IMG/VR virus record: IMGVR_UViG_3300032267_001142
Location: 122,106-186,105 of that record
Length of the DNA stretch: 64,000 bases
Origin: a virus
Direction: 5' to 3' (one strand)
Shown here: positions 1 through 64,000 of the stretch, piece after piece
Numbering within the stretch: the stretch's first letter is position 1
Layout of the letters: every line of letters starts with the position of its first letter
Made by a program: the position numbers and the translations under genes
The notes under the pieces: model-generated
The model's input: only the letters and a program-made list of their open reading frames with translations
Database searches by the model: none
Told to the model about the DNA's origin: nothing

Positions 1-783
1 GTGGACGGAAAGAATATGTGCCGCAGCGATTTGCTGCTTTTGAAATATACAGATTGGGACGGAGGTAGATACGAGTTTGAATGTTCCACGACAGAAGACA
101 CGGAAGGCTACCGAATTACGCCGAGTATCGCGCTGTGCTCGTCAGCGGAAAAATTAAGGACTCTGCCGGTCGGCGCTGTTCAAAAAATACTTTCTAGGTA
201 TTCACACATAAACGCCGCAGTAATAGGAGCGGAGAAAGATTATCCTAGATTGCCTATACAAGAGATATGTGCGAGCCGAGACATAAATCTTGATTATCGC
301 TGCGACTCCAGAAAAGACTACGCGTCGATTCAGTGGAAATTCAAGGCTGTCGCAGATTCGGATTTGGTAATAGCGACCGATTGTGGTTGGGCGTGGATTG
401 CGATGGCGCTCAAAATACCTGTAGTGTGGCTGGAGAGTAGGGTCTCTTACGAGCGCTTAATACCTAAGCATTATTGGGATGCCGTAAAACTCTACAAGTC
501 CTACAAAATAAGCTGCGATAGGATGTGTCAGGCCGGAAGGGAAGAGATGCTCGCAAGAATATATGGCGACAGCGCCAATCGCCCGAGAGAGAATTGGCAG
601 TTCTTTAATGGTGGTCCGAAAGAATTTTCACTCAGATTGCCTGACGCACAGTCTCACTTTGATTTGGCGTGTAGGCAAAAAGAAAACGTCCCCTGCCTAG
701 ATTATAGCGAGGCTGACGTTTCACAAATACTAAGCTTAGCAGAGGAATTGGCTCCCGCGCTGAAAGGATGCAGAATACGTTGA
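1..783 (+). CDS. Glycosyltransferase family 9-like protein (5' partial)
   Basis: DLVIATDCGWAWIAMALKIPVVWL resembles the GT9 D-x-G-x-x-H/W-x-A-x-A-x-x-x-P motif. Confidence 0.6.
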   Translation: MDGKNMCRSDLLLLKYTDWDGGRYEFECSTTEDTEGYRITPSIALCSSAEKLRTLPVGAVQKILSRYSHINAAVIGAEKDYPRLPIQEICASRDINLDYRCDSRKDYASIQWKFKAVADSDLVIATDCGWAWIAMALKIPVVWLESRVSYERLIPKHYWDAVKLYKSYKISCDRMCQAGREEMLARIYGDSANRPRENWQFFNGGPKEFSLRLPDAQSHFDLACRQKENVPCLDYSEADVSQILSLAEELAPALKGCRIR

Positions 784-816
784 CTCTACTGGCATAAAGA
801 GTAACATACAGAGAAT

Positions 817-1107
817 ATGGATAAGACCCAACACCTATTGACAATTCTCATGGAAGAATGCGCGGAAGTCTCGCAGCGGGCTAGTAAAGCGCTCCGCTTT
901 GGTCTAAAAGAGCAGCAGAGCGAGCTTCACCCGCCAAACGATGAGAGGCTCACTTACGAGTTTGCCGACCTATTGGCCGTGTATCGCTGTTTGGTGGATT
1001 TGGGACTACTGAAGACGCCATCACCAGAAGATTTGGAAAAGAAGAGGATGAAGCTGGAGGAGTATACAAAGTATTCTCAATCGCTAGGAATCGTTGACCC
1101 TGATTAA
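817..1107 (+). CDS. MazG-like nucleotide pyrophosphohydrolase
   Basis: LMEECAEVSQRASKALRFG ... EFADL helical EExxE motif. Confidence 0.65.
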   Translation: MDKTQHLLTILMEECAEVSQRASKALRFGLKEQQSELHPPNDERLTYEFADLLAVYRCLVDLGLLKTPSPEDLEKKRMKLEEYTKYSQSLGIVDPD

Positions 1108-1109
1108 AA

Positions 1110-1358
1110 ATGCGCCCAGCCAAAACTCATGAATTAAAAATCCTTCCGAAATACTTCGTAGCGGTAATCTCAGGCGCGAAAACGTTTGAGATTCGCGAGA
1201 AGAGGGATAGAGACTTTCAAGTAGGCGACATTCTTTGGCTAAGGCAGTATTTGCCGTACCCAGAGAACAGATTCACGGGTCTTGGCGTGTACAAGCGTGT
1301 CTCTTATATTTCCGAGTTCTTTGAAAAAGAGGGGTTCGTAGTGATGTCGATAGTATGA
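1110..1358 (+). CDS. ASCH/DUF3850 domain protein
   Basis: HELKILPKYFVAVISGAKTFEIR..DRDFQVGD signature. Confidence 0.8.
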   Translation: MRPAKTHELKILPKYFVAVISGAKTFEIREKRDRDFQVGDILWLRQYLPYPENRFTGLGVYKRVSYISEFFEKEGFVVMSIV

Positions 1359-1759
1359 ACAATATCAGATATCGAGTTTGGGACATCAAGAATAAATCGT
1401 TCACAAACGATGATTCTATTTGCGTGTCGCCGCTAGGCAAGGTTTTCTCTATTCGTGATTATACGAGAGACGTATCGGACAGATTCATTATTCAGCGGTT
1501 TACTGGCGTCAAAGATAGCGTCGGCGTGGATATTTACGAAGGTGACATTGTTAAAACAGACCCGAAGCATATCACCGTCTCTTTGTGTGACGTTTCTGAA
1601 TATACGCATGGGGAAGTCCGTTGGTTTAACTCCTCGTTCAAAGTCTGTCAAGAGTTTATAGGCGCGGCGTATCTTAACGATTATGTCACTTGTAACTGCT
1701 GCGGCTGTGGCTTGACGATAATTGGAAACGTATTCAATACACCTTACCCTTGTGAATAA
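1355..1759 (+). CDS. YopX family phage protein
   Basis: IRYRVWD...QRFTGVKDSVGVDIYEGDIV...IIGNVF. Confidence 0.85.
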   Translation: MNNIRYRVWDIKNKSFTNDDSICVSPLGKVFSIRDYTRDVSDRFIIQRFTGVKDSVGVDIYEGDIVKTDPKHITVSLCDVSEYTHGEVRWFNSSFKVCQEFIGAAYLNDYVTCNCCGCGLTIIGNVFNTPYPCE

Positions 1760-1765
1760 CAAAAG

Positions 1766-2371
1766 ATGAGCGACAAATACAAGATTAACGAAGTCTATAC
1801 TCTACGAGTTTTTTCTGAGCCGGAAGAAATGGAATACCTAGGAAAGATTCAAAACTCTAAAACTAACGGCGCGGACACTTCAATTGTTTTTGAAGTGTTT
1901 CGTCGCATGTCTTTCGGAAGATTAGATTTGATGGCGCTAGCCAGTAATAAGTTCATCGCTAGGTCATACGACGGGACTATAGAGGGATTGTTGGCGGAGA
2001 TTAGGAAAGGATTGACATTCTTCGGAAGTGGTCACGACTCCATCACAGTCGGCGACAAGAAACTACAAATAGGAGAGTTCAAAGCTCAGGTCGCCGGTTT
2101 ATTAACCGACGAGCAGATTGAAGAGAGTGTTTTACGAGGTCGTTACGACGCAATAAATAACGGACATGGTGAAGTGAAGTGGTGCCCATCTTGCGGAAGG
2201 GTATCGCAGACTAGCTGCGCTGCCTGTGGTTGCGGTAATTGTAAGACTTGCGGACATCGTTGGACGTGCCAAACACCATTTATGCAAGTTGTAAATCTTC
2301 TCTCTCCTTTCTCCAAGTTTTTTATTGACAAATCTGAAAATCAGTGTAATATAACAGCGCCTAGGAATTAG
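1766..2371 (+). CDS. Hypothetical protein with C-terminal Cys-rich zinc ribbon
   Basis: ORF; CPSC/CAAC/CKTC motifs. Confidence 0.55.
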   Translation: MSDKYKINEVYTLRVFSEPEEMEYLGKIQNSKTNGADTSIVFEVFRRMSFGRLDLMALASNKFIARSYDGTIEGLLAEIRKGLTFFGSGHDSITVGDKKLQIGEFKAQVAGLLTDEQIEESVLRGRYDAINNGHGEVKWCPSCGRVSQTSCAACGCGNCKTCGHRWTCQTPFMQVVNLLSPFSKFFIDKSENQCNITAPRN

Positions 2372-2415
2372 CCTCGGCAGAACAAGTCCTCATTAGTGGG
2401 GCGAAAACAAAAAAA

Positions 2416-3147
2416 ATGTCAAATAAAGCAAACGCTTTGTCCGTTCTAGTAAACGGTCGTAACTGCAAGACCTATGGAAAAGATGGAAGGGTCTTCATTG
2501 AAGGCCGCAAAGGGTCCGAATACTCTATCAGGATTACCAATGACCGTATCCGCAGGGTTTTGGCCGTCATTACGGTAGACGGAATCAACGTCATCAGCGG
2601 CAATCTCGGCGGCGATGGTGATGAGGGTTACGTGATTGAGCCGTTCTCCAAGGCTGAGATTAAAGGGTTCCGCACTTCGGAAAGCGAAGTCCACCCGTTC
2701 CTGTTCAGCGACAAGGATAAAAGCTACGCCGCGAAAACCGATACCGAAGGTTCCAGTGACCGTAATTGTGGAGTTATTGCGGTTAAGCTATTTCAGGAAT
2801 ATCGTCCCGAACCGACTTACATGATGCGCAAGAAATCTCTGTCGCCAGACTGGGATTTATCAACAATGAGAGGCGCGCACGATGCACAGTATAGGTCTTG
2901 TCTGACCTCCTGCGCCTCGCTTAATGAGGTAGGCTCTTTTGATTTGGGCACCAAGTTTGCCGATGAGGCAATTACCGACACCGTTACCACAGTGTCCTTT
3001 ACTAAGGGGTCGCTCATTGGAATTGATGAGATTTACTACGCGTCTTTCTCCGAGCTAGAGAAGATGGGCGTCATTGATAAGTCCCCGAAGGTAGCTTTCC
3101 CTCAAGCTTTCCCTGAAAGGAAATTCTGCAAGCCTCCGAAAAAGTAA
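2416..3147 (+). CDS. Conserved hypothetical protein
   Basis: 243-aa ORF; FIEGRKGSEYSIRITN...VLAVITVDGINV beta-rich segment. Confidence 0.65.
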   Translation: MSNKANALSVLVNGRNCKTYGKDGRVFIEGRKGSEYSIRITNDRIRRVLAVITVDGINVISGNLGGDGDEGYVIEPFSKAEIKGFRTSESEVHPFLFSDKDKSYAAKTDTEGSSDRNCGVIAVKLFQEYRPEPTYMMRKKSLSPDWDLSTMRGAHDAQYRSCLTSCASLNEVGSFDLGTKFADEAITDTVTTVSFTKGSLIGIDEIYYASFSELEKMGVIDKSPKVAFPQAFPERKFCKPPKK

Positions 3148-3189
3148 AAAGCTCTTGCAAAGGCGAAAAAGAGAGCTAGTATAGGATAT

Positions 3190-3480
3190 ATGCAAATTCC
3201 CACATCTGACGAACTCCAGCGCAATATCGTAACAGGAGCGCCTCGATATGATTCTCCTAGCCATAAGCAACAGGAGACAGCCGAGACAGCCGAGACAGCC
3301 GAGACAGTCCTAGCCGTAGGCGCAGCTCTAGGTGGCTCGTTGTCTTACGGGTTCGATGGTCCGTGCGAGCCAGCTCTCCGTGCCGAACTAGAGGCTAAAG
3401 GATATGAAGTAGAGGATGAGTGGTATCCAGCCGATGAGCGCGGGCCTAAATCTTGTTACGTTTTTGTCAGCCCGAAGTAA
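3190..3480 (+). CDS. Hypothetical protein
   Basis: ORF preceded by TTGCAA-N16-TAGTAT promoter-like element. Confidence 0.55.
   Translation: MQIPTSDELQRNIVTGAPRYDSPSHKQQETAETAETAETVLAVGAALGGSLSYGFDGPCEPALRAELEAKGYEVEDEWYPADERGPKSCYVFVSPK
3274..3309 (+). repeat. 9-bp tandem repeat (GAGACAGCC)x4, in frame (ETA repeats)
   Basis: Directly visible; last copy GAGACAGTC. Confidence 0.9.
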
Positions 3481-3871
3481 TTCGGAAATCGTTCCCTCAA
3501 AAAAAAAACGAAAAAGTTCTGGACAATCCGAAGAAAGTAGTGTAAACATCATCAGTAATGAAAGCAGTCACCTTTAGTATTAAACACGGTTCCGCCGATT
3601 TGGTGGGGTATAATCTCCCCACGAATCAGCGTCTACAGGCAACCTGTGCCTCAGAACCGAAAGAAACATAGAACTGCGAGCGATAAAAGAAAACAGGTCA
3701 GAAGACAACCCGCCGCTCGCAGAAAACGAAGGCGGGTTTTCAATTTTAGCAGAAAAGTTTAAGGGATAGCCAATGTCCCCGAAAAAATTGGTAAACTCCG
3801 GTGAGGACGCGGCAGAAATTCCGGCTCTGTTTAACGACAGATGACTTAACTCGCGCATGTAAAAGACGATT

Positions 3872-4723
3872 ATGGAAAAAATCCATTATTCACGCAATGA
3901 ATACCGACAGGACTACCTTGCTTCCGACGATTGGAAGCAGAAAAGCCGTTTAATTTTAGATAGAGACAAGGTTTGTCGAGTTTGCGAAAGAAAAGAGAGT
4001 TGCGACACTCATCATCTGACCTACGAAAGAGTAGGTTTCGAGAACCTAGAAACAGATTTGATAGGTGTGTGCCGCAATTGTCATAATCGTATTCACCGCC
4101 ACGAAGAGTTGGTGAAGATTTCTGATTTGTCAGTATTAAAGATGGAGTTTGAGCGCTCGAAGAAACCCTTTTTGGTGAAAGAAGGTGTCGTCAATCAAAT
4201 TCTAGATTGTAACGTCGCGACTCAAAGAGCTATCGCAGGTATCCTAAGAATCAGACCGGAAGACATTTGTTTTCAAAAAAACAGAAAATGGCACTATTTC
4301 AGTGCGCAGAAAATCCTGTTCTTAATGAGAAACAATTTGCCTGACGGAAAGAGGCTCATGGACGTTAATAAGCACTCCGTAGCTAGTTTTAGAGACTTCG
4401 ATACTGAGGACTGGCTAAACTATAAAGAATCCTTATTGCGAAATCTCGGTGATAAAATCAAGAAGATGTCGCGGCGCGAAATTCTTAGGTTTTTTGCTAG
4501 AGAAAAAACGATTTGGGGACAAAAAAGACAAAACGACCTCAATAAAGAACGCCAAGTTTATCTCGACAAACGAGCTAAAACAAGGCAACTCAGAAAGAGT
4601 CAGGACGCGATTTTGAAGCGTCTAGCCCGAGAAGTCCTCACTCCAGAGTGCAGGAGTGAATTAGAGAAAGAACTAGGAATTTTGAACGCGGAAGCGAAAA
4701 GAAATTCTCCCACGGCGGGTTAG
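3872..4723 (+). CDS. HNH endonuclease
   Basis: CRVC...THHLTY...VCRNCHNRIH. Confidence 0.85.
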   Translation: MEKIHYSRNEYRQDYLASDDWKQKSRLILDRDKVCRVCERKESCDTHHLTYERVGFENLETDLIGVCRNCHNRIHRHEELVKISDLSVLKMEFERSKKPFLVKEGVVNQILDCNVATQRAIAGILRIRPEDICFQKNRKWHYFSAQKILFLMRNNLPDGKRLMDVNKHSVASFRDFDTEDWLNYKESLLRNLGDKIKKMSRREILRFFAREKTIWGQKRQNDLNKERQVYLDKRAKTRQLRKSQDAILKRLAREVLTPECRSELEKELGILNAEAKRNSPTAG

Positions 4724-4729
4724 CCGAAT

Positions 4730-4803
4730 GCGCGCATCGTATATGAGTATTACTCCTGATTGCCATTCAGGGAAAGCGGTTGCAAGTCCCGCTGCGCGCT
4801 CCA
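4730..4803 (+). tRNA. trnG: tRNA-Gly(GCC)
   Basis: GCGCGCA/TGCGCGC acceptor, CCTGA-TTGCCAT-TCAGG, U73-CCA. Confidence 0.85.
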
Positions 4804-4820
4804 AGTTTTTCAAAAACCTG

Positions 4821-4848
4821 TTGACCTTTTCAAAAAAGGCAGTAGAGT
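4821..4848 (+). promoter_or_regulatory. Sigma70-like promoter at the start of the tRNA cluster
   Basis: TTGACC-N16-TAGAGT. Confidence 0.55.
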
Positions 4849-4993
4849 GAGTGAAGTAAAGGGAAGCCGCCCTAAACGCAAACGGCGAAAACGACCATAG
4901 AGAGTCTAGCATTAAAATCGGCCAGCTAGCGCCCCTGTCGGATAGCTTGTAAAAAGCTTAAAGATGTTTGTTATTTGCAGTGGTAGTTATTAT

Positions 4994-5071
4994 GCGGTAT
5001 TCGCCTAGTTAGTTATGGCACCTGTCTTCCAAATAGGAATAACGTCGGAGCAAAGCCGACATACCGCACCA
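4994..5071 (+). tRNA. trnG: tRNA-Gly(TCC)
   Basis: Cloverleaf, loop CTTCCAA, T-loop AGCAAAG, CCA. Confidence 0.85.
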
Positions 5072-5080
5072 TTCTTTACT

Positions 5081-5174
5081 TCCAAAGTACACTAACTGGA
5101 AAGTGGCGAAGCTGTTAACTTCGTGCATCCCACCCCTGCGTGGTATCTAGGTCCGAATCCTAGCTTTGGAGCCA
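5081..5174 (+). tRNA. trnN: tRNA-Asn(GTT) with long variable arm
   Basis: TCCAAAG/CTTTGGA, loop CTGTTAA, ~23-nt variable region, G73-CCA. Confidence 0.8.
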
Positions 5175-5175
5175 C

Positions 5176-5742
5176 TTAACATTTGGAAGTAATAATACCA
5201 AGTTTTTTAGCTCTTTTGCGAATTCCTGTTGGGCTAATGTTTATTAATTCCGATATCGAATTCGGGCTGAGTTTTTGCACGACCATCATATCATACAGGT
5301 CTATTGACGACCAATCAAACTTCTCCCGAAGTTTGCACGCACAAGACCTCGAACAAACTTTGTAACCTACTGGTTTATCTGCGCCGCAGATAGGGCACGA
5401 ATTCATTTCTATCACTGTTTCCGGTCTATAGTTGACGAACGACTCATTAAACGCCCGAAAGGTTTCGGGAACATTTGCAACTCCGTTATGCACTTCTCGA
5501 TGACAGTTGGAACATAACAAAATACACTTTTTTAGTTCGGCACAAATCTTGCTCCAAGCTTTAGGTGACGACATAGTTTTACCAAACGAAAACTCTTTAA
5601 TAGATGGGTCTAAATGATGAAGTTCGAGCGCCGCGTTACATTTTTTGTAATTGCAGATTTGGCAGCATCCTCCCATAGATTCGATGATACGGATTTTGGT
5701 ATTTTTGCGCCACATTTTGACATGATTAGAATTTTTGCTCAT
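5176..5742 (-). CDS. HNH endonuclease
   Basis: CQIC...LELHHLDP...LLCSNCHREVH. Confidence 0.85.
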   Translation of the reverse strand: MSKNSNHVKMWRKNTKIRIIESMGGCCQICNYKKCNAALELHHLDPSIKEFSFGKTMSSPKAWSKICAELKKCILLCSNCHREVHNGVANVPETFRAFNESFVNYRPETVIEMNSCPICGADKPVGYKVCSRSCACKLREKFDWSSIDLYDMMVVQKLSPNSISELINISPTGIRKRAKKLGIITSKC

Positions 5743-5904
5743 ATATTAACAGATTATGTTAATTTACACCATTAGTGGTGTGATGTGAGGGTTATCTTGG
5801 AATTAGAGCCTATTTCTAGTAGCGACACTGCCAAAGCGTTGAACGTGGCCCGTCATAGTAACGGGATAAAGAAATGCGTTTCTCAACCGCTAGAATTCAA
5901 TTTC

Positions 5905-5980
5905 GGGGCATTAGTGAGAGAAGTTAGCACAGGAAGCTTGCACCTTCCAAGAGACGGCGCGATACCGTCATGCTCCACCA
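5905..5980 (+). tRNA. trnA: tRNA-Ala(TGC)
   Basis: G3:U70 pair, loop CTTGCAC, CCA. Confidence 0.9.
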
Positions 5981-5992
5981 TTAGTTGAACAT

Positions 5993-6068
5993 CGGAACGT
6001 AGCCTAGCAGTTCAGGCACCTGTTTTGGGAACAGGACGAGGCGGGGGCAGCACCTGCCGTTCCGACCA
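5993..6068 (+). tRNA. trnP: tRNA-Pro(TGG)
   Basis: CGGAACG/CGTTCCG, loop TTTGGGA, CCA. Confidence 0.9.
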
Positions 6069-6071
6069 TTT

Positions 6072-6158
6072 GGGTAGTTAGACTCGTAGAGTGCGAGGGC
6101 GGATTGTAAACCCGCCTCTGTAATGGACTGGTAGGTGCGACTCCTACATTGCCCACCA
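6072..6158 (+). tRNA. trnY: tRNA-Tyr(GTA)
   Basis: Loop TTGTAAA, long variable arm, CCA. Confidence 0.85.
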
Positions 6159-6164
6159 TTTTAT

Positions 6165-6239
6165 GTCCCATTCGTCCATAAGTTAAGACCGCAGCCTTTC
6201 AAGTTGCAGAACGCGGAGCGTTACCGCGATGGGATACCA
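6165..6239 (+). tRNA. trnE: tRNA-Glu(TTC)
   Basis: Loop CTTTCAA, T-loop AGCGTTA, CCA. Confidence 0.9.
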
Positions 6240-6267
6240 TTTATAAACGGTAGCTGATAACCTTGGC

Positions 6268-6386
6268 CGAGGTTTAGGCACGACCGAAACGAGAGAGACA
6301 CAGTAGCATATCTAGTAATGCAGGCCCCTAATTCGGGCCTTAACGTGGTGCAAATCCCGCGAGTTGGAACGTCCGTGAAATCCTCG
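6268..6386 (+). ncRNA. Unclassified structured RNA motif, copy A (tRNA-like insert)
   Basis: CGAGG/CCTCG and CACG/CGTG stems; 18-mer GGAACGTCCGTGAAATCC shared with 8821-8838. Confidence 0.5.
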
Positions 6387-6397
6387 ATAATTTTGAT

Positions 6398-6471
6398 ACC
6401 TCATTGGTGAATGAATATCACACAACCCTGTCACGGTTGAGTAACGGGTGTAAGTCCCGTATGGGGTGCCA
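6398..6471 (+). tRNA. trnD: tRNA-Asp(GTC)
   Basis: Loop CTGTCAC, G73-CCA. Confidence 0.9.
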
Positions 6472-6581
6472 TTTTCAATAAAACAGAGGCTATACTGTAT
6501 TAGCGACGAAATCGGAGCCGAAACATAGCGGAGGTTGCAAACTCCGTGGAATAACCCGTCGCTCATTGAAGAATTTTTAAT

Positions 6582-6658
6582 CGTAGTGAGGCTCGAACAG
6601 CATCGACACCCGCTTGATAGGCGGACCAAAGCAAGGGCAGCACTTGCCACTACGACCA
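6582..6658 (+). tRNA. trnI: tRNA-Ile(GAT)
   Basis: CGTAGTG/CACTACG, loop TTGATAG, CCA. Confidence 0.85.
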
Positions 6659-6732
6659 GCGGGATAGTGTAAGAGTAGCATATCAGTCTCATAAGCTGAA
6701 GACGCCGTTGCAATTTACGGCTCCTGCAACCA
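6658..6732 (+). tRNA. trnM: tRNA-Met(CAT), initiator-like acceptor; shares position 1 with the upstream CCA
   Basis: 1:72 mismatch, 3' end GCAACCA, loop CTCATAA. Confidence 0.8.
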
Positions 6733-6783
6733 TACAGTCCGTCGGCTATTCCTCTGCGCGAGCATGAACCGATGGTTAGTTTC

Positions 6784-6858
6784 GCTGACGTAGCCCAATG
6801 CAGAGGCATGAGGTCGAGAACTTCATTAGTGTAGGTGCGAGTCCTATCGTCAGCACCA
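6784..6858 (+). tRNA. trnL: tRNA-Leu(GAG), short variable loop, C33
   Basis: Loop TCGAGAA, 5-nt variable loop, CCA. Confidence 0.75.
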
Positions 6859-6870
6859 ATTTCAAATACT

Positions 6871-6945
6871 CCGCTCAGAGTGTGAAAGATAGCACGATAC
6901 TCTGTCACAGTATTAGAACGAGAGCGTTACTCGTTGGGCGGGCCA
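6871..6945 (+). tRNA. trnD: tRNA-Asp(GTC)
   Basis: Loop CTGTCAC, G73-CCA. Confidence 0.9.
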
Positions 6946-6989
6946 AAAATTAAATTGTCTAAATCCGGGTTTCTTGTGTAAACTATTGT

Positions 6990-7517
6990 ATGACAATCCA
7001 GATAGGACATCTCTACAATTCTCTAAAAGTTTTAGAGTTTTCTCACACAGATAAACTAGGCCACAAGATTTGGAAATGCGAGTGCTGCTGCGGCAAGCTG
7101 TGCCTTCAGCCCTCTCGATATCTAGGGAAAACAAAAAGTTGCGGATGTCAAAGGAGAAGCAAAAACATCAAAGGAGAAGGAGAGATATATGGTTCGTTAT
7201 TCTCTGGTATGAGATTCGCCGCCAAGCGGCGGCGCATAGTTTTCGATGTCTCTCCGAAATTTTTGTGGCAGCTTTTCCTAAAACAGGAAAGAAAATGCGC
7301 GCTTAGCGACCTACCATTAGATTTCGGCAGGGGTAAAAGAGGACTGTTCAGAACGGCCTCCCTAGATAGAATAGACTCCAGCAAGGGATACACGGAGGAC
7401 AACGTTCAATGGGTTCATCGCCAAGTAAACGTAATGAAGCATGAGCTTTCTTATCAGGAATTTCAGGATTTAGTAGAGAGGGTTTTTAATAAAGCCCGAA
7501 AGGATAAAAAACATTGA
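6990..7517 (+). CDS. HNH homing endonuclease-like protein
   Basis: WKCECCCG..TKSCGC N-terminus; SLDRIDSSKGYTEDNVQWVHRQVNVMK. Confidence 0.85.
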   Translation: MTIQIGHLYNSLKVLEFSHTDKLGHKIWKCECCCGKLCLQPSRYLGKTKSCGCQRRSKNIKGEGEIYGSLFSGMRFAAKRRRIVFDVSPKFLWQLFLKQERKCALSDLPLDFGRGKRGLFRTASLDRIDSSKGYTEDNVQWVHRQVNVMKHELSYQEFQDLVERVFNKARKDKKH

Positions 7518-7551
7518 CGTTCGCTGTAAAACGCGCTACTGTCTAAAACAT

Positions 7552-7627
7552 CGCTGTTTAGCAAATCAAGAGATTGCGACCCGCTGAAGACGGGATGAGG
7601 TCGGCGCGATACCGACAACAGCGGCCA
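7552..7627 (+). tRNA. trnF: tRNA-Phe(GAA), atypical C1-G72/G73
   Basis: CGCTGTT/AACAGCG, loop CTGAAGA, CCA. Confidence 0.75.
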
Positions 7628-7634
7628 TCTTAAA

Positions 7635-7805
7635 ATGAGAAAGTCTCACCTAGTCGAAAAATTGTTATCGCTCTCAATGAGCGAAGTTTTGAGTCCGAGA
7701 AATTCAAAATACGCAAAAGTAGGCGCATGGATAAGTAAACTCTCCAGCGAAGAAAAAGAAAAATTAAAGACTCTTGAGTCGAAAGACTTTAATCATCGAA
7801 TTTAA
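7635..7805 (+). CDS. Small hypothetical protein (56 aa)
   Basis: ATG..TAA ORF filling the gap between two tRNAs. Confidence 0.45.
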   Translation: MRKSHLVEKLLSLSMSEVLSPRNSKYAKVGAWISKLSSEEKEKLKTLESKDFNHRI

Positions 7806-7810
7806 GAAAT

Positions 7811-7884
7811 GTCTCATTAGCATAACAGTAATGCCTCTGCCTTCCAAGCAGAACATGTCGGGGCGGCACCGACATGGGACTCCA
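7811..7884 (+). tRNA. trnG: tRNA-Gly(TCC)
   Basis: Loop CTTCCAA, U73-CCA. Confidence 0.9.
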
Positions 7885-7893
7885 ATTTCAAAT

Positions 7894-7967
7894 GGGTTGC
7901 TAGCTTAAAAGTAAAGCCGTGGATTTTTACCCCACCTAACACGGAGCATTACCGTGGCGACTCTCCA
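7894..7967 (+). tRNA. trnK: tRNA-Lys(TTT)
   Basis: Loop TTTTTAC, CCA. Confidence 0.85.
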
Positions 7968-8015
7968 CTTCAAAGTTTTTCTGGAAACTTTTAATCCAGA
8001 CGTGTAATATACAGT

Positions 8016-8432
8016 ATGACTAAAATCTGTTATATGTGTAAGCTTCCGAAACCAGTCGAAAAGTTCGCCAAGAAGAAAGCGGCTAAAGACGGGTTGCAGA
8101 GTCGCTGCAACGAGTGTATGTCGAAAACGATGATACAAGTCTATAGGGATGACGTTTCAGCATGGAACGATAAAACTAAGTTGCAAAAAGGACGGAAAAG
8201 AGTTTGGGTTGACGAGCTTAAACAATCTGTTGGCTGTATAGTTTGTGGCGAAGAAAATCCTAGCTGTTTAGAGTTTCATCACGTAAGCGCCTCCAATAAA
8301 GAACACGACATATCACAAATGATAGTCAATAAAGCTTCCGACGAAAGGATTCGCGAAGAGATAGACAAGTGTTTGATTCTGTGTGCTAATTGCCACAGAA
8401 AAGTTCATAGAGGATACATCCTGATAGTATAA
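8016..8432 (+). CDS. HNH endonuclease
   Basis: CYMC..CNEC N-terminus; CIVC..LEFHH..LCANCHRKVH. Confidence 0.85.
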   Translation: MTKICYMCKLPKPVEKFAKKKAAKDGLQSRCNECMSKTMIQVYRDDVSAWNDKTKLQKGRKRVWVDELKQSVGCIVCGEENPSCLEFHHVSASNKEHDISQMIVNKASDERIREEIDKCLILCANCHRKVHRGYILIV

Positions 8433-8435
8433 ATC

Positions 8436-8509
8436 GGACTACTAGCATAAAAGTAATGCGTTCGGCCCTTACCCGAATAAATACGGAGCGTTACCGTGGT
8501 TGTCCTCCA
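8436..8509 (+). tRNA. trnK: tRNA-Lys(CTT), C33
   Basis: Loop CCCTTAC, CCA. Confidence 0.8.
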
Positions 8510-8520
8510 TTTAACAAATT

Positions 8521-8605
8521 CGCTCTGTGATGAAATCAGAATACATGCAGGCTTTAGATACCTGTGCCGAAAGGCGTGCAAGTGCAAATCTTGTCGGAGC
8601 GACCA
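8521..8605 (+). tRNA. trnL: tRNA-Leu(TAG)
   Basis: Loop TTTAGAT, variable arm GCCGAAAGGC, CCA. Confidence 0.85.
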
Positions 8606-8613
8606 TTTTATAT

Positions 8614-8687
8614 TGCCCCTTAGCATAGAAGCAATGCCGTGGACTTTGAACCCACATAAGTCGGAGCGTTACCGACAGGGGCGACCA
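8614..8687 (+). tRNA. trnQ: tRNA-Gln(TTG)
   Basis: Loop CTTTGAA, CCA. Confidence 0.9.
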
Positions 8688-8715
8688 ATTAAATAACCTA
8701 CAGAATATCGCCGCG

Positions 8716-8843
8716 CCCTCGAAAGCACGGCTGGTCTAACCAAAAGATGCGGCATCTGGCCGCGATGATAGATAGCGGGGTAAGCTCGATAGACGGCTGA
8801 ACATACGCGTTAAGTAGGCCGGAACGTCCGTGAAATCCGAGAG
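8716..8843 (+). ncRNA. Unclassified structured RNA motif, copy B
   Basis: CTCG/CGAG, CACGG/CCGTG and CTGGTC/GGCCGG stems; shared 18-mer. Confidence 0.5.
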
Positions 8844-8895
8844 TTTAATTTCATAAGGTTCTCTTCGTAAGTATCCTTTCAAAATACTTTCCGTG

Positions 8896-8969
8896 CGGTG
8901 CGTGAGTGTAAGTAACCTTCTCGCCTTGGAAGTGAGATATTGGGAGTGCGAATCTCCCCGCGCCGACCA
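8896..8969 (+). tRNA. trnP: tRNA-Pro(TGG)
   Basis: Loop CTTGGAA (A37), CCA. Confidence 0.85.
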
Positions 8970-9104
8970 GATTCGACGTAATGGACAGCCTACCCACCAA
9001 GGGGCGCGTTTGAATAGTCCTGAAAATTTATTGACGCCGCCACAAATCGGCATACACTTAGGTCATAAGGAAATCATGTGAGTTTCCTCGAACAAAGTAA
9101 AAAT

Positions 9105-9180
9105 GGCCGCTTAGCCCAACAGCAGAGGCGACGAACTCAAAATCCGTAAAGCGAGAGTGCGAATCTCTCAGCGGCTACCA
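9105..9180 (+). tRNA. trnL: tRNA-Leu(CAA), short variable loop
   Basis: Loop CTCAAAA, 5-nt variable loop, CCA. Confidence 0.8.
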
Positions 9181-9183
9181 TTT

Positions 9184-9388
9184 GCCCCTCGGAGGGATAA
9201 GTCCGAGACGAACCAACTAGACGCCGTAGTCACGTTACAATTAAGGACGTGATGGAGGCTATAAAGGTTTGATTACCAACAAAAAGATAGGGAGAATACG
9301 TCAAATATCTCAAGCCTAGTGTTGGAATAGTGCTGCGGAATCACCAGCAAGTTGAATGCATTGTTCGCGACGATGTTACTAGACCGAA
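9184..9388 (+). ncRNA. Putative structured ncRNA (~200 nt)
   Basis: Hairpins CTCGGA/TCCGAG, CACGT/ACGTG, AGGCT/AGCCT, TGCTG/CAGCA; no credible ORF. Confidence 0.4.
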
Positions 9389-9390
9389 AT

Positions 9391-9468
9391 GCCCCATGTA
9401 AGCACCTAGACCTCCCTTGTAACGAGGCATGACGATTGCGATATCGTATGGGGCTCCATTTTTTATGC
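9391..9468 (+). tRNA. trnT: tRNA-Thr(TGT)
   Basis: GCCCCAT/ATGGGGC, loop CTTGTAA, CCA. Confidence 0.75.
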
Positions 9469-9581
9469 AGCGGCGTGGAACATTGACACGCGGTATATCC
9501 TAACGGTGATGCCGGAATAGAAACGATATCGTTTTACGACGATATTCGAGCCAGCCTTAACTGGTCTGCGTAAAGAATTTT

Positions 9582-9656
9582 GGTTTGTTGGGAAACCGTC
9601 AATCCGCCCGCCTGCAAAGCGGGAGATGCCACGTTGGATTCGTGGACAAACCTCCA
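9582..9656 (+). tRNA. trnC: tRNA-Cys(GCA)
   Basis: Loop CTGCAAA, U73-CCA, T-loop TTGGATT. Confidence 0.85.
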
Positions 9657-9694
9657 TTATGAATACATAGCAAAAACAAAACTGCAAAGAAGTA

Positions 9695-9922
9695 GTGTTC
9701 CACTTCAACAAAGGACACCTCGCGAATCCCAACATCCCCATGTGGGTCGTGAAAGCGAAAGGCCAGTCATACTACGTGTCCCACGTAGTCAGCAACGCGC
9801 CTTTCTCCACCAAAGAGACGCCAGAAAATGAGCACACAAAAGGCTCGCTAAAGTTCAAAAACGTCTCTATAGTGCTTGAGAACGGAGTAATCACAATCTC
9901 CCCAATCGAAGGAGGTGATTAA
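9695..9922 (+). CDS. Hypothetical phage protein (possible TAG-readthrough start at 9659)
   Basis: FHFNKGHL..PMWVVKAKG..WS/FSTKETP..HTKGSLK. Confidence 0.65.
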   Translation: MFHFNKGHLANPNIPMWVVKAKGQSYYVSHVVSNAPFSTKETPENEHTKGSLKFKNVSIVLENGVITISPIEGGD

Positions 9923-9975
9923 AATGCGTTAGACTTAGTAAACAATTCCCCGAGGGCCGTAAAAAGCCCTCAACT

Positions 9976-10049
9976 GCTCGGCTAGCTTAATGATAAAGCA
10001 AGCCTCTCTAAAAGGTCGTATCTCGGTTTGAGTCCGAGGTCGAGCACCA
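9976..10049 (+). tRNA. Amber suppressor tRNA (anticodon CTA)
   Basis: GCTCGGC/GTCGAGC, GCCT-CTCTAAA-AGGT, CCA; anticodon 10008-10010. Confidence 0.75.
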
Positions 10050-10053
10050 ATTT

Positions 10054-10141
10054 GGGTTAATAGACGACTAAAGAGGTCGGCCAAGCTGTAACCTTGGTTG
10101 CTTAAATGCACATTTCGGCGCAATACCGGATTAGCCCACCA
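10054..10141 (+). tRNA. trnY: tRNA-Tyr(GTA)
   Basis: Loop CTGTAAC, long variable arm, CCA. Confidence 0.85.
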
Positions 10142-10146
10142 TACAT

Positions 10147-10221
10147 GGCCTATTAGTGTAAAAGTAAGCACGACTGATTCTCAATCAGTAAACCTCGGAG
10201 CGTTACCGAGATAGGCTACCA
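10147..10221 (+). tRNA. trnE: tRNA-Glu(CTC)
   Basis: Loop TTCTCAA, CCA. Confidence 0.9.
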
Positions 10222-10226
10222 ATTTT

Positions 10227-10302
10227 GTTCCTATGGTGAAATCAGAAATCATAGAGGCTTGCGAAGCCCCTGTTCCAGATGCGAGTTCTGGTAGGAACAC
10301 CA
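10227..10302 (+). tRNA. trnR: tRNA-Arg(GCG)
   Basis: Loop TTGCGAA, CCA. Confidence 0.85.
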
Positions 10303-10307
10303 TTTAT

Positions 10308-10399
10308 GGCTAGTTAAGTGGTCGAGTGGCCACCTTCAATTGCTAATTGAAAGGCACCCTTAAACAAGGTGTAGCGGGCGGGACGTTAGCTAGCCGCCA
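10308..10399 (+). tRNA. trnS: tRNA-Ser(GCT)
   Basis: Loop TTGCTAA, long variable arm, G73-CCA. Confidence 0.85.
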
Positions 10400-10406
10400 T
10401 ATAATA

Positions 10407-10595
10407 ATGAACATCCTGAAATGGTTTAGGCGCTGTCAGTGCTGTAAAAAGCGAGGAGCGACCAGACGCCACCAAATGACTCAATACGCGGACGAAGAGC
10501 GCAACTTTGCGACGCTCTGCCCGCCTTGCCAAATCGGAAACGATAAGTATTGGGAGGATATGTGGGCCGAGTATCGTTCAAGTCAAGGTATCTGA
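10407..10595 (+). CDS. Small Cys-rich hypothetical protein
   Basis: ATG at 10407 after the tRNA; CQCC/CPPC. Confidence 0.55.
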   Translation: MNILKWFRRCQCCKKRGATRRHQMTQYADEERNFATLCPPCQIGNDKYWEDMWAEYRSSQGI

Positions 10596-10666
10596 TTTTG
10601 CAGTGCAGAAAACCCGTTAATGGAGTCACGAGATGTTCGTCGGCAATAGAACTCCTTACTGCTTAT

Positions 10667-10742
10667 GTTCGCCTAGCTCAATAGATAGAGCACTACTTTG
10701 CGAAGGTAGAGGTTCCCGATGCAAGTTCGGGGGTGAACTCCA
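10667..10742 (+). tRNA. trnR: tRNA-Arg(GCG)
   Basis: Loop TTGCGAA, U73-CCA. Confidence 0.85.
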
Positions 10743-10748
10743 TTTAAT

Positions 10749-10822
10749 CGGAGGTTGATGAAACAGTATCATATTTGGCCTACACCCAAAATTCGCAAGG
10801 GCAGCACTTGCACTTCCGACCA
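10749..10822 (+). tRNA. trnV: tRNA-Val(TAC), C33
   Basis: Loop CCTACAC, CCA. Confidence 0.8.
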
Positions 10823-10875
10823 ATTAGAGCCTTGACGCCTCTTGAAAAAAGCGTAATCTCAGGGCTGTTCTTTAC

Positions 10876-10950
10876 GCCGCCGTGGCAGAATAGATATGCG
10901 CCAGTCTCCTAAACTGGTTTATGAAAGTGCAACTCTTTCCGGCAGCACCA
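10876..10950 (+). tRNA. trnR: tRNA-Arg(CCT)
   Basis: Loop CTCCTAA, CCA. Confidence 0.85.
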
Positions 10951-11016
10951 GTTCTCTTGAAACAAGCGCCGAGAAATTGCAAAGGCACAAAGTCTTGGAG
11001 TAGGGAGAAAATTTTT

Positions 11017-11093
11017 CGAGTAGTAGTTTATCCTAGAAAAACAGCCCTTCACAAGAGGGCGAAGGTGAGGCATAGGAACTCCCCTCTCGACCA
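11017..11093 (+). pseudogene. Degenerate tRNA (anticodon ACA or CAC, ambiguous)
   Basis: GCCCT-TCACAAG-AGGGC and CCA present, but acceptor and T arm are mismatched. Confidence 0.45.
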
Positions 11094-11097
11094 TTTT

Positions 11098-11172
11098 GCC
11101 GCATAAACATAGTCAGCGATGTGCTAGTTTCGTAAACTAGATAGTAGGGTGCGTCTCCCTAATGTGGCTCCA
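11098..11172 (+). tRNA. trnT: tRNA-Thr(CGT)
   Basis: Loop TTCGTAA, CCA. Confidence 0.85.
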
Positions 11173-11283
11173 TTTTGCAAAAAGAAAACTGATGCACCTA
11201 TGGTCAAAGGGGTGTTGTGAAAATCAGGGTGCGGCTTGCCGTGCGAAACACAGGGGTAAAAGTCCCAACTAGACCATCATTTT

Positions 11284-11358
11284 GTCCCATTAGTGAAACA
11301 GATATAACAATGCGTTTCGACCGCATAATTCCGAGTGCAAATCTTGGGTGGGACACCA
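11284..11358 (+). tRNA. trnR: tRNA-Arg(TCG)
   Basis: Loop TTTCGAC, CCA. Confidence 0.85.
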
Positions 11359-11495
11359 ATCGCTACGACCATTGCAACCAAACCCAAGTCTCACCGAGGG
11401 CGCAGCCAAGCAGGTATGGTGCAAATCTCCCTGTGCTGTGAGAGACTTGGGAAGGGTGCAAGTGCAACTCCCGCCTTGGCGTCCAATTTTTAGAT

Positions 11496-11570
11496 GGTTA
11501 CGTGAGTGTGATAGCCGCACTGAATTTTGTGAAAATTCCAGAATGGGAGCGAAACCCATACGTGACCCCA
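11496..11570 (+). tRNA. trnH: tRNA-His(GTG) with G-1:C73
   Basis: Loop TTGTGAA, 8-bp acceptor. Confidence 0.9.
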
Positions 11571-11635
11571 TCTTTTCTTTCTCAAATTGGAGTTTAATCT
11601 TGCCGCCGCTTGAAAAGTGGGTATGATTATCGAAT

Positions 11636-11710
11636 CAGGTGATGATGTAGCACTCAGCATTCGATTCTGTGAAAATCGCCGGATACGTGGAACTCGTATG
11701 CACCTGACCA
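11636..11710 (+). tRNA. trnH: tRNA-His(GTG), atypical (no G-1, A73)
   Basis: Loop CTGTGAA, T-loop TGGAACT, CCA. Confidence 0.7.
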
Positions 11711-11714
11711 CTTT

Positions 11715-12269
11715 ATGAGCAACTTTAAGTTAGATAGACGGTATTGTTTTAACTGCCAGACTGATACAGAACAAATCGTGAGAGACTCGACGCACGAGCG
11801 GGACGCCTCAAATGATTATTACATCTGTCGGATGTGCCACCATCATTATTCAGGTCGCTCAGGCGAGTATGAAAAACCTTCGGCTTTCGATTTAGAATAC
11901 GAAGAGTCTCTCGCAAAGCAACTATCAACACGACCACAATACGAAAAACTCTTCAGAAGAGAGTTTAGAGCGTTAGACTCAGACTCTCAGCAATTAGCCG
12001 CAGTCACTCTTATCGACACATACAGCCATCGTGTCAACGTCCTCGCGAAGGCTTTTGAGAGTCTAGCCCTCCAGATGATTAAGTCTGGAAGCATTTCGCG
12101 TTTTCGTCGTATCGTAGGACGAGATTTCGTAATTAAACCCCTGCAAAGTTCCCCCTTTTTGAGCGAAAGAGAGCGAGCGTTAAAATCGCAACTGGCCACC
12201 CCGCCAACAGAACGGCAAGTGGAGACGAAAAGCGCATTTTTACGCTCGCTGAACGAAGAGAGTTGTTGA
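11715..12269 (+). CDS. Hypothetical protein with N-terminal zinc ribbon
   Basis: CFNC..CRMC. Confidence 0.55.
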   Translation: MSNFKLDRRYCFNCQTDTEQIVRDSTHERDASNDYYICRMCHHHYSGRSGEYEKPSAFDLEYEESLAKQLSTRPQYEKLFRREFRALDSDSQQLAAVTLIDTYSHRVNVLAKAFESLALQMIKSGSISRFRRIVGRDFVIKPLQSSPFLSERERALKSQLATPPTERQVETKSAFLRSLNEESC

Positions 12270-12302
12270 CTTTGGGTCAAAAAAGCCATATTCTTAATTC
12301 AC

Positions 12303-12373
12303 GTCCTCGGTAATAGATACTTCTGGAGCTTCTAACTCTGAGAAACGCGGCGCGATACCGTGCGGGGACACCA
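12303..12373 (+). tRNA. trnR: tRNA-Arg(TCT), short D arm
   Basis: Loop CTTCTAA, CCA; promoter TTGACT..TATTCT upstream. Confidence 0.75.
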
Positions 12374-12380
12374 CTCTAAA

Positions 12381-12782
12381 ATGAAAATCAGAACCGAAAA
12401 AGTAATCGACTGCAACGATTGGGACAAGCTGGTCAAAGAGACTTACGGCAAGCCTTACACGCTTCAACAACAGAGAGGCTGTCACGACCGAGGCTTTTTT
12501 CGCTTCACAGTTCCAGAGGAAACTGACGAAGATGACTACGCGCACGACGAGATACCGGAAGTCGTCAACGACGAAAAGATGTGCGTCAAATTCGATAAGT
12601 GGTTAGCGAGAGACCCGAAGCAGGAACTCAATGCCGAAGACGGCTCTTGCCGAAAAGAGGACTGGGCCATTGATTTGTGGTGGTCGCGCAATTTCTATCC
12701 AGCGTTTCAGGTTGTTGCTAATGATTTGCACAAACGCGGCAAAATTGAGGCGGGAGACTATACCATAGATATTAACTGGTAA
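12381..12782 (+). CDS. Conserved hypothetical phage protein
   Basis: ATG at 12381; DWDKLVKETYGKPY..WWSRNFYP..DLHKRGKIEAGDYTIDINW. Confidence 0.65.
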   Translation: MKIRTEKVIDCNDWDKLVKETYGKPYTLQQQRGCHDRGFFRFTVPEETDEDDYAHDEIPEVVNDEKMCVKFDKWLARDPKQELNAEDGSCRKEDWAIDLWWSRNFYPAFQVVANDLHKRGKIEAGDYTIDINW

Positions 12783-12973
12783 TGACAGCCGAAGAAGAGT
12801 CCTCAATTAGAAACGCTATATCTCTGCTGCGGCGCTCATTGTGTTGTGACTACAATAACGAGACTTACATTAAAGTTTCGGAGGGTTACTTGGACTACGT
12901 TTTCAGACAGCTCAGAGCGGGACAAAAAGTTCAGCCCCACAAAGAGGCGGGTTTTGCGCTGGCAGGATTTTAG
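12782..12973 (+). CDS. Hypothetical protein
   Basis: Coupled TAATG junction. Confidence 0.45.
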   Translation: MTAEEESSIRNAISLLRRSLCCDYNNETYIKVSEGYLDYVFRQLRAGQKVQPHKEAGFALAGF

Positions 12974-12996
12974 TAATTACGGTGTTGATAGCGCGT

Positions 12997-13491
12997 CTAA
13001 TTACCATGAATAGACACAACACTACGGCACAATTTTAAGAAGTCGTCTAACGCCAAATCATTTTTAGCAACGTTTGCGTTTTTGGTAGTCAAACCCATAT
13101 TAGACAAGTCACAAGCGCCGCCTTTACTTCTTGGTACTTTATGGTCTAGTGAGTAGCTATCCGCTTTTAATAAGTCAATCTTTTCGCCTGTTAGGTAGCA
13201 GGTCGGATTTTCGCCAATAAACGCTAACGCATCCTTGAAGGAGATTGCAGGTTCCGCCTGCCCTTTCAATTTTCCGCCCATACTGAAAAATTTACCATAA
13301 AATCTTTGCAGCTTCCGTCTTAAAGGATGGGCTTTAGAATCGTACTCTTTGGCTTTCCTTAACGCGTAATCTCTAGCAGTTGGGCTAAGATAATATCGAA
13401 CACAAGCAATAGAAACCGATAGATGTTTAGCGATTTTTCTGTAACCCCAAGTTGGGTTTTGTAGTTTACAGTCAAGGACTTTTTGTTTCAT
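12997..13491 (-). CDS. HTH-HNH endonuclease (paralog of 14314-14886)
   Basis: WGYRKIAKHL HTH; SLDHKVPRSKGG..SNMGLTTKNANVAKND. Confidence 0.85.
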   Translation of the reverse strand: MKQKVLDCKLQNPTWGYRKIAKHLSVSIACVRYYLSPTARDYALRKAKEYDSKAHPLRRKLQRFYGKFFSMGGKLKGQAEPAISFKDALAFIGENPTCYLTGEKIDLLKADSYSLDHKVPRSKGGACDLSNMGLTTKNANVAKNDLALDDFLKLCRSVVSIHGN

Positions 13492-13537
13492 GTGATTGTT
13501 TACACGTTGCTAAGAATTTTGGGAAATTTAGATACAT

Positions 13538-13629
13538 GGTTCTGTAATGTAAAGTAGCATCGCACGTCTTATAAACGTGGCGCACTTGATTGGTGCCGGG
13601 TCTCAGTGCAAGTCTGAGCAGAACTACCA
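13538..13629 (+). tRNA. trnI: tRNA-Ile(TAT) with long variable arm
   Basis: CACGT-CTTATAA-ACGTG, ~22-nt variable arm, CCA. Confidence 0.75.
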
Positions 13630-13632
13630 TTT

Positions 13633-13708
13633 CGCTCCTTACTCCAATGCAGAGAGCGTGGTCTCAGAAACCGCGAAAGTGTCGTTGCAAGTACGACAGG
13701 AGCGACCA
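13633..13708 (+). tRNA. trnL: tRNA-Leu(CAG), short variable loop
   Basis: Loop CTCAGAA, CCA. Confidence 0.8.
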
Positions 13709-13718
13709 GAATTTAGAT

Positions 13719-13800
13719 TCCTAGTAAGGAAACGAGTGTAACCGGCGGTCTGTTAAACCGTGAAATAACGAGCTTCGTGCGACTCGAAGACTAGGAGCCA
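13719..13800 (+). tRNA. trnN: tRNA-Asn(GTT), extended variable region
   Basis: Loop CTGTTAA, ~11-nt variable region, G73-CCA. Confidence 0.8.
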
Positions 13801-13947
13801 TTTCAACCCTATTGAGAACCAATAGGGGACGGCACCCTGACAGCAACTTAATCAGGGCGCAGTAAGCGGAAGTTTAAGTTCTAACCGCGTAGCCGTTGAA
13901 AATTTTCTTCTTGCGTTTAGCGAGAAAGACTGTAAGATATAACACAT

Positions 13948-14031
13948 ACACCCTCTCCCAAGAAGGATTGGAACTCGTCTCCAAAACGAGAGTCATCAGA
14001 CTAAGCCGAGCGTTACGGCAAGGGTGTGCCA
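13948..14031 (+). tRNA. trnW: tRNA-Trp(CCA) with variable hairpin
   Basis: Loop CTCCAAA, AGTC-ATCA-GACT arm, G73-CCA. Confidence 0.8.
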
Positions 14032-14035
14032 CTTT

Positions 14036-14109
14036 GGGCTGTTCGACTAAAATTAAGTCACGAGTCTCTTAAACTCAGGAACACGGAGAATTACCGTGAC
14101 GGCTCACCA
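14036..14109 (+). tRNA. trnK: tRNA-Lys(CTT)
   Basis: Loop CTCTTAA, T-loop AGAATTA, CCA. Confidence 0.85.
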
Positions 14110-14184
14110 GCGGGATAGACAAGTAGTTAAGTCAGGGGTTTCATAAGCCTCCATGCATGGGTGCAAATCCCATTTCCGCAACCA
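14109..14184 (+). tRNA. trnM: tRNA-fMet(CAT)-like; shares position 1 with the upstream CCA
   Basis: 1:72 mismatch, GGGGT-TTCATAA-GCCTC, end CCGCAACCA. Confidence 0.8.
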
Positions 14185-14194
14185 TTGTAAATAT

Positions 14195-14269
14195 GGGCCA
14201 TTGATGAAATAGTATCATGCAATTCTGGCAGAATTGATTTTCGGGTGCGAATCCCGAATGTGTCCACCA
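14195..14269 (+). tRNA. trnA: tRNA-Ala(GGC), bulged acceptor
   Basis: G3:U70, loop CTGGCAG, CCA. Confidence 0.8.
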
Positions 14270-14271
14270 TT

Positions 14272-14363
14272 GGAAGCTAGGCGAATATAAGTTGGTCGCG
14301 CTAGTCTTGAAAACTAGTTCACTGTAACAGGTGAGGTCGGGGCAGTACCGACAGCTTCCGCCA
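14272..14363 (+). tRNA. trnS: tRNA-Ser(TGA)
   Basis: Loop CTTGAAA, long arm, G73-CCA. Confidence 0.9.
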
Positions 14364-14886
14364 TTTTGGATACTGAGTATCCACGGTGTATCAAAACTAA
14401 CTTACAGATTTCCTCGAACTCTTCTAATGTGGAGTCTGATTTTGCGCGATTTACCGCTTTTAGCGTCAAGCCGCAATTTGAAAGAGAATTATCTCCTCCT
14501 TTCGCAATAGGTTGAATATGGTCAAGCTCATAGGTTTTCGGCTCTAGTAGATTTATCGGTAGTCCCGTAAGATAGCAGATAGGCTGAGACAAGAGCTTGT
14601 CTTTAAGTTCTTGAGCAGAGAACAGAGAAGCTGCACGATTTCGTCCGCCCGCTAATCCGGCCTTAGTGCATCGCCGCCCCGCTATACATTGGAAATTATC
14701 CTTTTTGCGTTTCAAAATTCCGTTGAAATTCGCCCGATGCTTTCTCGTTCGTGCGAAGCTTCGTTTTTTACCTTCAGGATTCAAATAGTAAGCGACAGTA
14801 CTATAAGCGCAACCTAAAAATTTCGCTATGTTTTTATACCCCCATGTTGGGTTGGAGGTTTTACAATCAAGGATTTTTTGTTTCAT
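14314..14886 (-). CDS. HTH-HNH endonuclease (paralog of 12997-13491)
   Basis: MKQKILDCKTSNPTWGYKNIAK; ELDHIQPIAKGG..SNCGLTLKAVNRAKSD. Confidence 0.85.
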   Translation of the reverse strand: MKQKILDCKTSNPTWGYKNIAKFLGCAYSTVAYYLNPEGKKRSFARTRKHRANFNGILKRKKDNFQCIAGRRCTKAGLAGGRNRAASLFSAQELKDKLLSQPICYLTGLPINLLEPKTYELDHIQPIAKGGDNSLSNCGLTLKAVNRAKSDSTLEEFEEICKLVLIHRGYSVSKMAEAVGTAPTSPVTVN

Positions 14887-14938
14887 ACATGATTTTACAC
14901 GTCGCGTCACATTTTTTCTAGTATTTGTATCGCTGCTT

Positions 14939-15027
14939 AGCAGATTACCCGAATAAGATTCGGCCTCGCCTCGAAAGCGAAGGGCACCCCAAAAGGGTGT
15001 GGGGCGCGCTACCTCAATCTGCTGCCA
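14939..15027 (+). tRNA. trnS: tRNA-Ser(CGA)
   Basis: Loop CTCGAAA, long arm, G73-CCA. Confidence 0.85.
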
Positions 15028-15030
15028 TTT

Positions 15031-15121
15031 GGTAAGTAAATCATCAAAGTGATGACCTAAGCTGGAAACTTAGTGGCACCCTTAAAAAAGGTGTGGGATG
15101 CGAGTTCTCTGCTTACCGCCA
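15031..15121 (+). tRNA. trnS: tRNA-Ser(GGA)
   Basis: Loop CTGGAAA, long arm, G73-CCA. Confidence 0.85.
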
Positions 15122-15196
15122 CGCAGCTCAAAATGAGCTGCTTTTAGCCCTGTGGTGTAATAGAAACATATCTGGTTCTGACCCAGCAGACTCAAC

Positions 15197-15430
15197 GTGC
15201 AAGTCGTTGCGGGGCTTCCAATTATGCCTAGTATCAAAGAAAAGAAAGTCGCGTTCCTACTCGAAAGAGGCGCGGCGGTCGCCTTAGACCAGTTCAATAG
15301 GACTGTGTTGAAGCAAGGTGGCGCGTTTTGTCTCGTTGACGACTATGGCCGCGTCACTTGGTATACGAATAAGACTCTGGAAGAAATGCGAGTCATAAGA
15401 AACGATGCGAGAGTCGAGATTGAATTATGA
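15197..15430 (+). CDS. Hypothetical protein
   Basis: ORF coupled (ATGA) to the next gene. Confidence 0.5.
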   Translation: MQVVAGLPIMPSIKEKKVAFLLERGAAVALDQFNRTVLKQGGAFCLVDDYGRVTWYTNKTLEEMRVIRNDARVEIEL

Positions 15431-15684
15431 AAAGCATGCTCCGCAGTGTCATAAAGGCGAACAAGCAGATAGAAGAGGCTAGAAGCATAATTGCCAAGGT
15501 TCAAGCGAAATGCTCACACCCTGACGCGACGCTCGATAAAGTTTACAAAGCGGACACTGGCAACTGGTGCGAGCAGGACAACTCGTATTGGGCAGAACTG
15601 ACGTGTAACCGATGCGGCAAATTTTGGTACGCAGACAGCGTAAAGAATCCAGAAGACTACCGCAGGGGCACAGTAAAAGTTTGA
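15427..15684 (+). CDS. Hypothetical protein (zinc ribbon)
   Basis: CSH..CNRCGKFW. Confidence 0.6.
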   Translation: MKSMLRSVIKANKQIEEARSIIAKVQAKCSHPDATLDKVYKADTGNWCEQDNSYWAELTCNRCGKFWYADSVKNPEDYRRGTVKV

Positions 15685-15714
15685 CAGCTCAGAAAGTTTC
15701 GATATCATAAAAGC

Positions 15715-16131
15715 ATGAAACCAATCTCCCGTAAGTCCTTCTTTGCTATTTTTGTCGCCCCGCTTTTGGCTCCGTTTTTACCAAAAGCCGTTGCAAAAAT
15801 CGTTAATCCAACTAGCGAGCCAACCGCTTCAAAGGTTTTCCTTACAGCGACAGAGGTAACGACAAACAAGAGAATCGGAAGCGTGAGCTTTTACAGTAAG
15901 TATCTTGCTAACGGACGAACGGAAGTCGCCGATAGAGCGCTGGCTCTCTTAGTTAGGCGGGCCGTCGATAGTGGCGCGTCGCACTATGTCGTCACATGGT
16001 CAGATGCGAACGCTCAGCGGGCATATTTCCATGAAAAATTTAACATACCGCTGAAAAACCTAGACTCTATGTTAGGAAAGTCCGAGCACTGGCTGAGCCG
16101 AGCTGAATTCGAGACACAATATCCTCTTTGA
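15715..16131 (+). CDS. Hypothetical protein with Tat-like N-terminus
   Basis: ISRKSFFAIFVAPLLAP. Confidence 0.5.
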   Translation: MKPISRKSFFAIFVAPLLAPFLPKAVAKIVNPTSEPTASKVFLTATEVTTNKRIGSVSFYSKYLANGRTEVADRALALLVRRAVDSGASHYVVTWSDANAQRAYFHEKFNIPLKNLDSMLGKSEHWLSRAEFETQYPL

Positions 16132-16273
16132 TGCTCTTTATACCTTATTCCAACGATTTTTTACTTCAGTCTCGATGCCGCCTCGGCGGAGGATGTAAAT
16201 ATGGGAAAATAATCGAGTTGGATGCTCGTTTTGAAAACGAGATAGGAATTATAGTAATTCGATAACGAATTAT

Positions 16274-16350
16274 GTCCTGTGAGGGAGCAAGTTGAACCCC
16301 ACAATCTGCAAAATTGTTGTTGCACGGCGCGATACCGTGACAGGACTCCA
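16274..16350 (+). tRNA. trnC: tRNA-Cys(GCA)
   Basis: Loop CTGCAAA, U73-CCA. Confidence 0.85.
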
Positions 16351-16352
16351 AT

Positions 16353-16697
16353 ATGAAACCCGAAGCGCAAAGAAAAGCTATCATTAAGTTCTGTGGCTGG
16401 AAAGACATCTCCGATAGCTGCCGCTATCGTTTAATGACTTTAGCAGTGATTCGAGACGAGCGGATGTTTAACGTCCACGACCCTTTGACGGATTTGAACG
16501 CGATGCGCGAGGCGGAGAGGATGTTGTCAGTAAAGCAAGCGAAACTTTATGTCGAGCTTTTGGGTGAGATAGTTCTGGACAACGGGGGCTGTTACTTCAA
16601 TAAGAACAAATATATGGCATTCGTGGCTCTAAATTCCACGGCTGCGCAGCGCGCCGAAGCTTTTCTAAAAGCTCTTGGACTTTGGACAGAAGATTAA
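16353..16697 (+). CDS. Phage ABA-sandwich-like protein
   Basis: AIIKFCGW..DPLTDLNAMREAE..STAAQRAEAFL; similar to 27474-27839. Confidence 0.55.
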   Translation: MKPEAQRKAIIKFCGWKDISDSCRYRLMTLAVIRDERMFNVHDPLTDLNAMREAERMLSVKQAKLYVELLGEIVLDNGGCYFNKNKYMAFVALNSTAAQRAEAFLKALGLWTED

Positions 16698-16736
16698 AAG
16701 TGTTGACGTTTTAGCAAAAGAGCCTAGAATGTAACC

Positions 16737-17715
16737 ATGCGATTGAGACAGGAAACTCTCTCGAAAGCAACAAAAGGGGGCATGACCTCTTAGATAACGC
16801 GCCGCAAGGCGAAGAAAGGCTGAAAGCCCTACATTTTCAGCCGCCGTTTACGGTCACTTATGCAACCGTAGTTCCTCGGTTTACAATGCCAAACATTGTG
16901 GACTAGACTATCGAGGTTCCGGCGTCCCGAAAGGGGCGTTTCCAGACGTGAAACTCTGGTAAACGGGTTCAAACTTAAATAGTCGAGAACGAAGCGTAGT
17001 TGTTTATGTCGAGCCTAGCAAGCAAGACGCGAACAGCAGCCCAAACGGGAGTGGACTCGTGAGAGTTTATGACCGAGAAAGCCGTCGAAATCGCCGCTGG
17101 CGAAAGATATCATGTTGTGTTGTATTGGGTGGTCGAAAGGTCATCTAGCGACTGGACAGACGCAACATAATAGGGATAAGTATTTGGAACTTACAAGAAA
17201 AAGTTCTGTCCACGTTAGCGCGATAAGCAGATTAAGTCGCTGGCCTTCGGGCAACAGCGAGCGTTAAACCTCTCAAGGGAATAACGTTTGGCGTCAGAGT
17301 AAGATTGGTTGGCCTTTAGCGGGGTTAGCTGAGACGAAAAAACGCTGAGTAGCGCGACGGTTAATGGATATGCTACCATTCAAAAGCATCTGTGAGAAAT
17401 AGCGGTCGAAAGGTCGCTGGATAACAAGATAACACATACGTCTTGTAAAGGTTCTCGAATCGAAGCATAGTCTCAGCTTTGATAATTTGGTCAGCGGGCG
17501 AGCTATTTGAACGCAGTCGTTTGCAAAACTTCTATAGCAAGGTGAGATTCCTTGGCTGACCTCCATCTCATCAGTAGCGTATTACGCTAGTTTGGCTGCG
17601 GCCCATTGGGTCGCGAATTAAAGAGTTCGGGTTGCTCTGAGCTTAGTAGATTGGCAGGACGGAGGTAATAATATCCGCGCTTGTTAGTTGCTGGACGGGG
17701 AGTTAGCCCCTTGAG
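16737..17715 (+). ncRNA. Large ornate structured ncRNA (~980 nt; GOLLD/ROOL-class candidate)
   Basis: Own promoter TTGACG-N16-TAGAAT (16703-16730); no + strand ORF; dense GNRA/UUCG hairpins and long-range helices; abuts a tRNA. Confidence 0.7.
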
Positions 17716-17719
17716 AAAT

Positions 17720-17794
17720 GGGTCATTGGTGAAATAGAATCACGACGCACTCGCAATGCGTAGTCGAGGGTGCGACTCCCTCATGTATCCACCA
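17720..17794 (+). tRNA. trnA: tRNA-Ala(CGC), bulged acceptor
   Basis: G3:U70, loop CTCGCAA, CCA. Confidence 0.85.
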
Positions 17795-17899
17795 CAATTT
17801 TTACGTCGGAAACACAAAGAAAACATAAATGCCACTCAATATCTTAACTCTTTCGGTAGTGATGTCCGCGTTACTAATCTTAACTAGCCGCCGTATTCG

Positions 17900-18400
17900 A
17901 TGAAATTTTTCAAGAAAGTCAAAACCATTACCTCCAAAGAGGGCGAGCTGCACTTCGAGCGCTGGGCGATTTTCGAGTCAAAGTGGCTCTCGTGGTATAT
18001 CCACAGAATACACAAGGCAGACAGGGACCATTTACATTCCTATCCTTGGAATTTTCTGTCACTAATCTTGAAGGGCTGTTATCTCGAAGAGAACGCTTAC
18101 GATACAGCAGATGGAAGTTTCTGCACAGGCTTAAAGATAAAGAGCCCGTTCACAGTCACTTACTGTAACAAATCTAAATTTCATAAAATCAACACCATCA
18201 TCTCTGGTCCGGTTTACACGACGATGTTTGTGTGGGGCGACACCCAGAAGTGGTTTTATCGGGTAGGAAAGAAGAGAATTCCTTTTGAGGAATATCGCGA
18301 AATCAAAGCCGCAGCCAAAGAGGCGGGGCTTTCTATCGAGGAGTATATCTTCAAATATGAGATTGGGCTCTTGACTCCGTCGCAAAAACGAGTAGACTAG
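17900..18400 (+). CDS. Cupin-like hypothetical phage protein
   Basis: YIHRIHKADRDHLHSYPWNFLSLILKGCY. Confidence 0.55.
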   Translation: MKFFKKVKTITSKEGELHFERWAIFESKWLSWYIHRIHKADRDHLHSYPWNFLSLILKGCYLEENAYDTADGSFCTGLKIKSPFTVTYCNKSKFHKINTIISGPVYTTMFVWGDTQKWFYRVGKKRIPFEEYREIKAAAKEAGLSIEEYIFKYEIGLLTPSQKRVD

Positions 18401-18412
18401 TAAAAATCAAAC

Positions 18413-18799
18413 ATGAAATCATTCCTAAAACTTGCAATCATCGCCGTCGCGTCACTATCAATCGCTGGGTGCCAGCCAGAATCAGACGTAGCCGCCTATA
18501 ATGTTTCGCAGGCCGCGCATAATTTTGAAGTCAACAGACGAGTCGTGTTCTACAACGGCATCACAGGAGATTACATACTCACCATCGAGGGTCTTCTATC
18601 TGTGACGCCAGAAGATAAGCGCCTCTCGGTTATCGTAAAGACTGGGCCGAATCAGTATAAGAAGCACTATCTTGGTGTTTCTGATAACGTGACTTGGTTC
18701 TGCGAACAAATCGAATCCGTTCCAGCGTCGCCTTTTCATTATCGTGTCATCTTCCGTCCTACCACGATTATCCCAGATGTCGAAGTTAGGACGCGCTAA
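18413..18799 (+). CDS. Phage lipoprotein
   Basis: Lipobox IAGC; NFEVNRRVVFYNGITG..YKKHYLGVSDNVT. Confidence 0.75.
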   Translation: MKSFLKLAIIAVASLSIAGCQPESDVAAYNVSQAAHNFEVNRRVVFYNGITGDYILTIEGLLSVTPEDKRLSVIVKTGPNQYKKHYLGVSDNVTWFCEQIESVPASPFHYRVIFRPTTIIPDVEVRTR

Positions 18800-18817
18800 G
18801 AGAAGTTTAGTCAAAAT

Positions 18818-18901
18818 GTCGGTGTGAGTTAATGGCGAATAGCACAGCCTCTCCGCTTAAAACGGATACTTTTGCAGGTGCAAGTCCTGTCACCGATACC
18901 A
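18818..18901 (+). tRNA. trnL: tRNA-Leu(TAA), enlarged D arm, short variable loop
   Basis: Loop CTTAAAA, CCA. Confidence 0.7.
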
Positions 18902-18908
18902 AATTACA

Positions 18909-19133
18909 ATGAATGGAACATATCTTGACGCTCTCAATGTCACACTACACTGGTTTGGAGGCTCAATCAATCGAATGGATATTTTCGTGGCCTCTATCGA
19001 AGGACGCGTTATGAGAGATTTGGTTGATTCGGGACATTTGAGAAAAAGATTTTTTGGATGGGAAATCACTAGTAAAGGGCGCGAAGCTCTCGAAGAAGCT
19101 GACATCCATTGTTTCGAGGACACGCGTTCATAA
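18909..19133 (+). CDS. Hypothetical protein (winged-helix-like)
   Basis: LVDSGHL..WEITSKGREAL. Confidence 0.5.
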   Translation: MNGTYLDALNVTLHWFGGSINRMDIFVASIEGRVMRDLVDSGHLRKRFFGWEITSKGREALEEADIHCFEDTRS

Positions 19134-19139
19134 TTTTAT

Positions 19140-19213
19140 CGCTAATTCGTTCAAAAGCAGGACTCGCGTTTCATAAGCGCAGGACGCTGGAGCGTTACCA
19201 GCATTAGCGACCA
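19140..19213 (+). tRNA. tRNA with CAT anticodon (elongator Met or Ile2)
   Basis: Loop TTCATAA, paired 1-72, CCA. Confidence 0.8.
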
Positions 19214-19304
19214 TGTTAGTAAAACCCCGTCTCCCTCGGTTAAGGGGAGGTTGCCAGCGATGGCGATAATATCTGGGGCCGTAAAGTCGGAATCCGAACC
19301 TCCA

Positions 19305-19384
19305 CGCGGTCGGGCATAGGAGAAGTTTCTTCTGGTCTGTCTCATAAGCAGATAAATTACGTGCGATTCGTAACGCCGCAACCA
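19305..19384 (+). tRNA. trnM: tRNA-fMet(CAT)-like with irregular D arm
   Basis: C1:A72, loop CTCATAA, end GCCGCAACCA. Confidence 0.65.
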
Positions 19385-19431
19385 ACAGACTGTGCAAGCC
19401 TATACACAAAACTCAAATCGCGCAGTCATTT

Positions 19432-19505
19432 CGAGACATAGTTCAATAGTAGAATTTTTGATTGACATTCAAAAGACGAAGGAGCGTAACCTTCTGTTTC
19501 GACCA
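19432..19505 (+). tRNA. trnV: tRNA-Val(GAC)
   Basis: Loop TTGACAT, CCA. Confidence 0.85.
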
Positions 19506-19514
19506 AATTTTAAC

Positions 19515-19588
19515 GCCTCGTTAATTTAATAGTAAACCGCCTTTTTGGTAAAAAGGGTTCGCTGGAGCGTAACCAGCACGAGGCTCCA
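19515..19588 (+). tRNA. trnT: tRNA-Thr(GGT)
   Basis: Loop TTGGTAA, CCA. Confidence 0.85.
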
Positions 19589-19626
19589 TCCATCTGAATT
19601 AATGTCTCCATACAACGCACTTCTCT

Positions 19627-20262
19627 ATGATAGAATATCCATCAATTATCAGTGCATCAAAAGCTCCACGAGCACCATGCGTAGCCTTCGATAAGCTAGA
19701 TGGCTCAAATATCAGAGCAAAGTGGACACAAAAACGGGGTTTTGAGCTATTCGGCAGTCGCCATACCCTCATTGAAGAAACGCACCCGCATTTAGGGGAC
19801 GCCGTGTCGATTTTTAAGTCAACGCATGCAAAGCCGCTGGACGACTTCTTCAGGAAGGATAAAGAGTTCAGAAACGAAAGAGAAATTGTTGTATTCTCTG
19901 AGTTTTTCGGCGCTAAAAGTTTCGCTGGATGGCACGAGCCCGAAGACCCAAAGAAGTTGGTCGTATTCGATATTCTCGTAGGCCACAAAAATAAATGGTT
20001 TGTCAAACCTTTCGATTTCCACAATACGTTTAACAAAATCGTTCCGACTCCTGCGGTGATTTACGTCGGGAACATGAACGACCAACTCATTGAGGACGTT
20101 CGTGCAGGCAAATATAACGTCAATGAGGGTGTTATATGCAAGGGCACCCTAACTAGAGGCGATTGTGTCGGGAAAATCTGGATGTGCAAAATAAAGACGC
20201 ACGACTATTTCGAGAGATTGCGCTCGCGTTTCAAGGAAAAGTGGGAACAATATGCTGAATGA
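19627..20262 (+). CDS. RNA ligase (Rnl2-like nucleotidyltransferase)
   Basis: Motif I DKLDGSN, III SEFFG, IIIa VFDI, IV EGVICK, V KIKT. Confidence 0.8.
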   Translation: MIEYPSIISASKAPRAPCVAFDKLDGSNIRAKWTQKRGFELFGSRHTLIEETHPHLGDAVSIFKSTHAKPLDDFFRKDKEFRNEREIVVFSEFFGAKSFAGWHEPEDPKKLVVFDILVGHKNKWFVKPFDFHNTFNKIVPTPAVIYVGNMNDQLIEDVRAGKYNVNEGVICKGTLTRGDCVGKIWMCKIKTHDYFERLRSRFKEKWEQYAE

Positions 20263-20759
20263 GTGAATCACCAGCGGTAGTCCATGTCTTCGGCGCGAAC
20301 CTCGACGGTTTTCACGGAGGGGGGAACGCGGGCCGGTTGTGGAAATCCGCGATGCGGAGTTGGCGCGACGACAAAGACTTCTCGCTAGCTTTAAGGGAGT
20401 TGAACAGGAAGACGAAAGGTCTGCCGTATATCAGGCAGGGTCTTATCGGAGAGTATTGTACGCTAGGAACCATCGGCCTACAGTCGGGCTCGCTAGGGTT
20501 CTCCTATGGGATAGTCACTACAGAGCGCCCCGCTCATCAGGGCATCGTAACCACCGATGTTCTTAGATATGAAATCGCAAAGCTTTTCAAATGCGCCCGC
20601 CAATATCCAGACAAGGAATTTCGGTGTTTGAATTTCGGGCTAAAGCGCCCTAACGGATTTTCGTGGTGGACACCGCAAGAAATCTGTGATATTTGGACAT
20701 CACTCGGCACCGCTCCAGAAAATCTCATTCCACCTCAATACTTAATCGGACTAATCTAA
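20259..20759 (+). CDS. A1S_2505-family (macro-like) phage protein
   Basis: VHVFGANLDGFHGGGNAG..SYGIVT. Confidence 0.65.
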   Translation: MSESPAVVHVFGANLDGFHGGGNAGRLWKSAMRSWRDDKDFSLALRELNRKTKGLPYIRQGLIGEYCTLGTIGLQSGSLGFSYGIVTTERPAHQGIVTTDVLRYEIAKLFKCARQYPDKEFRCLNFGLKRPNGFSWWTPQEICDIWTSLGTAPENLIPPQYLIGLI

Positions 20760-20971
20760 TGCACCATCCATACGCCAAATGCCCCTTTTGTGGGGTCACG
20801 AAAGCGTTATTGACTTGGAAGGCGTGCAGCCGTTGGTGTCGCGATTATATGGAATCAGTTCCGAAGGAGCGCTGGGCGTCGCCTGACGCTCCTATTGGCG
20901 AAGAAGAGCCCTTTACAGAGTTCGGCCTTGCTATTGACAAGGAGAGAATAAACACTGGACTCGGCCAGTAA
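20759..20971 (+). CDS. Hypothetical protein (zinc ribbon)
   Basis: TAATG coupling; CPFC..CSRWC. Confidence 0.5.
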   Translation: MHHPYAKCPFCGVTKALLTWKACSRWCRDYMESVPKERWASPDAPIGEEEPFTEFGLAIDKERINTGLGQ

Positions 20972-20990
20972 ACTCTACTAGTATTACAAC

Positions 20991-21485
20991 ATGATAACCT
21001 ACCTGTTTTTGCTACTACTCATTATAGTAGCTATGCAACGAGACTTTCTTTTTTTCTTTTTTAGCTTTATTTTTTTACTTTTAGTATACGGGGTGGTAGG
21101 TGGCATCGCTTCTGCACGCTTTATGAAGGAGACTCATCGAGACGATATAAAGCTCCCGATTTACTCATTCGCTAACTCTTCCGGCTTCAAAGGAGAGTTT
21201 ACATTGGGGCTTTTTACAGGCTTAGGACAAATGGGAACGTATGAAGAGTATCGTTACTACTTCATGAACGATAAAGGAGCGCTTCAGCTAGGAAAGACGC
21301 CAGTAAATTTAGCGCAGATTTATCTAAGGGATGAGCCGCCCTATTTGTTTAGGCAGGTTGTCCACTACAGATATCCTAAATGGTTCTGCGCTCCGCCTTT
21401 TGATTTCGCGAGAGAGACGAGGGAGACGACAACGGACTTCATTATCCCTAACGGCTCGCTAATCCAAAAATACGAGCTACGATAG
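20991..21485 (+). CDS. Membrane protein
   Basis: Two N-terminal hydrophobic segments. Confidence 0.6.
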   Translation: MITYLFLLLLIIVAMQRDFLFFFFSFIFLLLVYGVVGGIASARFMKETHRDDIKLPIYSFANSSGFKGEFTLGLFTGLGQMGTYEEYRYYFMNDKGALQLGKTPVNLAQIYLRDEPPYLFRQVVHYRYPKWFCAPPFDFARETRETTTDFIIPNGSLIQKYELR

Positions 21486-21487
21486 GC

Positions 21488-21515
21488 TTGACTTTTCTAA
21501 ATTGGCGGCTATAGT
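21488..21515 (+). promoter_or_regulatory. Sigma70-like leaderless promoter
   Basis: TTGACT-N16-TATAGT-N6-ATG. Confidence 0.65.
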
Positions 21516-21521
21516 CGAAAT

Positions 21522-21809
21522 ATGAACCTAATGACTCAAGAAGACGCCGCCCTACTCAAAGATGGAGACCTAGTGGATGTTTGGTGGTTTTCCCCCCGCA
21601 AAGACAAGCATAACCCCGACGCCAAAACCCGCGAATATGGTGGGCGCACGGAGTATCTTGAATTAGTATGGCGCAACGTGCCGGTTAAGGGCGAGCCGTA
21701 TATGACCGCTTCCGACGGGTATTTAGTGCCCGTTTTGGACCCCAACGACAAGACAGTGAAGCACTTTCTAGCTAGTCGCATGAGTTTTGCTGAAAAAGTG
21801 CAGACCTAG
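21522..21809 (+). CDS. Hypothetical protein
   Basis: ORF directly after the promoter. Confidence 0.6.
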   Translation: MNLMTQEDAALLKDGDLVDVWWFSPRKDKHNPDAKTREYGGRTEYLELVWRNVPVKGEPYMTASDGYLVPVLDPNDKTVKHFLASRMSFAEKVQT

Positions 21810-21831
21810 AATTGCTAGTGTAAACTAATGA

Positions 21832-22560
21832 GTGCCTATTCTATTGGTCATACTTTCTATGTTCGGGTGGATGCTCTCGTCTGAGCATCTCGTATGGAAT
21901 GACGAATTTAGCGGCGAAAAGCTTAACCAAGATAAATGGGTCGCGTGGGTTGATGAAAAGCGACACGATGCGACGAACCTCCTTGATTTAGCGAAGGTCT
22001 CAGGAGGAAAGTTGTCAATATCCCCGATAACCTCGGAAAAAGTCCACCATTCTTCAATGGTATGCACAGATTCAAAGTTCGACATGCTATATGGGCGAGT
22101 CGAAATAAGAGTTAAGCTTAGCACAGAATCGGGCGCGTGGTCTAACTTTTGGCTGTATACTCACGAAATGCTAAAAGACAAAGGTTCAGAAATAGACCTT
22201 TTCGAGCATCGCGCCGCGTATGAGAGCACTGACCTTAGCGGTATTGTGGCTCACTCGCTTCACTACAACGGCTACGGCAGCAATCACCTGTGTAACGGCA
22301 AGGACGCCAAGATAAGCTCAAAGGACTGGAATGTCATATCTTTGACGCGCACAAAAGACTATAATCTGTTTACCGTTAATGGCGTCGAAACGTGGAAGAC
22401 TTACGAGGCCGTCAATGACGAAAGGCTATTTTTTGTTCTTAGTGTCGAGATAGCCGATAAGTTTTGGGCTGGTGATATTCCGAAAGGCGGATATTCTGGT
22501 AAACCGATGTTGGAAGTTGACTATATCCGCGTTTTTTCTTTGCCGTCGCTGGCAAAGTAA
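21832..22560 (+). CDS. Glycoside hydrolase family 16
   Basis: WNDEFSG, YGRVEIR, GAWSNFW, catalytic EIDLFE, VDYIRV. Confidence 0.85.
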   Translation: MPILLVILSMFGWMLSSEHLVWNDEFSGEKLNQDKWVAWVDEKRHDATNLLDLAKVSGGKLSISPITSEKVHHSSMVCTDSKFDMLYGRVEIRVKLSTESGAWSNFWLYTHEMLKDKGSEIDLFEHRAAYESTDLSGIVAHSLHYNGYGSNHLCNGKDAKISSKDWNVISLTRTKDYNLFTVNGVETWKTYEAVNDERLFFVLSVEIADKFWAGDIPKGGYSGKPMLEVDYIRVFSLPSLAK

Positions 22561-22576
22561 GGGATACTCCCGACAG

Positions 22577-22807
22577 ATGATTAAGAAAGAAACGTCACAC
22601 AGCAGGAAGCATCACGCAAGGTTCCAAAATTATGACACGATTAACGTTGACGGGGTAGAGCGCGGCGATTTAGTTTCGTTCGCGTTTGTGGCGGGCGCTG
22701 CTTATCTAAAGTCCTCGTTCGGAGATATCGAAAAATTTCCTGTTGGAGAATTTAGCGTAACGCGGTCTACCTCTGGTTGGGGGCTGCGTATTACTTCGCG
22801 TTCATAA
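22577..22807 (+). CDS. Hypothetical protein
   Basis: ATG at 22577 (MIKKET). Confidence 0.45.
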   Translation: MIKKETSHSRKHHARFQNYDTINVDGVERGDLVSFAFVAGAAYLKSSFGDIEKFPVGEFSVTRSTSGWGLRITSRS

Positions 22808-22815
22808 AGAGTAAT

Positions 22816-23496
22816 ATGCGAGCCTTAGTCTCTATCGCCGATTTCGGAGGGCGAGCCACCTTGCCGAAAGTTAAGGCGTGTTTCGCCGACAACGCTTTTA
22901 CCGTCGTTACTTTCTCTACCAAATCAGGCGAATACCTTTTCGACGAGAGCATAGGCGAAGACTTGCCGTTTGCGCACCGGCAGCTTTTTGCAAACGAAGT
23001 AGATAACTATGACTATTTCTTTTTCACAGAGAACGATATATTCTACCCAGAGTCATCCTTAAAGCACCTTTTTCATAATTTTGACCAGTTCGGCGAGCGC
23101 CGACCTCTAGGTTTCTTACGATACGAGGAAGACCAACTAATAGATTTCGCCGCCACTCCTAAAGGAACAGTCATCGTAACTAGGGACAGCGAAAGCTTCG
23201 TTCCGACTAATGTTCATCAGGCGTCTTACATAGTCTCGCAGGCGCAGTTAAGAATCGCGATAGACAGCGGAAACTATTTGATTTCGCCGTGCCGAAAGCA
23301 CGGTTACGGTAAGCTAGAAACCGGCGCATCGAGTGTCTATATGGACTGCGGGCTCACCAAAGCCTATCCTGTCAAGAATTTGGAGTCTTTGTCGGCGAAG
23401 CACTTAGATTTGAAGTGGAAGCCACGACAACACAAATATACACTCCCGATGCTAAACGAAGAAATACGCTTGTTTCCTGAGCAAAAGCAGGGATAA
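22816..23496 (+). CDS. Glycosyltransferase-like protein
   Basis: YDYFFFTENDI DxD-like motif; HQASYI. Confidence 0.5.
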   Translation: MRALVSIADFGGRATLPKVKACFADNAFTVVTFSTKSGEYLFDESIGEDLPFAHRQLFANEVDNYDYFFFTENDIFYPESSLKHLFHNFDQFGERRPLGFLRYEEDQLIDFAATPKGTVIVTRDSESFVPTNVHQASYIVSQAQLRIAIDSGNYLISPCRKHGYGKLETGASSVYMDCGLTKAYPVKNLESLSAKHLDLKWKPRQHKYTLPMLNEEIRLFPEQKQG

Positions 23497-23505
23497 TAGT
23501 GGGGA

Positions 23506-24165
23506 ATGAAAGCAAAACGCATTTTTATCGTCCGCCACGGCCAGAGCGCGGCAAACGTGGACAAGCAAGTTTATACGCACACGCCGGATTACGCTGTAAG
23601 GTTGACCGAGGTTGGCAAAAGACAGGCGTTTGAGGTTGGCGAAAAGATAAAAGGAATCATCGGCGATGAGACTGTGCAATTTTACGTTTCTCCGTTTTAT
23701 AGGACCAGAGAGACAGCCATCGAGATGCGTAAGAGTATTCTCGCGCACGGATTTCGCGAGGATGTAAGACTGAGAGAGCAGGAGTGGCAGACTAGGTTCA
23801 TGGCCGAACAGGGGTTCCACCAGCAGGTTCACGAAGAGCGTGCTGCCTACGGCTATTACTACTACCGCTTCAACGGAGGCGAGTCGCCTGCGGACTGTTA
23901 CGATAGGCTCAGCGGTTTTTTGGACACCCTGCATCGAGACATGGAGAAAGAGGACTTTCCCGAGAACGTAATTATCGTAAGCCACGGTATCGCGATGCGA
24001 GTTTTTCTTCAGCGTTGGTTTCATTTGTCTGTGGAAAGTTTTGAAGAGTTGAAGACTCCGAAGAACTGCGAATTTTATCTGCTAGAAATACAGGAAAATA
24101 ACAAATACAAGCTCGCCACTGAGCCAGAAAAGTACGAACATCACGCTCCTGCGTTTTCTTTTTAG
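23506..24165 (+). CDS. Histidine phosphatase (phosphoglycerate mutase family)
   Basis: RHGQS, SPFYRTRET, LREQ, VSHG. Confidence 0.9.
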   Translation: MKAKRIFIVRHGQSAANVDKQVYTHTPDYAVRLTEVGKRQAFEVGEKIKGIIGDETVQFYVSPFYRTRETAIEMRKSILAHGFREDVRLREQEWQTRFMAEQGFHQQVHEERAAYGYYYYRFNGGESPADCYDRLSGFLDTLHRDMEKEDFPENVIIVSHGIAMRVFLQRWFHLSVESFEELKTPKNCEFYLLEIQENNKYKLATEPEKYEHHAPAFSF

Positions 24166-24177
24166 CCTTATCACGAA

Positions 24178-24993
24178 ATGAAGACTACTTGGATTATCGA
24201 AAACCTAACACGAGAAGAAAGTTACGTTGAGTTAGCGAAAGCCGTCGAAGAAGCTGGGCTTGAGCTAATTAGGCTAGATGGGGACTTTTCAAAATCTGAG
24301 TTTTTGCAAACGCTAGGAAACGAGCCGAAACCTACGGTCGTTTGCGCTAGCATACAGATGAACAGTCTCATTAGGGACTGCCTGCCTAAGTGGGCGACGC
24401 CGCCGTATTGCACGCCTGCGAATTATCTATGCTCGCGGTATTACCCTATTTTTGACAAATATTTATTCAATGACAAATACATAATGATGCCCGCGAGAAT
24501 GGCTAGGAAAATGTATTGGGACATTTATGGTCGCTTCGCTAAGGAAGCTCAGGTTTTTTGCCGCCCCAATTCAGGAGAGAAGCCTTTCAAAGCGGGGCTG
24601 GTTGATTTGCAAGAATTTGAGCGGTTCTTGGATGGATATACAGAAGAGGGCCAACTTTTACTGTTTTCGTCGCCTAAAAACATCCTCGGGGAATGGCGCT
24701 TCGTAGTCTCGAAAGACGCAGACATCATCGCTCAATCGAGTTACAAATATCAAGGCTTGCTTACAAAAGTCCCGTCCGCGCCAAAAGCGGCAACAGATTT
24801 TGTGAATGAGATATTAGCGGTCGGGTATTATCCAGATGATGTGTTTTGTGTGGACGTTGCCCTTGATGGGGACTCTAAACCTTGGCTGATGGAATTGACG
24901 AGCTTTTCTTCCGCAGGACTTTATGCTTGCGATAAAAACAGAATCGTAGAAGGAGTGAGTAAGATAGCGAGCAAAAGCTCGTCTCCTCTATAA
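24178..24993 (+). CDS. ATP-grasp protein, R2K/DUF4343-like
   Basis: FCRPNSGEKPFKAG, EWRFVV, VDVA..LMELTSFSSAGLY. Confidence 0.75.
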   Translation: MKTTWIIENLTREESYVELAKAVEEAGLELIRLDGDFSKSEFLQTLGNEPKPTVVCASIQMNSLIRDCLPKWATPPYCTPANYLCSRYYPIFDKYLFNDKYIMMPARMARKMYWDIYGRFAKEAQVFCRPNSGEKPFKAGLVDLQEFERFLDGYTEEGQLLLFSSPKNILGEWRFVVSKDADIIAQSSYKYQGLLTKVPSAPKAATDFVNEILAVGYYPDDVFCVDVALDGDSKPWLMELTSFSSAGLYACDKNRIVEGVSKIASKSSSPL

Positions 24994-25009
24994 AAATAGA
25001 TACAATGCG

Positions 25010-25810
25010 GTGATGCCACAGGTTATACACATTTTTGGAGACGTTCACGAATACGTCGAGAACGCTCAATACCTATTAAAGAAGCACAGCGTCGAACGCG
25101 CTATTTGGCTAGGCGACTTTTTTGACCGTAAGCGGCGCGATGGACTTGAAGATGGCGATGGAGGACTTCGTCGGGCCTGCGCGTTTCTTAACGACATAGC
25201 CGAAAATCGCCCCGAGGATATCGTTCTTGCGGGCAATCACGATATTCCCTATCTCTCTGGATACAAGAAGTATTTTCGGTATGGCTGCGACCCGTGGAGG
25301 TATGCAACTTTTAATAGTGAAATCAGCGCTGCGGCCAAGAGGAATTTCCGAATTTTTCACAAGATTAACTGGAATGGCAGAACTGTCGTATTCTCTCATG
25401 CGGGGTTTGATGACAGGTTTTCTGCAAATTTTGGAGGATGGAAAGACCCCGAGGCGGTGGAAAGATATGTTCGCAGCTCTTGTCAACTCCTACGAAGGAG
25501 TGACGCGGATAATGACCTGTTCGATAGCGAGTTCGGACCTCAGTGGATACGCTGGAACGCCCTCACTCTATCAAAAGAAATCAGCAACATCGTTGGGCAT
25601 ACCCCTCAAAAAGAAGCCCAAATACTTCAACAAAGTCAAGGTAAGCGAAACTTCAATATCTGTATAGATGTGCTATGGCGCGGTCAATTCCTCGAAATTA
25701 CTGAGAACGCGATTTATCTTATAGATGATAAAGAAGATACCAGAACTATGCTTGTAGGCGTCGAGATGGTAGGACGGAAGAAAAAGAGGGTGGTGAATTT
25801 TGACGAATAG
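25010..25810 (+). CDS. Calcineurin-like metallophosphoesterase
   Basis: GDVH, LGDFFD, GNHD, FSHAG, VGHT. Confidence 0.9.
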   Translation: MMPQVIHIFGDVHEYVENAQYLLKKHSVERAIWLGDFFDRKRRDGLEDGDGGLRRACAFLNDIAENRPEDIVLAGNHDIPYLSGYKKYFRYGCDPWRYATFNSEISAAAKRNFRIFHKINWNGRTVVFSHAGFDDRFSANFGGWKDPEAVERYVRSSCQLLRRSDADNDLFDSEFGPQWIRWNALTLSKEISNIVGHTPQKEAQILQQSQGKRNFNICIDVLWRGQFLEITENAIYLIDDKEDTRTMLVGVEMVGRKKKRVVNFDE

Positions 25811-25876
25811 GCTGAAGTTTCGTAAGAAATCAAATAAAAATGTAGAATTCCGCAGAGTGTCGTGTAAAATGTTACG

Positions 25877-25950
25877 ACCGCTGACTAACAGATTAGGCCG
25901 CAAATAAAAGGCCGGTAGCCACTTGATTGTGGTGAATCGTATCTTTAGGC
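25877..25950 (+). promoter_or_regulatory. Structured 5' leader downstream of the GTGTAAA motif (25862)
   Basis: GACCGCTG/CAGCGGTC closing stem with inner GGCC/GGCC and CCAC/GTGG hairpins. Confidence 0.4.
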
Positions 25951-25993
25951 AGCGGTCAACTATTCGCGAAACCTGACTTTTACATTTTTTACC

Positions 25994-26269
25994 ATGCCTC
26001 CAGTCGATATGCAAGATGAGATGAACAAAGAGTGGCGCAGCTTGTTGATTCAAAAAATCGACGAGTTGAACAGCGATATCAAGGCTATGCGTCACGAAAT
26101 CGACCAGAAAATCGAAAGAATATCAGAATGGAAGGGTGGGCTTGACGAAAAATACGTTTCCCAAAAGGAATTTGCGCCAGTAAAACAGTTGATTTATGGA
26201 GCGGTCGGCACGATACTTCTAGCACTGCTCGGTTCTGTTATCGCGTTAGTTACACACGCACCCAAATAA
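25994..26269 (+). CDS. Holin/XhlA-like coiled-coil plus C-terminal TM protein
   Basis: YVSQKEFAPVKQLIYGAVGTILLALLGSVIALV. Confidence 0.55.
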   Translation: MPPVDMQDEMNKEWRSLLIQKIDELNSDIKAMRHEIDQKIERISEWKGGLDEKYVSQKEFAPVKQLIYGAVGTILLALLGSVIALVTHAPK

Positions 26270-26871
26270 TGAGTCCCAGACAAATATCATCGACCCTTTT
26301 CTCTGGTCGAATCGTGGGGGTTTTGCTGGTGTTGATTGCTCTTTTTGACTTTTCTATCCAAGTCGCGTCGGCAGAGACGTATAAGTCATTTTTTCTCAAA
26401 TATAGCCACCTAACTTTCTCTCCTATAGATTGTTTGTCAATGATAGTGGCGGGACTTATTCTGATGGTCGGAATAATCGACAGGGATTGGAAAATGTGGG
26501 TCCATACGATAGGAGGCGCGGCCCTAATCTCATTTAATTCAGCGCGAGTAATTTGGGAATTGTTAGTTGAAGGAGGAAATAATGGTGCGGTGCCGATAGC
26601 GATATTCGGCACGTTCGGAACTTGGGTCGTGATAAGGTTGATGTTTCCAAAAAGACCCCTTACACTGATGCTTCCTTATGTGATGATGTTCACTTCTTTG
26701 GTCATCTTCTTTATCGACTTTGCTCATTACGCGTCTATAGCTTTGGTATCCGGTTATAGCGCTACGGCACCGCATTCTTTGTTTGTATGTATTCTTCTCT
26801 TCTGTATAGGTTTGGTGGCCAAACACTATAATGAGACGCTTTTGAGCGACGGAAGAGTGAATGCGGCTTAA
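26269..26871 (+). CDS. Multi-pass membrane protein
   Basis: About six hydrophobic segments. Confidence 0.65.
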   Translation: MSPRQISSTLFSGRIVGVLLVLIALFDFSIQVASAETYKSFFLKYSHLTFSPIDCLSMIVAGLILMVGIIDRDWKMWVHTIGGAALISFNSARVIWELLVEGGNNGAVPIAIFGTFGTWVVIRLMFPKRPLTLMLPYVMMFTSLVIFFIDFAHYASIALVSGYSATAPHSLFVCILLFCIGLVAKHYNETLLSDGRVNAA

Positions 26872-26917
26872 CGGATAAGTGTTGACCTTTTTCTAAAAGG
26901 GGATACAGTGGTTAGTA

Positions 26918-27207
26918 ACGCAATCGCTAAGCGACTCTACGCGCAATGCCGTAACCAGTGCGGTAAAGTGAGGAAAGTTCTTGGCAGCCGAGAGAACGAC
27001 AGGAGAGCGCCCGCTAGCAATAGCGGCGTTCGTTAATACTGCAAGTTAGCTGCAACCCGAACAGTCCGATGGTAGCTCTCCCAAATGAGGACGGGTCGGG
27101 GCGGTAGGATTCACACCCTACGGGCGCTGTAAAGCGTTCAGTCAAATGTAGAGTTGAAGTCCCGCAAGGGACCAGACCAGAACCGAGGCTATAGCTAGCG
27201 ATTGCGT
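26918..27207 (+). ncRNA. rnpB: RNase P RNA (phage-encoded, compact)
   Basis: P1 ACGCAATCGCTA/TAGCGATTGCGT; CR-I GAGGAAAGTTC (26970); CR-V CAGAACCGAGGCTATA (27178); P2 GACTCTAC/GTAGAGTT; promoter TTGACC..TACAGT. Confidence 0.9.
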
Positions 27208-27249
27208 ATCTTTTCTTACAAATAATGATTATTAAGACTAACAGGTGAT

Positions 27250-27474
27250 ATGGCAGCTAAAAGAAAGCCCGCACGAGGCAAGAAAAAGCTAAATAAGTCC
27301 GCTCTTAAAGAAGGGCTTGAGGCGGCACGCTCATTGACTAGAGAGCGATGGATGCATGAAGTAACGAGCGCCCTTACTTTCCTTCTGACAGGTAAAGACG
27401 ACGAAAGAATCGTCCGACTATGTGGGGCTCTTCAAGACGCTATACGCTGGAGCAACTTCAGCGACGATAAATAA
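27250..27474 (+). CDS. Hypothetical protein
   Basis: ORF. Confidence 0.5.
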   Translation: MAAKRKPARGKKKLNKSALKEGLEAARSLTRERWMHEVTSALTFLLTGKDDERIVRLCGALQDAIRWSNFSDDK

Positions 27475-27839
27475 TGACTGTCAATAATACGAAACTCAAT
27501 CTCTTGATTGCGGAGCTAGGAGGATGGAAGGAACTGCCCCAACATGAATTTGTAAAAGTGTATCAACCTTGGCAAGCGAAAGTTTATAGCAGCAAATATA
27601 AGCACATCCGAAACTATGGAGCTTCACTTGACGCGTGTGCCGAATTTGAGAAAAGCTTGACCGCTTTACAAAAACTGAAATTCGCTTTCGTTCTTTGCAG
27701 CGTTGTGGGTAGTCAAGGAATGCAACACGGTATGCTAGTAGAAGATGTGAACCGAATCGCGTTTGCAACGCCAATCCAACGCTGCCTAGCATATATCCGC
27801 ACTGTCGCGCCAGAACGAGAGAAGGAGATTTACGATTAA
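27474..27839 (+). CDS. Phage ABA-sandwich-like protein
   Basis: IAELGGW..NYGASLDACAEFE..ATPIQRCLAY. Confidence 0.55.
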   Translation: MTVNNTKLNLLIAELGGWKELPQHEFVKVYQPWQAKVYSSKYKHIRNYGASLDACAEFEKSLTALQKLKFAFVLCSVVGSQGMQHGMLVEDVNRIAFATPIQRCLAYIRTVAPEREKEIYD

Positions 27840-27882
27840 ACTCTGCTCTTGTGCCTTTTGTAAAACTAAGTAAAGTCTGATA

Positions 27883-28338
27883 ATGCTAACTGTCTATCCG
27901 CCCGATTACGGGCCGCACCACGATTATCCGAGCGAGCCAATCGGGGAAGGAAACCCGTATTATCAATGTTGCTCGTGTGGAGCCTCAGACCCGCAAATAA
28001 ACGGCACCCTTAGTGGTCATAAGGGCGGTTGCGGCTGGGTTGCCGGTTTCCAAAAAGGATGGCAAGAGCGCTACTACGATTCGATGATTGACTGCGCCGC
28101 TATTCGTGGTCCCGATGGGCGGGTCTGGACCGGCAAGCGGCATTACCACTGTATCAATACAATTATCCAAGCTACCGGCGTAAAACAGGTTGCCGAAGGA
28201 TACGAACAGGGGTTCGTTACCATGTCTGGGCGATTTGTTACGCGCAGAGAGGCAGGACAACTTGTGCAAAAAACTGGACAGGTAAAAGTGACACCATACA
28301 ACCCAAAGCTTGAACTTTTCAGTGAAAATTTATATTAG
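27883..28338 (+). CDS. Conserved two-domain phage protein
   Basis: NPYY.C..C..SDPQING plus AAIR..RHYHC..EQGFVT..GRFVTR.EA..LFSENLY. Confidence 0.6.
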   Translation: MLTVYPPDYGPHHDYPSEPIGEGNPYYQCCSCGASDPQINGTLSGHKGGCGWVAGFQKGWQERYYDSMIDCAAIRGPDGRVWTGKRHYHCINTIIQATGVKQVAEGYEQGFVTMSGRFVTRREAGQLVQKTGQVKVTPYNPKLELFSENLY

Positions 28339-28409
28339 TGAGTTTCTGATTCAAAAGCCCCGTTGCTTTATAGTCTTGCGTCTTCGGTAAAACCCGCCAA
28401 TCTTCCGTC

Positions 28410-28913
28410 ATGACTTTTTCTCTCGACATGACTCTCAAGTATGACCCTACTGATGCCCGCGCTACTCGCAAGGGTTTTCAGAAGTGGTGGGCTATGGCGC
28501 TAGCGCCAAAGGGCTTACACGACTACTACGCGCACTGGTTGATGAAGACCCACGGCGTCAAGCTTACGCTTCCGCTATGGGGCGTGCATCTTACGGTTAT
28601 CCGTGGAGAGTTGCCTCGTCATCTGCGTAATTGGCGTAAGTATGATGGGCAGACCTTCCGAGTGTATTACGACGGCTCTGACCTTCAGTATTCGGATAAG
28701 TATGCGTGGCTACCCGCGCATTCTCCTGATTTGGAGGCGGTTCGTCGTGAACTTGGGCTTCGCTCGCAGCCGAAGGTAGCTTTTCACGTTACTTTGGGTA
28801 ATCGTAAAAATCTGGAACTTCCGAAGAAGAGGGTTTTTAATCCAGTCGTTTTCCCTTGGGAAAAGCACAACTTCGAGTCCTACGAATATCGAGAGTTCTC
28901 CCCCGCGAAATAG
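28410..28913 (+). CDS. 2H phosphoesterase-like protein
   Basis: Paired HLTV and HVTL motifs. Confidence 0.65.
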   Translation: MTFSLDMTLKYDPTDARATRKGFQKWWAMALAPKGLHDYYAHWLMKTHGVKLTLPLWGVHLTVIRGELPRHLRNWRKYDGQTFRVYYDGSDLQYSDKYAWLPAHSPDLEAVRRELGLRSQPKVAFHVTLGNRKNLELPKKRVFNPVVFPWEKHNFESYEYREFSPAK

Positions 28914-29001
28914 CGCCGACGAAAGTTCGTGCTATTTTCGCTTTTAATGCGAGAAAAAGTTAGACGCGCTATAAAAACGCGCTAGATTCTTAATTCACAA
29001 T

Positions 29002-29853
29002 ATGGGCTGCTTAAACTCTACAGGACAATTCACTCACTGGTTCGGAAACATTCACCTATCGGGACCGTGCAATCGCTCTTGCTATTTTTGTATCGGGCAG
29101 CACATGATGGCGCTTGACCCGCTCAATAATTTAGATGAATGGCCTTTAAGGAACTTCGATAAATTCATAGTGCTTTGTGGAGAGCGCTGCGTTTCCGAGG
29201 TTAATTTGACAGGCAGCAATACTGACCCCTTGATGTATAAACATCACGCTAGTTTGACCGCCGCGCTAAAGGAACAGATTCCTAACTGTAAACTTGGGCT
29301 GCGCACGAACGGCGCTATGGCGGAAAGTCACCCTGAGATATGGAGTCTTTACGATAAGGCGAGTATCTCCATTACTTCGTTTGACGCTGACATTTACAAA
29401 GCGACTATGGGGTGCGGCGCTCCGCCGAACATTTCTGCCCTCTTGAAGTTAAAACCAGAAATGCCAGTCAAGGTGAACGTCGTCCTCTGTCCAGAGGTAA
29501 TGGGCGAGGATATCAAAAGGACGCTGGACATTCTTACGGACGCTGGAATAAAAACGGTGAACCTTCGGGAACCTTACGGCCAACCGCATCTAGGAAGTCC
29601 GTTGAAAAATCCCACTGGCAGTCGGTTGGGTATGCCTCGCTACGATTGGAAAGGAATGGACGTTACTTATTGGGACGTGCATTACGTGGAAGTTGAAAGT
29701 GTCAACCTATACGCTAACGGAATCGTTAGTGAGACCTACCCTATCACTAAGGGTCACGCTCCTAACGGAGAGGTCATTGCGCAACAGAACTGGACGCGTA
29801 GCGGCAGGCAGCGCCCTCAGTGGTTGAAGTATGATAAAGAGTTGACTGCCTAA
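29002..29853 (+). CDS. Radical SAM protein
   Basis: CNRSCYFC (CxxxCxxC), LTGSNTDP, RTNG. Confidence 0.85.
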   Translation: MGCLNSTGQFTHWFGNIHLSGPCNRSCYFCIGQHMMALDPLNNLDEWPLRNFDKFIVLCGERCVSEVNLTGSNTDPLMYKHHASLTAALKEQIPNCKLGLRTNGAMAESHPEIWSLYDKASISITSFDADIYKATMGCGAPPNISALLKLKPEMPVKVNVVLCPEVMGEDIKRTLDILTDAGIKTVNLREPYGQPHLGSPLKNPTGSRLGMPRYDWKGMDVTYWDVHYVEVESVNLYANGIVSETYPITKGHAPNGEVIAQQNWTRSGRQRPQWLKYDKELTA

Positions 29854-29878
29854 CAAAATAGCAGTATACATCGCCTAC

Positions 29879-30328
29879 ATGAATCACGAAATCTTCCCGA
29901 CTCTTTTGTTTGGTCATTTGCTTGGTGACTATCTGTTCCAAAATCGGAAGATGGCGGTGAATAAGTCGAAAAGCACGCCAATATGCTTGCTGCATTGCAC
30001 AATTTATACGCTATGCGTGACTGCGACGGCGTGGCCCATCGTTCACTCATGGAGTTGGTCAATCTTTATCTTTCTCACCCACTTTCCTATCGACAGGTTT
30101 TCTTTGGCAGGTCATTGGATGAAGATGTTGGGGTCGCCGACTTTGGAGGATTTCGTAACGAAATCCGACGATAGTATCCCGAATAATGTCATTGTCAGCA
30201 AATACCTCGCGCTGCAAGGAGGGTTCGCGGCGCTCGTTTACGCCGTTTGTGACAACGCGATGCATCTGATGTTGATGTATTATGGTTATTTCTTTTTCTT
30301 CGATGACGGACTGGCGTTTTCTTACTGA
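29879..30328 (+). CDS. DUF3307 membrane protein
   Basis: GHLLGDYLFQ..LLHC..THFPIDR..DNAMH. Confidence 0.85.
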   Translation: MNHEIFPTLLFGHLLGDYLFQNRKMAVNKSKSTPICLLHCTIYTLCVTATAWPIVHSWSWSIFIFLTHFPIDRFSLAGHWMKMLGSPTLEDFVTKSDDSIPNNVIVSKYLALQGGFAALVYAVCDNAMHLMLMYYGYFFFFDDGLAFSY

Positions 30329-30369
30329 ACTCTCTTGCCAGCATCACAAAAACCTATAATATCAAAAAC

Positions 30370-30909
30370 ATGAACATCACACTGTCCCTATCCGAAGTCG
30401 TCAATTTCGTCATTTTTATGCGAACGCTGAACAAGCAACCTTTTAGCGCCCACGACGTGACACAGGCGGTTCGCTCAGCCGTTCAACAGGGCATCGTCCT
30501 GTCGGACGCGGCTGTGGTGCGTCATTATGGTTCCGGTGGTGTCCGCGAGCTTGTCAAAGCTTATGTGGAGAAGTTTCCTGACGCTTTTGATAAATCCTTT
30601 GCCGCTGGAGGTTGGTTTGTCTATACCTACCGTGGCGACGACAAGGCACCCGTGAGCGCTGCGGTAGCTGTTCCGATGCCTCAGTCGGCTACGACGCTCG
30701 AAATGGCGGTGAAGCGTCATCTTGTCGCCAAGGGAACGGGAAAGCAAGTCACCATCAAGGGCATCCAGAGCGCTCTCAAGAGTTTCAGCGTCAAGTGCAG
30801 TGAAATCCACGACGCTCTCGTCTCTCTCTCGAAAGCCGGTCACAAAATCGTCATCTGGAACGACCCCGACGGTAATATCAGCAAAACTACGGTCAAAATC
30901 ATTGACTAA
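30370..30909 (+). CDS. Hypothetical protein (possible tandem winged helix)
   Basis: ORF after a TTGCCA-N-TATAAT promoter. Confidence 0.6.
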   Translation: MNITLSLSEVVNFVIFMRTLNKQPFSAHDVTQAVRSAVQQGIVLSDAAVVRHYGSGGVRELVKAYVEKFPDAFDKSFAAGGWFVYTYRGDDKAPVSAAVAVPMPQSATTLEMAVKRHLVAKGTGKQVTIKGIQSALKSFSVKCSEIHDALVSLSKAGHKIVIWNDPDGNISKTTVKIID

Positions 30910-30936
30910 AAACCAAAAACGAGTGTAATTCATTTT

Positions 30937-31167
30937 ATGAGCAAGGACAACGATATCTTCGAGTGCGAAAACTGCGGAAACGAGTTTTGCTGGGACGACG
31001 ACTGCGCCGAACTTACGGAAGACGAAAAGGGTAAGGTCACGGACTTGATTTTGGTCTGCGCTCCATGTCGCAGGGCAGACCTCGGAGCGAAATTGAAGAA
31101 GTCAGGTGACTCAGGAAATGGTATGGCGGCAGCAATCGCAGTGCCATGTCGAACCGATGGAAAGTAA
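30937..31167 (+). CDS. Zinc-ribbon protein
   Basis: CENC..CAPC; GTGTAAT-N7-ATG. Confidence 0.55.
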   Translation: MSKDNDIFECENCGNEFCWDDDCAELTEDEKGKVTDLILVCAPCRRADLGAKLKKSGDSGNGMAAAIAVPCRTDGK

Positions 31168-31409
31168 CGATTGAGGATTGGAAAGTCGAGAACTTCGGCG
31201 AATCGACGCCAGTTTTCGTTCTTAGCGGCAAGGTTTTCGGCCACCCTAAAATCAAGGATGGTGAAGAGTATTTCACTTCCAGAATCATTGGTTGGTATCC
31301 ATGCTCTCACAAGGTTGTCTCTAGCGCCGGAATGACTTATTCGTTGGGCGAACCTGACAAAAAGTGGGCCGCACTCAACGCAAAGACTTGCGCTTTACTG
31401 AAAAAGTAA
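31146..31409 (+). CDS. Conserved hypothetical phage protein
   Basis: LSGKVFGHPKIKDGEEYFTSRI. Confidence 0.6.
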   Translation: MSNRWKVTIEDWKVENFGESTPVFVLSGKVFGHPKIKDGEEYFTSRIIGWYPCSHKVVSSAGMTYSLGEPDKKWAALNAKTCALLKK

Positions 31410-31422
31410 CTATAAGTAGGTA

Positions 31423-31800
31423 GTGAATCACGCCGCGCTTATATCGGAAATCCAAAAGTCGCTTTCTCCAGACCTCCTAAAAGGCAGGTGGAAATATCAT
31501 CAGACGCACCCCCTTTCAGGACATTGTTATGTAGCCTCTGAGGCTTTGTGGCATCTGATAGACGATAAAAGCACTTGGGCCGTAATGTGTGCGTCGTATA
31601 ACGACGCGAACGGAAAGGCGACCCATTGGTGGCTAAAAAACAAAAACACCAAAGAAATACTTGACCCCACCGCCGCTCAGTTTCAAGTATCGCCGCCTTA
31701 TCACCTTGGCAAAGGGTGTGGGTTCTTGACAAAACTACCATCGAAAAGGGCGCAGACTTTGATAGACAGAGTTGTCGCCCGCACTGAATACACGCCATGA
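31423..31800 (+). CDS. Conserved hypothetical phage protein
   Basis: GHCYVASEALWHL..THWWL..DPTAAQF. Confidence 0.6.
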   Translation: MNHAALISEIQKSLSPDLLKGRWKYHQTHPLSGHCYVASEALWHLIDDKSTWAVMCASYNDANGKATHWWLKNKNTKEILDPTAAQFQVSPPYHLGKGCGFLTKLPSKRAQTLIDRVVARTEYTP

Positions 31801-31988
31801 ACCTCCCAAAGACGGACAAACCTTGCCGTTCACTGCTAGCGGCAGTCGTGAGGCTTTATCGCCGCGCTAGACTTGAGTTTGTTTTATGGCGATATGGGAT
31901 GACGGGGACCCGAATGCAGGTAAGACTTTTGAGGACGCGTGGCTATAAAAATGTTGCAGAGTGGCGAAAGCCGTGTAAGATAAGGTAG
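31797..31988 (+). CDS. Hypothetical protein
   Basis: ATGA coupling. Confidence 0.4.
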   Translation: MNLPKTDKPCRSLLAAVVRLYRRARLEFVLWRYGMTGTRMQVRLLRTRGYKNVAEWRKPCKIR

Positions 31989-32430
31989 TTCTTTGATAGT
32001 AATGGGGTAGCAAGGATTCGACAAATAAGACGAGTCTAAACCCGCAAGCCGCTTATGGTAGTTAGACTGCGTCAAATCTCTACCAAGCATAAACGTCTCA
32101 AACGTAATTGCAAAAGTGAAGACCGCTTGGAGCGCCTTCCGTAATAACCTTACGGTTGCCTTCGGGAGCTTTTCGCCCGTCGTGGCCTAATCACGGCCAC
32201 CCGTATCATTTCCGATTTCTGCTAGGACTTAGATGCGACATTAGCAGGATTTACGAAATAAGTTCGCATATTCTTATTCGTCACATACGATATACGCTGT
32301 GGTCAGTTAGGTTTTGTCATTTTAGACAACTGGCCGAAAGCAAAAAAGAAACTAAGCTTGTAGAAGGTCTGATAAAAATTGTTTGGACAGGGGCTTCGAT
32401 GCCCCTCTACTCCACCATTAGCCTTGATTT

Positions 32431-33300
32431 TTGAGCAAAGAGCACTATCATAAAACAATGAACTCTCTTCTTGCTTTATTCGAGGCTACTAAAAATGACC
32501 GGCGCTGCGAAGACATTGGGCAACATTTGCCCACCTTGCGGCGTGTTGCTGGTGAATGCAACACCGCGCTAGAGATTGGCGTCCGAGGCGGATGCTCAAC
32601 AATAGGTATCGCCGCTGGTCTTTACGATGGAATCGTAACGCGTTACCGCAGCCAAGCGGTGTTCGTCCGTTATACGTGCCCCAAGTGCCGACTGGATTGC
32701 GTAGTGATGCATAGTCACCGAGGGCAACGGGCGTGTGGGTATTGCGAAAATACCATAGTGAGCGCTTTTTTTGAAAAGGTTATGGTTAGGGACGCCGACG
32801 AAGACGTATGGAAGGTTCTCACCAATTGTCCATTTGAGTCGGAGAGGATTTTCAATAGCCTTCCGACGTTTCCCGTTTTGGATTCATTGGATATTTCGGA
32901 CTGCGAGAACACCGGCATCAGGTCTCTCGTTAATGCCCAAGGGATATCAGGGAAGTTCACTCGTGCCGACTCACTCACTTTCACGCCTAGCCAGAGTTAC
33001 GATTTGGTGTTTATCGACACCCTTCATACCTATTTGCAACTAAAGGCTGAGCTTGATAGATACTCAAACTTCGCTAACAAATACATCGCGCTTCACGATA
33101 CCGAGCCGCCCTTCAAGTATCAGGACGAGACGGAGAACCCCGACTCACCTCACACTGGCCTGCGCTGGGCCGTGAAGGACTTCATTCAAGAGAATGCTGG
33201 CAAGTGGTATGTAAAAGAGCACCACGCCTATTGTCACGGCATGACGATTCTAGCGAAAGGCTCCGGCGAAGATTGCGGGGAATGGATTAATGCCGAATGA
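32431..33300 (+). CDS. Class I SAM-dependent methyltransferase (Methyltransf_24-like) with zinc-ribbon insertion
   Basis: EIGVRGGCST, DLVFIDTLHTY, IALHDT. Confidence 0.8.
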   Translation: MSKEHYHKTMNSLLALFEATKNDRRCEDIGQHLPTLRRVAGECNTALEIGVRGGCSTIGIAAGLYDGIVTRYRSQAVFVRYTCPKCRLDCVVMHSHRGQRACGYCENTIVSAFFEKVMVRDADEDVWKVLTNCPFESERIFNSLPTFPVLDSLDISDCENTGIRSLVNAQGISGKFTRADSLTFTPSQSYDLVFIDTLHTYLQLKAELDRYSNFANKYIALHDTEPPFKYQDETENPDSPHTGLRWAVKDFIQENAGKWYVKEHHAYCHGMTILAKGSGEDCGEWINAE

Positions 33301-34067
33301 TAGCTAGACTGTTTAATCAGGATTGCCGAGAAGGATTAAAGCGAATAGCTCCGCTGTCTGTTGACACTATCGTTACGTCACCGCCGTATAATATCGGGGC
33401 CGATTACGCGTCTTACGACGACAATAAAGACGAGAACCTGTATTTGTCCTTTTTAGCGGACGTATTCGTTGAGATACGAAATAAGATGACAGAGGGAGCG
33501 TCTTTGTTCCTAAACGTAGGCTCGAAGCCCACGAACCCTATATTCCCTCATAGGGTGGCTTCGGTAGTGTCTGATATTTTGTGTTTGCAGAATACTTTCC
33601 ATTGGATAAAGTCAGTGACCATCGACAAATCGGGAACACAAATATCTGCGGGGCATTTCAAACCGATAAACAGCAAAAGATTCGTGAACGATTGTCACGA
33701 ATACATCTTTCATTTCAGCAAAAATGGTAGCGCTGAACTTGACCGTTTGGCCGTAGGCGTTGAATATGCGGACATCTCAAACACTAAGAGATGGAAGGCG
33801 GGAAACACTAAACGGTGCCGAGGAAATAATTGGTTTATTCCGTATTCGACAGTGCAGGCGAAAAAGTTTCATCCGGCGACATTCCCCGAAGCTTTAGTAG
33901 AAAGATGCCTCGCGGTCTCAGGCGGCGCGACAAATAAGGTAATCATGGACCCTTTTATGGGAGTTGGCACCACCGGCATAGTCGCAAAGCGCTTAGGTGC
34001 GCGAGAGTTTGTAGGGTTTGAAATAGACAAAATTTACTTTGATATCGCACAAAACGGGTTAAAGTAG
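33297..34067 (+). CDS. N4/N6 DNA methyltransferase (beta class)
   Basis: TSPPYN, HPATFP, MDPFMGVGTT. Confidence 0.9.
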   Translation: MIARLFNQDCREGLKRIAPLSVDTIVTSPPYNIGADYASYDDNKDENLYLSFLADVFVEIRNKMTEGASLFLNVGSKPTNPIFPHRVASVVSDILCLQNTFHWIKSVTIDKSGTQISAGHFKPINSKRFVNDCHEYIFHFSKNGSAELDRLAVGVEYADISNTKRWKAGNTKRCRGNNWFIPYSTVQAKKFHPATFPEALVERCLAVSGGATNKVIMDPFMGVGTTGIVAKRLGAREFVGFEIDKIYFDIAQNGLK

Positions 34068-34076
34068 CAATTCAAG

Positions 34077-34502
34077 ATGAACAACCAAGAAGACATCAAC
34101 GTCGGTGATAAGGTCGTGTGTATCGCTGGACACTATTTCAAATTTCAACTGCTGAAATCGACGGTAGCTTACTCTGTAAAAAGTGTTTCAGAAGAGGGAA
34201 ATATCACCCTAGAAGAGACAGGAAACTTCCTGTTCCCTAAGAAATGCTTCAAAAAATTCAAAGCTCGACTCGCGAAGGGTGTAAAGAGAGGAACACCCGA
34301 AGAGTTCGCCGATAACCTCGCTAAGCAAAAAGAAGAGACGCTAGCGCGCCTCTCTGAGCTAGGAATAGAGTGGGAAGTCGCGAGCGATGAAGGTGATAAG
34401 CAGGAAGCGGAGCGTCTTATGTCCCATATCGACTTCCTTCTTGAGAAACTTCACGTAATCAATTCCTCTCCTAATGGCACTAGCACCGACCAAGAAGGCT
34501 AA
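34077..34502 (+). CDS. Hypothetical protein
   Basis: ORF. Confidence 0.55.
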   Translation: MNNQEDINVGDKVVCIAGHYFKFQLLKSTVAYSVKSVSEEGNITLEETGNFLFPKKCFKKFKARLAKGVKRGTPEEFADNLAKQKEETLARLSELGIEWEVASDEGDKQEAERLMSHIDFLLEKLHVINSSPNGTSTDQEG

Positions 34503-34962
34503 ATTTTTAGTTGACCTCGCCAGAGGTAAAGCGGGCGAAGAGTTGGTTGCCAAAACGCTATTACCTTTCTATGGTGCTAAAGAAGCCGTTACTGATTCTT
34601 CGGCGACGCATGATTTGACTTTTATTCTCGCTGACGATGCTCGGCATAAAGTTGAGGTCAAGGTTGACTTTTTGGCCGGTAAGACAGGCAATGTCTTTAT
34701 CGAATACCTTTGTTCCAAAAAGCAATCAGGCATTCTTGCTACCACAGCGCAGGATTGGGCGATTGTGGTCCCCGATAAGAATGCAATTTATGTTTTCTGC
34801 CCAAAGCTTTTAGTTCAGGCGATTGAGAAATCTTCGGTCAAGTTTCGTCAAGTATCAGGAGGCGATAGGTATGCAACGCGTGGTTGGTTAGTGCCTCTGG
34901 AGGAACTTGAGAAAATGCAGTTTTGTACGAAACTTCCTGCGGAATGCTCTGCTCAGGTGTAG
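34474..34962 (+). CDS. PD-(D/E)xK nuclease-like protein
   Basis: HDL..EVKVD..TGNVFIEY..SGILATTAQDW. Confidence 0.7.
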   Translation: MALAPTKKAKFLVDLARGKAGEELVAKTLLPFYGAKEAVTDSSATHDLTFILADDARHKVEVKVDFLAGKTGNVFIEYLCSKKQSGILATTAQDWAIVVPDKNAIYVFCPKLLVQAIEKSSVKFRQVSGGDRYATRGWLVPLEELEKMQFCTKLPAECSAQV

Positions 34963-35054
34963 TAGAGTGAAAGCTTCGTCAATCGCAGGTTTCAAGGTCA
35001 AAATCGTCGCCGATAAAGCTGGACGACGCAGCAAAGCCTGTCATATTCACTTAC

Positions 35055-37205
35055 ATGATTCCTACCACTTCCGACGTGCCGAAAGTCTCTAGCTTCGGTC
35101 TCGCTTCTGCTCCGGTATCTTTCTCGATTCAGGCGAACAAAGCGGCATTCAAGATTTTGTCTAGCAATGTCTATACTGACAAAATCCTTGCCGTGTGCCG
35201 AGAGCTGTTCACTAATGGCTGGGACGCGCACATCGTAGCAGGAAACACAGACAAGGCTATCAAAGTCCATTTGCCTAATGCTCTGGAGCCTTTCTTTAGC
35301 ATTCGCGACTTTGGAACCGGCCTTAGTCACGAGAACATGGAGGTTTTGTATAGCACTTATTTTTCTTCGACTAAGCGAGACAACAACTCCCAAACTGGAT
35401 GCCTCGGCATCGGAAGCAAAAGCCCATTCGCTTATACTGATTCATTTGAGGTAGTCTCCTATTATGATGGAAGAAAGCGTGTGTATGTGGCTTTTACCGG
35501 CGACGACGGAGCACCAAAACTAAACCTTCTTAACGACGAAGACACGGAGGAAGATAATGGATTGGAAATTATCATCAGTGTCAACGCAACTGACTATTCT
35601 TCATTTTCTGAAAAGCTCGCACAGGCTACGCGGTTCTTTCCTCTGCCTCCCGAAGTCGTCGGTGCCGCGAACTGGACTCCAGCGAGGTTGCCCGACAAGA
35701 CAATTGCGAGCGGCGAAGGGTGGGCAATTTACCCACACTATTTGAACAACATCAGGGGCGCGACGGTAGTGATGGGCAACATCGGCTATCCGATTAGCAA
35801 TCTATACAGTCAGTCCGCAATTTCCCATACGCGGGGCGTCGATGATGTAATCAAAGCTCTTCTTGCCTCACCGTTGGTAGTCCGTGCCCCGCTCGGTTCC
35901 TTGGATATTGCGGCATCTCGTGAAGAGTTGTCTTTTGACCCAAAGACAGTCGCGACCCTGCGCGAGCTTCTATTGAAGGTCGCAGAGGACTTTAAGGTTC
36001 AGCTAGTTAAGGGGTTGAATTTGCTGCCGTGTCTTTGGGACGTAAGGAGCGAGATTTTGAAAATTACACGAGGTAATTGGTCACTTCGTACGGTTATTGA
36101 GCACGAAGTAGTGAAAGGCACAACGATTAAAGACCTTTTGAATGCTTACTTTTCCTGTAATGGCACCCAGCACGTAACGCATTCGACGCGAAACCAATCA
36201 GGAATCAAAATCACTAAACGCTCTTCTTATGTCGGCGCGAATGATGGCACGGTCTTTCTCTATAGGAAGCCTACTGATACTAAAGTTATGTCGCGTATTG
36301 GCGCTTTCTTTAGCAAATCTTCGGAAAACGCCGCCAAGAGCATCATTCTAATCAACGGCGATGAAGTTAGCGAACAAGAAGCTATCAACGCATTCAAAAT
36401 CACGCCCGCGCACATAATTCAAGTATCTTCACTGGATGTTCCCGCCCGCGCAATTCATTCCTATACCGGCGTCACGCCCACCGTCAGGTCCGTTGGCAAT
36501 AATTTCTTTCAGTTCAGCGTTACTAATAACGTAGCTCATCAAAAAATGAGTAAAGCCGTCATTGACAAGTCTGTTCCTGAATTTTTCGTAATACACGAGG
36601 GCGGTCGGTGTCTCGGTTCGAGAGGTTGGTGGGCTGATACGCTTCGTTTGGTTCCTTGGACTTCCGCCATCCGTGATTTCGGACTTGACGAACTGCTGAC
36701 TAAGCGGGTGTTTTTAGTCACGAAGACTCAAGCAGAATCACTAAAAGAAGAAAACCCTGCGTGGACTAGCTTTGGCGAGTATGTCGTTACAAAACTTGAC
36801 ACCTTCGCAAAGACTCAGCCCGATTACGAGCCGCGACTTGCGATTGCGAAACGTATCCCAAGTGGTCGTGGATTAGTCATCTCAATTTTCCAATCGTTCA
36901 AGAAAGCTGGGATTCCTCTTCCGTCCGCTTATGCTGGACTTGAGGATAAGATACTTGACTATTACGGAACTAGCTCTTCTCCAGCTTGGAAGAACCTTGT
37001 CCTGTGTTATCAGCGACTATCAAATTCCGACTATTCTTATGCGCCGAAGCTATGGGCAGATGCCAATAGAGATGTCTATTCTCGTTTGTTTAACGATTAT
37101 CCGTTGCTGAGCGTCATGGAAGGATATCGTCTATCTGAAAAGGCTATCGACGATATTCGTGATTACATGATAGCCTTGGACAAAATGCGCTCGACAAAAT
37201 CCTAA
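35055..37205 (+). CDS. rIIA: rIIA lysis-inhibitor protein
   Basis: GHKL-like N-terminus (RELFTNGWDAH, IRDFGTGL, GCLGIGSKSPFAY), paired with rIIB. Confidence 0.9.
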   Translation: MIPTTSDVPKVSSFGLASAPVSFSIQANKAAFKILSSNVYTDKILAVCRELFTNGWDAHIVAGNTDKAIKVHLPNALEPFFSIRDFGTGLSHENMEVLYSTYFSSTKRDNNSQTGCLGIGSKSPFAYTDSFEVVSYYDGRKRVYVAFTGDDGAPKLNLLNDEDTEEDNGLEIIISVNATDYSSFSEKLAQATRFFPLPPEVVGAANWTPARLPDKTIASGEGWAIYPHYLNNIRGATVVMGNIGYPISNLYSQSAISHTRGVDDVIKALLASPLVVRAPLGSLDIAASREELSFDPKTVATLRELLLKVAEDFKVQLVKGLNLLPCLWDVRSEILKITRGNWSLRTVIEHEVVKGTTIKDLLNAYFSCNGTQHVTHSTRNQSGIKITKRSSYVGANDGTVFLYRKPTDTKVMSRIGAFFSKSSENAAKSIILINGDEVSEQEAINAFKITPAHIIQVSSLDVPARAIHSYTGVTPTVRSVGNNFFQFSVTNNVAHQKMSKAVIDKSVPEFFVIHEGGRCLGSRGWWADTLRLVPWTSAIRDFGLDELLTKRVFLVTKTQAESLKEENPAWTSFGEYVVTKLDTFAKTQPDYEPRLAIAKRIPSGRGLVISIFQSFKKAGIPLPSAYAGLEDKILDYYGTSSSPAWKNLVLCYQRLSNSDYSYAPKLWADANRDVYSRLFNDYPLLSVMEGYRLSEKAIDDIRDYMIALDKMRSTKS

Positions 37206-37226
37206 AAGCTGAGAAACTAGAAAAAC

Positions 37227-37736
37227 ATGCACCTACTCCCTACTATTGTTGGCGACATCCTCGACCCGTCTTTGAATATCGACTGCATTTTGCATCAAGC
37301 GAATATCTACCACAGGTTCGGCGGCGGATTGGCGGCGCAAATCGCCAAGCGCTATCCAGAGGCACTGGAAGCAGACCGTGCGACGGGCTATGGAGACGAA
37401 TCCAAACTAGGCTCTTTCTCTGTGGCACGCGTGCCGGTCGCCGATGAAGTTTCGGGCGCGACTGTAAGCGAGCTTCGTATCTTCAACATTTACTCCCAAA
37501 TTGGGATGAGCGAAACTTCCTACGACTACATGCGTATGGCCCTTGTCAAGGTCTCCGAACACTTGGAAGGTCTGAGGCTCGGCGAGTGGCGTGGGCAAAA
37601 ATATCGGGTCGCCATTCCTTACAATCTCGGATGCGGTATCGCCGATGGTAATTTCAATGTAGTGCAAGCTATCGTAAAAGAATATCTTGGGCATGACGGT
37701 TCGGTGTTTATCGTCAGGCGTCCGTGCGACTTTTAA
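37227..37736 (+). CDS. Macro domain protein
   Basis: GDIL..ILHQAN..FGGGLAAQIAKRYP..IPYNLGCGIADG. Confidence 0.85.
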   Translation: MHLLPTIVGDILDPSLNIDCILHQANIYHRFGGGLAAQIAKRYPEALEADRATGYGDESKLGSFSVARVPVADEVSGATVSELRIFNIYSQIGMSETSYDYMRMALVKVSEHLEGLRLGEWRGQKYRVAIPYNLGCGIADGNFNVVQAIVKEYLGHDGSVFIVRRPCDF

Positions 37737-37775
37737 TGCGTTGACTTCCGTTGCAAAACTCGATAAAATAACAAA

Positions 37776-38615
37776 ATGACCAACCCGACAAATCTAGCTT
37801 ACATCGTTTCCGGTAGCGGAATCATCTCAGGAACAGCAAAAGGCAAGCGCTTCTCCGTAGGTAAGGAGCACGCGAACTATTCGGTAATCATCGAAGCTCT
37901 GCGCGATAAGGACGCAGATAAGGTGTGTTCACTTGTGGATATTTCCGGCTCAGTGCTTTCGATGACGAAAGGAAAGTGCGAGGTCCAGAACGGCGTCGTG
38001 CTATACAACGGAAAGCAAATCGGCAACTCCGTTACTTACCGCATTATTTCCATGATGCGAACGGGTTTCGACTTTCAACCGATGCTACGGTTCTTGGAGA
38101 ACCTGATGAGCAATCCTTCGGAAACGGCACGCGAAGAGCTTTATCTGTTCCTTGAGGCGAACGAAATTCCTATCACCGAGGACGGGCATTTTCTCGCCTA
38201 CAAGAAGGTCAACGCGAACTTCTGTTCGATTCACCCATCTCCAGACGGAACGCATCTCGACCACTCTATCGGCAAGACGCCGAGTATGGACAGGAAAAGC
38301 GTTTGTGCTGACCGCGACCGCACTTGTTCGCAAGGGCTGCATTTCTGCTCGTTCTCCTATCTGTCCTCTTATGGCTCCGCGCCTAACGACAAGGTGGTAA
38401 TCGTGAAGATTAACCCCGCTGACGTAGTGAGTATTCCTTCCGATTATCGGAACGCGAAAGGACGTGCGTGGAGGTATGAAGTCGTCGCCGAGCACAAGGA
38501 AGAAGGCGAAGCTTTCGATATCGAAACCCCTGTTTATGTCGCCTCGTCAACCGAAGGGTTTAGGCCGAGCGGACCAAAGCGTGACAGCCGTGGCAGGTTC
38601 GTGACCGCCTCCTAA
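37776..38615 (+). CDS. rIIB: rIIB protein
   Basis: FLENLMSNPS..ELYLFLE..PITEDGHFLAYKKV..VSIPSDY..KGR..RYEVV. Confidence 0.9.
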   Translation: MTNPTNLAYIVSGSGIISGTAKGKRFSVGKEHANYSVIIEALRDKDADKVCSLVDISGSVLSMTKGKCEVQNGVVLYNGKQIGNSVTYRIISMMRTGFDFQPMLRFLENLMSNPSETAREELYLFLEANEIPITEDGHFLAYKKVNANFCSIHPSPDGTHLDHSIGKTPSMDRKSVCADRDRTCSQGLHFCSFSYLSSYGSAPNDKVVIVKINPADVVSIPSDYRNAKGRAWRYEVVAEHKEEGEAFDIETPVYVASSTEGFRPSGPKRDSRGRFVTAS

Positions 38616-38619
38616 TTCC

Positions 38620-39048
38620 ATGATTCAACTCTCATATTGTCACTACGGAAACGGACTAGCTATCAGTGCGGCTGGACCGATTGATAAAGTCACTCAAACC
38701 TTCAACCGCTTCGCTAATTTCGGGATTACGAACAGTGAACCTATCTGGCTTAACGAAGACAAACTCAGGGCGCTCGCTTATATCCTGACCGACCAGAAAA
38801 AGCTGCTTGACGGATTTACAGCAATGAAAGGGGCGGGACTTATTACGCGCTGTTTGAGCAAGCGTACGAAGTCGGACAGGCGGGACCGCCGCTATAAGGG
38901 GCAGAAAAAGGGAGTAATGCCCACCGCTAGGCAGAGGGCTTTGGAGTCCATCAGCAAGATTCCGAAAGGAGATTTTCTGGAGGATACCTCTAGTTCAGTA
39001 AGCTCTGTTTCCCTTTTGGGGGAAGAGCGCGGAGGTTTTGAAGAATAA
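38620..39048 (+). CDS. Hypothetical protein
   Basis: ORF. Confidence 0.5.
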   Translation: MIQLSYCHYGNGLAISAAGPIDKVTQTFNRFANFGITNSEPIWLNEDKLRALAYILTDQKKLLDGFTAMKGAGLITRCLSKRTKSDRRDRRYKGQKKGVMPTARQRALESISKIPKGDFLEDTSSSVSSVSLLGEERGGFEE

Positions 39049-39087
39049 GTGTGGCGCAGCGTGTAAATAAGAGTAACATCAAAAAAC

Positions 39088-39582
39088 ATGAGTGAAAAAG
39101 AAAAGTTTGTTGGCGCGGTGTCTGCTGGCGAGGTCGCCAAGGGACAAACATTGGCTATTCTAGGGTTCAGGGAAATTCGCCGCGAGGTCTTTATCAACGG
39201 CGAGTCTGTTTCGGTGGCGGAAAGGCCGGAAAATAACGCCGTGGTAGGCGTTCCCCTGAAAGTTCTTGCAAAAAGTGGGCCGATGACAGTGATGTCAAAT
39301 ATCTGCAATATCCCCAATCTGCCGTCGATTTTGACAGTGGATACGCGGATTGTGGAATTGACAGAAATCGGTAGCGATTATATTGCTGCCTTTCGTAAAG
39401 CCGTCAAGCTCGGCTCGCAGGAAGACAAACGGCGCTCAGGCGGCGATTCTGACGAAGACCTAGACCTGTCGTTGCGAGAGATTTTCGTTGACGGACCCAA
39501 GGAGCCTGCGGTAGATATTCCTATCCAACCCCCCAATACAGGCCAACATCCTTTCACTCTATTCGGAATAACGCGTAATTAA
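39088..39582 (+). CDS. Hypothetical protein
   Basis: ORF after the GTGTAAA motif (39061). Confidence 0.55.
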   Translation: MSEKEKFVGAVSAGEVAKGQTLAILGFREIRREVFINGESVSVAERPENNAVVGVPLKVLAKSGPMTVMSNICNIPNLPSILTVDTRIVELTEIGSDYIAAFRKAVKLGSQEDKRRSGGDSDEDLDLSLREIFVDGPKEPAVDIPIQPPNTGQHPFTLFGITRN

Positions 39583-39686
39583 TTTTCATGGCTATACTAA
39601 TTTTAGCAATCATTCTCGCGATTTTGATTCATCGAAAGCGGTAGAAAAAGATAGCCAAAGCGCAAAAGTCCTGTATAACTGAACAC

Positions 39687-39941
39687 ATGAAACAACTCCT
39701 ATTCTTCCTCGTATTTTCTGCCGCGCTTTCCTTTTCTGGATGCAGCGAAACTCCCAAAGCGTCGCCAGAAGTGGCGGCTCCGAAAGAAGACTTGGTTGAT
39801 TTGGAATCCACGGAAGTTTATCAATTCGCCATTCCGGGACGCTATTACGGAGGCCGCGTTCACTTCTTTGATAGGCATGGTAAGACCTTCGCCGTAGCTG
39901 TTACCTCGGAAGGCATTTCCATCATTCAGGTCCAGCAGTAA
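39687..39941 (+). CDS. Lipoprotein
   Basis: Lipobox FSGC. Confidence 0.6.
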   Translation: MKQLLFFLVFSAALSFSGCSETPKASPEVAAPKEDLVDLESTEVYQFAIPGRYYGGRVHFFDRHGKTFAVAVTSEGISIIQVQQ

Positions 39942-39955
39942 AAGCTGACTTGTTT

Positions 39956-40216
39956 ATGAGCGTTGTATACGAACCCAAATATGGCGAGCTGTCTTTCTCT
40001 TGTTATCAGGGGAGAATATACGTCAATTGGTGCTTGAGGACTCAAGAGGAATGCGATAAGCTGACCGAGAGATTTGAGCGTGAGTATCCGTTTATGTGTA
40101 TTCGGAAAGCCGAACAGCGCACCATCTGGATTGACCGAATGACGCCTTCTGGACGCGTATATTTCAGTCAGACTGGCGTATTCGACCCGTTCTATCTTTC
40201 TAAGTTCATCAAGTAA
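39956..40216 (+). CDS. Hypothetical protein
   Basis: ORF. Confidence 0.5.
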   Translation: MSVVYEPKYGELSFSCYQGRIYVNWCLRTQEECDKLTERFEREYPFMCIRKAEQRTIWIDRMTPSGRVYFSQTGVFDPFYLSKFIK

Positions 40217-40217
40217 C

Positions 40218-41474
40218 ATGGCTGAAACAATTACGCTAATCTTCGCCGATATTAAAGGCAACAATAATAAAATGTGGAAAGCCACATTGCATGATGACGA
40301 CAGCGTCATCAGCGAGTTTGGCCGAGTTGGTCTAGGAACGCAAAGGAAGGACTACGGGAAAGTCGGTAAGGTGTTCTTCGACAAAAAGGTCCGCGAGAAA
40401 ACCAAAAAGGGATACACGGAAGCCAAGACCGTAGATAATTCAGCATCCTCGACCAGTGCGGCTACGTCAAATAATCTGTTGCTGGATATCGCGAAGTCGC
40501 AAATCAAACTCGGCAGCGCGTCCCTTGAGCGGCTAATCGAACGTTTAGTCTCGTCGAATATCCACCGCATCACGTCTTCTACCCAAATCAATTACAACAC
40601 GTCAACAGGCGTGTTCAGCACACCTTTGGGAGTCGTAACGAAAGAGGGGATTACTGAGGCGCGAGACATCTTAGCGCAGATGGTCCCGCTAGTCTCCGCC
40701 AGAAATCACTCGTCATGCGTTGACCTAGCAAATAAGTATCTGCGCATTGTGCCTCAAAATTTAGGAATGAGGAAGCTTGATGTTTCGTGGCTATTTCCTG
40801 ATATTGCCGCAATTCAAAAGCAGCAAAGCGTTTTGGACTCTCTCGAATCTAGTCTTGACACGCTTAGCTCCAAACCCCTGAAAGATTCAGCATCGACAAA
40901 TAACGCGACCTACGAGAAGGTATTTGGCGCTTCTTTGAATATCTGCGGCGACGATAAGGTCCGCGCTCGTTTAGTAAAATGGTTTGAGAGTACAAAGAAG
41001 CCGATGCACGGATACGGAAGTGCCAAAGTCGCAGAGATTTACGAAGTGGACGTAGTGGACTATAACGCGGAATTTATTTCGGACCCCAATACTGTCGAGG
41101 TTTTTCATGGAACGTCTCAGGCTAATGTTCTTAGCGTGCTAAAGAGCGGCCTTTTGATTTCCCCTCCCAGCACCGCTGTTATTGCAGGGAAGTTATTTGG
41201 TAACGGGCTTTATGGTTCACAGACCTCGACGAAAAGCTTAGGATACGCTTTGGGTCGATGGGGCGCTAGCGTGGGTGATGCAGGATGGCTTTTCGTTTGT
41301 AATTTTGCGATGGGAAAGGCTTACTATCCAACGACTTACGGCATTTCTTCGGTGCCTGCGGGATTCGATTCTTGTTGGGCGCTGCCCGAGAAGACGAGGC
41401 TTCATAATGATGAGTTGATTGTCTATAGCAAGAATAGGATTCGTATGAATTACCTGCTGGAAGTGAAAGCTTAA
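40218..41474 (+). CDS. WGR-domain poly/mono(ADP-ribose) polymerase (PARP-like)
   Basis: WGR-like EFGRVG; catalytic FHGT..GKLFGNGLYG..KSLGY..DELIVY. Confidence 0.85.
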   Translation: MAETITLIFADIKGNNNKMWKATLHDDDSVISEFGRVGLGTQRKDYGKVGKVFFDKKVREKTKKGYTEAKTVDNSASSTSAATSNNLLLDIAKSQIKLGSASLERLIERLVSSNIHRITSSTQINYNTSTGVFSTPLGVVTKEGITEARDILAQMVPLVSARNHSSCVDLANKYLRIVPQNLGMRKLDVSWLFPDIAAIQKQQSVLDSLESSLDTLSSKPLKDSASTNNATYEKVFGASLNICGDDKVRARLVKWFESTKKPMHGYGSAKVAEIYEVDVVDYNAEFISDPNTVEVFHGTSQANVLSVLKSGLLISPPSTAVIAGKLFGNGLYGSQTSTKSLGYALGRWGASVGDAGWLFVCNFAMGKAYYPTTYGISSVPAGFDSCWALPEKTRLHNDELIVYSKNRIRMNYLLEVKA

Positions 41475-41517
41475 AAATACTCTTGCCGTATCCGCAAAAC
41501 CGTTTAGAGTTTGCGGT

Positions 41518-42930
41518 ATGAACAGCGGCAACAACATTCTTCTTATCGGAGCGGGGCAGTATGGACGCTCTTGTTACGTTAAGCACTTTTTGGAGCATTC
41601 CTACTCGGATGCCCGACTGGCGCTTATCGTTGACCTCGAAAAGGAACGCTCAAATATCGAGGCTTACGTGTCGCTCTTTCCTCAAGAAAAGCGTCCCGAG
41701 TGTATCTTCTTGCCCGCGCCCCTACAGTCTTCGGAACTGGCCACATTCCTTTCTTCGATAGAGCGTAACTTCGATTCGGTAATCATCAGCACCCCGCCCG
41801 AGGACAGGATGAACTATTTCCGCAATCTATTGCACATGGGCAAGAATATCCTGTGCGATAAGCCTTTGACCGCCCCCAAGAATATCAGCGTGGATGTTGA
41901 GGCTGCGCGTCTTTTTGTAAGTGAATACGAGGATGTTTGTTACGCCTATCGCCGAGCGCTTGCGGAGCGTCCGGACATTCGATTTGACGTGATGGTTCAG
42001 CGTCGCTATCATCCTGTTTTTCAGCTAATCCGTAACAAGCTTATGGAGGTTGCGGAATATACCGGATGCCCGCTTACTCATTTCCAAGGCACACACGCCG
42101 ATGGACAGTGGCGCACGCCGCAGGAAATCATTGATATTGATTATCATGGCTTCAATATCGGGCAGGGTAAGGCTAGTCATTCCGGCTATCACTTCTTTGA
42201 TATTGCGGCGTGGATGGTCGAGGGTTCTTTTGTAGCCGCTCGTCGTAACGAAGTGGATTCCGTGGAGGCTTATAGCGTTCCGTCACTTCCCCAAGATTAT
42301 TTCCGAGTGATGAATAACAATGTTCATCAGCGGACCCTACAGGGATACGCGCCTATTGATGAGGCTAAGTTTGCCGAAGCGACGAAGAACTTCGGAGAGA
42401 TTGACTGCAACGTCTCTTTGAACTTCAAGGCTGGCAATAACTCGATGGTCAATGGAAACCTGAACTTGCTGCATAATAGTTTCAGCGGTCGATACTGGAA
42501 TGAGCCTAATATGCAAGACCTGTATCGCGCTAATGGTCGTCTGCGTCAGGAATTGCATTACTTTGTTCAGGGACCGTTTCAGTCTATCTCTGTTGTTAGC
42601 CTGCGCGGATGTAGCAAGGTGCCCGTAGCGAAGCGTCTTGAGGAAGACTCAGCCAAGGAGCCCTTGGAAATCCACGTTTTCCGAAATACCGGAATTAACC
42701 GTAACTGGAAGGCTTACGAGCGTTTCACTATTGGCGATTTGATTCCTACACTTGAGATTCACGACGCTCACTTGGCGCACGCCCGCAATCTCTGTATTGA
42801 ACAATTCGTTCGTCGCGAAGGTGAAGTCTCGAATCTACTTACGCATTCAAATAGTGTGAATGTTATGGCCGCCGCGTGCGAAAGCATCGCGACTAAAAAG
42901 ATGGCGACCCGTTCTTTCTGGATTGGCTAA
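41518..42930 (+). CDS. Gfo/Idh/MocA-family oxidoreductase
   Basis: IGAGQYG Rossmann motif, ISTPP, CDKPL, SHSGYHFFD. Confidence 0.8.
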   Translation: MNSGNNILLIGAGQYGRSCYVKHFLEHSYSDARLALIVDLEKERSNIEAYVSLFPQEKRPECIFLPAPLQSSELATFLSSIERNFDSVIISTPPEDRMNYFRNLLHMGKNILCDKPLTAPKNISVDVEAARLFVSEYEDVCYAYRRALAERPDIRFDVMVQRRYHPVFQLIRNKLMEVAEYTGCPLTHFQGTHADGQWRTPQEIIDIDYHGFNIGQGKASHSGYHFFDIAAWMVEGSFVAARRNEVDSVEAYSVPSLPQDYFRVMNNNVHQRTLQGYAPIDEAKFAEATKNFGEIDCNVSLNFKAGNNSMVNGNLNLLHNSFSGRYWNEPNMQDLYRANGRLRQELHYFVQGPFQSISVVSLRGCSKVPVAKRLEEDSAKEPLEIHVFRNTGINRNWKAYERFTIGDLIPTLEIHDAHLAHARNLCIEQFVRREGEVSNLLTHSNSVNVMAAACESIATKKMATRSFWIG

Positions 42931-43017
42931 CATGATACCCAAAGGCTACAAGCGTCCCTAACAGATGAGTCCGTAGATTAAGATTTACATAGTCGAAAAC
43001 ATCACTAAGGTCATCAC

Positions 43018-43257
43018 ATGACATTCGAGGAAATTAAAATTTGGGCGCGAAAAATGACCGAAAAAGAGGGTCACGACTCGGAAGACGCGGCGAAAGCTTT
43101 AATTGGAGCATTACGGCTCGCGCAGTGCGCTCAGGACGAGCGAAGCTCTTGTCAAGCGCAAGCCGTGTACGGAAAGTATTTCGCGCACGTATGTCTAGCC
43201 GAAAAGAAGGCGAAAGTCTACCGTTTGTGCGTCGCTGCTGATATTGTTGTTGACTGA
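43018..43257 (+). CDS. Hypothetical protein
   Basis: ORF. Confidence 0.45.
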   Translation: MTFEEIKIWARKMTEKEGHDSEDAAKALIGALRLAQCAQDERSSCQAQAVYGKYFAHVCLAEKKAKVYRLCVAADIVVD

Positions 43258-43403
43258 AAGAGTCGGCAATACGCGGAAATCCGCCCTATCGAACTTTGTT
43301 AATCGTCGAGAAAACTGTTGACGACCGAAAATGCCCTGATACTTAGCGACGAAGTCTCATTGGCCGCTTACATTCTCGATTCTCAAAAATCTTCCTAAAA
43401 GGG

Positions 43404-43431
43404 TTGACGCCTCACAAAACTCAGATAGCCT
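43404..43431 (+). promoter_or_regulatory. Sigma70-like promoter
   Basis: TTGACG-N16-TAGCCT. Confidence 0.65.
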
Positions 43432-43440
43432 AGACTCAAC

Positions 43441-43695
43441 ATGAACACCAAACGCACACTCGTTATTCTCGCAGAAAGCAACATCATCAAGGAGCGCCTC
43501 ACGGAAACCGCATGGGGTCCGTTCAAGAGCATTCCCGAAGCAAGCTCTCTCGGCAAGGAAAAAATCAAGAGCCTCCGTTGGCGCGTGGCCTATCGCGTCG
43601 AACGCGAGCGTAAGAATGAACCCGATGAAGTCACCTACGAGTTCGTGGGTGGACTCAACGAACCCGAGCGCCGCGCCGTGAATTTCGCCGCTTAA
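43441..43695 (+). CDS. Hypothetical protein
   Basis: ORF with strong C-ending codon bias. Confidence 0.6.
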   Translation: MNTKRTLVILAESNIIKERLTETAWGPFKSIPEASSLGKEKIKSLRWRVAYRVERERKNEPDEVTYEFVGGLNEPERRAVNFAA

Positions 43696-43771
43696 TTCTC
43701 TTCACAAAAAGCAAAAACCTACTACTCTCAAAAACGTAACAGTAAAACCAAACATCGAAAACTAAACTCCA

Positions 43772-44020
43772 ATGCCTACTCCCGCTAAAACCGCTAAGCC
43801 CTCGTCCAACGTCGCCGCCCGCATCGCAGGCGATAACGTTCATCTGACGCTTCCCAAGTCCGCTCTTGAGCGTATCAAGGCGAAGACTGGAGCGCCGCTA
43901 CAGTTCGTCGTCGTCGGTAACACGATTCAGATTCTCGTCGGTAGCGACAAGAGCCTGACGCACGAAATGCCTGTCGTCTCCGCTGACGACGTTGCCGACC
44001 AGTTCATCGCCGTCGCCTAA
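43772..44020 (+). CDS. AbrB/MazE-like DNA-binding protein
   Basis: LTLPKSALERIKAKTGAPLQFVVVGNTIQI. Confidence 0.55.
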   Translation: MPTPAKTAKPSSNVAARIAGDNVHLTLPKSALERIKAKTGAPLQFVVVGNTIQILVGSDKSLTHEMPVVSADDVADQFIAVA

Positions 44021-44051
44021 GTATCAACCGTCTAGTTTAACACTCACTCTT

Positions 44052-44960
44052 ATGTCCAAGTATAACTGTGGTAAAGTCATCATCGGATGTGACCCCGAAA
44101 TGGGCGTCACGCGAGCGCGCAAGAATTTCACGGAGGCAATGTGGGGAGTCATCGAAGCGAGGGACAGCGGCGTGACAAATTCCAGCCCGTTCGGCCTTGA
44201 CGGCTGCGAACGTATCTTTGAGCTTCGCCCTAAGCAGTCGCTCGACCCGCTTCAAGTTGTGGCGAATATCAAGACGCTACTCCATGAGCGCGTTCAGAAG
44301 GTTCCCGAAATCACTTCCGTTCAGTGGAAGGCGGGTAGCCGAGTTGACAACGAGCCGATTGGCGGACATATCCACGTCTGCGCTGAAAGCGCAACTGACA
44401 AGACTACGATTCGCGAGTATATCCCGAACGGGTTCATGCTGTTCCTCGCACCTATCGTCGGGCTGCTCGAAGCTCCCTCGGAAGCGCGGTTCCGTCGCGG
44501 CAGTCGCTCAGGCTACGGAAAGGCACTTGATATTCGTCGCCCCGACCACGGTGGTATCGAATACCGCTATCCGAGTTCTTGGATTACCTCGCCAATCATC
44601 GCGGCGGGTATTCTTACTCTGGCGAAGTTTATCGCCGAGGATATCGTCGCCAATCGCAGCGCGTCGCCTTTCGTAAAGCATTACGAAGGTTTTGACCAAG
44701 AAGCGCTGGAGGTAATCAACCGCGACAAGCTCAAGAGCATGTATGCTACAGTGCGGTCGATTATCGAGCAGAACGCAAATTACGCTTTCTACAAGGCGCA
44801 TATCAGTCCGCTCTTCGCGATTATCGACGCTGGCAAGTCTTGGTTCCCGAAAATCGGAATGCTCCAAGCTTGGGGAATCTCCCCGTCGCGGGCTCGCGCA
44901 TTCAAAGCGCCGCTACAGCAAAAAACTGGCACCGCTCTGCTTGCCGAGTTCGGATTCTAG
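44052..44960 (+). CDS. phiEco32-like COOH.NH2 ligase type 2
   Basis: IGCDPEM, FELRP, IGGHIH, GIEYR. Confidence 0.8.
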   Translation: MSKYNCGKVIIGCDPEMGVTRARKNFTEAMWGVIEARDSGVTNSSPFGLDGCERIFELRPKQSLDPLQVVANIKTLLHERVQKVPEITSVQWKAGSRVDNEPIGGHIHVCAESATDKTTIREYIPNGFMLFLAPIVGLLEAPSEARFRRGSRSGYGKALDIRRPDHGGIEYRYPSSWITSPIIAAGILTLAKFIAEDIVANRSASPFVKHYEGFDQEALEVINRDKLKSMYATVRSIIEQNANYAFYKAHISPLFAIIDAGKSWFPKIGMLQAWGISPSRARAFKAPLQQKTGTALLAEFGF

Positions 44961-44995
44961 TCGCCAAAAACGAAAACCTTAGTATTCTCATCACC

Positions 44996-45412
44996 ATGAT
45001 TACATTCACTACCGCAGACTTCAATCTTGCCGCAATCCACAAAGCGTCCAAGCTCAACAAGGCGCTCATCCGAAATACCTACAACCTTTTCGGATTGGCG
45101 AACCATCAGGCAAATCCGCCCGTCATCATCGAAATCAATCCCGAAACCGGAATGAATTACGGGCGAGCGCTTGAAATCCTGAGCAATTCAGGTATCGCCT
45201 ACCGCATCGACGAAGAGGATTACGTCGGCACGCGTGAGGTTCGCATCGGTCTCCGCAAGGATGTGCGCGAGAATGTCAAGCTGTCCGCAGCAATCGCCGC
45301 CATCGTGGTTTACGAGGGCGAGGGTCGCCTTGGCTCGTATTATGACGCGAAGTTCAAGGGCGTTTCCTTTCCAGAAGTCTACGGCTCCGCTACCACAGGC
45401 ACGACGGCATAA
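44996..45412 (+). CDS. Hypothetical protein
   Basis: ATG at 44996; within the amidoligase cluster. Confidence 0.55.
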   Translation: MITFTTADFNLAAIHKASKLNKALIRNTYNLFGLANHQANPPVIIEINPETGMNYGRALEILSNSGIAYRIDEEDYVGTREVRIGLRKDVRENVKLSAAIAAIVVYEGEGRLGSYYDAKFKGVSFPEVYGSATTGTTA

Positions 45413-45483
45413 AGCCCAGTCGTAAAAGATAAGAAAGTGTGCCGAATCTTGGATTCGGCACACTTTCCAGTGTAAAGTTGGTG

Positions 45484-45984
45484 ATGACTCCTATCACGCC
45501 AACCAAAACCTGTCAGATTTGTCAATCTGTAAAGTCTCTTAATTTATTCGCTAGACACGTCAATAACAGCCTCCGACGTATGTGTAGAGAATGCTGGGAG
45601 GTTCATACTCCGCAAGAACAAAAAGATAAATTCTTTCTCAAGAAAGAACAGCGAAAAACCGCAGAACGGGACTGGCATAGAAATAATATCGAACGAACTA
45701 TTTGGAAAGGAGCGAAGCACAGGGCCAAAAAGCAAGGAGTGCCTTTCAATATCGAGATTTGTGATATTGACATTCCTGAATACTGCCCCATACTTGGGTT
45801 GAAGTTAGCGCAAAGTGAAGGGAAAACCAGCGGTTGCTCGCCTTCACTTGATAAAATAGTCCCGTCTAAAGGTTACGTCAAGGGAAACATACAGATAATT
45901 AGTTGGAAAGCTAATTCCTTAAAAAAAGACGCCACTTTAGAAGAACTCGAAAAAATTTCAGACTACATCAGGAAAAACTCTTGA
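45484..45984 (+). CDS. HNH endonuclease
   Basis: CPILG..PSLDKIVPSKGYVKGNIQIISWKANSLK; GTGTAAA-N7-ATG. Confidence 0.85.
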   Translation: MTPITPTKTCQICQSVKSLNLFARHVNNSLRRMCRECWEVHTPQEQKDKFFLKKEQRKTAERDWHRNNIERTIWKGAKHRAKKQGVPFNIEICDIDIPEYCPILGLKLAQSEGKTSGCSPSLDKIVPSKGYVKGNIQIISWKANSLKKDATLEELEKISDYIRKNS

Positions 45985-46068
45985 TGAAATCGAAAACGCT
46001 GTTAGGCTAAAAAAGTCAAGCAGTCACCACAAACAAAAAACACAAAAAGAAAGGTTAGGGTTAATTAT

Positions 46069-46896
46069 ATCTGTCGCATCGCCATTTTTCCTCCGAACAC
46101 CACCAAAGAGCAAGCCATTAGCGTTCTCCGTAACTTCTACGGCAACAATTCTGATGGCGTCGGAACAGTCTATGTCAAAGACGGGCAGTTCGTCGTCAAC
46201 AAGACTCCGCTGTCGCTTCCCCAAGCAATCCTCCAAGAGTTCCCGCTGTTCGCCCACATGCCTCACGATGGCTGGACGCTCGCCCATCTTCGTGCCGCGT
46301 CTCATGGCGAGGTCGAACACCGCAATACGCACCCGTTCGTCGTCGGCAACTTCGCTTACATCCATAACGGGGTTTGGAGCGATTACGAAATCGCTAGCAA
46401 CCTGCTCAAGTCATTCGGCACCAAGTTCACAGGAGAAACCGACAGCGAAGTCGCCGCGCATTATATGAATCGCATCGGCAAAGAGCGGTTCATCGACACG
46501 GTGGGTAACAGCGGCGTGTGGGCACGCCTGCATATCAACGGCAGCGTTGAACTGGTGAAGACTAGCGGTGATTTGGAAGCCGCAAAGTTGGAATCTGGCG
46601 CGGTCATTCTCGCTTCGACTCTCAACTCTTCCAAGTATCCCAGCGCCAAGGAAACCTTCAAGGGGTGGATTCGGTTCGATGCTACGGGCCGATATGTCAA
46701 TCATCGCTTGACGCGCCCTAACAAGGGATTCGGGAGTCTCGGCGAGTATCCCGCTATCGCCAACACGGGACTCAAGGATTTCTGTCTGCCCTATCAGCTT
46801 ACTCGGCTTCCGGTAGCTGCAAAAAGCTATCCCCGCTATCAGAGCGGTTCAACCAAAGGTCCGCTTGATTACCTGAATCTCGGCGGCTACCACTAA
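46069..46896 (+). CDS. Class II glutamine amidotransferase (Ntn), apparent ATC start
   Basis: CRIA N-terminus, NSDGVG, HLRAAS, NTHPF, HNG, TDSE. Confidence 0.8.
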   Translation: MCRIAIFPPNTTKEQAISVLRNFYGNNSDGVGTVYVKDGQFVVNKTPLSLPQAILQEFPLFAHMPHDGWTLAHLRAASHGEVEHRNTHPFVVGNFAYIHNGVWSDYEIASNLLKSFGTKFTGETDSEVAAHYMNRIGKERFIDTVGNSGVWARLHINGSVELVKTSGDLEAAKLESGAVILASTLNSSKYPSAKETFKGWIRFDATGRYVNHRLTRPNKGFGSLGEYPAIANTGLKDFCLPYQLTRLPVAAKSYPRYQSGSTKGPLDYLNLGGYH

Positions 46897-46928
46897 ATTA
46901 TCAGACTCAGCTTACTAAAAACAACACC

Positions 46929-47651
46929 ATGAAAACCTTCATCGTTACCTGTCAGAGTGAATACGAATCGGCTAGCTCCCTCGGCCTGCCTTGCACAGTT
47001 TGGGACATGCACGAGGATTATCGCAAAGACAAAGACCTTCTCATCCGCTGGGGTGCCAGCGGAGAAGAGAGCGAAGACGTTGGAGCGTTTCACGTCGCCA
47101 ACCCTTCTAAGGCGATTGCCGCTAACGTCCGCAAGTTGAACGCAATCCGCATCTTGGCCCGCGTTGTGGACACGCCAAAGCTCTTCTCTGGCAGTGTTCC
47201 GGCAGGAGTCAAGGTCGTGTATCGTCCTACGCGTCACTCGGCTGGAAAAGGATTCGGCGTAAAGGTGGGACCGTTCCGCATCGAATACGCGCACTACGCT
47301 ACGGAATACATCAAAACCGATACGGAAGTGCGCGCATGGTTCTCTCCCTTCGGTATCATGGTCGGTAAGCGCGTCGCACTGGCTCGCCTGAAACAGACTA
47401 GCAACGTCGAGCATCCTTGCCGTTCCGAATGGGGTTATAGTTTCATCACTAAGCCACGAGGTCTCGAAGAGCAAGTAATGAAGGCAGCTAAGGAAATTGG
47501 CCTGCACTTCGGCGCTGCCGACATTCTGATTCACGAAGGCAAGTATTACTTCTTGGAGCTTAACTCTGCGCCCTCCGTGGACTGCCGAGCGGTTCGTGAA
47601 TTTTATCAGCGAGCCATCGAACGCTACGCTTCTTCCTTGAAGCCTCAGTAA
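46929..47651 (+). CDS. ATP-grasp (RimK-like) ligase
   Basis: LIRWG, EVRAW, FGAADI, FLELNSAP. Confidence 0.8.
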   Translation: MKTFIVTCQSEYESASSLGLPCTVWDMHEDYRKDKDLLIRWGASGEESEDVGAFHVANPSKAIAANVRKLNAIRILARVVDTPKLFSGSVPAGVKVVYRPTRHSAGKGFGVKVGPFRIEYAHYATEYIKTDTEVRAWFSPFGIMVGKRVALARLKQTSNVEHPCRSEWGYSFITKPRGLEEQVMKAAKEIGLHFGAADILIHEGKYYFLELNSAPSVDCRAVREFYQRAIERYASSLKPQ

Positions 47652-47672
47652 AAGCGGATAGGCTTCTCTTAT

Positions 47673-48098
47673 ATGAGTACCACCAAATCCAAGATTCCGA
47701 GTTTCAAACAAGTAAAAGCGATTTTCACGCTCTCGGAGGTTCCCGTTATCTCCTATTGCTTGCACAAGAACAAGAAGTGTGGCGACTATTGGGAAGTGGT
47801 CACTGGATACGGACCTGTAGAGATTCACTGTAACAGCGGTGGCCTGCTGCTCAAGTGGGAGCGCTCTAGCCTGAAATCTTTGAAAGGCAAAAGTCAAGGT
47901 GTCTGGCAATGGGAGCGAAACTCGGGCTTGATAGGCTACCGCTGTGCGGTATGCGCGGAATGGAATGAGTTTGGTGGGCGCGGCCCGCGTGGCGGATGCA
48001 AGTGCGGATATCAGAAAATCTATCACCAAATGTCAACGAATGTGTCCGGTTTGGTCAGCCTGATTCTCGGTATCAAAAAAGGGGGTGGCTGCATCTAG
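47673..48098 (+). CDS. Hypothetical protein
   Basis: ORF. Confidence 0.5.
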   Translation: MSTTKSKIPSFKQVKAIFTLSEVPVISYCLHKNKKCGDYWEVVTGYGPVEIHCNSGGLLLKWERSSLKSLKGKSQGVWQWERNSGLIGYRCAVCAEWNEFGGRGPRGGCKCGYQKIYHQMSTNVSGLVSLILGIKKGGGCI

Positions 48099-48354
48099 TC
48101 AGATTACTGAACCCGCAAAACTGGCAAGCGAACACGTCTTCACTATTCAGCGCTGCGTACAATCGAGTCTTAAAGAGCTGGAAAAGCTGCACTGGAGCGT
48201 CTTGCCCTTTATGAAGGCTAAAGGTAAATCCGCCAAGGCGGCACAATTTGCGGCTCTTGAAGAAATCCGCAAACAAGAACGCGCTATTGAGTCCGCAATG
48301 GAGGCTATCTCGGCACTATATTCTTCGCAATTTCCAGACGAAATTGAGGAATGA
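48085..48354 (+). CDS. Hypothetical coiled-coil protein
   Basis: ORF. Confidence 0.45.
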   Translation: MAASSQITEPAKLASEHVFTIQRCVQSSLKELEKLHWSVLPFMKAKGKSAKAAQFAALEEIRKQERAIESAMEAISALYSSQFPDEIEE

Positions 48355-48629
48355 TAAAACCTAAAAGCGCTAACTCTATTGAAGAGCTTCGCGTAAGCGA
48401 CACAGTTGAGTTTCTTAAAGAAAAGTGGGAAGCTGCCCACCCTACTAGGAATGATAATGAACGGGGATTCTTTATGAAGGTCCGCGAGTTATCTAACTTG
48501 CGTCCGAATCCCACTTTCAGAGGCATTTATCTGACTCAGCCGTCATCGACAAAACAGAGATTGCTTGGGACGTTATCGAACTGGATGAACCCTAGATACT
48601 TCAAAAAGACGCTGGACTTCCAGCAATAA
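48351..48629 (+). CDS. Small protein, MIKP N-terminus
   Basis: ATGA coupling. Confidence 0.55.
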   Translation: MIKPKSANSIEELRVSDTVEFLKEKWEAAHPTRNDNERGFFMKVRELSNLRPNPTFRGIYLTQPSSTKQRLLGTLSNWMNPRYFKKTLDFQQ

Positions 48630-48646
48630 CAGTATAAAAAAGAACC

Positions 48647-49105
48647 ATGTCTTACAGACTCAACCTACTGCACCCGCCGAAAACCCCAATCAAAAAGCCC
48701 GTCGCGAAAGCCCCGCTTTATACGTGCCCTATTGGATGGTGGTCGGTCTCTACCGACGGGGACGTAGAAGGAAGGACTACGAGAGAGCTTGGTCAGTTTT
48801 ACGGACACATTGCGGAGATTGCCTTTTCTCTTGCAGACAAAGTTTTTTACTCTATACGGTTCAGCCCCGTAGCTGATGAGTGTATTCGCAGTGTTCCTAA
48901 AGAACGCCCTCAGTATCAGGCGAAAAAGTCTGCTGTATGGGTATCTTTGGGCATCCAGTCGGGCACTTGGGAGATGAATCCAGAAAGGCGTGCCGAATGG
49001 ATGGCGTTCTTCCTGAATTGCCGAGACGAAGTATCTGTAGAATCTCACGAACGAGGCGCTGTCTATTACGCCGCTTCATATCTCATATTACGCGAAAATG
49101 ATTAA
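48647..49105 (+). CDS. Hypothetical protein
   Basis: WWSVSTDGDVEGRTTRELG.FYGHI.EIAF. Confidence 0.6.
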   Translation: MSYRLNLLHPPKTPIKKPVAKAPLYTCPIGWWSVSTDGDVEGRTTRELGQFYGHIAEIAFSLADKVFYSIRFSPVADECIRSVPKERPQYQAKKSAVWVSLGIQSGTWEMNPERRAEWMAFFLNCRDEVSVESHERGAVYYAASYLILREND

Positions 49106-49457
49106 ACCTGCCAGTCATTCAGTCACTCAGCGTTGCAACCGTCAGAATACTTCGGTTGGTGATATCGTCACCTTTTTGAATAATAAATATAACGGTTCTG
49201 GAGCTTTTGATGCGCTAGTCATTAGCGGAGTTGACAGCAGCTTGGATTTCAAGGGGTTCGTGATTTCTTCCGCGAATAGGTTCCATTGTGTCGGAACCAA
49301 AGTCGATAATTTTAACGCGATGTTTTTTAGGATAAAAGAAACGTCTTCCAAGAAGCTCTGGCATCCCGAACAGAAGCCGGAAGAGATTTATCTAGGCAAC
49401 CTTTGTGAACGTAGCCGAACGGGTGTCGCTGGTGGTCGCTCAGGCAGGGTCAAGTAG
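49098..49457 (+). CDS. Small protein, MIKP N-terminus
   Basis: ORF. Confidence 0.5.
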   Translation: MIKPASHSVTQRCNRQNTSVGDIVTFLNNKYNGSGAFDALVISGVDSSLDFKGFVISSANRFHCVGTKVDNFNAMFFRIKETSSKKLWHPEQKPEEIYLGNLCERSRTGVAGGRSGRVK

Positions 49458-49646
49458 CTCTCGGTGCGGACGGTTCGCCGCTGCGCCAAATCTATCGCGA
49501 TACATTTCCGGCATTCGTTTTGAAATCTGAAATTCGTAGTGCTATTTCTTTCGGGAGTTATGACGGCGCAAAGACCTTAGCGGAAATGTTGCGCAAAGGT
49601 TCAATCTAAGGTTGACCGCAGCCAACACCCTGATATTCTCTAAAAC

Positions 49647-49919
49647 ATGAACTATAGCAAAACATTCCGCAAATCATCCGATTACGTTCCGAATCCAGCC
49701 GCCGACACGGTAATCTTTATTTTTCTGTTCGTCCTTTGTCTGTGGCTGGTGCCATATACACTGAATTTCTGGCTCGGCTACGCTGGTAAGGCTCAGTCCG
49801 TAAACTTCATTCATGGAACGGTAGCGTTCGCGATTCTTGAGTTTCTCGGCGCGAAATCTCGCCTGTTCGTGTTGGTTTTTCTGCCGTGCGCGACTTGGGT
49901 CGCCTCGCTTTTTCTGTAA
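49647..49919 (+). CDS. Membrane protein
   Basis: Three hydrophobic segments; leaderless promoter at 49612. Confidence 0.6.
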   Translation: MNYSKTFRKSSDYVPNPAADTVIFIFLFVLCLWLVPYTLNFWLGYAGKAQSVNFIHGTVAFAILEFLGAKSRLFVLVFLPCATWVASLFL

Positions 49920-49961
49920 GCGATAGCTTGACGCGGCGCAACACTCAGCTACCGTCTAGGA

Positions 49962-50651
49962 ATGACACGAGACCCTCTCAAGCTAAAATCCCTGTCTGAT
50001 TTCTCAGTTCTGGACGCTCCAGATTTCATCGGACCTTACAATCCGAGAGTGCCCGAGAAAGAGCAAATGATTCTTCGGATGCTCGTTTGTCCGAAATACG
50101 GAACGCTTCGGATTCCCCAAGAGCTATCGTGGCTCAGCGGCGCTATCGAAACAATCTCAGAACACGACAAAGCAGTAACCGGCATTGCCGATAGCTGGTG
50201 CTACGTTACAGTCCGTCATGGCAAAGTCAAGTCAACAACAGATGACGAATGGCACTTCGACGGAGCCTCTTTTCGAGTCGAGCATATTCCCGAAAGGAAT
50301 TACATTTGGTCAAGCGCGGACCCGACAGAATACAAAACGGGAAAGCTCAGTATCCCCGAAGATTTCGACCCAATGCGGCACCATCTCTTTAAGCTCGCAG
50401 AAGCGCAGACAAAAGACGAGCCAATCAAGACGATTAAAGCTCGATGCTGGTATCGGCTCTCGCCGTTCTGTCTCCACCGCAGGCCGACAATCAATCACGA
50501 TGGAATCCGCACTTTTATTCGTGTATCTTTCACGGACATCGAGATTCGGGACGTAAATAATACGCAGAACCCGCTAATTCCAACTAACGCCTACGGAAGA
50601 GACGCCGTTAAAGCGTTTCGCAAGCAGCTTCAAGAATATCCAAATGGTTAA
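49962..50651 (+). CDS. 2OG-Fe(II) oxygenase-like protein
   Basis: WHFDG (HxD) ... LHRRP ... RTFIRVS. Confidence 0.55.
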   Translation: MTRDPLKLKSLSDFSVLDAPDFIGPYNPRVPEKEQMILRMLVCPKYGTLRIPQELSWLSGAIETISEHDKAVTGIADSWCYVTVRHGKVKSTTDDEWHFDGASFRVEHIPERNYIWSSADPTEYKTGKLSIPEDFDPMRHHLFKLAEAQTKDEPIKTIKARCWYRLSPFCLHRRPTINHDGIRTFIRVSFTDIEIRDVNNTQNPLIPTNAYGRDAVKAFRKQLQEYPNG

Positions 50652-50922
50652 ACCCAAGAAACAAGAGTTCTACGAACGCGTTTACGATAGGATTTCGCGA
50701 GCGCGGGACGGGCTGCGTCGATATATTCCCTCGCGGACGATGACGCGCTTGCACCTCTCTAGTTTGAAAATCGTTTTTCATGCAGCTTTGCGACGCAGGG
50801 AGCATAGGACGGCGAATCGAATTATCAGAATCGTCTTCGACGCCAGCCTGTTCCATCCATGCGCGGACATGCTGAAAGAATCTCTCAAAATGATGACTTG
50901 CCTTAGAGCGAACCTCTGGTAG
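50644..50922 (+). CDS. Small protein, MVKP N-terminus
   Basis: ORF. Confidence 0.45.
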   Translation: MVKPKKQEFYERVYDRISRARDGLRRYIPSRTMTRLHLSSLKIVFHAALRRREHRTANRIIRIVFDASLFHPCADMLKESLKMMTCLRANLW

Positions 50923-50931
50923 AGTAGCGAC

Positions 50932-51189
50932 ATGAAGATTTCCAGACACGAGCGGCTGCTAAAGCTAGCCATTCATAAAATCAAAAAGCACGACGGGCGC
51001 GTTTGGTGCGGCTATTTGACGCCGTGTGAAATCAGGGCTCTCGTTCGTGTCGGCGTAATCTTTAGGTATAGCCACGAAGACACCGTGCGGCGAATCGACA
51101 GCGAAATCAAAAAGGGCTTATGTTCGCCTACTTGGTTTTATTTTCAGCTTTCTAAACCGCTCGCAAAAAAAGTAGGAGCAGAAGTCTAA
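50932..51189 (+). CDS. Hypothetical protein
   Basis: ORF. Confidence 0.5.
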   Translation: MKISRHERLLKLAIHKIKKHDGRVWCGYLTPCEIRALVRVGVIFRYSHEDTVRRIDSEIKKGLCSPTWFYFQLSKPLAKKVGAEV

Positions 51190-51193
51190 AAAT

Positions 51194-51442
51194 ATGCCTA
51201 TATCTCCAAACATCCACGACGGAAAGCACCCGCGCTTCAAAATTCAGCGAGTAATCGACGGCAAGCTTACCTCCGCGCTTCATGCAGCGCCGACTCAGGA
51301 CGCCATTGTTATCGTTTTGCCCGATTGGGCGAAAGTCTCCAAAGGTGTGATGAGCAGACTCGCGAAGGCTTATCAAAATCTCGGATGGGCGAGCGTCGAA
51401 GCTGACGCTACTGGACTCGTTCTGACATTCAAGAAACCTTAG
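51194..51442 (+). CDS. Hypothetical protein (similar to 54994-55242)
   Basis: LPDW..S.GV..RLAKAYQNLGW vs LPDKISQGTYNKLRDEYRKAGW. Confidence 0.5.
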   Translation: MPISPNIHDGKHPRFKIQRVIDGKLTSALHAAPTQDAIVIVLPDWAKVSKGVMSRLAKAYQNLGWASVEADATGLVLTFKKP

Positions 51443-51446
51443 TAAA

Positions 51447-51722
51447 ATGGTAAAGGCCAAAAAACTCAACACAGAATTGCCAAATGGTTGTTCTTGGCAC
51501 AATCCTTCCGGTTTGACACCTGAGCAAGTTGGGGAAGGATGGCGTCTGTGTCTGAAAGAAGAGCCGGGTATTATTGATTGCTGTCAGTTTTACGATGATT
51601 GGGACAGAAGTTGGTCATCTACTAATACCTATAGCAAATACGGACTTGACAGGGGAAAATATGGCACCCTGCGCGTCCGTAACTACCGCCCGTTCATGCT
51701 TCGGAAGGAGAAAAATGATTAA
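51447..51722 (+). CDS. WHNP-family small protein 1
   Basis: GCSWHNP.GLT..VGEGWRLCLKEEP. Confidence 0.65.
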   Translation: MVKAKKLNTELPNGCSWHNPSGLTPEQVGEGWRLCLKEEPGIIDCCQFYDDWDRSWSSTNTYSKYGLDRGKYGTLRVRNYRPFMLRKEKND

Positions 51723-51984
51723 ACCGTTTCAAAACAAACCCCGTCCTACACCACCCGAAGGATGCTCATGGCATAATCCATTGAATCTCTCGGATGAGAC
51801 TTTAGGAGAAGGATACCGTTTTCTACTCAAAGAAGAGCCTAACTTAGTCCAGCGCTCGCAATACTGGCAAGCTAAGACGGGGAGATGGTCCGATGTAGCT
51901 CAGTGGCGAAAATATGGGCTTAATGTTGATGACTGCGGGACGCTTCGAGTAAAATCCAGTAGACCGTTCTTACTGCCGAAATGA
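51715..51984 (+). CDS. WHNP-family small protein 2
   Basis: EGCSWHNPLNL..LGEGYRFLLKEEP. Confidence 0.65.
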   Translation: MIKPFQNKPRPTPPEGCSWHNPLNLSDETLGEGYRFLLKEEPNLVQRSQYWQAKTGRWSDVAQWRKYGLNVDDCGTLRVKSSRPFLLPK

Positions 51985-52208
51985 TTAAAAAACCCAACAT
52001 AGGCTATCCAGTTCCGCCCGAAGGACATAAGTGGCACAACCCGCTTCATCTTACTTCATCAAAGGTAGGAAAAGGATACCGCCTCTGTTTACAGAAGGAG
52101 CCTAACAGTATTCCTGAAAGTCAGTATTGGGATGGCGAACGGTGGTCCCGCATCGACAGGTTCCTGCATCTCGCCCTTTCGTGTTGCCTCCCAAGTAAAC
52201 CGCGCTAA
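51981..52208 (+). pseudogene. WHNP-family small protein 3, internal deletion plus frameshift
   Basis: Paralog C-terminus SRPFVLPPK* lies in the -1 frame (52169-52198). Confidence 0.55.
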
Positions 52209-52217
52209 GCTCTTCAC

Positions 52218-52550
52218 ATGCACAACTTCAAAAAGACCGCCGCCATGCGATTCCAGCGAAACAACGTCGCCGTCTTCACTCAGCGAGTGGAGGTTTACAT
52301 TCCGAAATCTTTTCTCGCGTGCTTGGCGCGTTTGGGATTTAGGCAGGAGAGTGGAAAGCGCGAGGGTTTTTGCTGGAGGCGCGATGTGAAATTCAGAAGT
52401 TCGGCCACCCAAAAGGTATACATCGACTTTGAAGAACGCACCATTCGTTTGAAGTTCATCGACGGGAAAGGTGTGGAGTTCGATGGAATGAGGTTCCCGA
52501 ATTTCTCCGCTTTTTGCCGGAATGTCGATATTCGGTCGATGAAAAAGTAA
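52218..52550 (+). CDS. Hypothetical protein
   Basis: ORF. Confidence 0.5.
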   Translation: MHNFKKTAAMRFQRNNVAVFTQRVEVYIPKSFLACLARLGFRQESGKREGFCWRRDVKFRSSATQKVYIDFEERTIRLKFIDGKGVEFDGMRFPNFSAFCRNVDIRSMKK

Positions 52551-52832
52551 ATGGACCGGCCTCCGTATCAAAAATACACGCCCCTCATGTGTATCAGAAC
52601 GCTTATCAAAGACGGCAACGTCCTGCTGAGCGAGGGGGTCGTCTATTACGTGGGTTGGAGTTTCATCACCGAATCGGACCCCAAAGACCCAAGGATTCTC
52701 GTCAGTATTACGACGCTTCCGAACAAAATCGGAGGATTTCACGTATTTGACAGCACCTATTTCGCAAAGTATCGGCCCACCCGTTCATACAGTGAACATA
52801 AACTAAAACCCTTGGCGTGGCCGCACTTTTAG
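52551..52832 (+). CDS. Hypothetical protein
   Basis: ORF. Confidence 0.5.
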   Translation: MDRPPYQKYTPLMCIRTLIKDGNVLLSEGVVYYVGWSFITESDPKDPRILVSITTLPNKIGGFHVFDSTYFAKYRPTRSYSEHKLKPLAWPHF

Positions 52833-52894
52833 GAAGACTCGATGACACGATAGAACAAGATTGACGACAGAGAATAACCCGCTATTCTGTATCC

Positions 52895-53137
52895 ATGTTC
52901 AAGAAAACTCTATGGGTCCGCGCCTTTGGTCGCAAACAAGAATGGGAACGCACTCAGGTTCTCGAATGTCGATATAGCTTTTGTGGCTTCACTTTCTGGA
53001 AAAAGGAGATTGACCGCGAGACGGTTCCTTCTCATGTCGCAATCGAGGTCGCATGTCTCGGCGGCACCGCATGGCGAAGCAAATTCTCAGGCATCGGCGC
53101 TCTGACGAATCGTTATGGCAAAATCGTAAAGTTCTAA
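52895..53137 (+). CDS. Hypothetical protein
   Basis: Leaderless promoter TTGACG-N16-TATTCT-N6-ATG. Confidence 0.6.
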   Translation: MFKKTLWVRAFGRKQEWERTQVLECRYSFCGFTFWKKEIDRETVPSHVAIEVACLGGTAWRSKFSGIGALTNRYGKIVKF

Positions 53138-53160
53138 ATCCCTTAAACCTCCTACTTAAT

Positions 53161-53577
53161 ATGCACATCGCCTACTCCATCATCGCCCTAGTCTTCGCCA
53201 CTTTAGCGGTTGCGTCCTCTTATGCTTACGCTAGTCGCTGCCATCGCCGTAATGAATTAGCGTGGAAAGCCTTCGATATAAGCAGCGAAGATAATGAAGA
53301 GCTTTGCCGAATAATTGATTCTCAAGACCGGCGTATTCAACAACTTGAAAACGGCGAGCCGCATGATTTGTCTCGGTTTATTTCAGAGGTCGAAGCTTCA
53401 TACTTTCGCTCAGCCTACGACACCGGAGCCAATTTAAATGCTCTGCTTATTTGGAATCTCGTGCGCGAAAATGCCGGTCTACCAAGGCTAAAACTCACGG
53501 ACCTACCAGCTTATTGCGTTACTTGCAACAGTTATCATGTGAATCCTCACAAGACCGCAGACTCAGTAGCAGCTTAA
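53161..53577 (+). CDS. Hypothetical protein with N-terminal TM/signal segment
   Basis: ATG at 53161. Confidence 0.5.
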   Translation: MHIAYSIIALVFATLAVASSYAYASRCHRRNELAWKAFDISSEDNEELCRIIDSQDRRIQQLENGEPHDLSRFISEVEASYFRSAYDTGANLNALLIWNLVRENAGLPRLKLTDLPAYCVTCNSYHVNPHKTADSVAA

Positions 53578-53578
53578 C

Positions 53579-53785
53579 ATGAACGAATACTATATCTACC
53601 TCAATTCCGACGCCCAAACTAACGGACATAAGGGATTCCTCCACAAAGACGCCAACCTTCGTGCCCGCCATGTTAAAACAACTACCGAATTTGCTTTCGC
53701 TATGCGTTTTACCACGATGAGGGAATTGAACAAAGTCAATCGTCGCCGAAGCGTTCAGGGAATCGTGTTTACTAGGCTCAATTAA
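53579..53785 (+). CDS. Hypothetical protein
   Basis: ORF. Confidence 0.5.
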   Translation: MNEYYIYLNSDAQTNGHKGFLHKDANLRARHVKTTTEFAFAMRFTTMRELNKVNRRRSVQGIVFTRLN

Positions 53786-53788
53786 CTT

Positions 53789-54043
53789 ATGACAGTTACT
53801 TCTGATTTCGTGCCCGAAACCGAGAAGAAAAGTGAAACGCCCGTTAAGCGTCTCGCCTCAAAAATCATTCAAGTTGCAACTATGTATTTCCCCGCAGGCC
53901 CGAATAACGGCGACTGCAATAAGCTTGTGGCACTCTGTAAAGATGGCTCTTTGTGGGAACAGTGGCACAGCATGGGCTATTCAAATGTCCCTAATGACGG
54001 ACTTTGGTATCCTAACTACGCCGCCCATCCTCCACGGCGCTAA
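53789..54043 (+). CDS. Hypothetical protein
   Basis: IIQVA..LVALCKDGSLW. Confidence 0.55.
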   Translation: MTVTSDFVPETEKKSETPVKRLASKIIQVATMYFPAGPNNGDCNKLVALCKDGSLWEQWHSMGYSNVPNDGLWYPNYAAHPPRR

Positions 54044-54086
54044 AGTTCACAGTTGACGAGGCGCAAAAATCTGATAATTTTGACCC

Positions 54087-54281
54087 ATGAGCAAATACAA
54101 GGTCGGCGACATCCTCGAATACACCGGAAAGTTCTTCGGTAAGTTCACTCTATTCGTCACGCAGCTTAACTTTGGCGGCACTGGCATCGGTGGCACCGTT
54201 CAGACAGCAGGCGAAGGATGCCCTTTCCGTGAAGGTTTCCTTGTTCACTTCGGAATGTATCCTTTCGTTAAAATCAATTAA
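54087..54281 (+). CDS. Hypothetical protein
   Basis: Leaderless promoter at 54053; KYKVGDIL. Confidence 0.55.
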   Translation: MSKYKVGDILEYTGKFFGKFTLFVTQLNFGGTGIGGTVQTAGEGCPFREGFLVHFGMYPFVKIN

Positions 54282-54284
54282 GTC

Positions 54285-54593
54285 ATGGAAAACATCTGGT
54301 ATATCATTCTTTTGTGCGTTAGTTCGTCCTTGGTAGGATACGGGCTGTCGTTGCTCACTATGCGAATTGCTGCGGCGCGAGCTAGATTGAGGATTCGTTT
54401 GCAGGAGTTGTTTTCTGAATCTCGTTGTCCCAGCGCTAATATCTCAGATTTGCGCTGCCTCTGTAACAACATCCGAAACGAGATACAAGATTTGCCTTTC
54501 GGAGTCGGTAAGGCGATTAAGTCGGAGATGATTAAGCTCGAACGGTACACTTTAGGGCGTCATCAGCAGCTAGATGTAATTTTCACGAAGTAA
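54285..54593 (+). CDS. Hypothetical membrane-anchored protein
   Basis: N-terminal TM segment. Confidence 0.45.
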   Translation: MENIWYIILLCVSSSLVGYGLSLLTMRIAAARARLRIRLQELFSESRCPSANISDLRCLCNNIRNEIQDLPFGVGKAIKSEMIKLERYTLGRHQQLDVIFTK

Positions 54594-54740
54594 CAGCAAA
54601 TTAACACACCTACAATGTTAGCAACCATCACTTTTTACGTATTTCAATTCCTAGCGGGTTTTGTGGCTGGATTCTTTCTGTTCCTGTATGCCGGATATGT
54701 CAAACGCCAGCGAGCGAATGCATAATCAGAATATCGCGAT

Positions 54741-54974
54741 TTGATTCGTGACGCCTACATGGTTTCCGCAACGGTGCCCGACCTTCGTGTCGTAAAAGCA
54801 CTAATCAACTCCACTATTACGTTTCTTCCTTGGCATGTCAGCAAAACCCGTTACGTCTCTTTGAAAGAGTTCGTCAATGGCAGGCTGAAACAGCTAAGGG
54901 ATATTGATAGGCTTACCGGCCAAGAGGACTTCATTCTCTCGATTCAGCCAAAGACCGACTTGACGCAAAGTTAA
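54741..54974 (+). CDS. Hypothetical protein
   Basis: ORF. Confidence 0.4.
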   Translation: MIRDAYMVSATVPDLRVVKALINSTITFLPWHVSKTRYVSLKEFVNGRLKQLRDIDRLTGQEDFILSIQPKTDLTQS

Positions 54975-54993
54975 AACCAGATACATTCAAGAC

Positions 54994-55242
54994 ATGGCAC
55001 TATCTCCACTTCCAGTCGTTCCGAAACCGCAGCTAACGGTTCCGTATTTGGTCTGCTTTATTGACGAATCGCTCTCTCGTCAAATGAGGGAGAACCAGCA
55101 TGTTTTGACTTTTTTCGTTCAGTTGCCCGACAAGATTAGTCAGGGCACGTATAATAAACTACGTGACGAGTATCGCAAAGCGGGCTGGAATCAGGTTTAC
55201 GAATCGTGCCTACAGACGCTTACTTTTGGGCGACACAACTAA
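54994..55242 (+). CDS. Hypothetical protein
   Basis: Leaderless promoter at 54960. Confidence 0.55.
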   Translation: MALSPLPVVPKPQLTVPYLVCFIDESLSRQMRENQHVLTFFVQLPDKISQGTYNKLRDEYRKAGWNQVYESCLQTLTFGRHN

Positions 55243-55323
55243 ATTTCATTCTCATGGCTATAGCCCCGATTCCTTCCGTTCAATACACCTATCGTTAATA
55301 CTTGATACATCAATATCTCTCTT

Positions 55324-55521
55324 ATGGCTAATTCCATCATCAACCTTGTCTATTATTTCTTCCTCGCGGCACTGATAATCTACGCCGGTTCGGACCCCTC
55401 TAATCCGCCTCAAGCGTTTGTTACTGCAATCGTTATACTTTGTGTGGTGTTCTTTTTGGCGCTACTTTCTGGATGGCGTTTGATGCTCCAACTCGAAGAG
55501 CGCGACGCTAACCGACTCTAA
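55324..55521 (+). CDS. Small two-TM membrane protein
   Basis: Hydrophobicity. Confidence 0.5.
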   Translation: MANSIINLVYYFFLAALIIYAGSDPSNPPQAFVTAIVILCVVFFLALLSGWRLMLQLEERDANRL

Positions 55522-55526
55522 AACTC

Positions 55527-55898
55527 ATGCCTCATATTCTCGTCTACGGCTCGCTGCGGTCCAGCGGCACACGTAATTTCAACTTTGAACGGTTCGGTCC
55601 TCAGAAGAGCCTCGGCACCTATAGCCTAAAAGGCTTCGCGATGTTCGACTTGGGCGGCTATCCGGCTGTCGTTTATGACCCCAAAGCGACAATCACGGTC
55701 GAGCTTCACGAGGTTTCGGATGAGACGTTCGCGCAACTAGATTTGATGGAAGCAGCCTCGGGCTATGACAGATTGGAGGTCGAGGTCGATGGCGAAAAGG
55801 CAACTATTTGGCATATGAATCTCGAAAATATGTTCCACTGGTTTCAGCCTCAACTTGTGCGCCACGGCGATTGGGTCAGGCACACTGGCAAGAAGTAG
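55527..55898 (+). CDS. Gamma-glutamylcyclotransferase (AIG2-like)
   Basis: VYGSLR, LGGYPAV, LDLME..SGYDR. Confidence 0.85.
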   Translation: MPHILVYGSLRSSGTRNFNFERFGPQKSLGTYSLKGFAMFDLGGYPAVVYDPKATITVELHEVSDETFAQLDLMEAASGYDRLEVEVDGEKATIWHMNLENMFHWFQPQLVRHGDWVRHTGKK

Positions 55899-56076
55899 CA
55901 GTGGCGCAAAGATATATGTAGCAAGCTTTTACGATAGGTCTTTTTGCATATACTAAAACCTATAGGGACGGTCGCTTTAAGCCCTTTTTAGCGGAAACTT
56001 CAAATTGCTCTCAGAGGCGGAAATTTCAATTCGTAAAAATACTTAGGTTTCCGCTAAAAATAAAAGCTCAAAAACA

Positions 56077-56400
56077 ATGATAAAGCCAGCCAAAGAATCC
56101 TCAAGAAAGAGCCCTACCCAAAGGACCGACATGAATGGTTTTATGGATAGCATTCTTAGGCGATATAGGCAGCTTCAAAGGTCGTGGAATCATTGGCAAA
56201 GTCCTGTGCTGGAAGAGTTTACAGATAACAGGTTTACTAATTTTTACAGCGATTACCATGTCGGAAATTCGTCGCGCTATTTTCCGTCGCCCCTGCTCGG
56301 CCAGAGCGGCGAAGCCGCTCCCTCCAGCCCTCTCTCCAACACAACAACAACACAGGTAGACATAGTAAGGGTAGAAGAGATGAACACCGAGATGCATTAG
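56077..56400 (+). CDS. Hypothetical protein, MIKP N-terminus
   Basis: ORF; low-complexity C-terminus. Confidence 0.3.
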   Translation: MIKPAKESSRKSPTQRTDMNGFMDSILRRYRQLQRSWNHWQSPVLEEFTDNRFTNFYSDYHVGNSSRYFPSPLLGQSGEAAPSSPLSNTTTTQVDIVRVEEMNTEMH

Positions 56401-56905
56401 TAGGTAAAGGCTTGAGAATCAGAGACTTAAATAAGTGATTGGTATAGAAGAGAGAGGATTGTATGATTGATTCTCGTATTCATTTTATGTCATTTGCTTA
56501 AATACTATGCATTGCACGCCTTAATTATCCCAAAAAGTTCACTCAGCAACTCTTTTTTGTGGACAAATGCACTATTTTGGTGTAGCAAACGCCACCTTTT
56601 ACGCCCTTTTCTGTAAGAAAAGACCCTCTCAGCCATCAATTCCTAAATCATATAAACCCCTGTGCAAAGTGACACTTCTACAGAGTAAAACCGAAAAACC
56701 CATGCTGTAAAATAGCGTCAAAAATAGGGTTTTTCTCTGATGGGGCCGCTTTAGCCACCTGTGACTCGGGGCAGATTTCACAATTGCAAATAATGCGTGT
56801 ATACATTCTAGGCGCACAAAATAAGCAAAAACGGCTCCAAATCGCCAAAAACTTTGTATAAACCCCTATACGCGGAGACACTCAAGCTCGCCAAAGTGAA
56901 GATTT

Positions 56906-57190
56906 TTGAAAAAGTTTCGACTTTATCTGAAAGCCTGTCATTCTAATCCCATGCCTAGCACCTTTAATCTCCGACACGTTGGTAAAATCGGCAACAGCGA
57001 AGTTGCCACGAACTACCCGATTGTAGTTTTCGGCGTCATCAGCGGTTTCATCAGTCGCCACAAGACAATTCGGGGCGCGAAAAAGACGCTCAGCCGTCAC
57101 GACCGCAAGCATCGGAAGAACAACGCAATTCCCGATGGGCACATTTACGTTTGGCGCAATAACGCGTGGCACGGATACGCGGGAGAATAG
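56906..57190 (+). CDS. Hypothetical protein
   Basis: ORF with TTG start. Confidence 0.45.
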   Translation: MKKFRLYLKACHSNPMPSTFNLRHVGKIGNSEVATNYPIVVFGVISGFISRHKTIRGAKKTLSRHDRKHRKNNAIPDGHIYVWRNNAWHGYAGE

Positions 57191-57271
57191 TGGTTAATTG
57201 ATTTTTAGCGGAAACCTTCCTCGGCTCTAATTCCTCTGGACAAATCACGAAACTCTGGCATAATAATCACC

Positions 57272-57535
57272 ATGAAACACCTTCTATTCGCAACCATTTT
57301 TTCTGTCGCACTCGCTGGATGCTCGCAGCCTCAAGCACAGCAAAACATGCAAAATAAGTATCCGAACGAAGATGTCGTGCCGGTTCTTAAACCTAGCTGT
57401 TTCAGTTATCAATTCATTCTTCGCGCCGAAGACGGTAGCATTTATTGGGTTGAAAATGACGGCGGTAACTATGGAAATTCCTCCCATCTTTCAGAAGGTA
57501 GAAAAGTCCTTCTTTTTCGCCCCAAAACCAACTAA
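57272..57535 (+). CDS. Lipoprotein
   Basis: Lipobox LAGC. Confidence 0.6.
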   Translation: MKHLLFATIFSVALAGCSQPQAQQNMQNKYPNEDVVPVLKPSCFSYQFILRAEDGSIYWVENDGGNYGNSSHLSEGRKVLLFRPKTN

Positions 57536-57546
57536 AATCGCCAAAA

Positions 57547-57759
57547 ATGCCAAATCCAGCACCAAAATCCTCAATTACGCTCAAGCGCGGCTCATTGTAT
57601 CGCATTATCGGAAGTAGCGTCGCCCGTTTCCGCTCTGTCGCCTATGGTGATTACGTCGTGATGAGTGTTCACAACAAGCCCGTTGTCGTCGAGCGTGGCC
57701 GCGTCGTTCTCGCAAGCAAAGAGGATGTCCAGCACTATCTCAAAGACGCCGGAGTCTAA
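57547..57759 (+). CDS. Hypothetical protein
   Basis: ORF. Confidence 0.5.
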   Translation: MPNPAPKSSITLKRGSLYRIIGSSVARFRSVAYGDYVVMSVHNKPVVVERGRVVLASKEDVQHYLKDAGV

Positions 57760-58054
57760 AGCGATTTGCCTTTGCGTCTGCCACGACAAAAAAGCGTCGC
57801 GCCGCAAGCTGCATCCGTTAAACAAATTGCCGAGTTGTTGCGTCAGTCCAAATAAAGGATACTACGACGCGCAAGGGGTAGATTTGTTCCTTTACCTTAA
57901 CTAATTCACCATGCAACCTCCTAATCCTGACCCACAGGACGAACAGACGACTTTCGTTATTGTATTCGTTGTGTTGATTGCGGCGATTTACGCGATGCAA
58001 ATTTATCTCAAGACGTTTCTTGCGCCGCAGTAAAACCTGAGTAGTATCTTCCTC

Positions 58055-58696
58055 ATGTCCGATATCCTCGATAAACCTCATGTTTTGTTTCTGAATGCTT
58101 CATGGATGCCTATTTTGACTGGCACCGTGCGTAAGGCTATCTGCGACATGAACGCGGACAGCGAGAACCGCAGCCTAGTGGCAGCGGCGCTCGACATTCA
58201 GTACGGCCTCAAGGAGGATGGCACTTGGGACTTTGATAATCCGCCCGTGGCGATGATTCCTACCAAGTGGGCCGATTGGGTTAGTCTTCCAGTTCGCGAC
58301 TACGACGAAGTAATCAATTCAGCACTCCTAAAGATTCGGGTGCCTACGGTCGTCGTCAGCCTCGGCTATCGTAAGATGCCCTTGAAGAAGTTCCGCCCAA
58401 GCAAGCGGACTGTCTATCAACGAGACAAGGGGACTTGCCAATACACCGGAAGGAAGCTCAGCTATTCCGAAGCAACGCTCGACCACGTAAATCCTAAGTC
58501 CAAGGGAGGTAAGGATACCTTTACCAATCTTGTACTGTGCGCTCCCGACGTAAACCACAAAAAGGGAAATAAGTCAAACCAAGAGGCGGGCCTCAAACTT
58601 CTTCGGAAGCCTATTGAGCCTGCACCAGTCCCAGCCGCCGCCTTAATTACTGAGGCTCGCACGCGAGATTGGTCTTGGTTTCTGATGAAAACCTAA
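58055..58696 (+). CDS. HNH endonuclease (McrA-like)
   Basis: VLFLNASW; RDKGTCQYTG..TLDHVNPKSKGG..NLVLC..NHKKGNK. Confidence 0.9.
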   Translation: MSDILDKPHVLFLNASWMPILTGTVRKAICDMNADSENRSLVAAALDIQYGLKEDGTWDFDNPPVAMIPTKWADWVSLPVRDYDEVINSALLKIRVPTVVVSLGYRKMPLKKFRPSKRTVYQRDKGTCQYTGRKLSYSEATLDHVNPKSKGGKDTFTNLVLCAPDVNHKKGNKSNQEAGLKLLRKPIEPAPVPAAALITEARTRDWSWFLMKT

Positions 58697-58708
58697 TAAG
58701 CTCGTCTC

Positions 58709-58975
58709 ATGTCAAAGTCCACTGCATTCATCATCGCGTCTGTCGCTCTTGTCCTCGCTTCCTGCACTGATAACAGTTCAGTCCGCTACTTCGGCGGAAA
58801 GGAAAAGATGGAGCTTCCCGATAAGCAGAAACTCGTAAATGTCACTTGGAAAGAATCTTCTCTCTGGGTGCTCACGCGTCCGAGGCGTGCCGATGAGTTT
58901 CCTGAGACGTACACGTTCCAAGAAAAATCAGCCTTCGGAGTCGTGCAGGGTGTTGTTGTCCTGCAAGAGCGGTAA
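58709..58975 (+). CDS. Lipoprotein
   Basis: Lipobox LASC; FGGKEKMELP..KLVNVTWK. Confidence 0.7.
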   Translation: MSKSTAFIIASVALVLASCTDNSSVRYFGGKEKMELPDKQKLVNVTWKESSLWVLTRPRRADEFPETYTFQEKSAFGVVQGVVVLQER

Positions 58976-59010
58976 GGCCGAGCAAAACAGGCGACCCGCG
59001 CAAAATAGAA

Positions 59011-59298
59011 ATGACAAAAGGTAAAAAATGGCGTCCCTTCAAGAGTCTGTCGGTTCTGACAACTCACGATGAGTCTATCTGCGCGGGTCGTAGCTGTTGC
59101 GTCCACAATCCAAGTAATCACCACATGCGGAAGTTTCCGCAGCACTACAGAACCGACATCGGAGTGACAGAGCGTATCTGTCCTCATGGTATCGGGCATC
59201 CTGACCCTGACCAACCCTTTCCCGAAGACGGATGGCAGTGGATTCACGGTTGCGATGGCTGCTGCACGCCGCCCAAAAAGAAACGCCGAAACAAATGA
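59011..59298 (+). CDS. Conserved Cys/His-rich phage protein
   Basis: CCVHNPSNHHM..ERICPHGIGHPDPD..HGCDGCC. Confidence 0.7.
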   Translation: MTKGKKWRPFKSLSVLTTHDESICAGRSCCVHNPSNHHMRKFPQHYRTDIGVTERICPHGIGHPDPDQPFPEDGWQWIHGCDGCCTPPKKKRRNK

Positions 59299-59489
59299 AA
59301 CAGATAATCTCTTTTGCCGATTTGCGGCATTCAATGGGTCACGACGAATTTTACGTCTACCCTTCCTTGACTTCCAACTTCGCGATGGGTCGCGGAGGAT
59401 TGGACAAGAACTATCGCTTCGGAAAAGCGCCAAAAACCTTGCAGGATTTTCAATCCCTGATATACGTTGGCGGACAGTCGCTCAACTAA
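59295..59489 (+). CDS. Hypothetical protein
   Basis: ATGA coupling. Confidence 0.45.
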   Translation: MKQIISFADLRHSMGHDEFYVYPSLTSNFAMGRGGLDKNYRFGKAPKTLQDFQSLIYVGGQSLN

Positions 59490-59498
59490 ATTTGTCTA

Positions 59499-59816
59499 AT
59501 GAAATCACGCCTAAATACTCTACAGAAAATCACCATCGCCCTGTTTTACGCGGCTATCGCAGTTTTTATTCTGATTATCTGTCTCGCGCACCCCAAGGGT
59601 GATAACGCACAGAAAGCTAAGGACGCGACCGAGTACTTGGAGCCGCAATGCAAATCTCCTGAGCCCGAGCTGCCCCTTCCGCAAAAGCCCGCTGAATCGG
59701 ATGGTCCCTCAACTATTGACGACCTCCTGCCTTTACCCTCCCAAGCTGAGCTACTCGGCACCGACATTGAGTTCATTCCCCACATCGCCACCATCACCCG
59801 CAAGAAAAGAAAGTAA
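59499..59816 (+). CDS. Membrane-anchored protein
   Basis: N-terminal TM segment. Confidence 0.5.
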   Translation: MKSRLNTLQKITIALFYAAIAVFILIICLAHPKGDNAQKAKDATEYLEPQCKSPEPELPLPQKPAESDGPSTIDDLLPLPSQAELLGTDIEFIPHIATITRKKRK

Positions 59817-59821
59817 AAACT

Positions 59822-60067
59822 ATGCACGTCATCATTAAAGTAAACGGTCTAACTTACAAAGGTAAAGGAGCCCCGTCCACTAACCAAGAAGATTTCCTGC
59901 TTGCCGTGCAGGCTTTTCGCCAAGCTCTGAGGGAAGAACAGGCAGGAGCTTTCAGTATGGAACTGGCGGATGGTTCGGTTGTGGTTTTTGGCCAAGACGT
60001 TCTGCGCGCCGCTATCTTCGAGTTCTACAACGACGGAAAGAAGGCGCGTAACGCCCTCGTGTCATGA
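59822..60067 (+). CDS. Hypothetical protein
   Basis: ORF. Confidence 0.55.
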   Translation: MHVIIKVNGLTYKGKGAPSTNQEDFLLAVQAFRQALREEQAGAFSMELADGSVVVFGQDVLRAAIFEFYNDGKKARNALVS

Positions 60068-60208
60068 TTGCCACGCTCGAATCGGAAGACCCGAAGTTTC
60101 TCAAGTACACCGACGGTTACATCGTTTGGTATACGGACACCGATGGTTGCTTCGTAGGCAACACTCTCGAAGAAGCACTCAAGGAAGTCTCGCCGCCCAA
60201 AGCCCAAG

Positions 60209-60475
60209 ATGATTAAGCTCGCAAAACCCGAGGCTCCCGTCTATTTTGACGCTATGGATGACTCTAGCCGGAGATATCCTATCCCTATTATGAGGGCGAA
60301 GCTCGGCCCGAAGAGGGCTGTCCAATCTAGTGAGTGGTATATCACAGGGTTAGCGGATACCAGCCGAAGCATCTTAGCTAGTGTTTTAGTTGGAGGGGCA
60401 TGGTATATCCGACAAAGTGATGACGAGCACGCCGGTAACGTAGAGTGGATTGTCGAAATCCAAAAAGAGTCTTGA
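60209..60475 (+). CDS. M[IV]K-family small protein
   Basis: MIKLAKP..YF; C-terminal EWIVE. Confidence 0.55.
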   Translation: MIKLAKPEAPVYFDAMDDSSRRYPIPIMRAKLGPKRAVQSSEWYITGLADTSRSILASVLVGGAWYIRQSDDEHAGNVEWIVEIQKES

Positions 60476-60505
60476 CCGCCGCCGATACCTTACTAGATTA
60501 ATCTC

Positions 60506-60763
60506 ATGGTCAAACTCGCATCCGCTAAGTCTAAAACCTTGTCTAATCGCACATTTGTCTGTGACGAGGGTAGGCGCTGGCTCGCTATAGAGAGGCGAGT
60601 AATCCAGCGCTACGATAAATACTTCGTTGCGGACTCGGAATCTTTTCCAAGCGCTGATTATCTCAAATCGGAGCGGCGTCAAGTGTTGTCATTGGCAGGG
60701 TTCTACAATATGTTTGTTGGTGAGGTTAGATGGGTCGTCAAACCCTACCCGCGCAATGGTTAG
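60506..60763 (+). CDS. M[IV]K-family small protein
   Basis: Leaderless promoter at 60472; RWVVKP. Confidence 0.6.
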   Translation: MVKLASAKSKTLSNRTFVCDEGRRWLAIERRVIQRYDKYFVADSESFPSADYLKSERRQVLSLAGFYNMFVGEVRWVVKPYPRNG

Positions 60764-60797
60764 TTGACTCTGCCACAAACACCGCTATTCTCAAGAT

Positions 60798-61001
60798 ATG
60801 AAAACTCTTCTTTGTTTCCTTTCCGCGCTCCTCTTTTTGGCCGTAGCGCTAATTGCTCATGAGGCTGTTTATGGCCGGTATACCGTACGAGAGGTTCATT
60901 TGGTCTCTTTCGTTGTGACGGCAACGCTCGTTGGGTGGTCTCTCATGGACGTCTGCCTCCATTCCGACAAGGACAAAACTCAAATTGATAACCAAAATTG
61001 A
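60798..61001 (+). CDS. Small two-TM membrane protein
   Basis: Leaderless promoter at 60764. Confidence 0.5.
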   Translation: MKTLLCFLSALLFLAVALIAHEAVYGRYTVREVHLVSFVVTATLVGWSLMDVCLHSDKDKTQIDNQN

Positions 61002-61257
61002 TTGCCAGCTTCCCCATCTAATCGAGGTCATCGACTCAGGATGCTATGTCGGTATAGACAGCCCCAAGGGTTTCAAGGCGGTAATCACGAAAATAAACGA
61101 CTCCTACTATATGCACGGCCTAGGCACACATAGCGGGACTTCGGTGGAGCTTCGTGATTTGTCTTTGGACTTGAGGGATTTCGCCAATCAGGGATGCGAT
61201 ATTGTCGTGACGGCGAACCTGAATGACTTTTTGGACTGGTTCCGTATTTCAGTATGA
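60931..61257 (+). CDS. Hypothetical protein (start uncertain)
   Basis: ORF. Confidence 0.4.
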   Translation: MGGLSWTSASIPTRTKLKLITKIDCQLPHLIEVIDSGCYVGIDSPKGFKAVITKINDSYYMHGLGTHSGTSVELRDLSLDLRDFANQGCDIVVTANLNDFLDWFRISV

Positions 61258-61517
61258 TAAAATTTAAGCCTCAAACGGAAGCTCGTGAACACGTCATCAC
61301 TGACTATCACGGTCGTAAATGGAAACTGCTCAGTAACCTACCACTGCAAGCGGTCGAGCAGTATTTTATCGCGGGAAGTGACAGGTTTCTGGAGCTGGAG
61401 AAACTCAAGCTCCATCAGCGCTGCGGCGGACATTTCTCTGTTTTGCGCACCCATTGTGGCAATCATAACTCTTTCGTTGGAGTGCGGCGCTGGACCGTAA
61501 AACCGTTGAACCGGTAG
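61254..61517 (+). CDS. M[IV]K-family small protein
   Basis: TDYHGRKWKLL..RRWTVKP. Confidence 0.6.
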   Translation: MIKFKPQTEAREHVITDYHGRKWKLLSNLPLQAVEQYFIAGSDRFLELEKLKLHQRCGGHFSVLRTHCGNHNSFVGVRRWTVKPLNR

Positions 61518-61564
61518 AGCCTTAATCACCTTGCGTCCCGATAAAACTCAGCTACAATAGCGAT

Positions 61565-61807
61565 ATGGTAAAGAAAAAGCAAGTCTCGAAGCCTAAAACA
61601 ATCGAAGGTACGATATTCAGCGATAGGAGGGGCGAGCGCTATCGTGTGACTACTTATGGCGCGGTGCCACTCGGAGGGTATTATGTAGGAGGTACGGCGG
61701 GATATTCAATTCGTGCGCTTCGAGGGCTCTTAAATAATTCACCATTTGTCTTCATCCGTAAGTGTGACGGTGCATTCAGTAGGTGGAAATGTGAACCAAT
61801 TCGATGA
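61565..61807 (+). CDS. M[IV]K-family small protein
   Basis: Promoter at 61531; FSDRRGERYRV..SRWKCEP. Confidence 0.6.
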   Translation: MVKKKQVSKPKTIEGTIFSDRRGERYRVTTYGAVPLGGYYVGGTAGYSIRALRGLLNNSPFVFIRKCDGAFSRWKCEPIR

Positions 61808-62037
61808 TTAAGAAACAAACTAATAAACCCATATTTTTCAAAGTCAACGACGTTAAATACGCTCTGGGTGCGTACCGTCTTCCGAAGGCGGGCGAGCTTT
61901 ATGTTGCTCATTCCTATGCAGTCTCTAGGCGGGACATCATAAAATGGGTTCAAAGTGACGACCCAATCAATATCATGGCTGCTTTAGGTGATTATGATGC
62001 GGCGCGATGGATATGCTCCCGAGCTAACTCCGCATAG
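61804..62037 (+). CDS. M[IV]K-family small protein
   Basis: RLPKAGELYV..ARWIC. Confidence 0.6.
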   Translation: MIKKQTNKPIFFKVNDVKYALGAYRLPKAGELYVAHSYAVSRRDIIKWVQSDDPINIMAALGDYDAARWICSRANSA

Positions 62038-62075
62038 TATGGTTGAGAACAAAAGCGTGAAAACTACGATTAAGT

Positions 62076-62306
62076 ATGGTCAAAACCACCAAACATAAAC
62101 CCTTCCGTTTTATTCATCACCAAGTCAAGTATGAAGTGGTCGGACTTCGCCGATTGAGAAAGGGAATGTTTTTTATCTGCTATCACAACGGATGCGCGAC
62201 GCTCTCGACGATTCGTCGTATGCACCGCTCGATGCGATTCTGGCCATGCATCGGTGAGCGAACGACTCGCGACATCGTATGGGCCTGCAAAAGGATTAGC
62301 CGCTAA
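62076..62306 (+). CDS. M[IV]K-family small protein
   Basis: RRLRKGMFFI..IVWAC. Confidence 0.6.
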   Translation: MVKTTKHKPFRFIHHQVKYEVVGLRRLRKGMFFICYHNGCATLSTIRRMHRSMRFWPCIGERTTRDIVWACKRISR

Positions 62307-62557
62307 TGATTAAACCAATCAAAGAAACACCTGCCAACAGAATCTACACCGATAGATTTGGACGCAGGTGGAAGATTTTGCGCAGGATGGTGCTGCCTCC
62401 TAGCAGCGCTCAGCCCTTCGTTCTCGATTCCGAACATTGTCGAAGTGTAGCGGAAGTATTCCGTCACTTGCAGAGCTATGATGGTAGAGGAATCATGCCA
62501 CCTGGACATGGTTTCTTCGGCGTGACTAGATGGGCAGTTAGCAGACTTCTTGACTAG
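62306..62557 (+). CDS. M[IV]K-family small protein
   Basis: TDRFGRRWKIL..TRWAVS. Confidence 0.6.
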   Translation: MIKPIKETPANRIYTDRFGRRWKILRRMVLPPSSAQPFVLDSEHCRSVAEVFRHLQSYDGRGIMPPGHGFFGVTRWAVSRLLD

Positions 62558-62583
62558 TGGATAAAACCTTATAGCCTGAACTC

Positions 62584-62829
62584 ATGGTAAAACCTCGCAG
62601 AGCCGCATCAGATAATCAGATTGTGACCTATTTAGGCGTAAAGTGGAGACTTCTGGAGTATCGTCGCGTCAAGAATGAAGATATCTTTATCGCTGATACT
62701 TACTCAAAGATGCCCAGAGCGATACTACAGCAATTCATGCACAAGGGCCATAAGGTTCTTAACGCGTCTGAATTTCCTTGGTTAGTCGGAGAGAAAAGAC
62801 AGATAGTCGAGAAGGTTACAAATGGTTAA
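62584..62829 (+). CDS. M[IV]K-family small protein
   Basis: Promoter at 62550; WRLLEYRRVKNEDIFI..PWLVGEKR. Confidence 0.65.
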   Translation: MVKPRRAASDNQIVTYLGVKWRLLEYRRVKNEDIFIADTYSKMPRAILQQFMHKGHKVLNASEFPWLVGEKRQIVEKVTNG

Positions 62830-63061
62830 ACCGCGTAAAGAAACAGAAGCAAAGACTTTCTGCTATAAAGGCTCATCTTGGAAGCTCGTCGAGCATCGAC
62901 CTCTGAAAGAAGGCGACTTCTTTGTCACGAATACTTATAGTCGTTGCGCTCTATCGAATATCCAAGCGACGCTGAATCGTAACGGTAGCTCCGTCGGAGA
63001 AGCCTATTATTATCCTTGGTTGCTTGGCGAACACCGCTGGGTTGTTGAACGGCTCCGATGA
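62822..63061 (+). CDS. M[IV]K-family small protein
   Basis: WKLVEHRPLKEGDFFV..PWLLGEHRWVV. Confidence 0.65.
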   Translation: MVKPRKETEAKTFCYKGSSWKLVEHRPLKEGDFFVTNTYSRCALSNIQATLNRNGSSVGEAYYYPWLLGEHRWVVERLR

Positions 63062-63294
63062 TTAAGATACCCAAACCCCTACGCCGCATCTATTTCGCGC
63101 CAGTCGGATACCGAAAAGTGCTTCTGGGAGAATTGCGCATTCCGAAAATAGGAGAGATGATTCTTCCTGGACTTTCAGACAGAACACGAAGTGAATTGGC
63201 TAGGTTAGTAAAATACCCCTCTGTCGTTATCTGTGAGGCCGATGAAAGTTTCGTGCGGTTCCAAGAGTGGTGCGTGACTGTAATTGAAAAATGA
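63058..63294 (+). CDS. M[IV]K-family small protein
   Basis: LLGELRIPKIGEMILP..EWCVTVI. Confidence 0.65.
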   Translation: MIKIPKPLRRIYFAPVGYRKVLLGELRIPKIGEMILPGLSDRTRSELARLVKYPSVVICEADESFVRFQEWCVTVIEK

Positions 63295-63563
63295 TTAAAC
63301 CCTATCGCCCGCCAGCGCCGTTCTATTTCTCCGCCACCCTAAAGGGTCCACGGAGTGTTACCGAATGCCCGAAGGTCAAGCTGCTTGAGAATTGTTTGCC
63401 AAAGTTAGGGCAGATGATTATACCTTATGTTGGTGACGTGCGGAAAAGGGATTTGCTTGGCTCGCTGAGGCGCGCCGCTCTTTATATTCGTGAGGCGAGC
63501 ATGTATGACTTACACACTAAACAGTGGTGCGTCGAAGTTATCGACGAAGCCTCTCGGGCTTGA
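63291..63563 (+). CDS. M[IV]K-family small protein
   Basis: LLENCLPKLGQMIIP..QWCVEVI. Confidence 0.65.
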   Translation: MIKPYRPPAPFYFSATLKGPRSVTECPKVKLLENCLPKLGQMIIPYVGDVRKRDLLGSLRRAALYIREASMYDLHTKQWCVEVIDEASRA

Positions 63564-63593
63564 CACTGAAACATAACCTGCTAGATTGACAAT

Positions 63594-63886
63594 ATGGTCA
63601 AACCGACTACGCCGCCGAGACTTTTACTTTTGTCGCTATTGAATATCCCGCCTACACAAGAGACAACAGCGCGGTGATTCGCCACAAATGCGTCAACCTC
63701 GGCGAGCGACGGCTAATAAAAATTGGCGAATACTATATTCCTGGAATGGTCAACTACGAAGCTCATCATCTAAGGAGTCTTCTCAAACACTCGGGAACTG
63801 GACTTCGTTGTTATTCCATTACCAAAGCTAAAGATGATAGTGTTGGTAAAGAATGGTCAGTAACTTTTGGAGTCACTAATGATTAA
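63594..63886 (+). pseudogene. M[IV]K-family gene split by a -1 frameshift
   Basis: Promoter points at ATG 63594 (MVKPTTPP); the family body continues in the -1 frame. Confidence 0.55.
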
Positions 63887-64000
63887 GCCTCAAAAACCGC
63901 CCGTCCCGTTTTTCTTTCCCGCTCGCACAGAGGTCAAGGATAAGATAGCTTATCCCAAAGTTTTGCTTGGTGAACTTCGCGTACCTGAGCTTGGTGAATA
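63879..64000 (+). CDS. M[IV]K-family small protein (3' partial)
   Basis: MIKPQKPPVPFFF..LLGELRVPELGE. Confidence 0.6.
   Translation, partial: MIKPQKPPVPFFFPARTEVKDKIAYPKVLLGELRVPELGE

Follow-up and report, generated by a model that had tools for sequence, protein, structure and literature searches.

What holds together the elbow of tRNAs that lack the T54-T55-C56 (TTC) motif, and why would a phage carry a whole array of them? The window, by which we mean the whole 64,000-nucleotide stretch analysed, comes from a 186-kb uncultured phage and holds 54 tRNA genes plus a single degenerate copy (Table 1), close to the roughly 53 of the preliminary description. Genes were called with our own cloverleaf parser and manual curation; the parser returned no match in 160 kb of shuffled sequence. 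The suspicion that standard scanners under-call such genes proved justified, with ARAGORN reporting 24 of the 54 and Rfam 16 at gathering score (24 by E-value). The array serves all 20 amino acids and includes an amber suppressor, and simple wobble decoding reaches every sense codon except Pro CCY. CCA is encoded in 54/54 genes, U33 and purine 37 are retained, and stem pairing is about 99% (T-stem pairs 198/200, acceptor pairs 276/280). Discriminators are typical in 42 of 50 tRNAs and atypical in 8, all three Ala tRNAs have G3.U70, and about six genes are malformed.

Table 1. Features of the window, with the elbow and other particulars of each tRNA gene
Feature	Positions	Strand	Particulars
tRNA gene array	4730-19588	+	no TTC T-loop; HNH-type ORFs and structured RNAs interspersed
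Gly(GCC)	4730-4803	+	A18.G55, G19-C56, U54.A58
Gly(TCC)	4994-5071	+	A18.G55, A54.A58; A73 atypical
Asn(GTT)	5081-5174	+	G18.C55, G19-C56; exception, not UUC; variable arm long
Ala(TGC)	5905-5980	+	A18.G55, C54.A58, G3.U70
Pro(TGG)	5993-6068	+	A18.G55, G54.G58
Tyr(GTA)	6072-6158	+	A18.G55, U54.A58; 4-base linker before D-stem
Glu(TTC)	6165-6239	+	A18.G55, A54.U58
Asp(GTC)	6398-6471	+	A18.G55, swapped A19-U56, U54.A58
Ile(GAT)	6582-6658	+	A18.G55, G54.G58
Met(CAT)	6658-6732	+	G55, 8-base T-loop; 1-72 mismatch initiator-like
Leu(GAG)	6784-6858	+	G55, position 18 ambiguous; short variable loop
Asp(GTC)	6871-6945	+	A18.G55, A54.U58
Phe(GAA)	7552-7627	+	A18.G55, C54.A58
Gly(TCC)	7811-7884	+	A18.G55, G54.G58
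Lys(TTT)	7894-7967	+	A18.G55, A54.U58
Lys(CTT)	8436-8509	+	A18.G55, A54.U58
Leu(TAG)	8521-8605	+	A18.G55, U54.A58
Gln(TTG)	8614-8687	+	A18.G55, A54.U58
Pro(TGG)	8896-8969	+	A18.G55, U54.A58
Leu(CAA)	9105-9180	+	A18.G55, U54.A58; short variable loop
Thr(TGT)-like	9391-9458	+	no D-arm; G55 in 6-base T-loop
Cys(GCA)	9582-9656	+	G18.U55, U19.G56 wobble; exception, not UUC
Sup(CTA)	9976-10049	+	G18.U55, A19-U56; exception, not UUC; TruB consensus still fitted
Tyr(GTA)	10054-10141	+	A18.G55, C54.A58
Glu(CTC)	10147-10221	+	A18.G55, A54.U58
Arg(GCG)	10227-10302	+	A18.G55, U54.A58
Ser(GCT)	10308-10399	+	A18.G55, G54.G58
Arg(GCG)	10667-10742	+	A18.G55, U54.A58
Val(TAC)	10749-10822	+	A18.G55, G54.G58
Arg(CCT)	10876-10950	+	A18.G55, U54.A58
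Degenerate tRNA-like copy (Val CAC?)	11017-11093	+	start approximate; outside the 54
Thr(CGT)	11098-11172	+	A18.G55, U54.U58
Arg(TCG)	11284-11358	+	A18.G55, U54.A58
His(GTG)	11497-11570	+	A18.G55, A54.A58; G-1 and C73 present
His(GTG)	11636-11710	+	A18.G55, swapped C19-G56; without G-1/C73
Arg(TCT)	12303-12373	+	G55, C54.A58; D-stem shortened
Ile(TAT)	13538-13629	+	A18.G55, U54.A58; long variable arm
Leu(CAG)	13633-13708	+	G55, position 18 ambiguous; short variable loop
Asn(GTT)	13719-13800	+	A18.G55, U54.A58
Trp(CCA)	13948-14031	+	A18.G55, A54.U58; long variable arm
Lys(CTT)	14036-14109	+	A18.G55, swapped U19-A56, A54.U58
Met(CAT), initiator-like	14109-14184	+	A18.G55, U54.A58
Ala(GGC)	14195-14269	+	A18.G55, G3.U70; acceptor stem bulged
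Ser(TGA)	14272-14363	+	A18.G55, G54.G58; T-loop the same as in Anabaena operon tRNA-Ile(GAU)
Ser(CGA)	14939-15027	+	A18.G55, C54.C58
Ser(GGA)	15031-15121	+	A18.G55; 8-bp acceptor, 4-bp T-stem
Gln(CTG)	15146-15220	+	A18.G55, U54.A58
Cys(GCA)	16274-16350	+	A18.G55, C54.A58
GOLLD RNA 3' domain	17110-17479	+	Rfam RF02032; within tRNA array
Cys(GCA)	17489-17565	+	A18.G55, swapped U19-A56
Ala(CGC)	17720-17794	+	A18.G55, G3.U70; acceptor stem bulged
Leu(TAA)	18818-18901	+	G55; long linker before D-stem
Met/Ile2(CAT)	19140-19213	+	A18.G55, A54.U58
Met(CAT), initiator-like	19305-19384	+	G55, D-arm aberrant
Val(GAC)	19432-19505	+	A18.G55, A54.U58
Thr(GGT)	19515-19588	+	A18.G55, A54.U58
RNA ligase	19627-20262	+	PF09414; directly 3' of tRNA array
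RNase P RNA	26918-27207	+	bacterial type A descent, without CR-II/CR-III elbow-reading module
tmRNA	32004-32417	+	with GG and TTC

Position 55 is G in 51 of the 54 genes, T in two and C in one, and nearly all the G55 tRNAs bear A18, as had been described. The reported absence of TTC (0/54) is true of the array only: the phage tmRNA, an internal control, retains GG and TTC, and one canonical tRNA(CAT) of the same phage, outside 4730-19588, also keeps TTC. G18 is present in all three pyrimidine-55 genes, Asn 5081 and Sup 9976, as noted earlier, and Cys 9582 too. Position 56 is C in 48 genes and T, G or A in two each, and 19-56 is re-paired in Watson-Crick form in four to five of the six non-C56 (G55/U55) genes: A-T in Asp 6398 and Sup 9976, C-G in His 11636, and T-A in Lys 14036 and Cys 17489. 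The preliminary description had four of these right, overlooked Cys 17489, and read Cys 9582 as C-G; we rejected that reading because only one register accommodates both a D-loop of 7 bases and pairing of C15 with G48, and it gives G18.U55 with a U19.G56 wobble. All the alternatives claimed for 54-58 were found in the 52 seven-base T-loops (T-A 26, A-T 11, G-G 6, C-A 5, A-A 2), with T-T and C-C once each. Position 60 tracks 54, T54 occurring with T60 27 times and non-T54 with A60 in 24 of 25. By permutation within the window, D-loop and T-loop match in 51/53 cases against a mean of 40.8 (p = 2e-5), and covariation is seen for 19/56 (p = 2.5e-4) and 18/55 (p = 0.02) in 24 seven-base D-loops and for 54/58 (p = 2e-4). 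A18 pairs up with G55 and G18 with pyrimidine 55, 19-56 stays base-paired whatever its letters, and 54-58 is free to vary.

The 18/55 rule also holds in other phages, where 432 unambiguous tRNAs with seven-base D-loops divide into 291 G18/U55, 130 A18/G55, 7 G18/C55 and 4 mismatched. In the pooled phages (about 2,000 non-redundant tRNAs), 76 of 88 non-C56 tRNAs have the matching 18-19 doublet, against 24 expected; the 18/55 and 19/56 covariation on which the earlier reading had been staked is seen here as in the window. G55-dominated sets occur in the related phages G003, G008 and G104 and in the unrelated G005 (35/35), each with differing 19-56 swaps, and single G55 tRNAs are scattered through 11 of 43 otherwise canonical arrays. 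A new observation is that even the residual pyrimidine-55 tRNAs of G55-dominated arrays avoid UUC, which is present in 7/25 of them versus 1214/1350 in canonical arrays, and in 0/3 in the window array. The Thr(TGT)-like gene has an 85% identical copy in G003, and Leu(TAA) 18818 has homologues in G003 and L009. Our literature search found no published description of the A18/G55 elbow or of the small RNase P RNA discussed below.

Canonical bacterial and phage elongator tRNAs (RF00005) share with the array the cloverleaf, the 7+5 bp acceptor/T stack, U33, purines 37 and 57, G53-C61, a paired 19-56, CCA and identity elements. The array tRNAs differ in having A18.G55 for G18.Psi55, no T-loop UUC, and A.U, G.G, C.A or A.A besides U.A at 54-58, and they cannot be TruB substrates. 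A newly recognised match is the elbow of the trn-operon tRNA-Ile(GAU) of Anabaena PCC 7120 (A18-G19, G54-G55-C56, G58), which was detected and aminoacylated in vivo, although it migrates aberrantly and may be misacylated (PMC8421152); that report makes no mention of the elbow. It occurs in 1 of 20 parsed tRNAs of that operon versus 51 of 54 in the phage array. Long arrays such as the Anabaena L-array (PMC8421152) likewise hold a large accessory set, with HNH genes nearby as well as a large ornate RNA, but ours lies on a phage. In metazoan mitochondria, and in Pyrobaculum, whose RNase P RNA has lost most of its specificity domain, change of the tRNA elbow likewise goes with loss of the RNase P elbow-reading T-loops (PMC4810234, PMC4919922). 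However, mitochondrial elbows are lost or degenerate whereas the array's contact is rebuilt under strict covariation, and the phage-borne RNA, unlike that of Pyrobaculum, is bacterial type A-derived.

This phage-encoded RNase P RNA without an elbow-reading domain is a further new element. Its catalytic domain is complete (P1-P6, P15-P19, CR-I, IV, V and the L15 GGU), and a sigma70-like promoter of its own lies at about 26881-26908. The small RNA is enriched in G55-dominated phages, with 6/9 lineages against 4/44 of the remaining tRNA-array records, each at least 50 kb long (Fisher p = 6e-4), counts that are not phylogenetically independent; several positives are one terminase family, and p-values therefore overstate independence. 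A real link with G55 conversion is quite possible, though slightly less likely than not; the canonical tRNAs of most phages that carry the small RNA, and its non-detection in G003 and G005, tell against it.

Covariation, intact stems, kept identity elements and a published charged example support the proposal of a functional alternative elbow under selection, and the array very probably consists of working tRNAs. In laboratory selections from suppressor tRNAs with randomised D/T-loops, Zagryadskaya, Doyon and Steinberg (2003-2004) reportedly obtained functional clones whose T-loops were rich in purines and whose 54-58 pairs were of other kinds. Pseudogene decay, or a mutation bias acting on the whole genome, might account for the degenerate copy and the few genes that are malformed. 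It is hardly credible, however, given that changes are paired, stems are 99% paired, the genes are conserved across phages and the tmRNA in the same genome is canonical, and covariation has already largely refuted it. Non-proteogenic tRNAs such as staphylococcal tRNA-Gly have altered D- and T-loops, and some array genes have odd arms or discriminators, so that decoys, or charged aminoacyl donors kept off the ribosome, could be imagined; we find this improbable, since a near-complete codon set, isoacceptors, initiators, U33 and purine 37 fit decoding and 19-56 pairing is maintained.

Among explanations that accept working tRNAs, A18.G55 might be stable without TruB, TrmA or TrmFO and favoured because infected cells lack these enzymes, or have them saturated or switched off. 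G55 cannot be pseudouridylated and lies outside the TruB consensus (PMC7912444). U54 is missing too in 25/54 genes, and no TruB gene was found in this phage or four others. However, tRNAs with unmodified U55 are generally viable, TruB is present in 41/41 Verrucomicrobiota, one candidate host phylum, and UUC avoidance by residual pyrimidine-55 tRNAs is left unexplained, including that of Sup 9976, which still matches the TruB consensus. We consider this account unlikely and, of the two ideas raised in the preliminary description, favour evasion of UUC-reading host factors over independence from modification. Less likely again is a neutral second solution, in which both elbows work and a phage RNase P without an elbow clamp allows drift, helped by T-arm gene conversion. 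It would suit the finding that G55-dominated phages are enriched in the small RNase P RNA, the T-loop words recurring across many genes, the lone G55 tRNAs of canonical arrays, and the mitochondrial tRNAs that changed likewise once their partners lost elbow readers (PMC4810234). Drift should leave mixtures, though, and TTC is entirely gone; array genes are only 46-70% alike over their stems and therefore not recent copies; most small-RNase-P phages remain canonical (just 30 of 633 neighbouring tRNAs are G55); and the complete phages G003 and G005 converted though the small RNA was not detected in them.

Overall we lean, by a little, towards a self-supplied pool of second-elbow tRNAs that evades UUC readers, while nuclease evasion as the main cause of the elbow change seems to us evenly balanced. 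The array would be a complete pool in which A18.G55 replaces G18.Psi55 and preserves both the L shape and a flat face at 19-56, and which host synthetases would charge and ribosomes use. The phage RNase P RNA probably helps to mature its precursors (U at -1 in 43/54, all with CCA), and may be what permits conversion of the whole set. With UUC gone from every T-loop, the pool would be invisible to UUC-reading host factors, chiefly Cash-type T-loop-cutting nucleases, and translation could continue on it once host tRNAs are cut. Cash, a CRISPR-associated Schlafen nuclease, cleaves 5' of U55 in UUC, and a single change at U54 or U55 abolishes cleavage (PMC13462974); its target is exactly the motif missing from the array, of which it is a putative opponent and not a relative. 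Because UUC is absent from all T-loops, the array is predicted to resist UUC-cutting host nucleases. Cash also cuts UC-motif anticodon loops, several of which retain UUC in the array, and this, like the TTC kept outside it, counts against evasion. Other phages similarly supply tRNAs with altered nuclease sites as a counter-defence, in their case against anticodon nucleases (PMC10264068; PMC11555353), but those changes affect anticodon loops of single isotypes whereas the array removes a universal site set-wide; in one of these reports, T-loop, D-loop and elbow go unmentioned. The phage also encodes three RNA ligases and one polynucleotide kinase, a sign of tRNA-cutting pressure on it.

The tRNA array comprises 54 genes and one degenerate copy, detected with a stem-based cloverleaf parser that is blind to the T-loop, with irregular genes curated by hand; on shuffled sequence the same parser returned zero tRNA genes. 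The phage is complete (186 kb) and has a terminase; the array packs 54 co-oriented genes into 14.9 kb and so qualifies as an L-array, a term for clusters of at least 20 tRNA genes in one orientation on a mobile element. CCA is encoded in every gene, sigma70-like promoters are distributed along the array, and all 20 amino acids plus an amber suppressor are served, simple wobble leaving just the Pro codons CCU and CCC unread. The genes fold as cloverleaves, with 276/280 acceptor and 198/200 T-stem positions paired in the 40 regular genes, and they retain U33 and purine 37. The discriminator fits the amino acid in 42 of 50, and the encoded CCA is joined by G3.U70 in all three Ala tRNAs and G-1 with C73 in one His tRNA.

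The elbow is where these genes depart from elongator tRNAs (RF00005), which are defined by G18 and U55 of the T-Psi-C motif. As the preliminary description had claimed, none carries T54-T55-C56; of the 54, 51 have G55. Positions 19 and 56 are still paired across the elbow face, mostly as G-C, with A-U, C-G and U-A swaps and one U.G. The U54.A58 reverse Hoogsteen pair of RF00005 is found in just 26 of 52 genes, the rest including A.U, G.G, C.A and A.A. The exceptions listed in that description stand, with one correction, Cys 9582 (G18.U55 and U19.G56), and one omission, Cys 17489 (U19-A56). Because numbering is otherwise circular, the 18/55 and 19/56 tests were restricted to genes whose D-loop has seven bases (24 in all), in which position fixes 18 and 19. 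The covariation anticipated for three column pairs is significant at 19/56 (p 2.5e-4), 18/55 (p 0.02) and 54/58 (p 2e-4, as for 54/60), and a rule-based permutation across 53 genes gives p 2e-5. The suspicion that standard scanners under-call such genes was also justified: ARAGORN reports 24 of the 54, and Rfam 16 at its cut-off or 24 by E-value (RF00005), a blind spot that costs tRNA finders more than half of the array genes.

Recent duplication does not account for the common elbow, since the genes are only 46-70% alike in pairwise comparison. Nor is the change a genome-wide bias, as the phage’s tmRNA retains GG and TTC and one tRNA(CAT) outside the window is canonical. Covariation, stems and identity elements thus bear out the proposal of a selected alternative elbow: judged from sequence, it is real and used across a complete phage tRNA set, in genes that are a variant of tRNA and no new class. 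A18.G55 would take the place of G18.Psi55 with geometry unchanged, a reading suggested by the covariation and by the T-loop motifs of other RNAs, which accept G at the second position. ‘Elbow-missing’ tRNAs have reportedly been found in Lactobacillus casei; our literature search, which covered journals outside subscription, returned no description of A18/G55 tRNAs or of a phage RNase P RNA.

The array genes are very probably working tRNAs. The strongest outside evidence for working A18/G55 tRNAs comes from the Anabaena trn operon, whose first tRNA, tRNA-Ile(GAU), has A18-G19, G54-G55-C56 and G58, and has the same T-loop as Ser 14272 of the window. This tRNA was reported to be present and charged with an amino acid in vivo; its gel mobility was aberrant, and misacylation was not excluded. 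Its elbow is not discussed in that study (PMC8421152), and may explain the mobility.

A pattern for one alternative T-arm matches at least 117 viral contigs, which range from a single G55 gene to entire sets. In a sample seeded on canonical T-arms, 17 of 598 tRNAs carry G55, all 17 having AG in the D-loop, and they are spread over 11 of 43 arrays. In the pooled non-redundant set of 2,067 tRNAs, seven-base D-loops fall into two states, G18 with U55 or C55 (298) and A18 with G55 (130), with 4 mismatched; tRNAs without C56 have the matching 18-19 doublet in 76 of 88 cases (expected 24). U54.A58 is found in 94% of U55 tRNAs versus 48% of those with G55; the A54 seed inflates this figure. Three terminase relatives (G003, G008 and G104; 31-48% identity) have G55-dominated arrays, each with its own 19-56 swaps, as does an unrelated phage, G005 (35/35 G55); the relative G007 is almost devoid of tRNAs. 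A nearest-neighbour comparison of single versus repeated origin gave identities of 50-84% from pools of unequal size. Among cultured phages G55 is seen solely as single genes, such as the tRNA-Phe of CcrColossus.

The window also encodes an RNase P RNA with P1, P2, P3, CR-I, P4, P5 followed by CAA, P15, P16, P17/P6, P18, CR-IV, P19, CR-V and a GGU loop pairing with CCA, and so with the catalytic domain of the bacterial type A RNA (RF00010: P1-P5, P15, CR-I, CR-IV, CR-V, L15 GGU). The RF00010 specificity domain, with its interdigitated CR-II/CR-III T-loops, is lacking; a single long hairpin without a CR-II or CR-III motif lies between P6 and P5', and CR-I and CR-V are 198 bases apart, versus 219-359 in 25 bacterial RNAs. 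It is through CR-II and CR-III that RNase P RNA stacks against the elbow of tRNA (PMC4919922; PMC4810234). A descriptor for the small RNA has a single match in the genome and none in 1.86 Mb of shuffled sequence; Rfam (RF00010 giving no score) and blastn did not detect it. In viral contigs, 65 of 82 pattern matches are further small RNase P RNAs with compensated P4, and the window RNA scores 61 bits against a family model that has this copy in its training set; it belongs to a large phage family missed by Rfam. A pattern scan of metagenomes yielded 36 chance or canonical matches and one true copy.

In records of at least 50 kb the small RNase P RNA accompanies 6 of 9 G55-dominated lineages versus 4 of 44 others (p 6e-4, the lineages not being phylogenetically independent). 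We reject the reading that it occurs specifically with rewired tRNAs, because most carriers have canonical tRNAs: G55 is found in just 30 of 633 tRNAs adjoining small RNase P RNAs. As no copy was found in the complete G55 phages G003 and G005 either, this RNA is neither necessary nor sufficient for elbow conversion. The link is partial, and at most the RNA eased the conversion. U at position -1, common in RNase P substrates, is found in 43 of the 54 array genes.

Two purposes had been proposed for the elbow, independence from host modification and evasion of host factors that read it. The discriminating result is the avoidance of UUC by tRNAs that kept a pyrimidine at 55: TTC is found in 7 of 25 of these in G55-dominated arrays versus 1214 of 1350 in canonical arrays (counts that are phylogenetically non-independent), and in none of the three in the window. 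One of these three, Sup 9976, lacks TTC yet matches the TruB consensus of PMC7912444. TruB is present in 41/41 genomes of one candidate host phylum. The CRISPR-associated Schlafen nuclease Cash, of type III CRISPR systems, cleaves most tRNAs 5' of U55 in UUC, and a single change at U54 or U55 stops cleavage. This recognition site, with its required U54 and U55, has been lost from all T-loops of the array. Against evasion weighs that Cash also cuts some anticodon loops. Together with the three RNA ligases and one polynucleotide kinase of the phage, UUC avoidance, the TruB match and the specificity of Cash favor evasion over the less favored independence from modification, and we give about even chances that the array is a nuclease-resistant tRNA pool.

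A broader and more tentative possibility, which we consider rather unlikely, is a semi-orthogonal phage tRNA system, in which a complete second-elbow set immune to UUC-reading nucleases is matured by a phage ribozyme shorn of its elbow-reading domain. If true, this would be a counter-defence of natural origin, directed against the broad destruction of tRNAs in type III CRISPR immunity, and an example of tRNA/RNase P co-evolution outside mitochondria.

Teaching presents G18 and U55 as universal in tRNA, and a complete natural set lacking them would show that the tRNA core can be built in a second way that works. Phage tRNA counter-defence would take in the elbow as well as anticodon loops. The question whether tRNAs of phages are cleaved, left open in the Cash paper, can now be tested directly, with a clear prediction. 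The array tRNAs, including the amber suppressor, would be ready-made scaffolds that bypass TruB and UUC-reading nucleases.

Coordinates of features in the window and in other sequence stretches
Feature	Sequence	Position	Remarks
tRNA array	window	4730-19588	
Amber suppressor tRNA	window	9976-10049	coexists with TAG as stop
Initiator-like tRNA-Met	window	6658, 14109	first base is final A of upstream CCA (one-base overlap), hence A1.A72 mismatch
Asn, Ile(TAT), Trp	window	5081, 13538, 13719, 13948	class switching, long variable arms
Three Leu	window	6784, 9105, 13633	class switching, short variable loops
Two Ala	window	14195, 17720	identical acceptor-stem bulge
Ser	window	15031	8/4 architecture
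Thr	window	9391	no D-arm; conserved in G003
Leu(TAA)	window	18818	long linker
Two Tyr	window	6072, 10054	four-base linker
GOLLD RNA, inside array	window	16737-17479	Rfam match 17110-17479; promoter at 16703
ORF-free structured stretches between tRNA genes	window	6280-6390, 6510-6570, 8690-8850, 9185-9390, 9465-9575, 11385-11490	two have a common 20-base segment with GUGA tetraloop; some bear the same TGC-type T-loop words; no match in Rfam
RNA repair genes	window; L123	19627-20262; 12967-15987	
RNase P RNA without elbow-reading domain	window	26918-27207	six-pair P4
tmRNA	window	32004-32417	unusual 26-residue tag
HNH protein	window	58055-58696	
Canonical tRNA cluster of G003	L216	8553-13630	five TTC tRNAs, separate from its G55 array
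CcrColossus (Caulobacter phage) tRNA-Phe(GAA)	L126	18849	A18/G55 amid canonical tRNAs; absent from record’s tRNA annotation
Anabaena tRNA-Ile(GAU)	NC_003273; L615	5836-5908 minus	

The virus record is complete at 186,105 bases with direct terminal repeats, the window being its bases 122106-186105, and encodes a terminase, portal, DNA polymerase III alpha, ribonucleotide reductase and thymidylate synthase. Searches with the terminase region and the ribonucleotide reductase found no cultured relative; in MAGs (Flavobacteriaceae, Cellvibrionales and Verrucomicrobiales), terminase relatives sit solely on contigs that are short or have probably been mis-binned. The genetic code is code 11, and amber reassignment (table 15) was rejected, as TAG terminates 41 of 181 ORFs and the gain from TAG read-through is not above that from TGA read-through. 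Shine-Dalgarno use is low (12/130). TruB, RnpA and HARP genes are lacking in this phage and in G003, G005, G008 and G104. Pfam matches at 25000-48000 of the window include a PARP with a WGR domain, a phiEco32-type COOH-NH2 ligase, glutamine amidotransferase, gamma-glutamyl cyclotransferase, ATP-grasp, radical SAM, DNA methylase and 2H phosphoesterase. The HNH protein has weak, sub-cut-off similarity to the HNH of IscB/Cas9, and its relatives adjoin many tRNA arrays.

Follow-up and report, generated by a model that had tools for sequence, protein, structure and literature searches.

Hairpin variable arms on tRNA-Asn, tRNA-Ile and tRNA-Trp and short variable loops on most tRNA-Leu of a 186-kb phage genome

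This 186-kb phage genome encodes tRNAs for Asn, Ile and Trp with an extra hairpin arm, and most of its Leu tRNAs are without theirs. We infer, with a probability of roughly two in three, that these are working phage tRNAs which the synthetases of the host charge with the amino acid implied by the anticodon, and that arm length would be constrained only where the synthetase reads the arm. The window, that is, the whole stretch of DNA analysed, comprises 64,000 nt (positions 122,106-186,105 of IMG/VR record IMGVR_UViG_3300032267_001142). Genes were called using ARAGORN at its default and at a relaxed threshold, Rfam, and a phage-specific covariance model (R1) based on 30 tRNAs of the phage itself, which gave 54 matches at E<=1, every one on the + strand.

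Variable regions of the window tRNAs

Table 1. Window coordinates, calls and scores of the tRNA genes
Gene	Position	Strand	Length (nt)	Features	Call and score
tRNA-Asn(GUU)	5081..5174	+	94		ARAGORN default; R1 11 bits at 5082
Second Tyr(GUA)-like tRNA	6072..6158	+	87	Long arm, A73	R1 27.5 bits; read by eye
tRNA-Ile(GAU)	6582..6657	+	76	Ordinary class I	R1 17.2 bits; read by eye
tRNA-Leu(GAG)	6784..6858	+	75	5-nt variable loop	ARAGORN default
tRNA-Leu(UAG)	8521..8605	+	85	Long arm	Rfam 36.2 bits; ARAGORN relaxed
tRNA-Leu(CAA)	9105..9180	+	76	5-nt variable loop, A73, Leu-type D arm	ARAGORN default
tRNA-Tyr(GUA)	10054..10141	+	88	Long arm, A73	ARAGORN relaxed; R1 33.3 bits
tRNA-Ile(UAU)	13538..13629	+	92	Class-II-shaped	ARAGORN default; R1 20.6 bits
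tRNA-Leu(CAG)	13633..13708	+	76	5-6-nt variable loop, A73, Leu-type D arm	ARAGORN default
Second tRNA-Asn(GUU)	13719..13800	+	82		ARAGORN relaxed; R1 32.4 bits, E 1.4e-7
tRNA-Trp(CCA)	13948..14031	+	84		ARAGORN relaxed; R1 16.8 bits, E 0.005
tRNA-Ser(UGA)-like gene	14272..14361	+	90	Long arm, G1 G2 start, G73	R1 13.4 bits; read by eye
tRNA-Ser(CGA)-like gene	14939..15027	+	89	Long arm, G73	R1 24 bits; read by eye
tRNA-Ser(GGA)	15031..15121	+	91	Long arm, G1 G2 start, G73	ARAGORN relaxed
tRNA-Leu(UAA)-like gene	18818..18901	+	84		R1 36.9 bits, E 7e-9

The ARAGORN calls and the parsed variable regions confirmed the long arms on Asn, Ile and Trp and the short loops on four Leu tRNAs that the initial annotation had described, and the individual lengths it gave for Asn, Ile and Leu also held. 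The arm of Asn 5081 spans 23 nt (UGC-AUCCCAC-CCCUGC-GUGGUAU) and is built on a CCAC/GUGG stem, which can be extended to 7 pairs with one mismatch; the tRNA has U1-A72, C2-G71 and G73, and its CCA end is encoded. The variable region of Asn 13719 is 11 nt long and stemless, and the D stem is weak; this tRNA has U1-A72, G73 and CCA. The 22-nt arm of Ile(UAU) 13538 pairs GCAC with GUGC around the loop UUGAUUG, in a tRNA with a 4-bp D stem, a 6-nt D loop, G1.U72, A73 and CCA; the phage has both this class-II tRNA and the class-I Ile(GAU). The hairpin reported for Trp 13948 reappeared in the relaxed ARAGORN call as a 13-nt AGUC-AUCA-GACU element, accompanied by A1-U72, C2-G71, G73, CCA and the T loop AGCGUUA.

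The four short Leu tRNAs (GAG, CAA, CAG and UAA; 5-6 nt) keep A73, A14, A15 and a Leu-type D arm, which in Leu(GAG) 6784 reads GCC-CAAUGCAGA-GGC, and three of the four have U48. The closest relatives of Leu(GAG) 6784 are the short Leu tRNAs of a related phage, G001. Neither ARAGORN nor Rfam called the gene at 18818 as Leu; its acceptor, anticodon and T arms are intact, its variable loop measures 6 nt, A73 and CCA are present, and the region 5' of the D stem contains about 7 additional nt. Leu(UAG) 8521 is the sole window Leu with a long arm (13 nt, GCC-GAAA-GGC). Among the Tyr tRNAs, the copy at 6072 has a mismatched closing pair in the anticodon stem. The elbow formed by the D and T loops is unusual in this phage, with G at position 55 and most D loops lacking GG. 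In all the odd tRNAs, the anticodon, the discriminator and the 1:72 pair are still those of the cognate amino acid.

The term 'class inversion' is right in that the length of the arm does not follow amino-acid class, but it overstates the case, as three Ser, two Tyr and one Leu tRNA are still long-armed. The extra nucleotides are not introns, since they lie between positions 44 and 48, outside the anticodon loop, and form a conserved hairpin.

Conservation and occurrence in other phages

In a survey of 243 tRNAs from this phage and its relatives, the arm was long in 14/14 Ser and 8/8 Tyr tRNAs, short in 19/24 Leu, and extended in 6/10 Asn and 2/10 Ile tRNAs. All 24 Leu tRNAs carry A73, and the variable loop ends in U48 in 18 of the 19 short ones; all ten Asn tRNAs have U1, G73 and the loop CUGUUAA. 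The subfamily of Asn 5081 (13 sequences, 12 with U1-A72) is 94.5% paired, with two-sided changes in 19/27 pairs. For the Ile(UAU) family, which comprises 17 distinct sequences of class II, 97.9% of cells are paired and two-sided changes occur in 15/25 pairs; every varying helix is compensated, the arm pairs in 3/4, and covariation as high was reached in 0/500 shuffles. Judged by these compensatory base changes in homologous families, the extra arms are more than chance. A conserved arm loop reads NAGAUNN, which argues against simple neutral tolerance, and because the arm families are conserved, the arms are probably under selection. A homologue of this Ile(UAU) tRNA is also present in the cultured Synechococcus phage S-CRM01.

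Scans of IMG/VR returned at least 101 distinct long-arm Asn(GUU) and at least 62 distinct long-arm Trp(CCA) genes. The window genes gave no blastn match in GenBank phages. Long-arm tRNA-Asn could be found in the GenBank annotation of the Aeromonas T4-like phages 31 and 44RR2.8t, and the T5-like Escherichia phage TrudiGerster (MZ501108) has an 83-nt tRNA-Asn together with a 77-nt tRNA-Leu; searching with a T5-like long-arm Asn sequence gave matches in 655 phage records. The swapped-arm design is conserved in many phages, and the pair of long Asn and short Leu, already present in T5-like coliphages, is not unique to the window phage.

Charging and codon meaning

Bacterial SerRS and TyrRS read the long arm and bacterial LeuRS does not; recognition by AsnRS, IleRS and TrpRS relies on the anticodon and acceptor end. 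With cognate charging, long arms would be retained on Ser and Tyr tRNAs, whose synthetases read them, and could be lost from most Leu tRNAs, which would keep A73, the Leu-type D arm and mostly A15:U48. AsnRS, IleRS and TrpRS, which read elsewhere, would tolerate a hairpin in the variable region that may have been inserted, or inherited from a class-II gene remoulded to a new anticodon. The initial annotation had called for a search for phage synthetases; in the complete genome the aaRS cores PF00587, PF00152 and PF00133 gave no match (no Ser-, Asn- or Leu/Ile-type core), and charging thus most likely depends on host synthetases. The determinants of E. coli LeuRS comprise A73, A15-U48 and D/T-loop tertiary pairs, with dependence on G18:U55 and G19:C56, and the long arm is not among them (PMC9976931). 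Given the unusual elbow and this need for G18:U55 and G19:C56, recognition by the enzymes of the host is not a given.

Residues aligned to the 281 ATA sites were I 0.45, L 0.18 and V 0.12, compared with I 0.43 for ATT and 0.40 for ATC; Leu codons gave L 0.43-0.48 and I 0.09-0.16, AAT/AAC gave N 0.38-0.39 and S 0.08, and TGG gave W 0.52. By this measure the phage codons keep their standard meanings, which concerns the meaning of the genes and not the cargo of each tRNA, since host tRNAs also decode these codons. The mischarging or local recoding suggested earlier found no support: AAY aligns as Asn, UGG as Trp and AUA like AUU/AUC.

Asn 5081 and Trp 13948 do carry both of the main SerRS marks, G73 and a hairpin arm, which is a counterpoint to cognate charging. 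We nevertheless regard it as quite unlikely that host SerRS charges, fully or partly, those long-arm tRNAs that combine G73 with an Asn or Trp anticodon. As SerRS ignores the anticodon, Ser would then enter at AAY or UGG codons, causing statistical mistranslation or host sabotage, and yet these sites evolve as Asn and Trp and the phage's own proteins would be harmed. Reading of the arm and G73 by SerRS is the basis for taking allo-tRNAs with diverse anticodons as Ser acceptors (PMC5389517). G1-C72 occurs in 27 among the 101 long-arm GUU tRNAs listed from IMG/VR, one of which (L220) has the acceptor stem of Ser(GCU) from a related-phage contig (L018), and Ser/Leu-type D arms occur in many of the long-arm Trp(CCA) genes from IMG/VR. 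The window Asn and Trp tRNAs, however, have U1-A72 or A1-U72 and C2-G71, whereas Ser tRNAs of the clade start with GG (14/14 ARAGORN-called; a further Ser(CGA) of the window, read by eye, begins with AG). What AsnRS and TrpRS would require, namely the anticodon, G73 and the 1:72 pair, is conserved, and the arms are unlike the phage's Ser arms, which are 5-6 bp long and leave 1-2 nt unpaired on the 3' side.

Leucylation of the class-II tRNA(UAU), with LeuRS accepting it through A73 and shape so that AUA would partly mean Leu, is also unlikely. Ile(UAU) 13538 combines A73 and class-II shape with A15 and U at the last variable position, UAU is one base from Leu UAA, and in its D stem (AUG/CAU) and T loop it is similar to the phage's long-arm Leu(UAG). 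Against this, the AUA sites align unlike Leu codons, and the 4-bp/6-nt D arm is invariant in 17/17 family sequences, while Leu tRNAs of the clade typically have a 3-bp D stem and a 9-11-nt loop. UAU does not vary within the family, and true members found in an anticodon-free scan all carry it; C4-G69 is present in 11/17, and some acceptor stems share AGGC...GCCU with bacterial tRNA-Ile. U12-A23, a determinant for E. coli IleRS, is absent from the family, and C29-G41 occurs in some members only. The nematode nev-tRNA-Ile(UAU) takes only Leu in vitro (PMC3333845), but nev-tRNA mistranslation was undetectable in C. elegans (PMC4300185).

It is very unlikely that the odd tRNAs are decaying pseudogenes or serve outside translation, as decoys or sponges that engage modification enzymes or tRNA-targeting nucleases of the host. 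Several score poorly with general tRNA models, the D region of Leu 18818 is aberrant and the D stem of Asn 13719 weak, and tRNA arrays have been discussed as anti-defence devices (PMC12803027). Yet conservation extends to the anticodon loops, the CCA ends and the identity marks of the acceptor, all helices are kept by compensatory changes, and the set covers nearly all amino acids. In addition, AUA makes up about one quarter of Ile codons at conserved sites, so that a UAU tRNA would be useful for decoding.

Comparison with known systems

The nearest counterparts are the T5-like (Demerecviridae) and Aeromonas phages, whose tRNA-Asn(GUU) (83-86 nt) also carries a variable-region hairpin; its neighbour in the T5-like array is a 77-nt tRNA-Leu(UAA) whose variable loop measures 5 nt, and the Ser and Tyr tRNAs of that array have long arms. 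Their Asn tRNAs have G1-C72 and a short GUC-GAAA-GAC arm, in contrast to U1-A72 and the 23-nt arm of Asn 5081, which belongs to a different subfamily, and their T loops are canonical, unlike those of the window phage.

Nematode nev-tRNAs (class II, with Ile UAU or Gly CCC anticodons) share the long arm, UAU and conservation within a lineage, but are derived from tRNA-Leu and Leu-charged in vitro (PMC3333845, PMC4300185), whereas the phage Ile(UAU) family has a non-Leu D arm and phage AUA behaves as Ile. Allo-tRNAs of bacteria and phages, suspected Ser acceptors, likewise have long arms, mostly G73 or U73, and anticodons of other amino acids (PMC5389517); their acceptor/T-stem layout is 8/4 or 9/3, that of the window tRNAs 7/5. 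Animal mitochondrial tRNA-Leu and minimal armless variants of E. coli tRNA-Leu resemble the short Leu tRNAs in recognition via A73 and tertiary elements, and outside animal mitochondria the arm has been described as present in all tRNA-Leu (PMC9976931); the phage genes, in contrast, are natural tRNAs in bacterial cytoplasm.

T5 tRNA-Lys escapes PARIS (PMC11464382), and T5 tRNA-Tyr resists retron-Eco7 and Septu owing to its distinct variable loop (PMC13096335). These phage copies deviate from host tRNAs where the nuclease reads, which for Tyr is the variable loop. For the arm-altered features of the window phage no targeting defence system is known, and we infer the link; by this analogy, evading the host's tRNA-cutting defence nucleases, or replacing the tRNAs that these have cleaved, is a plausible driver of the arms and the one we favour.

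Variable-region shapes in the tRNA array

The window forms the final 64 kb of an IMG/VR virus record of 186,105 bp, complete and bearing direct terminal repeats (genome G+C 47%), and carries on its + strand a dense tRNA array (4.7-19.6 kb) with HNH endonuclease genes scattered among the tRNAs. ARAGORN called 24 tRNAs at its default threshold and about 44 at a relaxed one, and a covariance model (R1) trained on 30 of the phage's own tRNAs gave 54 matches at E ≤ 1, all on the + strand; most of the array tRNAs have an encoded CCA. Even at E ≤ 10, Rfam reported no long-arm gene except Leu(UAG) at 8521, and no GenBank phage matched when the whole array was used as a megablast query. The initial annotation had noted extra arms on Asn, Ile and Trp tRNAs together with short loops on Leu tRNAs, and both gene calls and parsed structures bear this out.

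A class-II stem-loop, in which a variable region longer than about 10 nt pairs with itself, is formed by Asn 5081, Ile 13538 and Trp 13948, and arm pairs covary in the Ile and Asn alignments described below. The anticodons of these genes (UAU, GUU and CCA) lie outside the bacterial class-II set of Leu, Ser, Tyr and Sec. Neither window Asn gene has the short variable loop of tRNA-Asn (4-5 nt), their variable regions being 23 and 11 nt, while short loops of 5-6 nt occur in four of the five window Leu genes. Introns, named beforehand as a possible alternative, are rejected because the extra bases sit in the variable region, not at the anticodon loop, and form a covarying hairpin.

Positions of tRNA genes and other features in the window (unless another locus is named)
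Feature	Position	Strand	Description
Asn(GUU)	5081-5174	+	94 nt; variable region 23 nt, stem CCAC/GUGG, seven pairs if one mismatch is allowed
Tyr	6072	+	long arm
Ile(GAU)	6582	+	ordinary class-I
Leu(GAG)	6784	+	75-76 nt; variable loop 5-6 nt
Leu(UAG)	8521	+	long arm kept, GCC-GAAA-GGC
Leu(CAA)	9105	+	75-76 nt; variable loop 5-6 nt
Amber-suppressor-type tRNA	9976-10049		anticodon CUA, A73, G1-C72
Tyr	10054	+	long arm
Arg(UCU) tRNA-like	12303-12373		71 nt; truncated D arm
Ile(UAU)	13538-13629	+	92 nt; variable region 22 nt, stem GCAC/GUGC, 7-nt loop
Leu(CAG)	13633	+	75-76 nt; variable loop 5-6 nt
Asn(GUU)	13719-13800	+	variable region 11 nt, unpaired, no stem
Trp(CCA)	13948-14031	+	13-nt hairpin AGUC-AUCA-GACU
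Ser(UGA)	14272	+	long arm
Ser(CGA)	14939	+	long arm
Ser(GGA)	15031	+	long arm
GOLLD RNA	17110-17479		immediately precedes tRNA-Cys 17489 within the array; full-length match to Rfam RF02032, 150.6 bits
Leu(UAA)	18818-18901	+	short variable loop; about 7 extra bases before the D stem; supported by R1 alone, 36.9 bits
CAU tRNA-like	19305-19384		80 nt; over-long D region
RNA ligase	19627-20262		fourth RNA ligase, 3' end of array
tmRNA, phage-encoded	32004-32417		Rfam 95.3 bits; tag peptide AKVKTAWSAFRNNLTVAFGSFSPVVA
Three RNA-ligase-family genes	L003, genome 107.5-119 kb		just upstream of the window; T4 Rnl1-like, RNA_ligase/PHA02142, ATP-dependent ligase
Class-II tRNA(UAU), Synechococcus phage S-CRM01	L416 ~2993-3085 = NC_015569 ~145,589-145,681		unannotated
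Armed Lys/Pro/Trp genes, related metagenomic arrays	L050 942-1031 and 3543-3633; L055 744-833; L045 1337-1423 and 3801-3893		
tRNA(UUA), metagenomic phage array	L047 983-1072	-	90 nt, class-II-shaped

Several other features accompany the array. Two tRNA-like genes, for CAU and Arg(UCU), have aberrant D regions. A CUA-type tRNA is also carried by the relatives G001, G003, G005 and L018; the genome gives no hint that TAG is recoded despite this tRNA, as TAG terminates 42 of 160 long ORFs and is not the commoner codon in in-frame bridges (6 for TAG, 17 for TAA). The three upstream RNA-ligase-family genes adjoin NAMPT and an NMNAT-Nudix fusion, and together the ligases, NAMPT and NMNAT-Nudix look like a tRNA-repair plus NAD-salvage kit.

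Arm length across related phages

The RNA ligase that closes the array on its 3' side, used as a query, led to 17 related IMG/VR loci, and G001-G006 were fetched as whole or partial genomes; searches from ORF 3872-4723 and from the large terminase found no relatives. We then took a census of variable regions in 243 tRNAs from this phage and its relatives, hereafter the clade. Long arms were present in 14/14 Ser (15-22 nt) and 8/8 Tyr tRNAs (12-17 nt), and 19 of 24 Leu tRNAs had only 4-8 nt. Extended variable regions occurred in 6/10 Asn, 3/10 Cys, 2/10 Ile and 2/8 His tRNAs, and in one gene each for Gly, Thr, Trp and Arg. The "inversion" of arm classes proposed in the initial annotation is thus too strong a term, because Ser and Tyr keep the rule and only a few class-I isotypes are armed, although Leu does mostly break it. 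Related metagenomic arrays also hold armed Lys(UUU) and Lys(CUU) (90-91 nt), Pro(UGG) (87 nt) and Trp(CCA) (93 nt) genes, and in a metagenomic phage array (L047) a tRNA whose anticodon, UUA, would read the UAA stop codon adjoins a class-II Ile(UAU) gene.

To the Ile(UAU) gene, one metagenome and one viral scan added 16 distinct homologues, and a scan in which the anticodon was left free found UAU in all true family members. In the alignment of 17 sequences 97.9% of cells are paired, with changes on both sides in 15 of 25 pairs; compensatory change is seen in three of four arm pairs, and 0 of 500 shuffles attained these values. The D arm is invariant (AUGU-AANGUA-GCAU) and the arm loop is conserved as NAGAUNN, which shows that selection acts on the loop of the arm. 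A73 is present in 16/17 sequences, U72 in 15/17 and C4-G69 in 11/17, and some members have an acceptor stem AGGC...GCCU, as is typical of bacterial tRNA-Ile. D-loop position 18 (A, U or G) covaries with position 55 (G or U). Against GenBank phages, blastn at E ≤ 0.01 gave no match to a gene of this family, and a laxer search gave only a cultured cyanophage, Synechococcus phage S-CRM01 (NC_015569), in which the tRNA(UAU) directly follows an HNH endonuclease gene and lies 0.5 kb downstream of an annotated 75-nt tRNA-Leu with a 5-nt variable loop. No description of this class-II family was found in the literature searched.

In all 13 sequences of the Asn 5081 subfamily the acceptor starts with UCC, the D stem has 4 bp and the arm ends in UAU; U1-A72 is present in 12 of them. 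The arm stem varies from CCGU/ACGG to CCAC/GUGG, 94.5% of cells are paired and both partners change in 19 of 27 pairs. Asn 5081 had no blastn match among GenBank phages at E ≤ 0.01. With a pattern that places a canonical T arm 18-33 nt downstream of an Asn anticodon loop, 106 of the 122 IMG/VR matches listed were Asn(GUU) genes by ARAGORN at default threshold (79-94 nt, at least 101 distinct), and the equivalent Trp(CCA) pattern gave 74 genes among 115 matches listed (81-92 nt, at least 62 distinct). In a collection that represents each prokaryote species by a single genome, such Asn genes made up just 16 of 122 matches listed, and 12 of the 16 lie in dense tRNA arrays. Within GenBank, long-arm tRNA-Asn is annotated in Aeromonas phages 31 and 44RR2.8t, and a search with a T5-like long-arm Asn sequence hit 655 phage records. 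The odd shapes are conserved and are therefore not artefacts or products of decay. The odd tRNAs belong to a widespread kind of phage tRNA, undescribed in the literature searched, that model T5-like phages have too.

Identity elements, charging and codon meaning

The long arm is contacted by the coiled-coil arm of SerRS in Ser tRNAs and by the C-terminal domain of TyrRS in Tyr tRNAs. By contrast, the determinants of E. coli LeuRS are A73, A15:U48 and D/T-loop tertiary pairs, the arm being dispensable (PMC9976931). All 24 clade Leu tRNAs have A73, and so do the four short window genes; U48 ends the variable loop in 18 of 19 short clade Leu genes and is present in three of the four in the window. 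In most short Leu tRNAs, those of the window included, the D stem is of the Leu type, 3 bp long, and A14 and A15 are kept. The Leu elbow pairs G18:U55 and G19:C56 are missing in the window Leu genes, whose D loops (CAAUGCAGA) have no GG and whose T loops (UGCGAGU, UGCGAAU or UGCAAGU) have G at position 55. Nearly all array tRNAs (4730-19588) share this elbow, with G55 in T loops such as UGCRAGU, AGCGUUA and CGCGAUA and D loops without GG. It recurs in the metagenome arrays L050 and L055; the related genome G001 has the canonical GG and TTC, and its short Leu tRNAs, which have a canonical elbow, are plainly homologous to the short window Leu(GAG). Leu(GAG) excepted, a nearest-neighbour comparison of stems was uninformative as to the ancestors of the odd tRNAs.

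On the Asn side, both window genes and all 10 clade Asn tRNAs combine anticodon GUU with G73 and U1-A72, and the anticodon loop is CUGUUAA in all 10; Trp 13948 has A1-U72 and G73. Partial serylation of the armed Asn and Trp tRNAs with G73 is possible. All 14 Ser tRNAs that ARAGORN calls in the clade start with GG, unlike the flagged Asn and Trp genes with their C2-G71, and serylation is more credible for the 27 of at least 101 distinct IMG/VR long-arm Asn(GUU) genes with G1-C72 than for the window genes. Of the phage synthetases that the initial annotation had proposed to look for, no SerRS, AsnRS or LeuRS/IleRS was found: a whole-genome search at E ≤ 1 returned no core of tRNA-synt_2b (Ser type), tRNA-synt_2 (Asn/Asp/Lys type) or tRNA-synt_1 (Leu/Ile/Val type), and the odd tRNAs are therefore most likely charged by host enzymes.

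Codon meaning was assessed by aligning phage ORFs to those of relatives (114 query-genome pairs), a comparison that gives the meaning of a codon in genes and not the amino acid on each tRNA, since host tRNAs read the same codons. At 281 ATA sites the aligned residues were I 0.45, L 0.18 and V 0.12, and the result stood when the relatives' own ATA codons were removed; the values were I 0.43 and L 0.16 for ATT, I 0.40 and L 0.14 for ATC, L 0.43-0.48 and I 0.09-0.16 for Leu codons, N 0.38-0.39 and S 0.08 for AAT/AAC, and W 0.52 for TGG. Judged by these residues, phage genes use AUA, AAY and UGG in the standard sense, and the mischarging or local recoding put forward in the initial annotation finds no support: the codons evolve as Ile, Asn and Trp. 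About one Ile codon in four at conserved sites is AUA, so that a tRNA with anticodon UAU has an evident role in decoding.

These residues also argue against leucylation of the class-II tRNA(UAU), by which AUA would be read as Leu. It has a real precedent in nematode nev-tRNAs (PMC3333845), although no nev-tRNA mistranslation was detectable in vivo (PMC4300185), and Ile 13538 resembles Leu(UAG) of this phage in A73 and the D stem AUG/CAU. However, the ATA sites behave like ATT and ATC, and the D arm of the Ile family (4-bp stem and 6-nt loop in Ile 13538) does not resemble the D arm that clade Leu tRNAs typically have. A decoy, i.e., non-translational, role is the least likely of these readings because anticodons and CCA ends are conserved and helices covary. 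We also consider it improbable that phages keep a large set of class-II-shaped tRNAs (Asn, Trp, Ile, Lys and other anticodons) with dual or switched identity (Ser at AAY and UGG, Leu at AUA), or that the conserved arms are handles for a phage or host factor, which would give infected cells a deliberately altered or nuclease-proof tRNA pool.

Possible origin of the arms and comparison with known systems

The simplest reading of the sequences would be cognate charging with a freely changing variable region. Long arms are retained exactly in Ser and Tyr, the isotypes whose bacterial synthetases contact the arm, and are gained or lost freely in the others, a pattern that agrees with known arm-reading by synthetases. 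Some arms look inherited from class-II genes through a change of anticodon. An Asn gene of locus L008 has a Leu-type D arm (GCG-AAAUUGGUAGA-CGC) and the arm GUC-GAAA-GAC, and the Asn arm GCC-GAAA-GGU of the related genome G004 matches Leu arms. A discriminator common to donor and recipient would ease such switches, possibly G73 for Ser to Asn/Trp and A73 for Leu/Tyr to Ile/Lys. In addition, the acceptor stem GGUUCUU/AGGAACC of a long-arm "Asn(GUU)" on the IMG/VR locus L220 is that of a Ser(GCU) on the related-phage contig L018 (8165), which suggests a Ser-to-Asn anticodon switch in some phages.

According to textbooks, every Leu and Ser tRNA outside animal mitochondria has a long arm, and in bacteria such arms are confined to Leu, Ser, Tyr and Sec. 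Both statements are also made in a review of the subject (PMC9976931). Both rules are widely broken in phage tRNA arrays, of which the window is a clear case, and these arrays supply natural test substrates in the form of arm-less Leu tRNAs and armed Asn, Trp and Ile tRNAs. If tRNA-cutting defence systems are what the arms guard against, phage counter-defence would have a new layer. In the paper on T5 and PARIS (PMC11464382) the only tRNA treated is tRNA-Lys, and Asn is not mentioned. Mistranslation would be a striking outcome, if true, and has no support here.

Among known systems, T5-like phages resemble the window in placing an armed Asn tRNA beside a short-loop Leu: in Escherichia phage TrudiGerster a single array holds an 83-nt Asn and a Leu(UAA) of 77 nt whose variable loop is 5 nt long. 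Nematode nev-tRNAs offer a Leu-charged counterpart to the class-II tRNA(UAU), from which the phage differs in that its AUA codons read as Ile. Allo-tRNAs, finally, are ruled out, as their acceptor/T-stem layout is 8/4 or 9/3, whereas the flagged genes of the window are all 7/5.

Follow-up and report, generated by a model that had tools for sequence, protein, structure and literature searches.

A predicted divergent GOLLD RNA gene in the tRNA island of an uncultivated 186-kb phage

The locus described here lies in a 64,000-nt stretch of DNA (the window, to which all coordinates refer) that corresponds to bases 122106–186105 of the 186,105-bp virus record IMGVR_UViG_3300032267_001142. The host is an uncultivated phage whose record is rated complete, with direct terminal repeats at its ends. 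Its terminase shares only ~24% identity with Bacillus phage terminases, and searches with the 166-aa and 716-aa proteins as queries recovered no close relatives of the phage. ARAGORN called 24 tRNA genes in the window, all on the same strand as the RNA gene considered below, and the phage as a whole bears ~50 unusual tRNAs. A tRNA with a CUA anticodon at 9976–10049 (+ strand), labelled Pyl by ARAGORN, is of the amber-suppressor type. Elsewhere in the window, a 418-aa phage ORF (40218–41474, + strand) combines WGR, PARP regulatory and PARP catalytic domains (PARP E = 1.5e-20).

Two protein genes flank the region of interest. Immediately 5′ of the promoter listed below lies a 114-aa ORF (16353–16697, + strand) whose relatives in viral contigs number at least 158 and for which no family was found in Pfam or PHROG; an association of this gene with GOLLD was rejected, as the GOLLD motif occurred in none of the 80 loci of its relatives that were examined. 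Directly after tRNA-Ala, at 17900–18400 (+ strand), a 166-aa ORF matches PHROG 4786, ‘cysteine dioxygenase’ (E = 1.6e-20); the tRNA-Cys-like gene listed below is its neighbour. When 16700–17800 was compared by blastn with 50,697 phage records, tRNA-Ala was the sole match; the phage concerned, Bacillus phage vB_BcoS-136, was discarded as a GOLLD carrier since it has no GOLLD-sized gap beside its tRNA-Ala. The following features were assigned from the DNA sequence:

16703–16730, + strand: sigma-70-like promoter TTGACG-N16-TAGAAT, predicted by consensus scan (10 of 12 matches), with a predicted start at ~16737
16737–16773, + strand: predicted leader hairpin with a GAAA loop, from the minimum-free-energy fold only, preceding the first conserved GOLLD element
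16774–16863, + strand: start of the predicted GOLLD 5′ domain, from model R1, with helices that covary across lineages
16864–16997, + strand: variable sub-domain of the 5′ domain, from model R3, holding the hairpin GCGTCCC-GAAA-GGGGCGT
16998–17112, + strand: last third of the 5′ domain, from model R2, with the junction CGAAAGATAT at its end
17110–17479, + strand: conserved GOLLD 3′ domain, from Rfam RF02032, with a short variable linker at ~17171–17204
17489–17565, + strand: tRNA-Cys(GCA)-like gene of 77 nt, called by ARAGORN at its default threshold, 9 nt past the GOLLD end
17566–17719, + strand: ORF-free structured spacer of 154 nt, its ends joined by the helix TCTCA/TGAGA (UCUCA/UGAGA)
17720–17794, + strand: tRNA-Ala(CGC), from the Rfam tRNA model (44.6 bits) and ARAGORN, with CCA at 17792–17794
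32004–32417, + strand: phage-encoded tmRNA (Rfam, 95.3 bits), for which ARAGORN predicts a tag peptide

The initial annotation had described a promoter TTGACG-N16-TAGAAT followed by nearly 1 kb of highly structured sequence without a + strand ORF, and these descriptions largely hold. A site matching the consensus is present at 16703–16730, its promoter function being predicted; the window holds just one other TTGAC...TAnAAT site. It sits directly 5′ of GOLLD. Within 16698–17899, no + strand ORF exceeds 51 aa, and the short ORFs of the stretch, on both strands, gave no match in Pfam or PHROGs. A shuffle comparison indicated 16737–17109 to fold better than shuffled sequence (z = −4.07), and the same was true of the spacer at 17566–17719 (z = −3.44, with 1 of 200 shuffles equally good). 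All five tetraloop hairpins named in that annotation were located: CGCC-GCAA-GGCG (16800–16811), GCGTCCC-GAAA-GGGGCGT (16922–16939), GGTGGTC-GAAA-GGTCATC (17128–17145), GCC-TTCG-GGC (17243–17252) and AGCGGTC-GAAA-GGTCGCT (17401–17418). The leader hairpin at 16737–16773 is not conserved in the relatives introduced below (alignment A3). On the + strand, no terminator-like site was detected in 16000–18500, and transcription therefore probably continues into the tRNA-like gene, the 154-nt spacer and tRNA-Ala.

GOLLD RNA was reportedly described by Weinberg and colleagues in 2009. The Rfam model of this family, RF02032, which covers only the conserved 3′ domain, matched 17110–17479 over model positions 1–416 of 416, with 150.6 bits, only 0.6 bits above the gathering score of 150 (E = 3.5e-40 in the window-wide scan). 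This match is unique in the whole 186-kb genome. In the cmscan alignment, the consensus helices of the 3′ domain are formed, the long-range bracketed helix included. By hand count, ~78 of the 89 displayed consensus pairs (~88%) are standard and ~11 non-standard, and many of the pairs kept belong to stems that depart from the consensus sequence. Rfam matches at E ≤ 1 in 16300–18000 were confined to GOLLD, tRNA and a sub-threshold tRNA-like viral element over tRNA-Ala; the models for ROOL, OLE, group I and group II introns and rRNA gave none. The cmscan check proposed at the outset thus returned GOLLD at the curated cut-off, and the earlier suggestion of a GOLLD/ROOL-class or new giant RNA narrows to its GOLLD part, the ROOL and new-RNA parts finding no support. 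As its author had stated beforehand, a strong GOLLD match confirms the class and lowers the novelty.

For comparison, a pattern taken from the 3′ domain retrieved more than 116 GOLLD loci from IMG/VR, 116 of which were compared (L083–L197). Similarity detected by blastn and nhmmer, with three pieces of the present RNA searched against the 116 loci, was limited to the last 60–130 nt of the 3′ domain and a single weak 5′ match. A helix between GCTGAGAC and the last loop, GTCTCAGC, was considered and not adopted, as the matching upstream segment is missing in most GOLLD clusters; about one 8-bp match is expected by chance in 370 nt, so that this pairing is left unproven.

Upstream of the Rfam match, three covariance models (R1, R2 and R3) built from other GOLLD loci, with the present sequence left out, indicated a GOLLD 5′ domain. 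R1, derived from 10 loci of several lineages, describes a hairpin termed P1, a GNRA hairpin and two further hairpins; in a wider nine-locus alignment of the same stretch (A1), 15 of the 22 R1 pairs show compensatory changes. Its sole match in the 64-kb window is at 16771–16903 (23.4 bits, E = 1.7e-4). There, the P1 hairpin AAGGGG/CCTCTT, with the hexaloop GCATGA (16780–16785), is followed by GATA (16793–16796), the GNRA hairpin CGCC-GCAA-GGCG and AAAG (whole motif 16793–16818), then by the hairpins GGCTGAAA/TTTCAGCC and GCCG-TTTA-CGGT and, at 16858–16863, by the hexamer TTATGC. The GAUA motif, in which a GNRA-capped hairpin of 4–7 bp is followed by AAAG, recurs in 43 of 104 GOLLD loci, and its stem comes in at least 7 versions there.

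R2 and R3 derive from four relatives only (L159, L198, L199 and L202). The best R3 match, at 16861–17001 (12.1 bits, E about 1e-3), aligns the closing helix alone, formed by CGTAGTTC (16867–16874) with GAAC..GAAGCG (16987–16996). The interior of this variable sub-domain is 110 nt long here versus 143 nt in the relatives, and 16875–16986 does not align with them. R2 matched 16998–17112 over the full model (26.6 bits, E = 2.1e-5) with no non-standard pairs marked; under default filters it returned nothing in the 64 kb, and the match was seen with filters off on a 6-kb stretch. The junction motif CGAAAGATAT, with which this segment ends, is found again in many GOLLD loci. As the R1, R3 and R2 matches are collinear across 16771–17112 and abut the Rfam match, the 5′ domain is of GOLLD type as well, and GOLLD spans at least 16771–17479. 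The length of this 5′ domain lies at the short end of the GOLLD range.

The four relatives that gave rise to R2 and R3 form a small environmental subgroup, which the alignments identify as the nearest kin of this RNA. Alignment with them is collinear from the 5′ domain through the 3′ end, and the motif CGGTCAnTTAnnCAAnCGTAGTTC, through which the relatives were identified, is common to all five; no other distinct sequences were found with it. Two of the relatives pass the Rfam score of 150 (L198 with 170.4 and L159 with 154.7 bits). The other two, metagenome GOLLDs at L199:1186–2016 (− strand) and L202:12251–13081 (− strand), fall under the gathering score yet can be aligned over both domains; their last loop reads UUCUAA versus the near-invariant UCUCA. 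The borderline Rfam score of the phage RNA is therefore explained by a subgroup that straddles the curated boundary of the family. In a five-sequence alignment made with MAFFT on sequence only (A3), 46 consensus pairs are kept in the phage RNA through changes on both sides. It forms 112 of 192 pairs in A3, a count that understates its pairing because several hairpins are shifted by one or two columns.

Comparison across GOLLD loci further pointed to a contact within the 5′ domain. What R1 took to be one strand of a closing helix, six bases long, is the loop of the P1 hairpin, which has a covarying stem of its own. This P1 hexaloop is complementary to a hexamer ~60 nt past GAUA in every lineage with the exception of L106, whose single candidate partner is questionable. 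The two strands covary in seven lineages (the present window together with L097, L096, L092, L085, L164, L159, L198, L199 and L202), the pairs being GCUUAG/CUAAGC, GCAUAG/CUAUGC, GCUUGA/UCAAGC, GCAUAA/UUAUGC, GUUUGA/UUAAAC and GUGUGA/UUACAC, with GCAUGA/UUAUGC in this RNA. The contact is either a pseudoknot within one molecule or a kissing interaction between two.

The long-range helices proposed in the first reading fared less well. The pairing GGCTGAAA/TTTCAGCC is really a local hairpin with a 9-nt loop, and the comparative model R1 likewise places CCGTTTACGG in a local hairpin. The two 8-bp long-range helices do exist as matches in the sequence but, with ~7 perfect 8-bp complementary pairs expected by chance per 980 nt by our own arithmetic, they do not exceed the chance number.

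Nor does the region amount to a single ~980-nt RNA abutting tRNA-Ala, as had been supposed; it resolves into three units, with GOLLD extending to 17479, the tRNA-Cys-like gene occupying 17489–17565 and a 154-nt element reaching up to tRNA-Ala. The tRNA-Cys-like gene combines a perfect acceptor stem of 7 bp with a T stem of 5 bp, a GCA anticodon, U73 and an encoded CCA; its anticodon stem contains U.U and C.U mismatches. The Rfam tRNA model did not report 17489–17565 at E ≤ 1, and at gathering score it likewise missed the island's two remaining tRNA-Cys genes. The three tRNA-Cys(GCA)-type genes (9582–9656, 16274–16350 and 17489–17565) all have U73 and CCA, and the T loops of all three lack the usual TTC.

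A tRNA-type element behind GOLLD is a recurrent arrangement. Among the 116 other GOLLD loci, 46 carry a tRNA on the same strand, often tRNA-Ala(CGC) or tRNA-Arg(ACG), that starts 6–47 nt past the GOLLD end, with a mode of 13 nt and in several independent clusters; the commonest upstream neighbour in the 116 loci is tRNA-Met. The tRNA-like gene of the phage is thus placed as an ordinary tRNA is elsewhere, which fits co-transcription and formation of the GOLLD 3′ end by RNase P. Acceptor stem, T arm and CCA constitute the minimal shape cleaved by this enzyme. It is plausible that tRNA processing releases the 3′ end, as the initial annotation had proposed; the element responsible would be the tRNA-Cys-like gene 9 nt downstream rather than tRNA-Ala 240 nt downstream. 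More generally, many independent GOLLD lineages have a tRNA or tRNA-like gene at short spacing past the 3′ end, which supports the view that this end is made by tRNA-type processing.

The spacer begins right past the CCA of the tRNA-Cys-like gene and ends 3 nt before tRNA-Ala(CGC). Searches of 17566–17719, in which the 50,697 phage records and the 116 GOLLD loci were included, returned neither an Rfam match nor a paralog or homolog. Two candidates for its content were dismissed: further tRNAs, which ARAGORN called only at very relaxed settings and in mutually inconsistent form, and an RNA motif repeated at 6366 and 8821, which is absent from the spacer. We also entertained, as an unlikely option, that the tRNA-Cys look-alike (perhaps non-decoding) and the self-closed 154-nt RNA are not intergenic junk and instead make up a dedicated 3′ module, an undescribed partner RNA that might act as a processing handle, an adaptor or a cargo for the cage.

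Taken together, the region very probably is a GOLLD RNA gene of about 710–745 nt (from 16737 or 16771 to 17479) located within the tRNA island of a phage whose 186-kb genome is complete. GOLLD would be transcribed from its own sigma-70-like promoter, recognized here by its match to the consensus, and transcription would probably read through past GOLLD into the tRNA-like gene, the 154-nt spacer and tRNA-Ala. A cut by RNase P, possibly the host enzyme, at 17489, the 5′ end of the tRNA-Cys-like element, would then leave GOLLD with a 9-nt tail. By analogy with env-38 (PMC12286853), the RNA may build a homo-oligomeric cage in the course of lytic growth.

The main alternative extends the RNA in the 3′ direction, all of 16737–17715 being one RNA of ~980 nt in which a GOLLD variant carries a 240-nt 3′ extension and retains the tRNA-like fold and the 154-nt module, either as additional domains or as cargo. 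It would account for the lack of a terminator-like site between the parts and for a spacer that folds as well as its z of −3.44 indicates, and it has a precedent in GOLLD RNAs that hold tRNAs within the linker (PMC12286853, PMC6582537). However, both the Rfam model and all four relatives stop at the equivalent of 17479, similarity to the 3′ tail is found in none of the four relatives and none of the 116 loci, and the tRNA-like element has its acceptor stem, T arm and CCA intact. The whole 3′ tail, moreover, folds only marginally better than its shuffles (z = −1.73), and we hold this reading to be improbable.

A different concern is that an RNA scoring at threshold, with a short 5′ domain and one 5′ sub-domain that cannot be aligned, might be a decaying, non-functional GOLLD remnant. 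Yet standard pairs make up about 88% of the consensus pairs displayed, many of them in stems off the consensus sequence; the 46 pairs retained through two-sided changes, in spite of A3 having been made on sequence alone, point the same way. Intact relatives lie equally close to the Rfam cut-off, and the DNA directly upstream holds one of the two promoter-like sites that rank best in the 64 kb, all of which leaves decay a very remote prospect. We give next to no credence to a new RNA class resembling GOLLD only in part of its 3′ half, an idea already disfavoured: sequence identity to known GOLLDs is indeed very low, but the 3′ domain matches the full model, and three independent 5′-domain models match in collinear order. 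Judged from its alignments and models, the stretch is a divergent copy of the known GOLLD family, 5′ domain included, and a new RNA class is not supported.

GOLLD is among the largest non-coding RNAs of bacteria and phages and builds a 14-subunit, RNA-only cage. The present copy is a divergent, compact addition from a tRNA-rich phage. While the general understanding of GOLLD is left unchanged by these results, the comparison reveals a subgroup that straddles the Rfam cut-off, with two clear homologs below it, and a covarying contact of the P1 hexaloop.

GOLLD RNAs are borne by phages or prophages and lie close to tRNAs (PMC12286853, PMC5737381, PMC6582537), and GOLLD levels rise during phage lysis (PMC12286853). 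The env-38 GOLLD solved by cryo-EM (Kretsch et al. 2025) is an 833-nt RNA that forms a 14-mer cage of RNA only, in which the 5′ domains (residues 1–420) make the caps and the 3′ domains (residues 421–833) the rings (PMC12286853). Like the family, the RNA described here is phage-borne, sits within a tRNA island and has a tRNA-type element directly 3′. Its organization resembles that of RF02032 and env-38, with a 3′ domain that matches the full model, a separate and less conserved 5′ domain of several hundred nucleotides and a short variable linker; from its predicted start it measures ~743 nt as compared to the 833 nt of env-38. In contrast to its four nearest relatives, which follow tRNA-Met, it has its own predicted promoter after a protein gene. 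It differs from other GOLLDs in a score right at the cut-off, in the tRNA-Cys look-alike with its mismatched anticodon stem and in the additional structured spacer of 154 nt.

In mycobacterial tRNA arrays, too, a GOLLD is reported to lie in a large, horizontally mobile tRNA cluster, together with a pseudo-tRNA and an extra tRNA-Cys (PMC6582537; Morgado et al. 2020, cited in PMC12286853). The pseudo-tRNA there resides inside the GOLLD gene on a bacterial chromosome, whereas here the tRNA-like gene lies 9 nt past the 3′ end in a free phage genome. ROOL (PMC5737381; PMC12286853) is likewise a large, ornate phage RNA that occurs near tRNAs and forms cages, as the present RNA might by analogy with env-38; in sequence and fold, however, the two are unrelated, and the Rfam scan of 16300–18000 gave no ROOL match at E ≤ 1.
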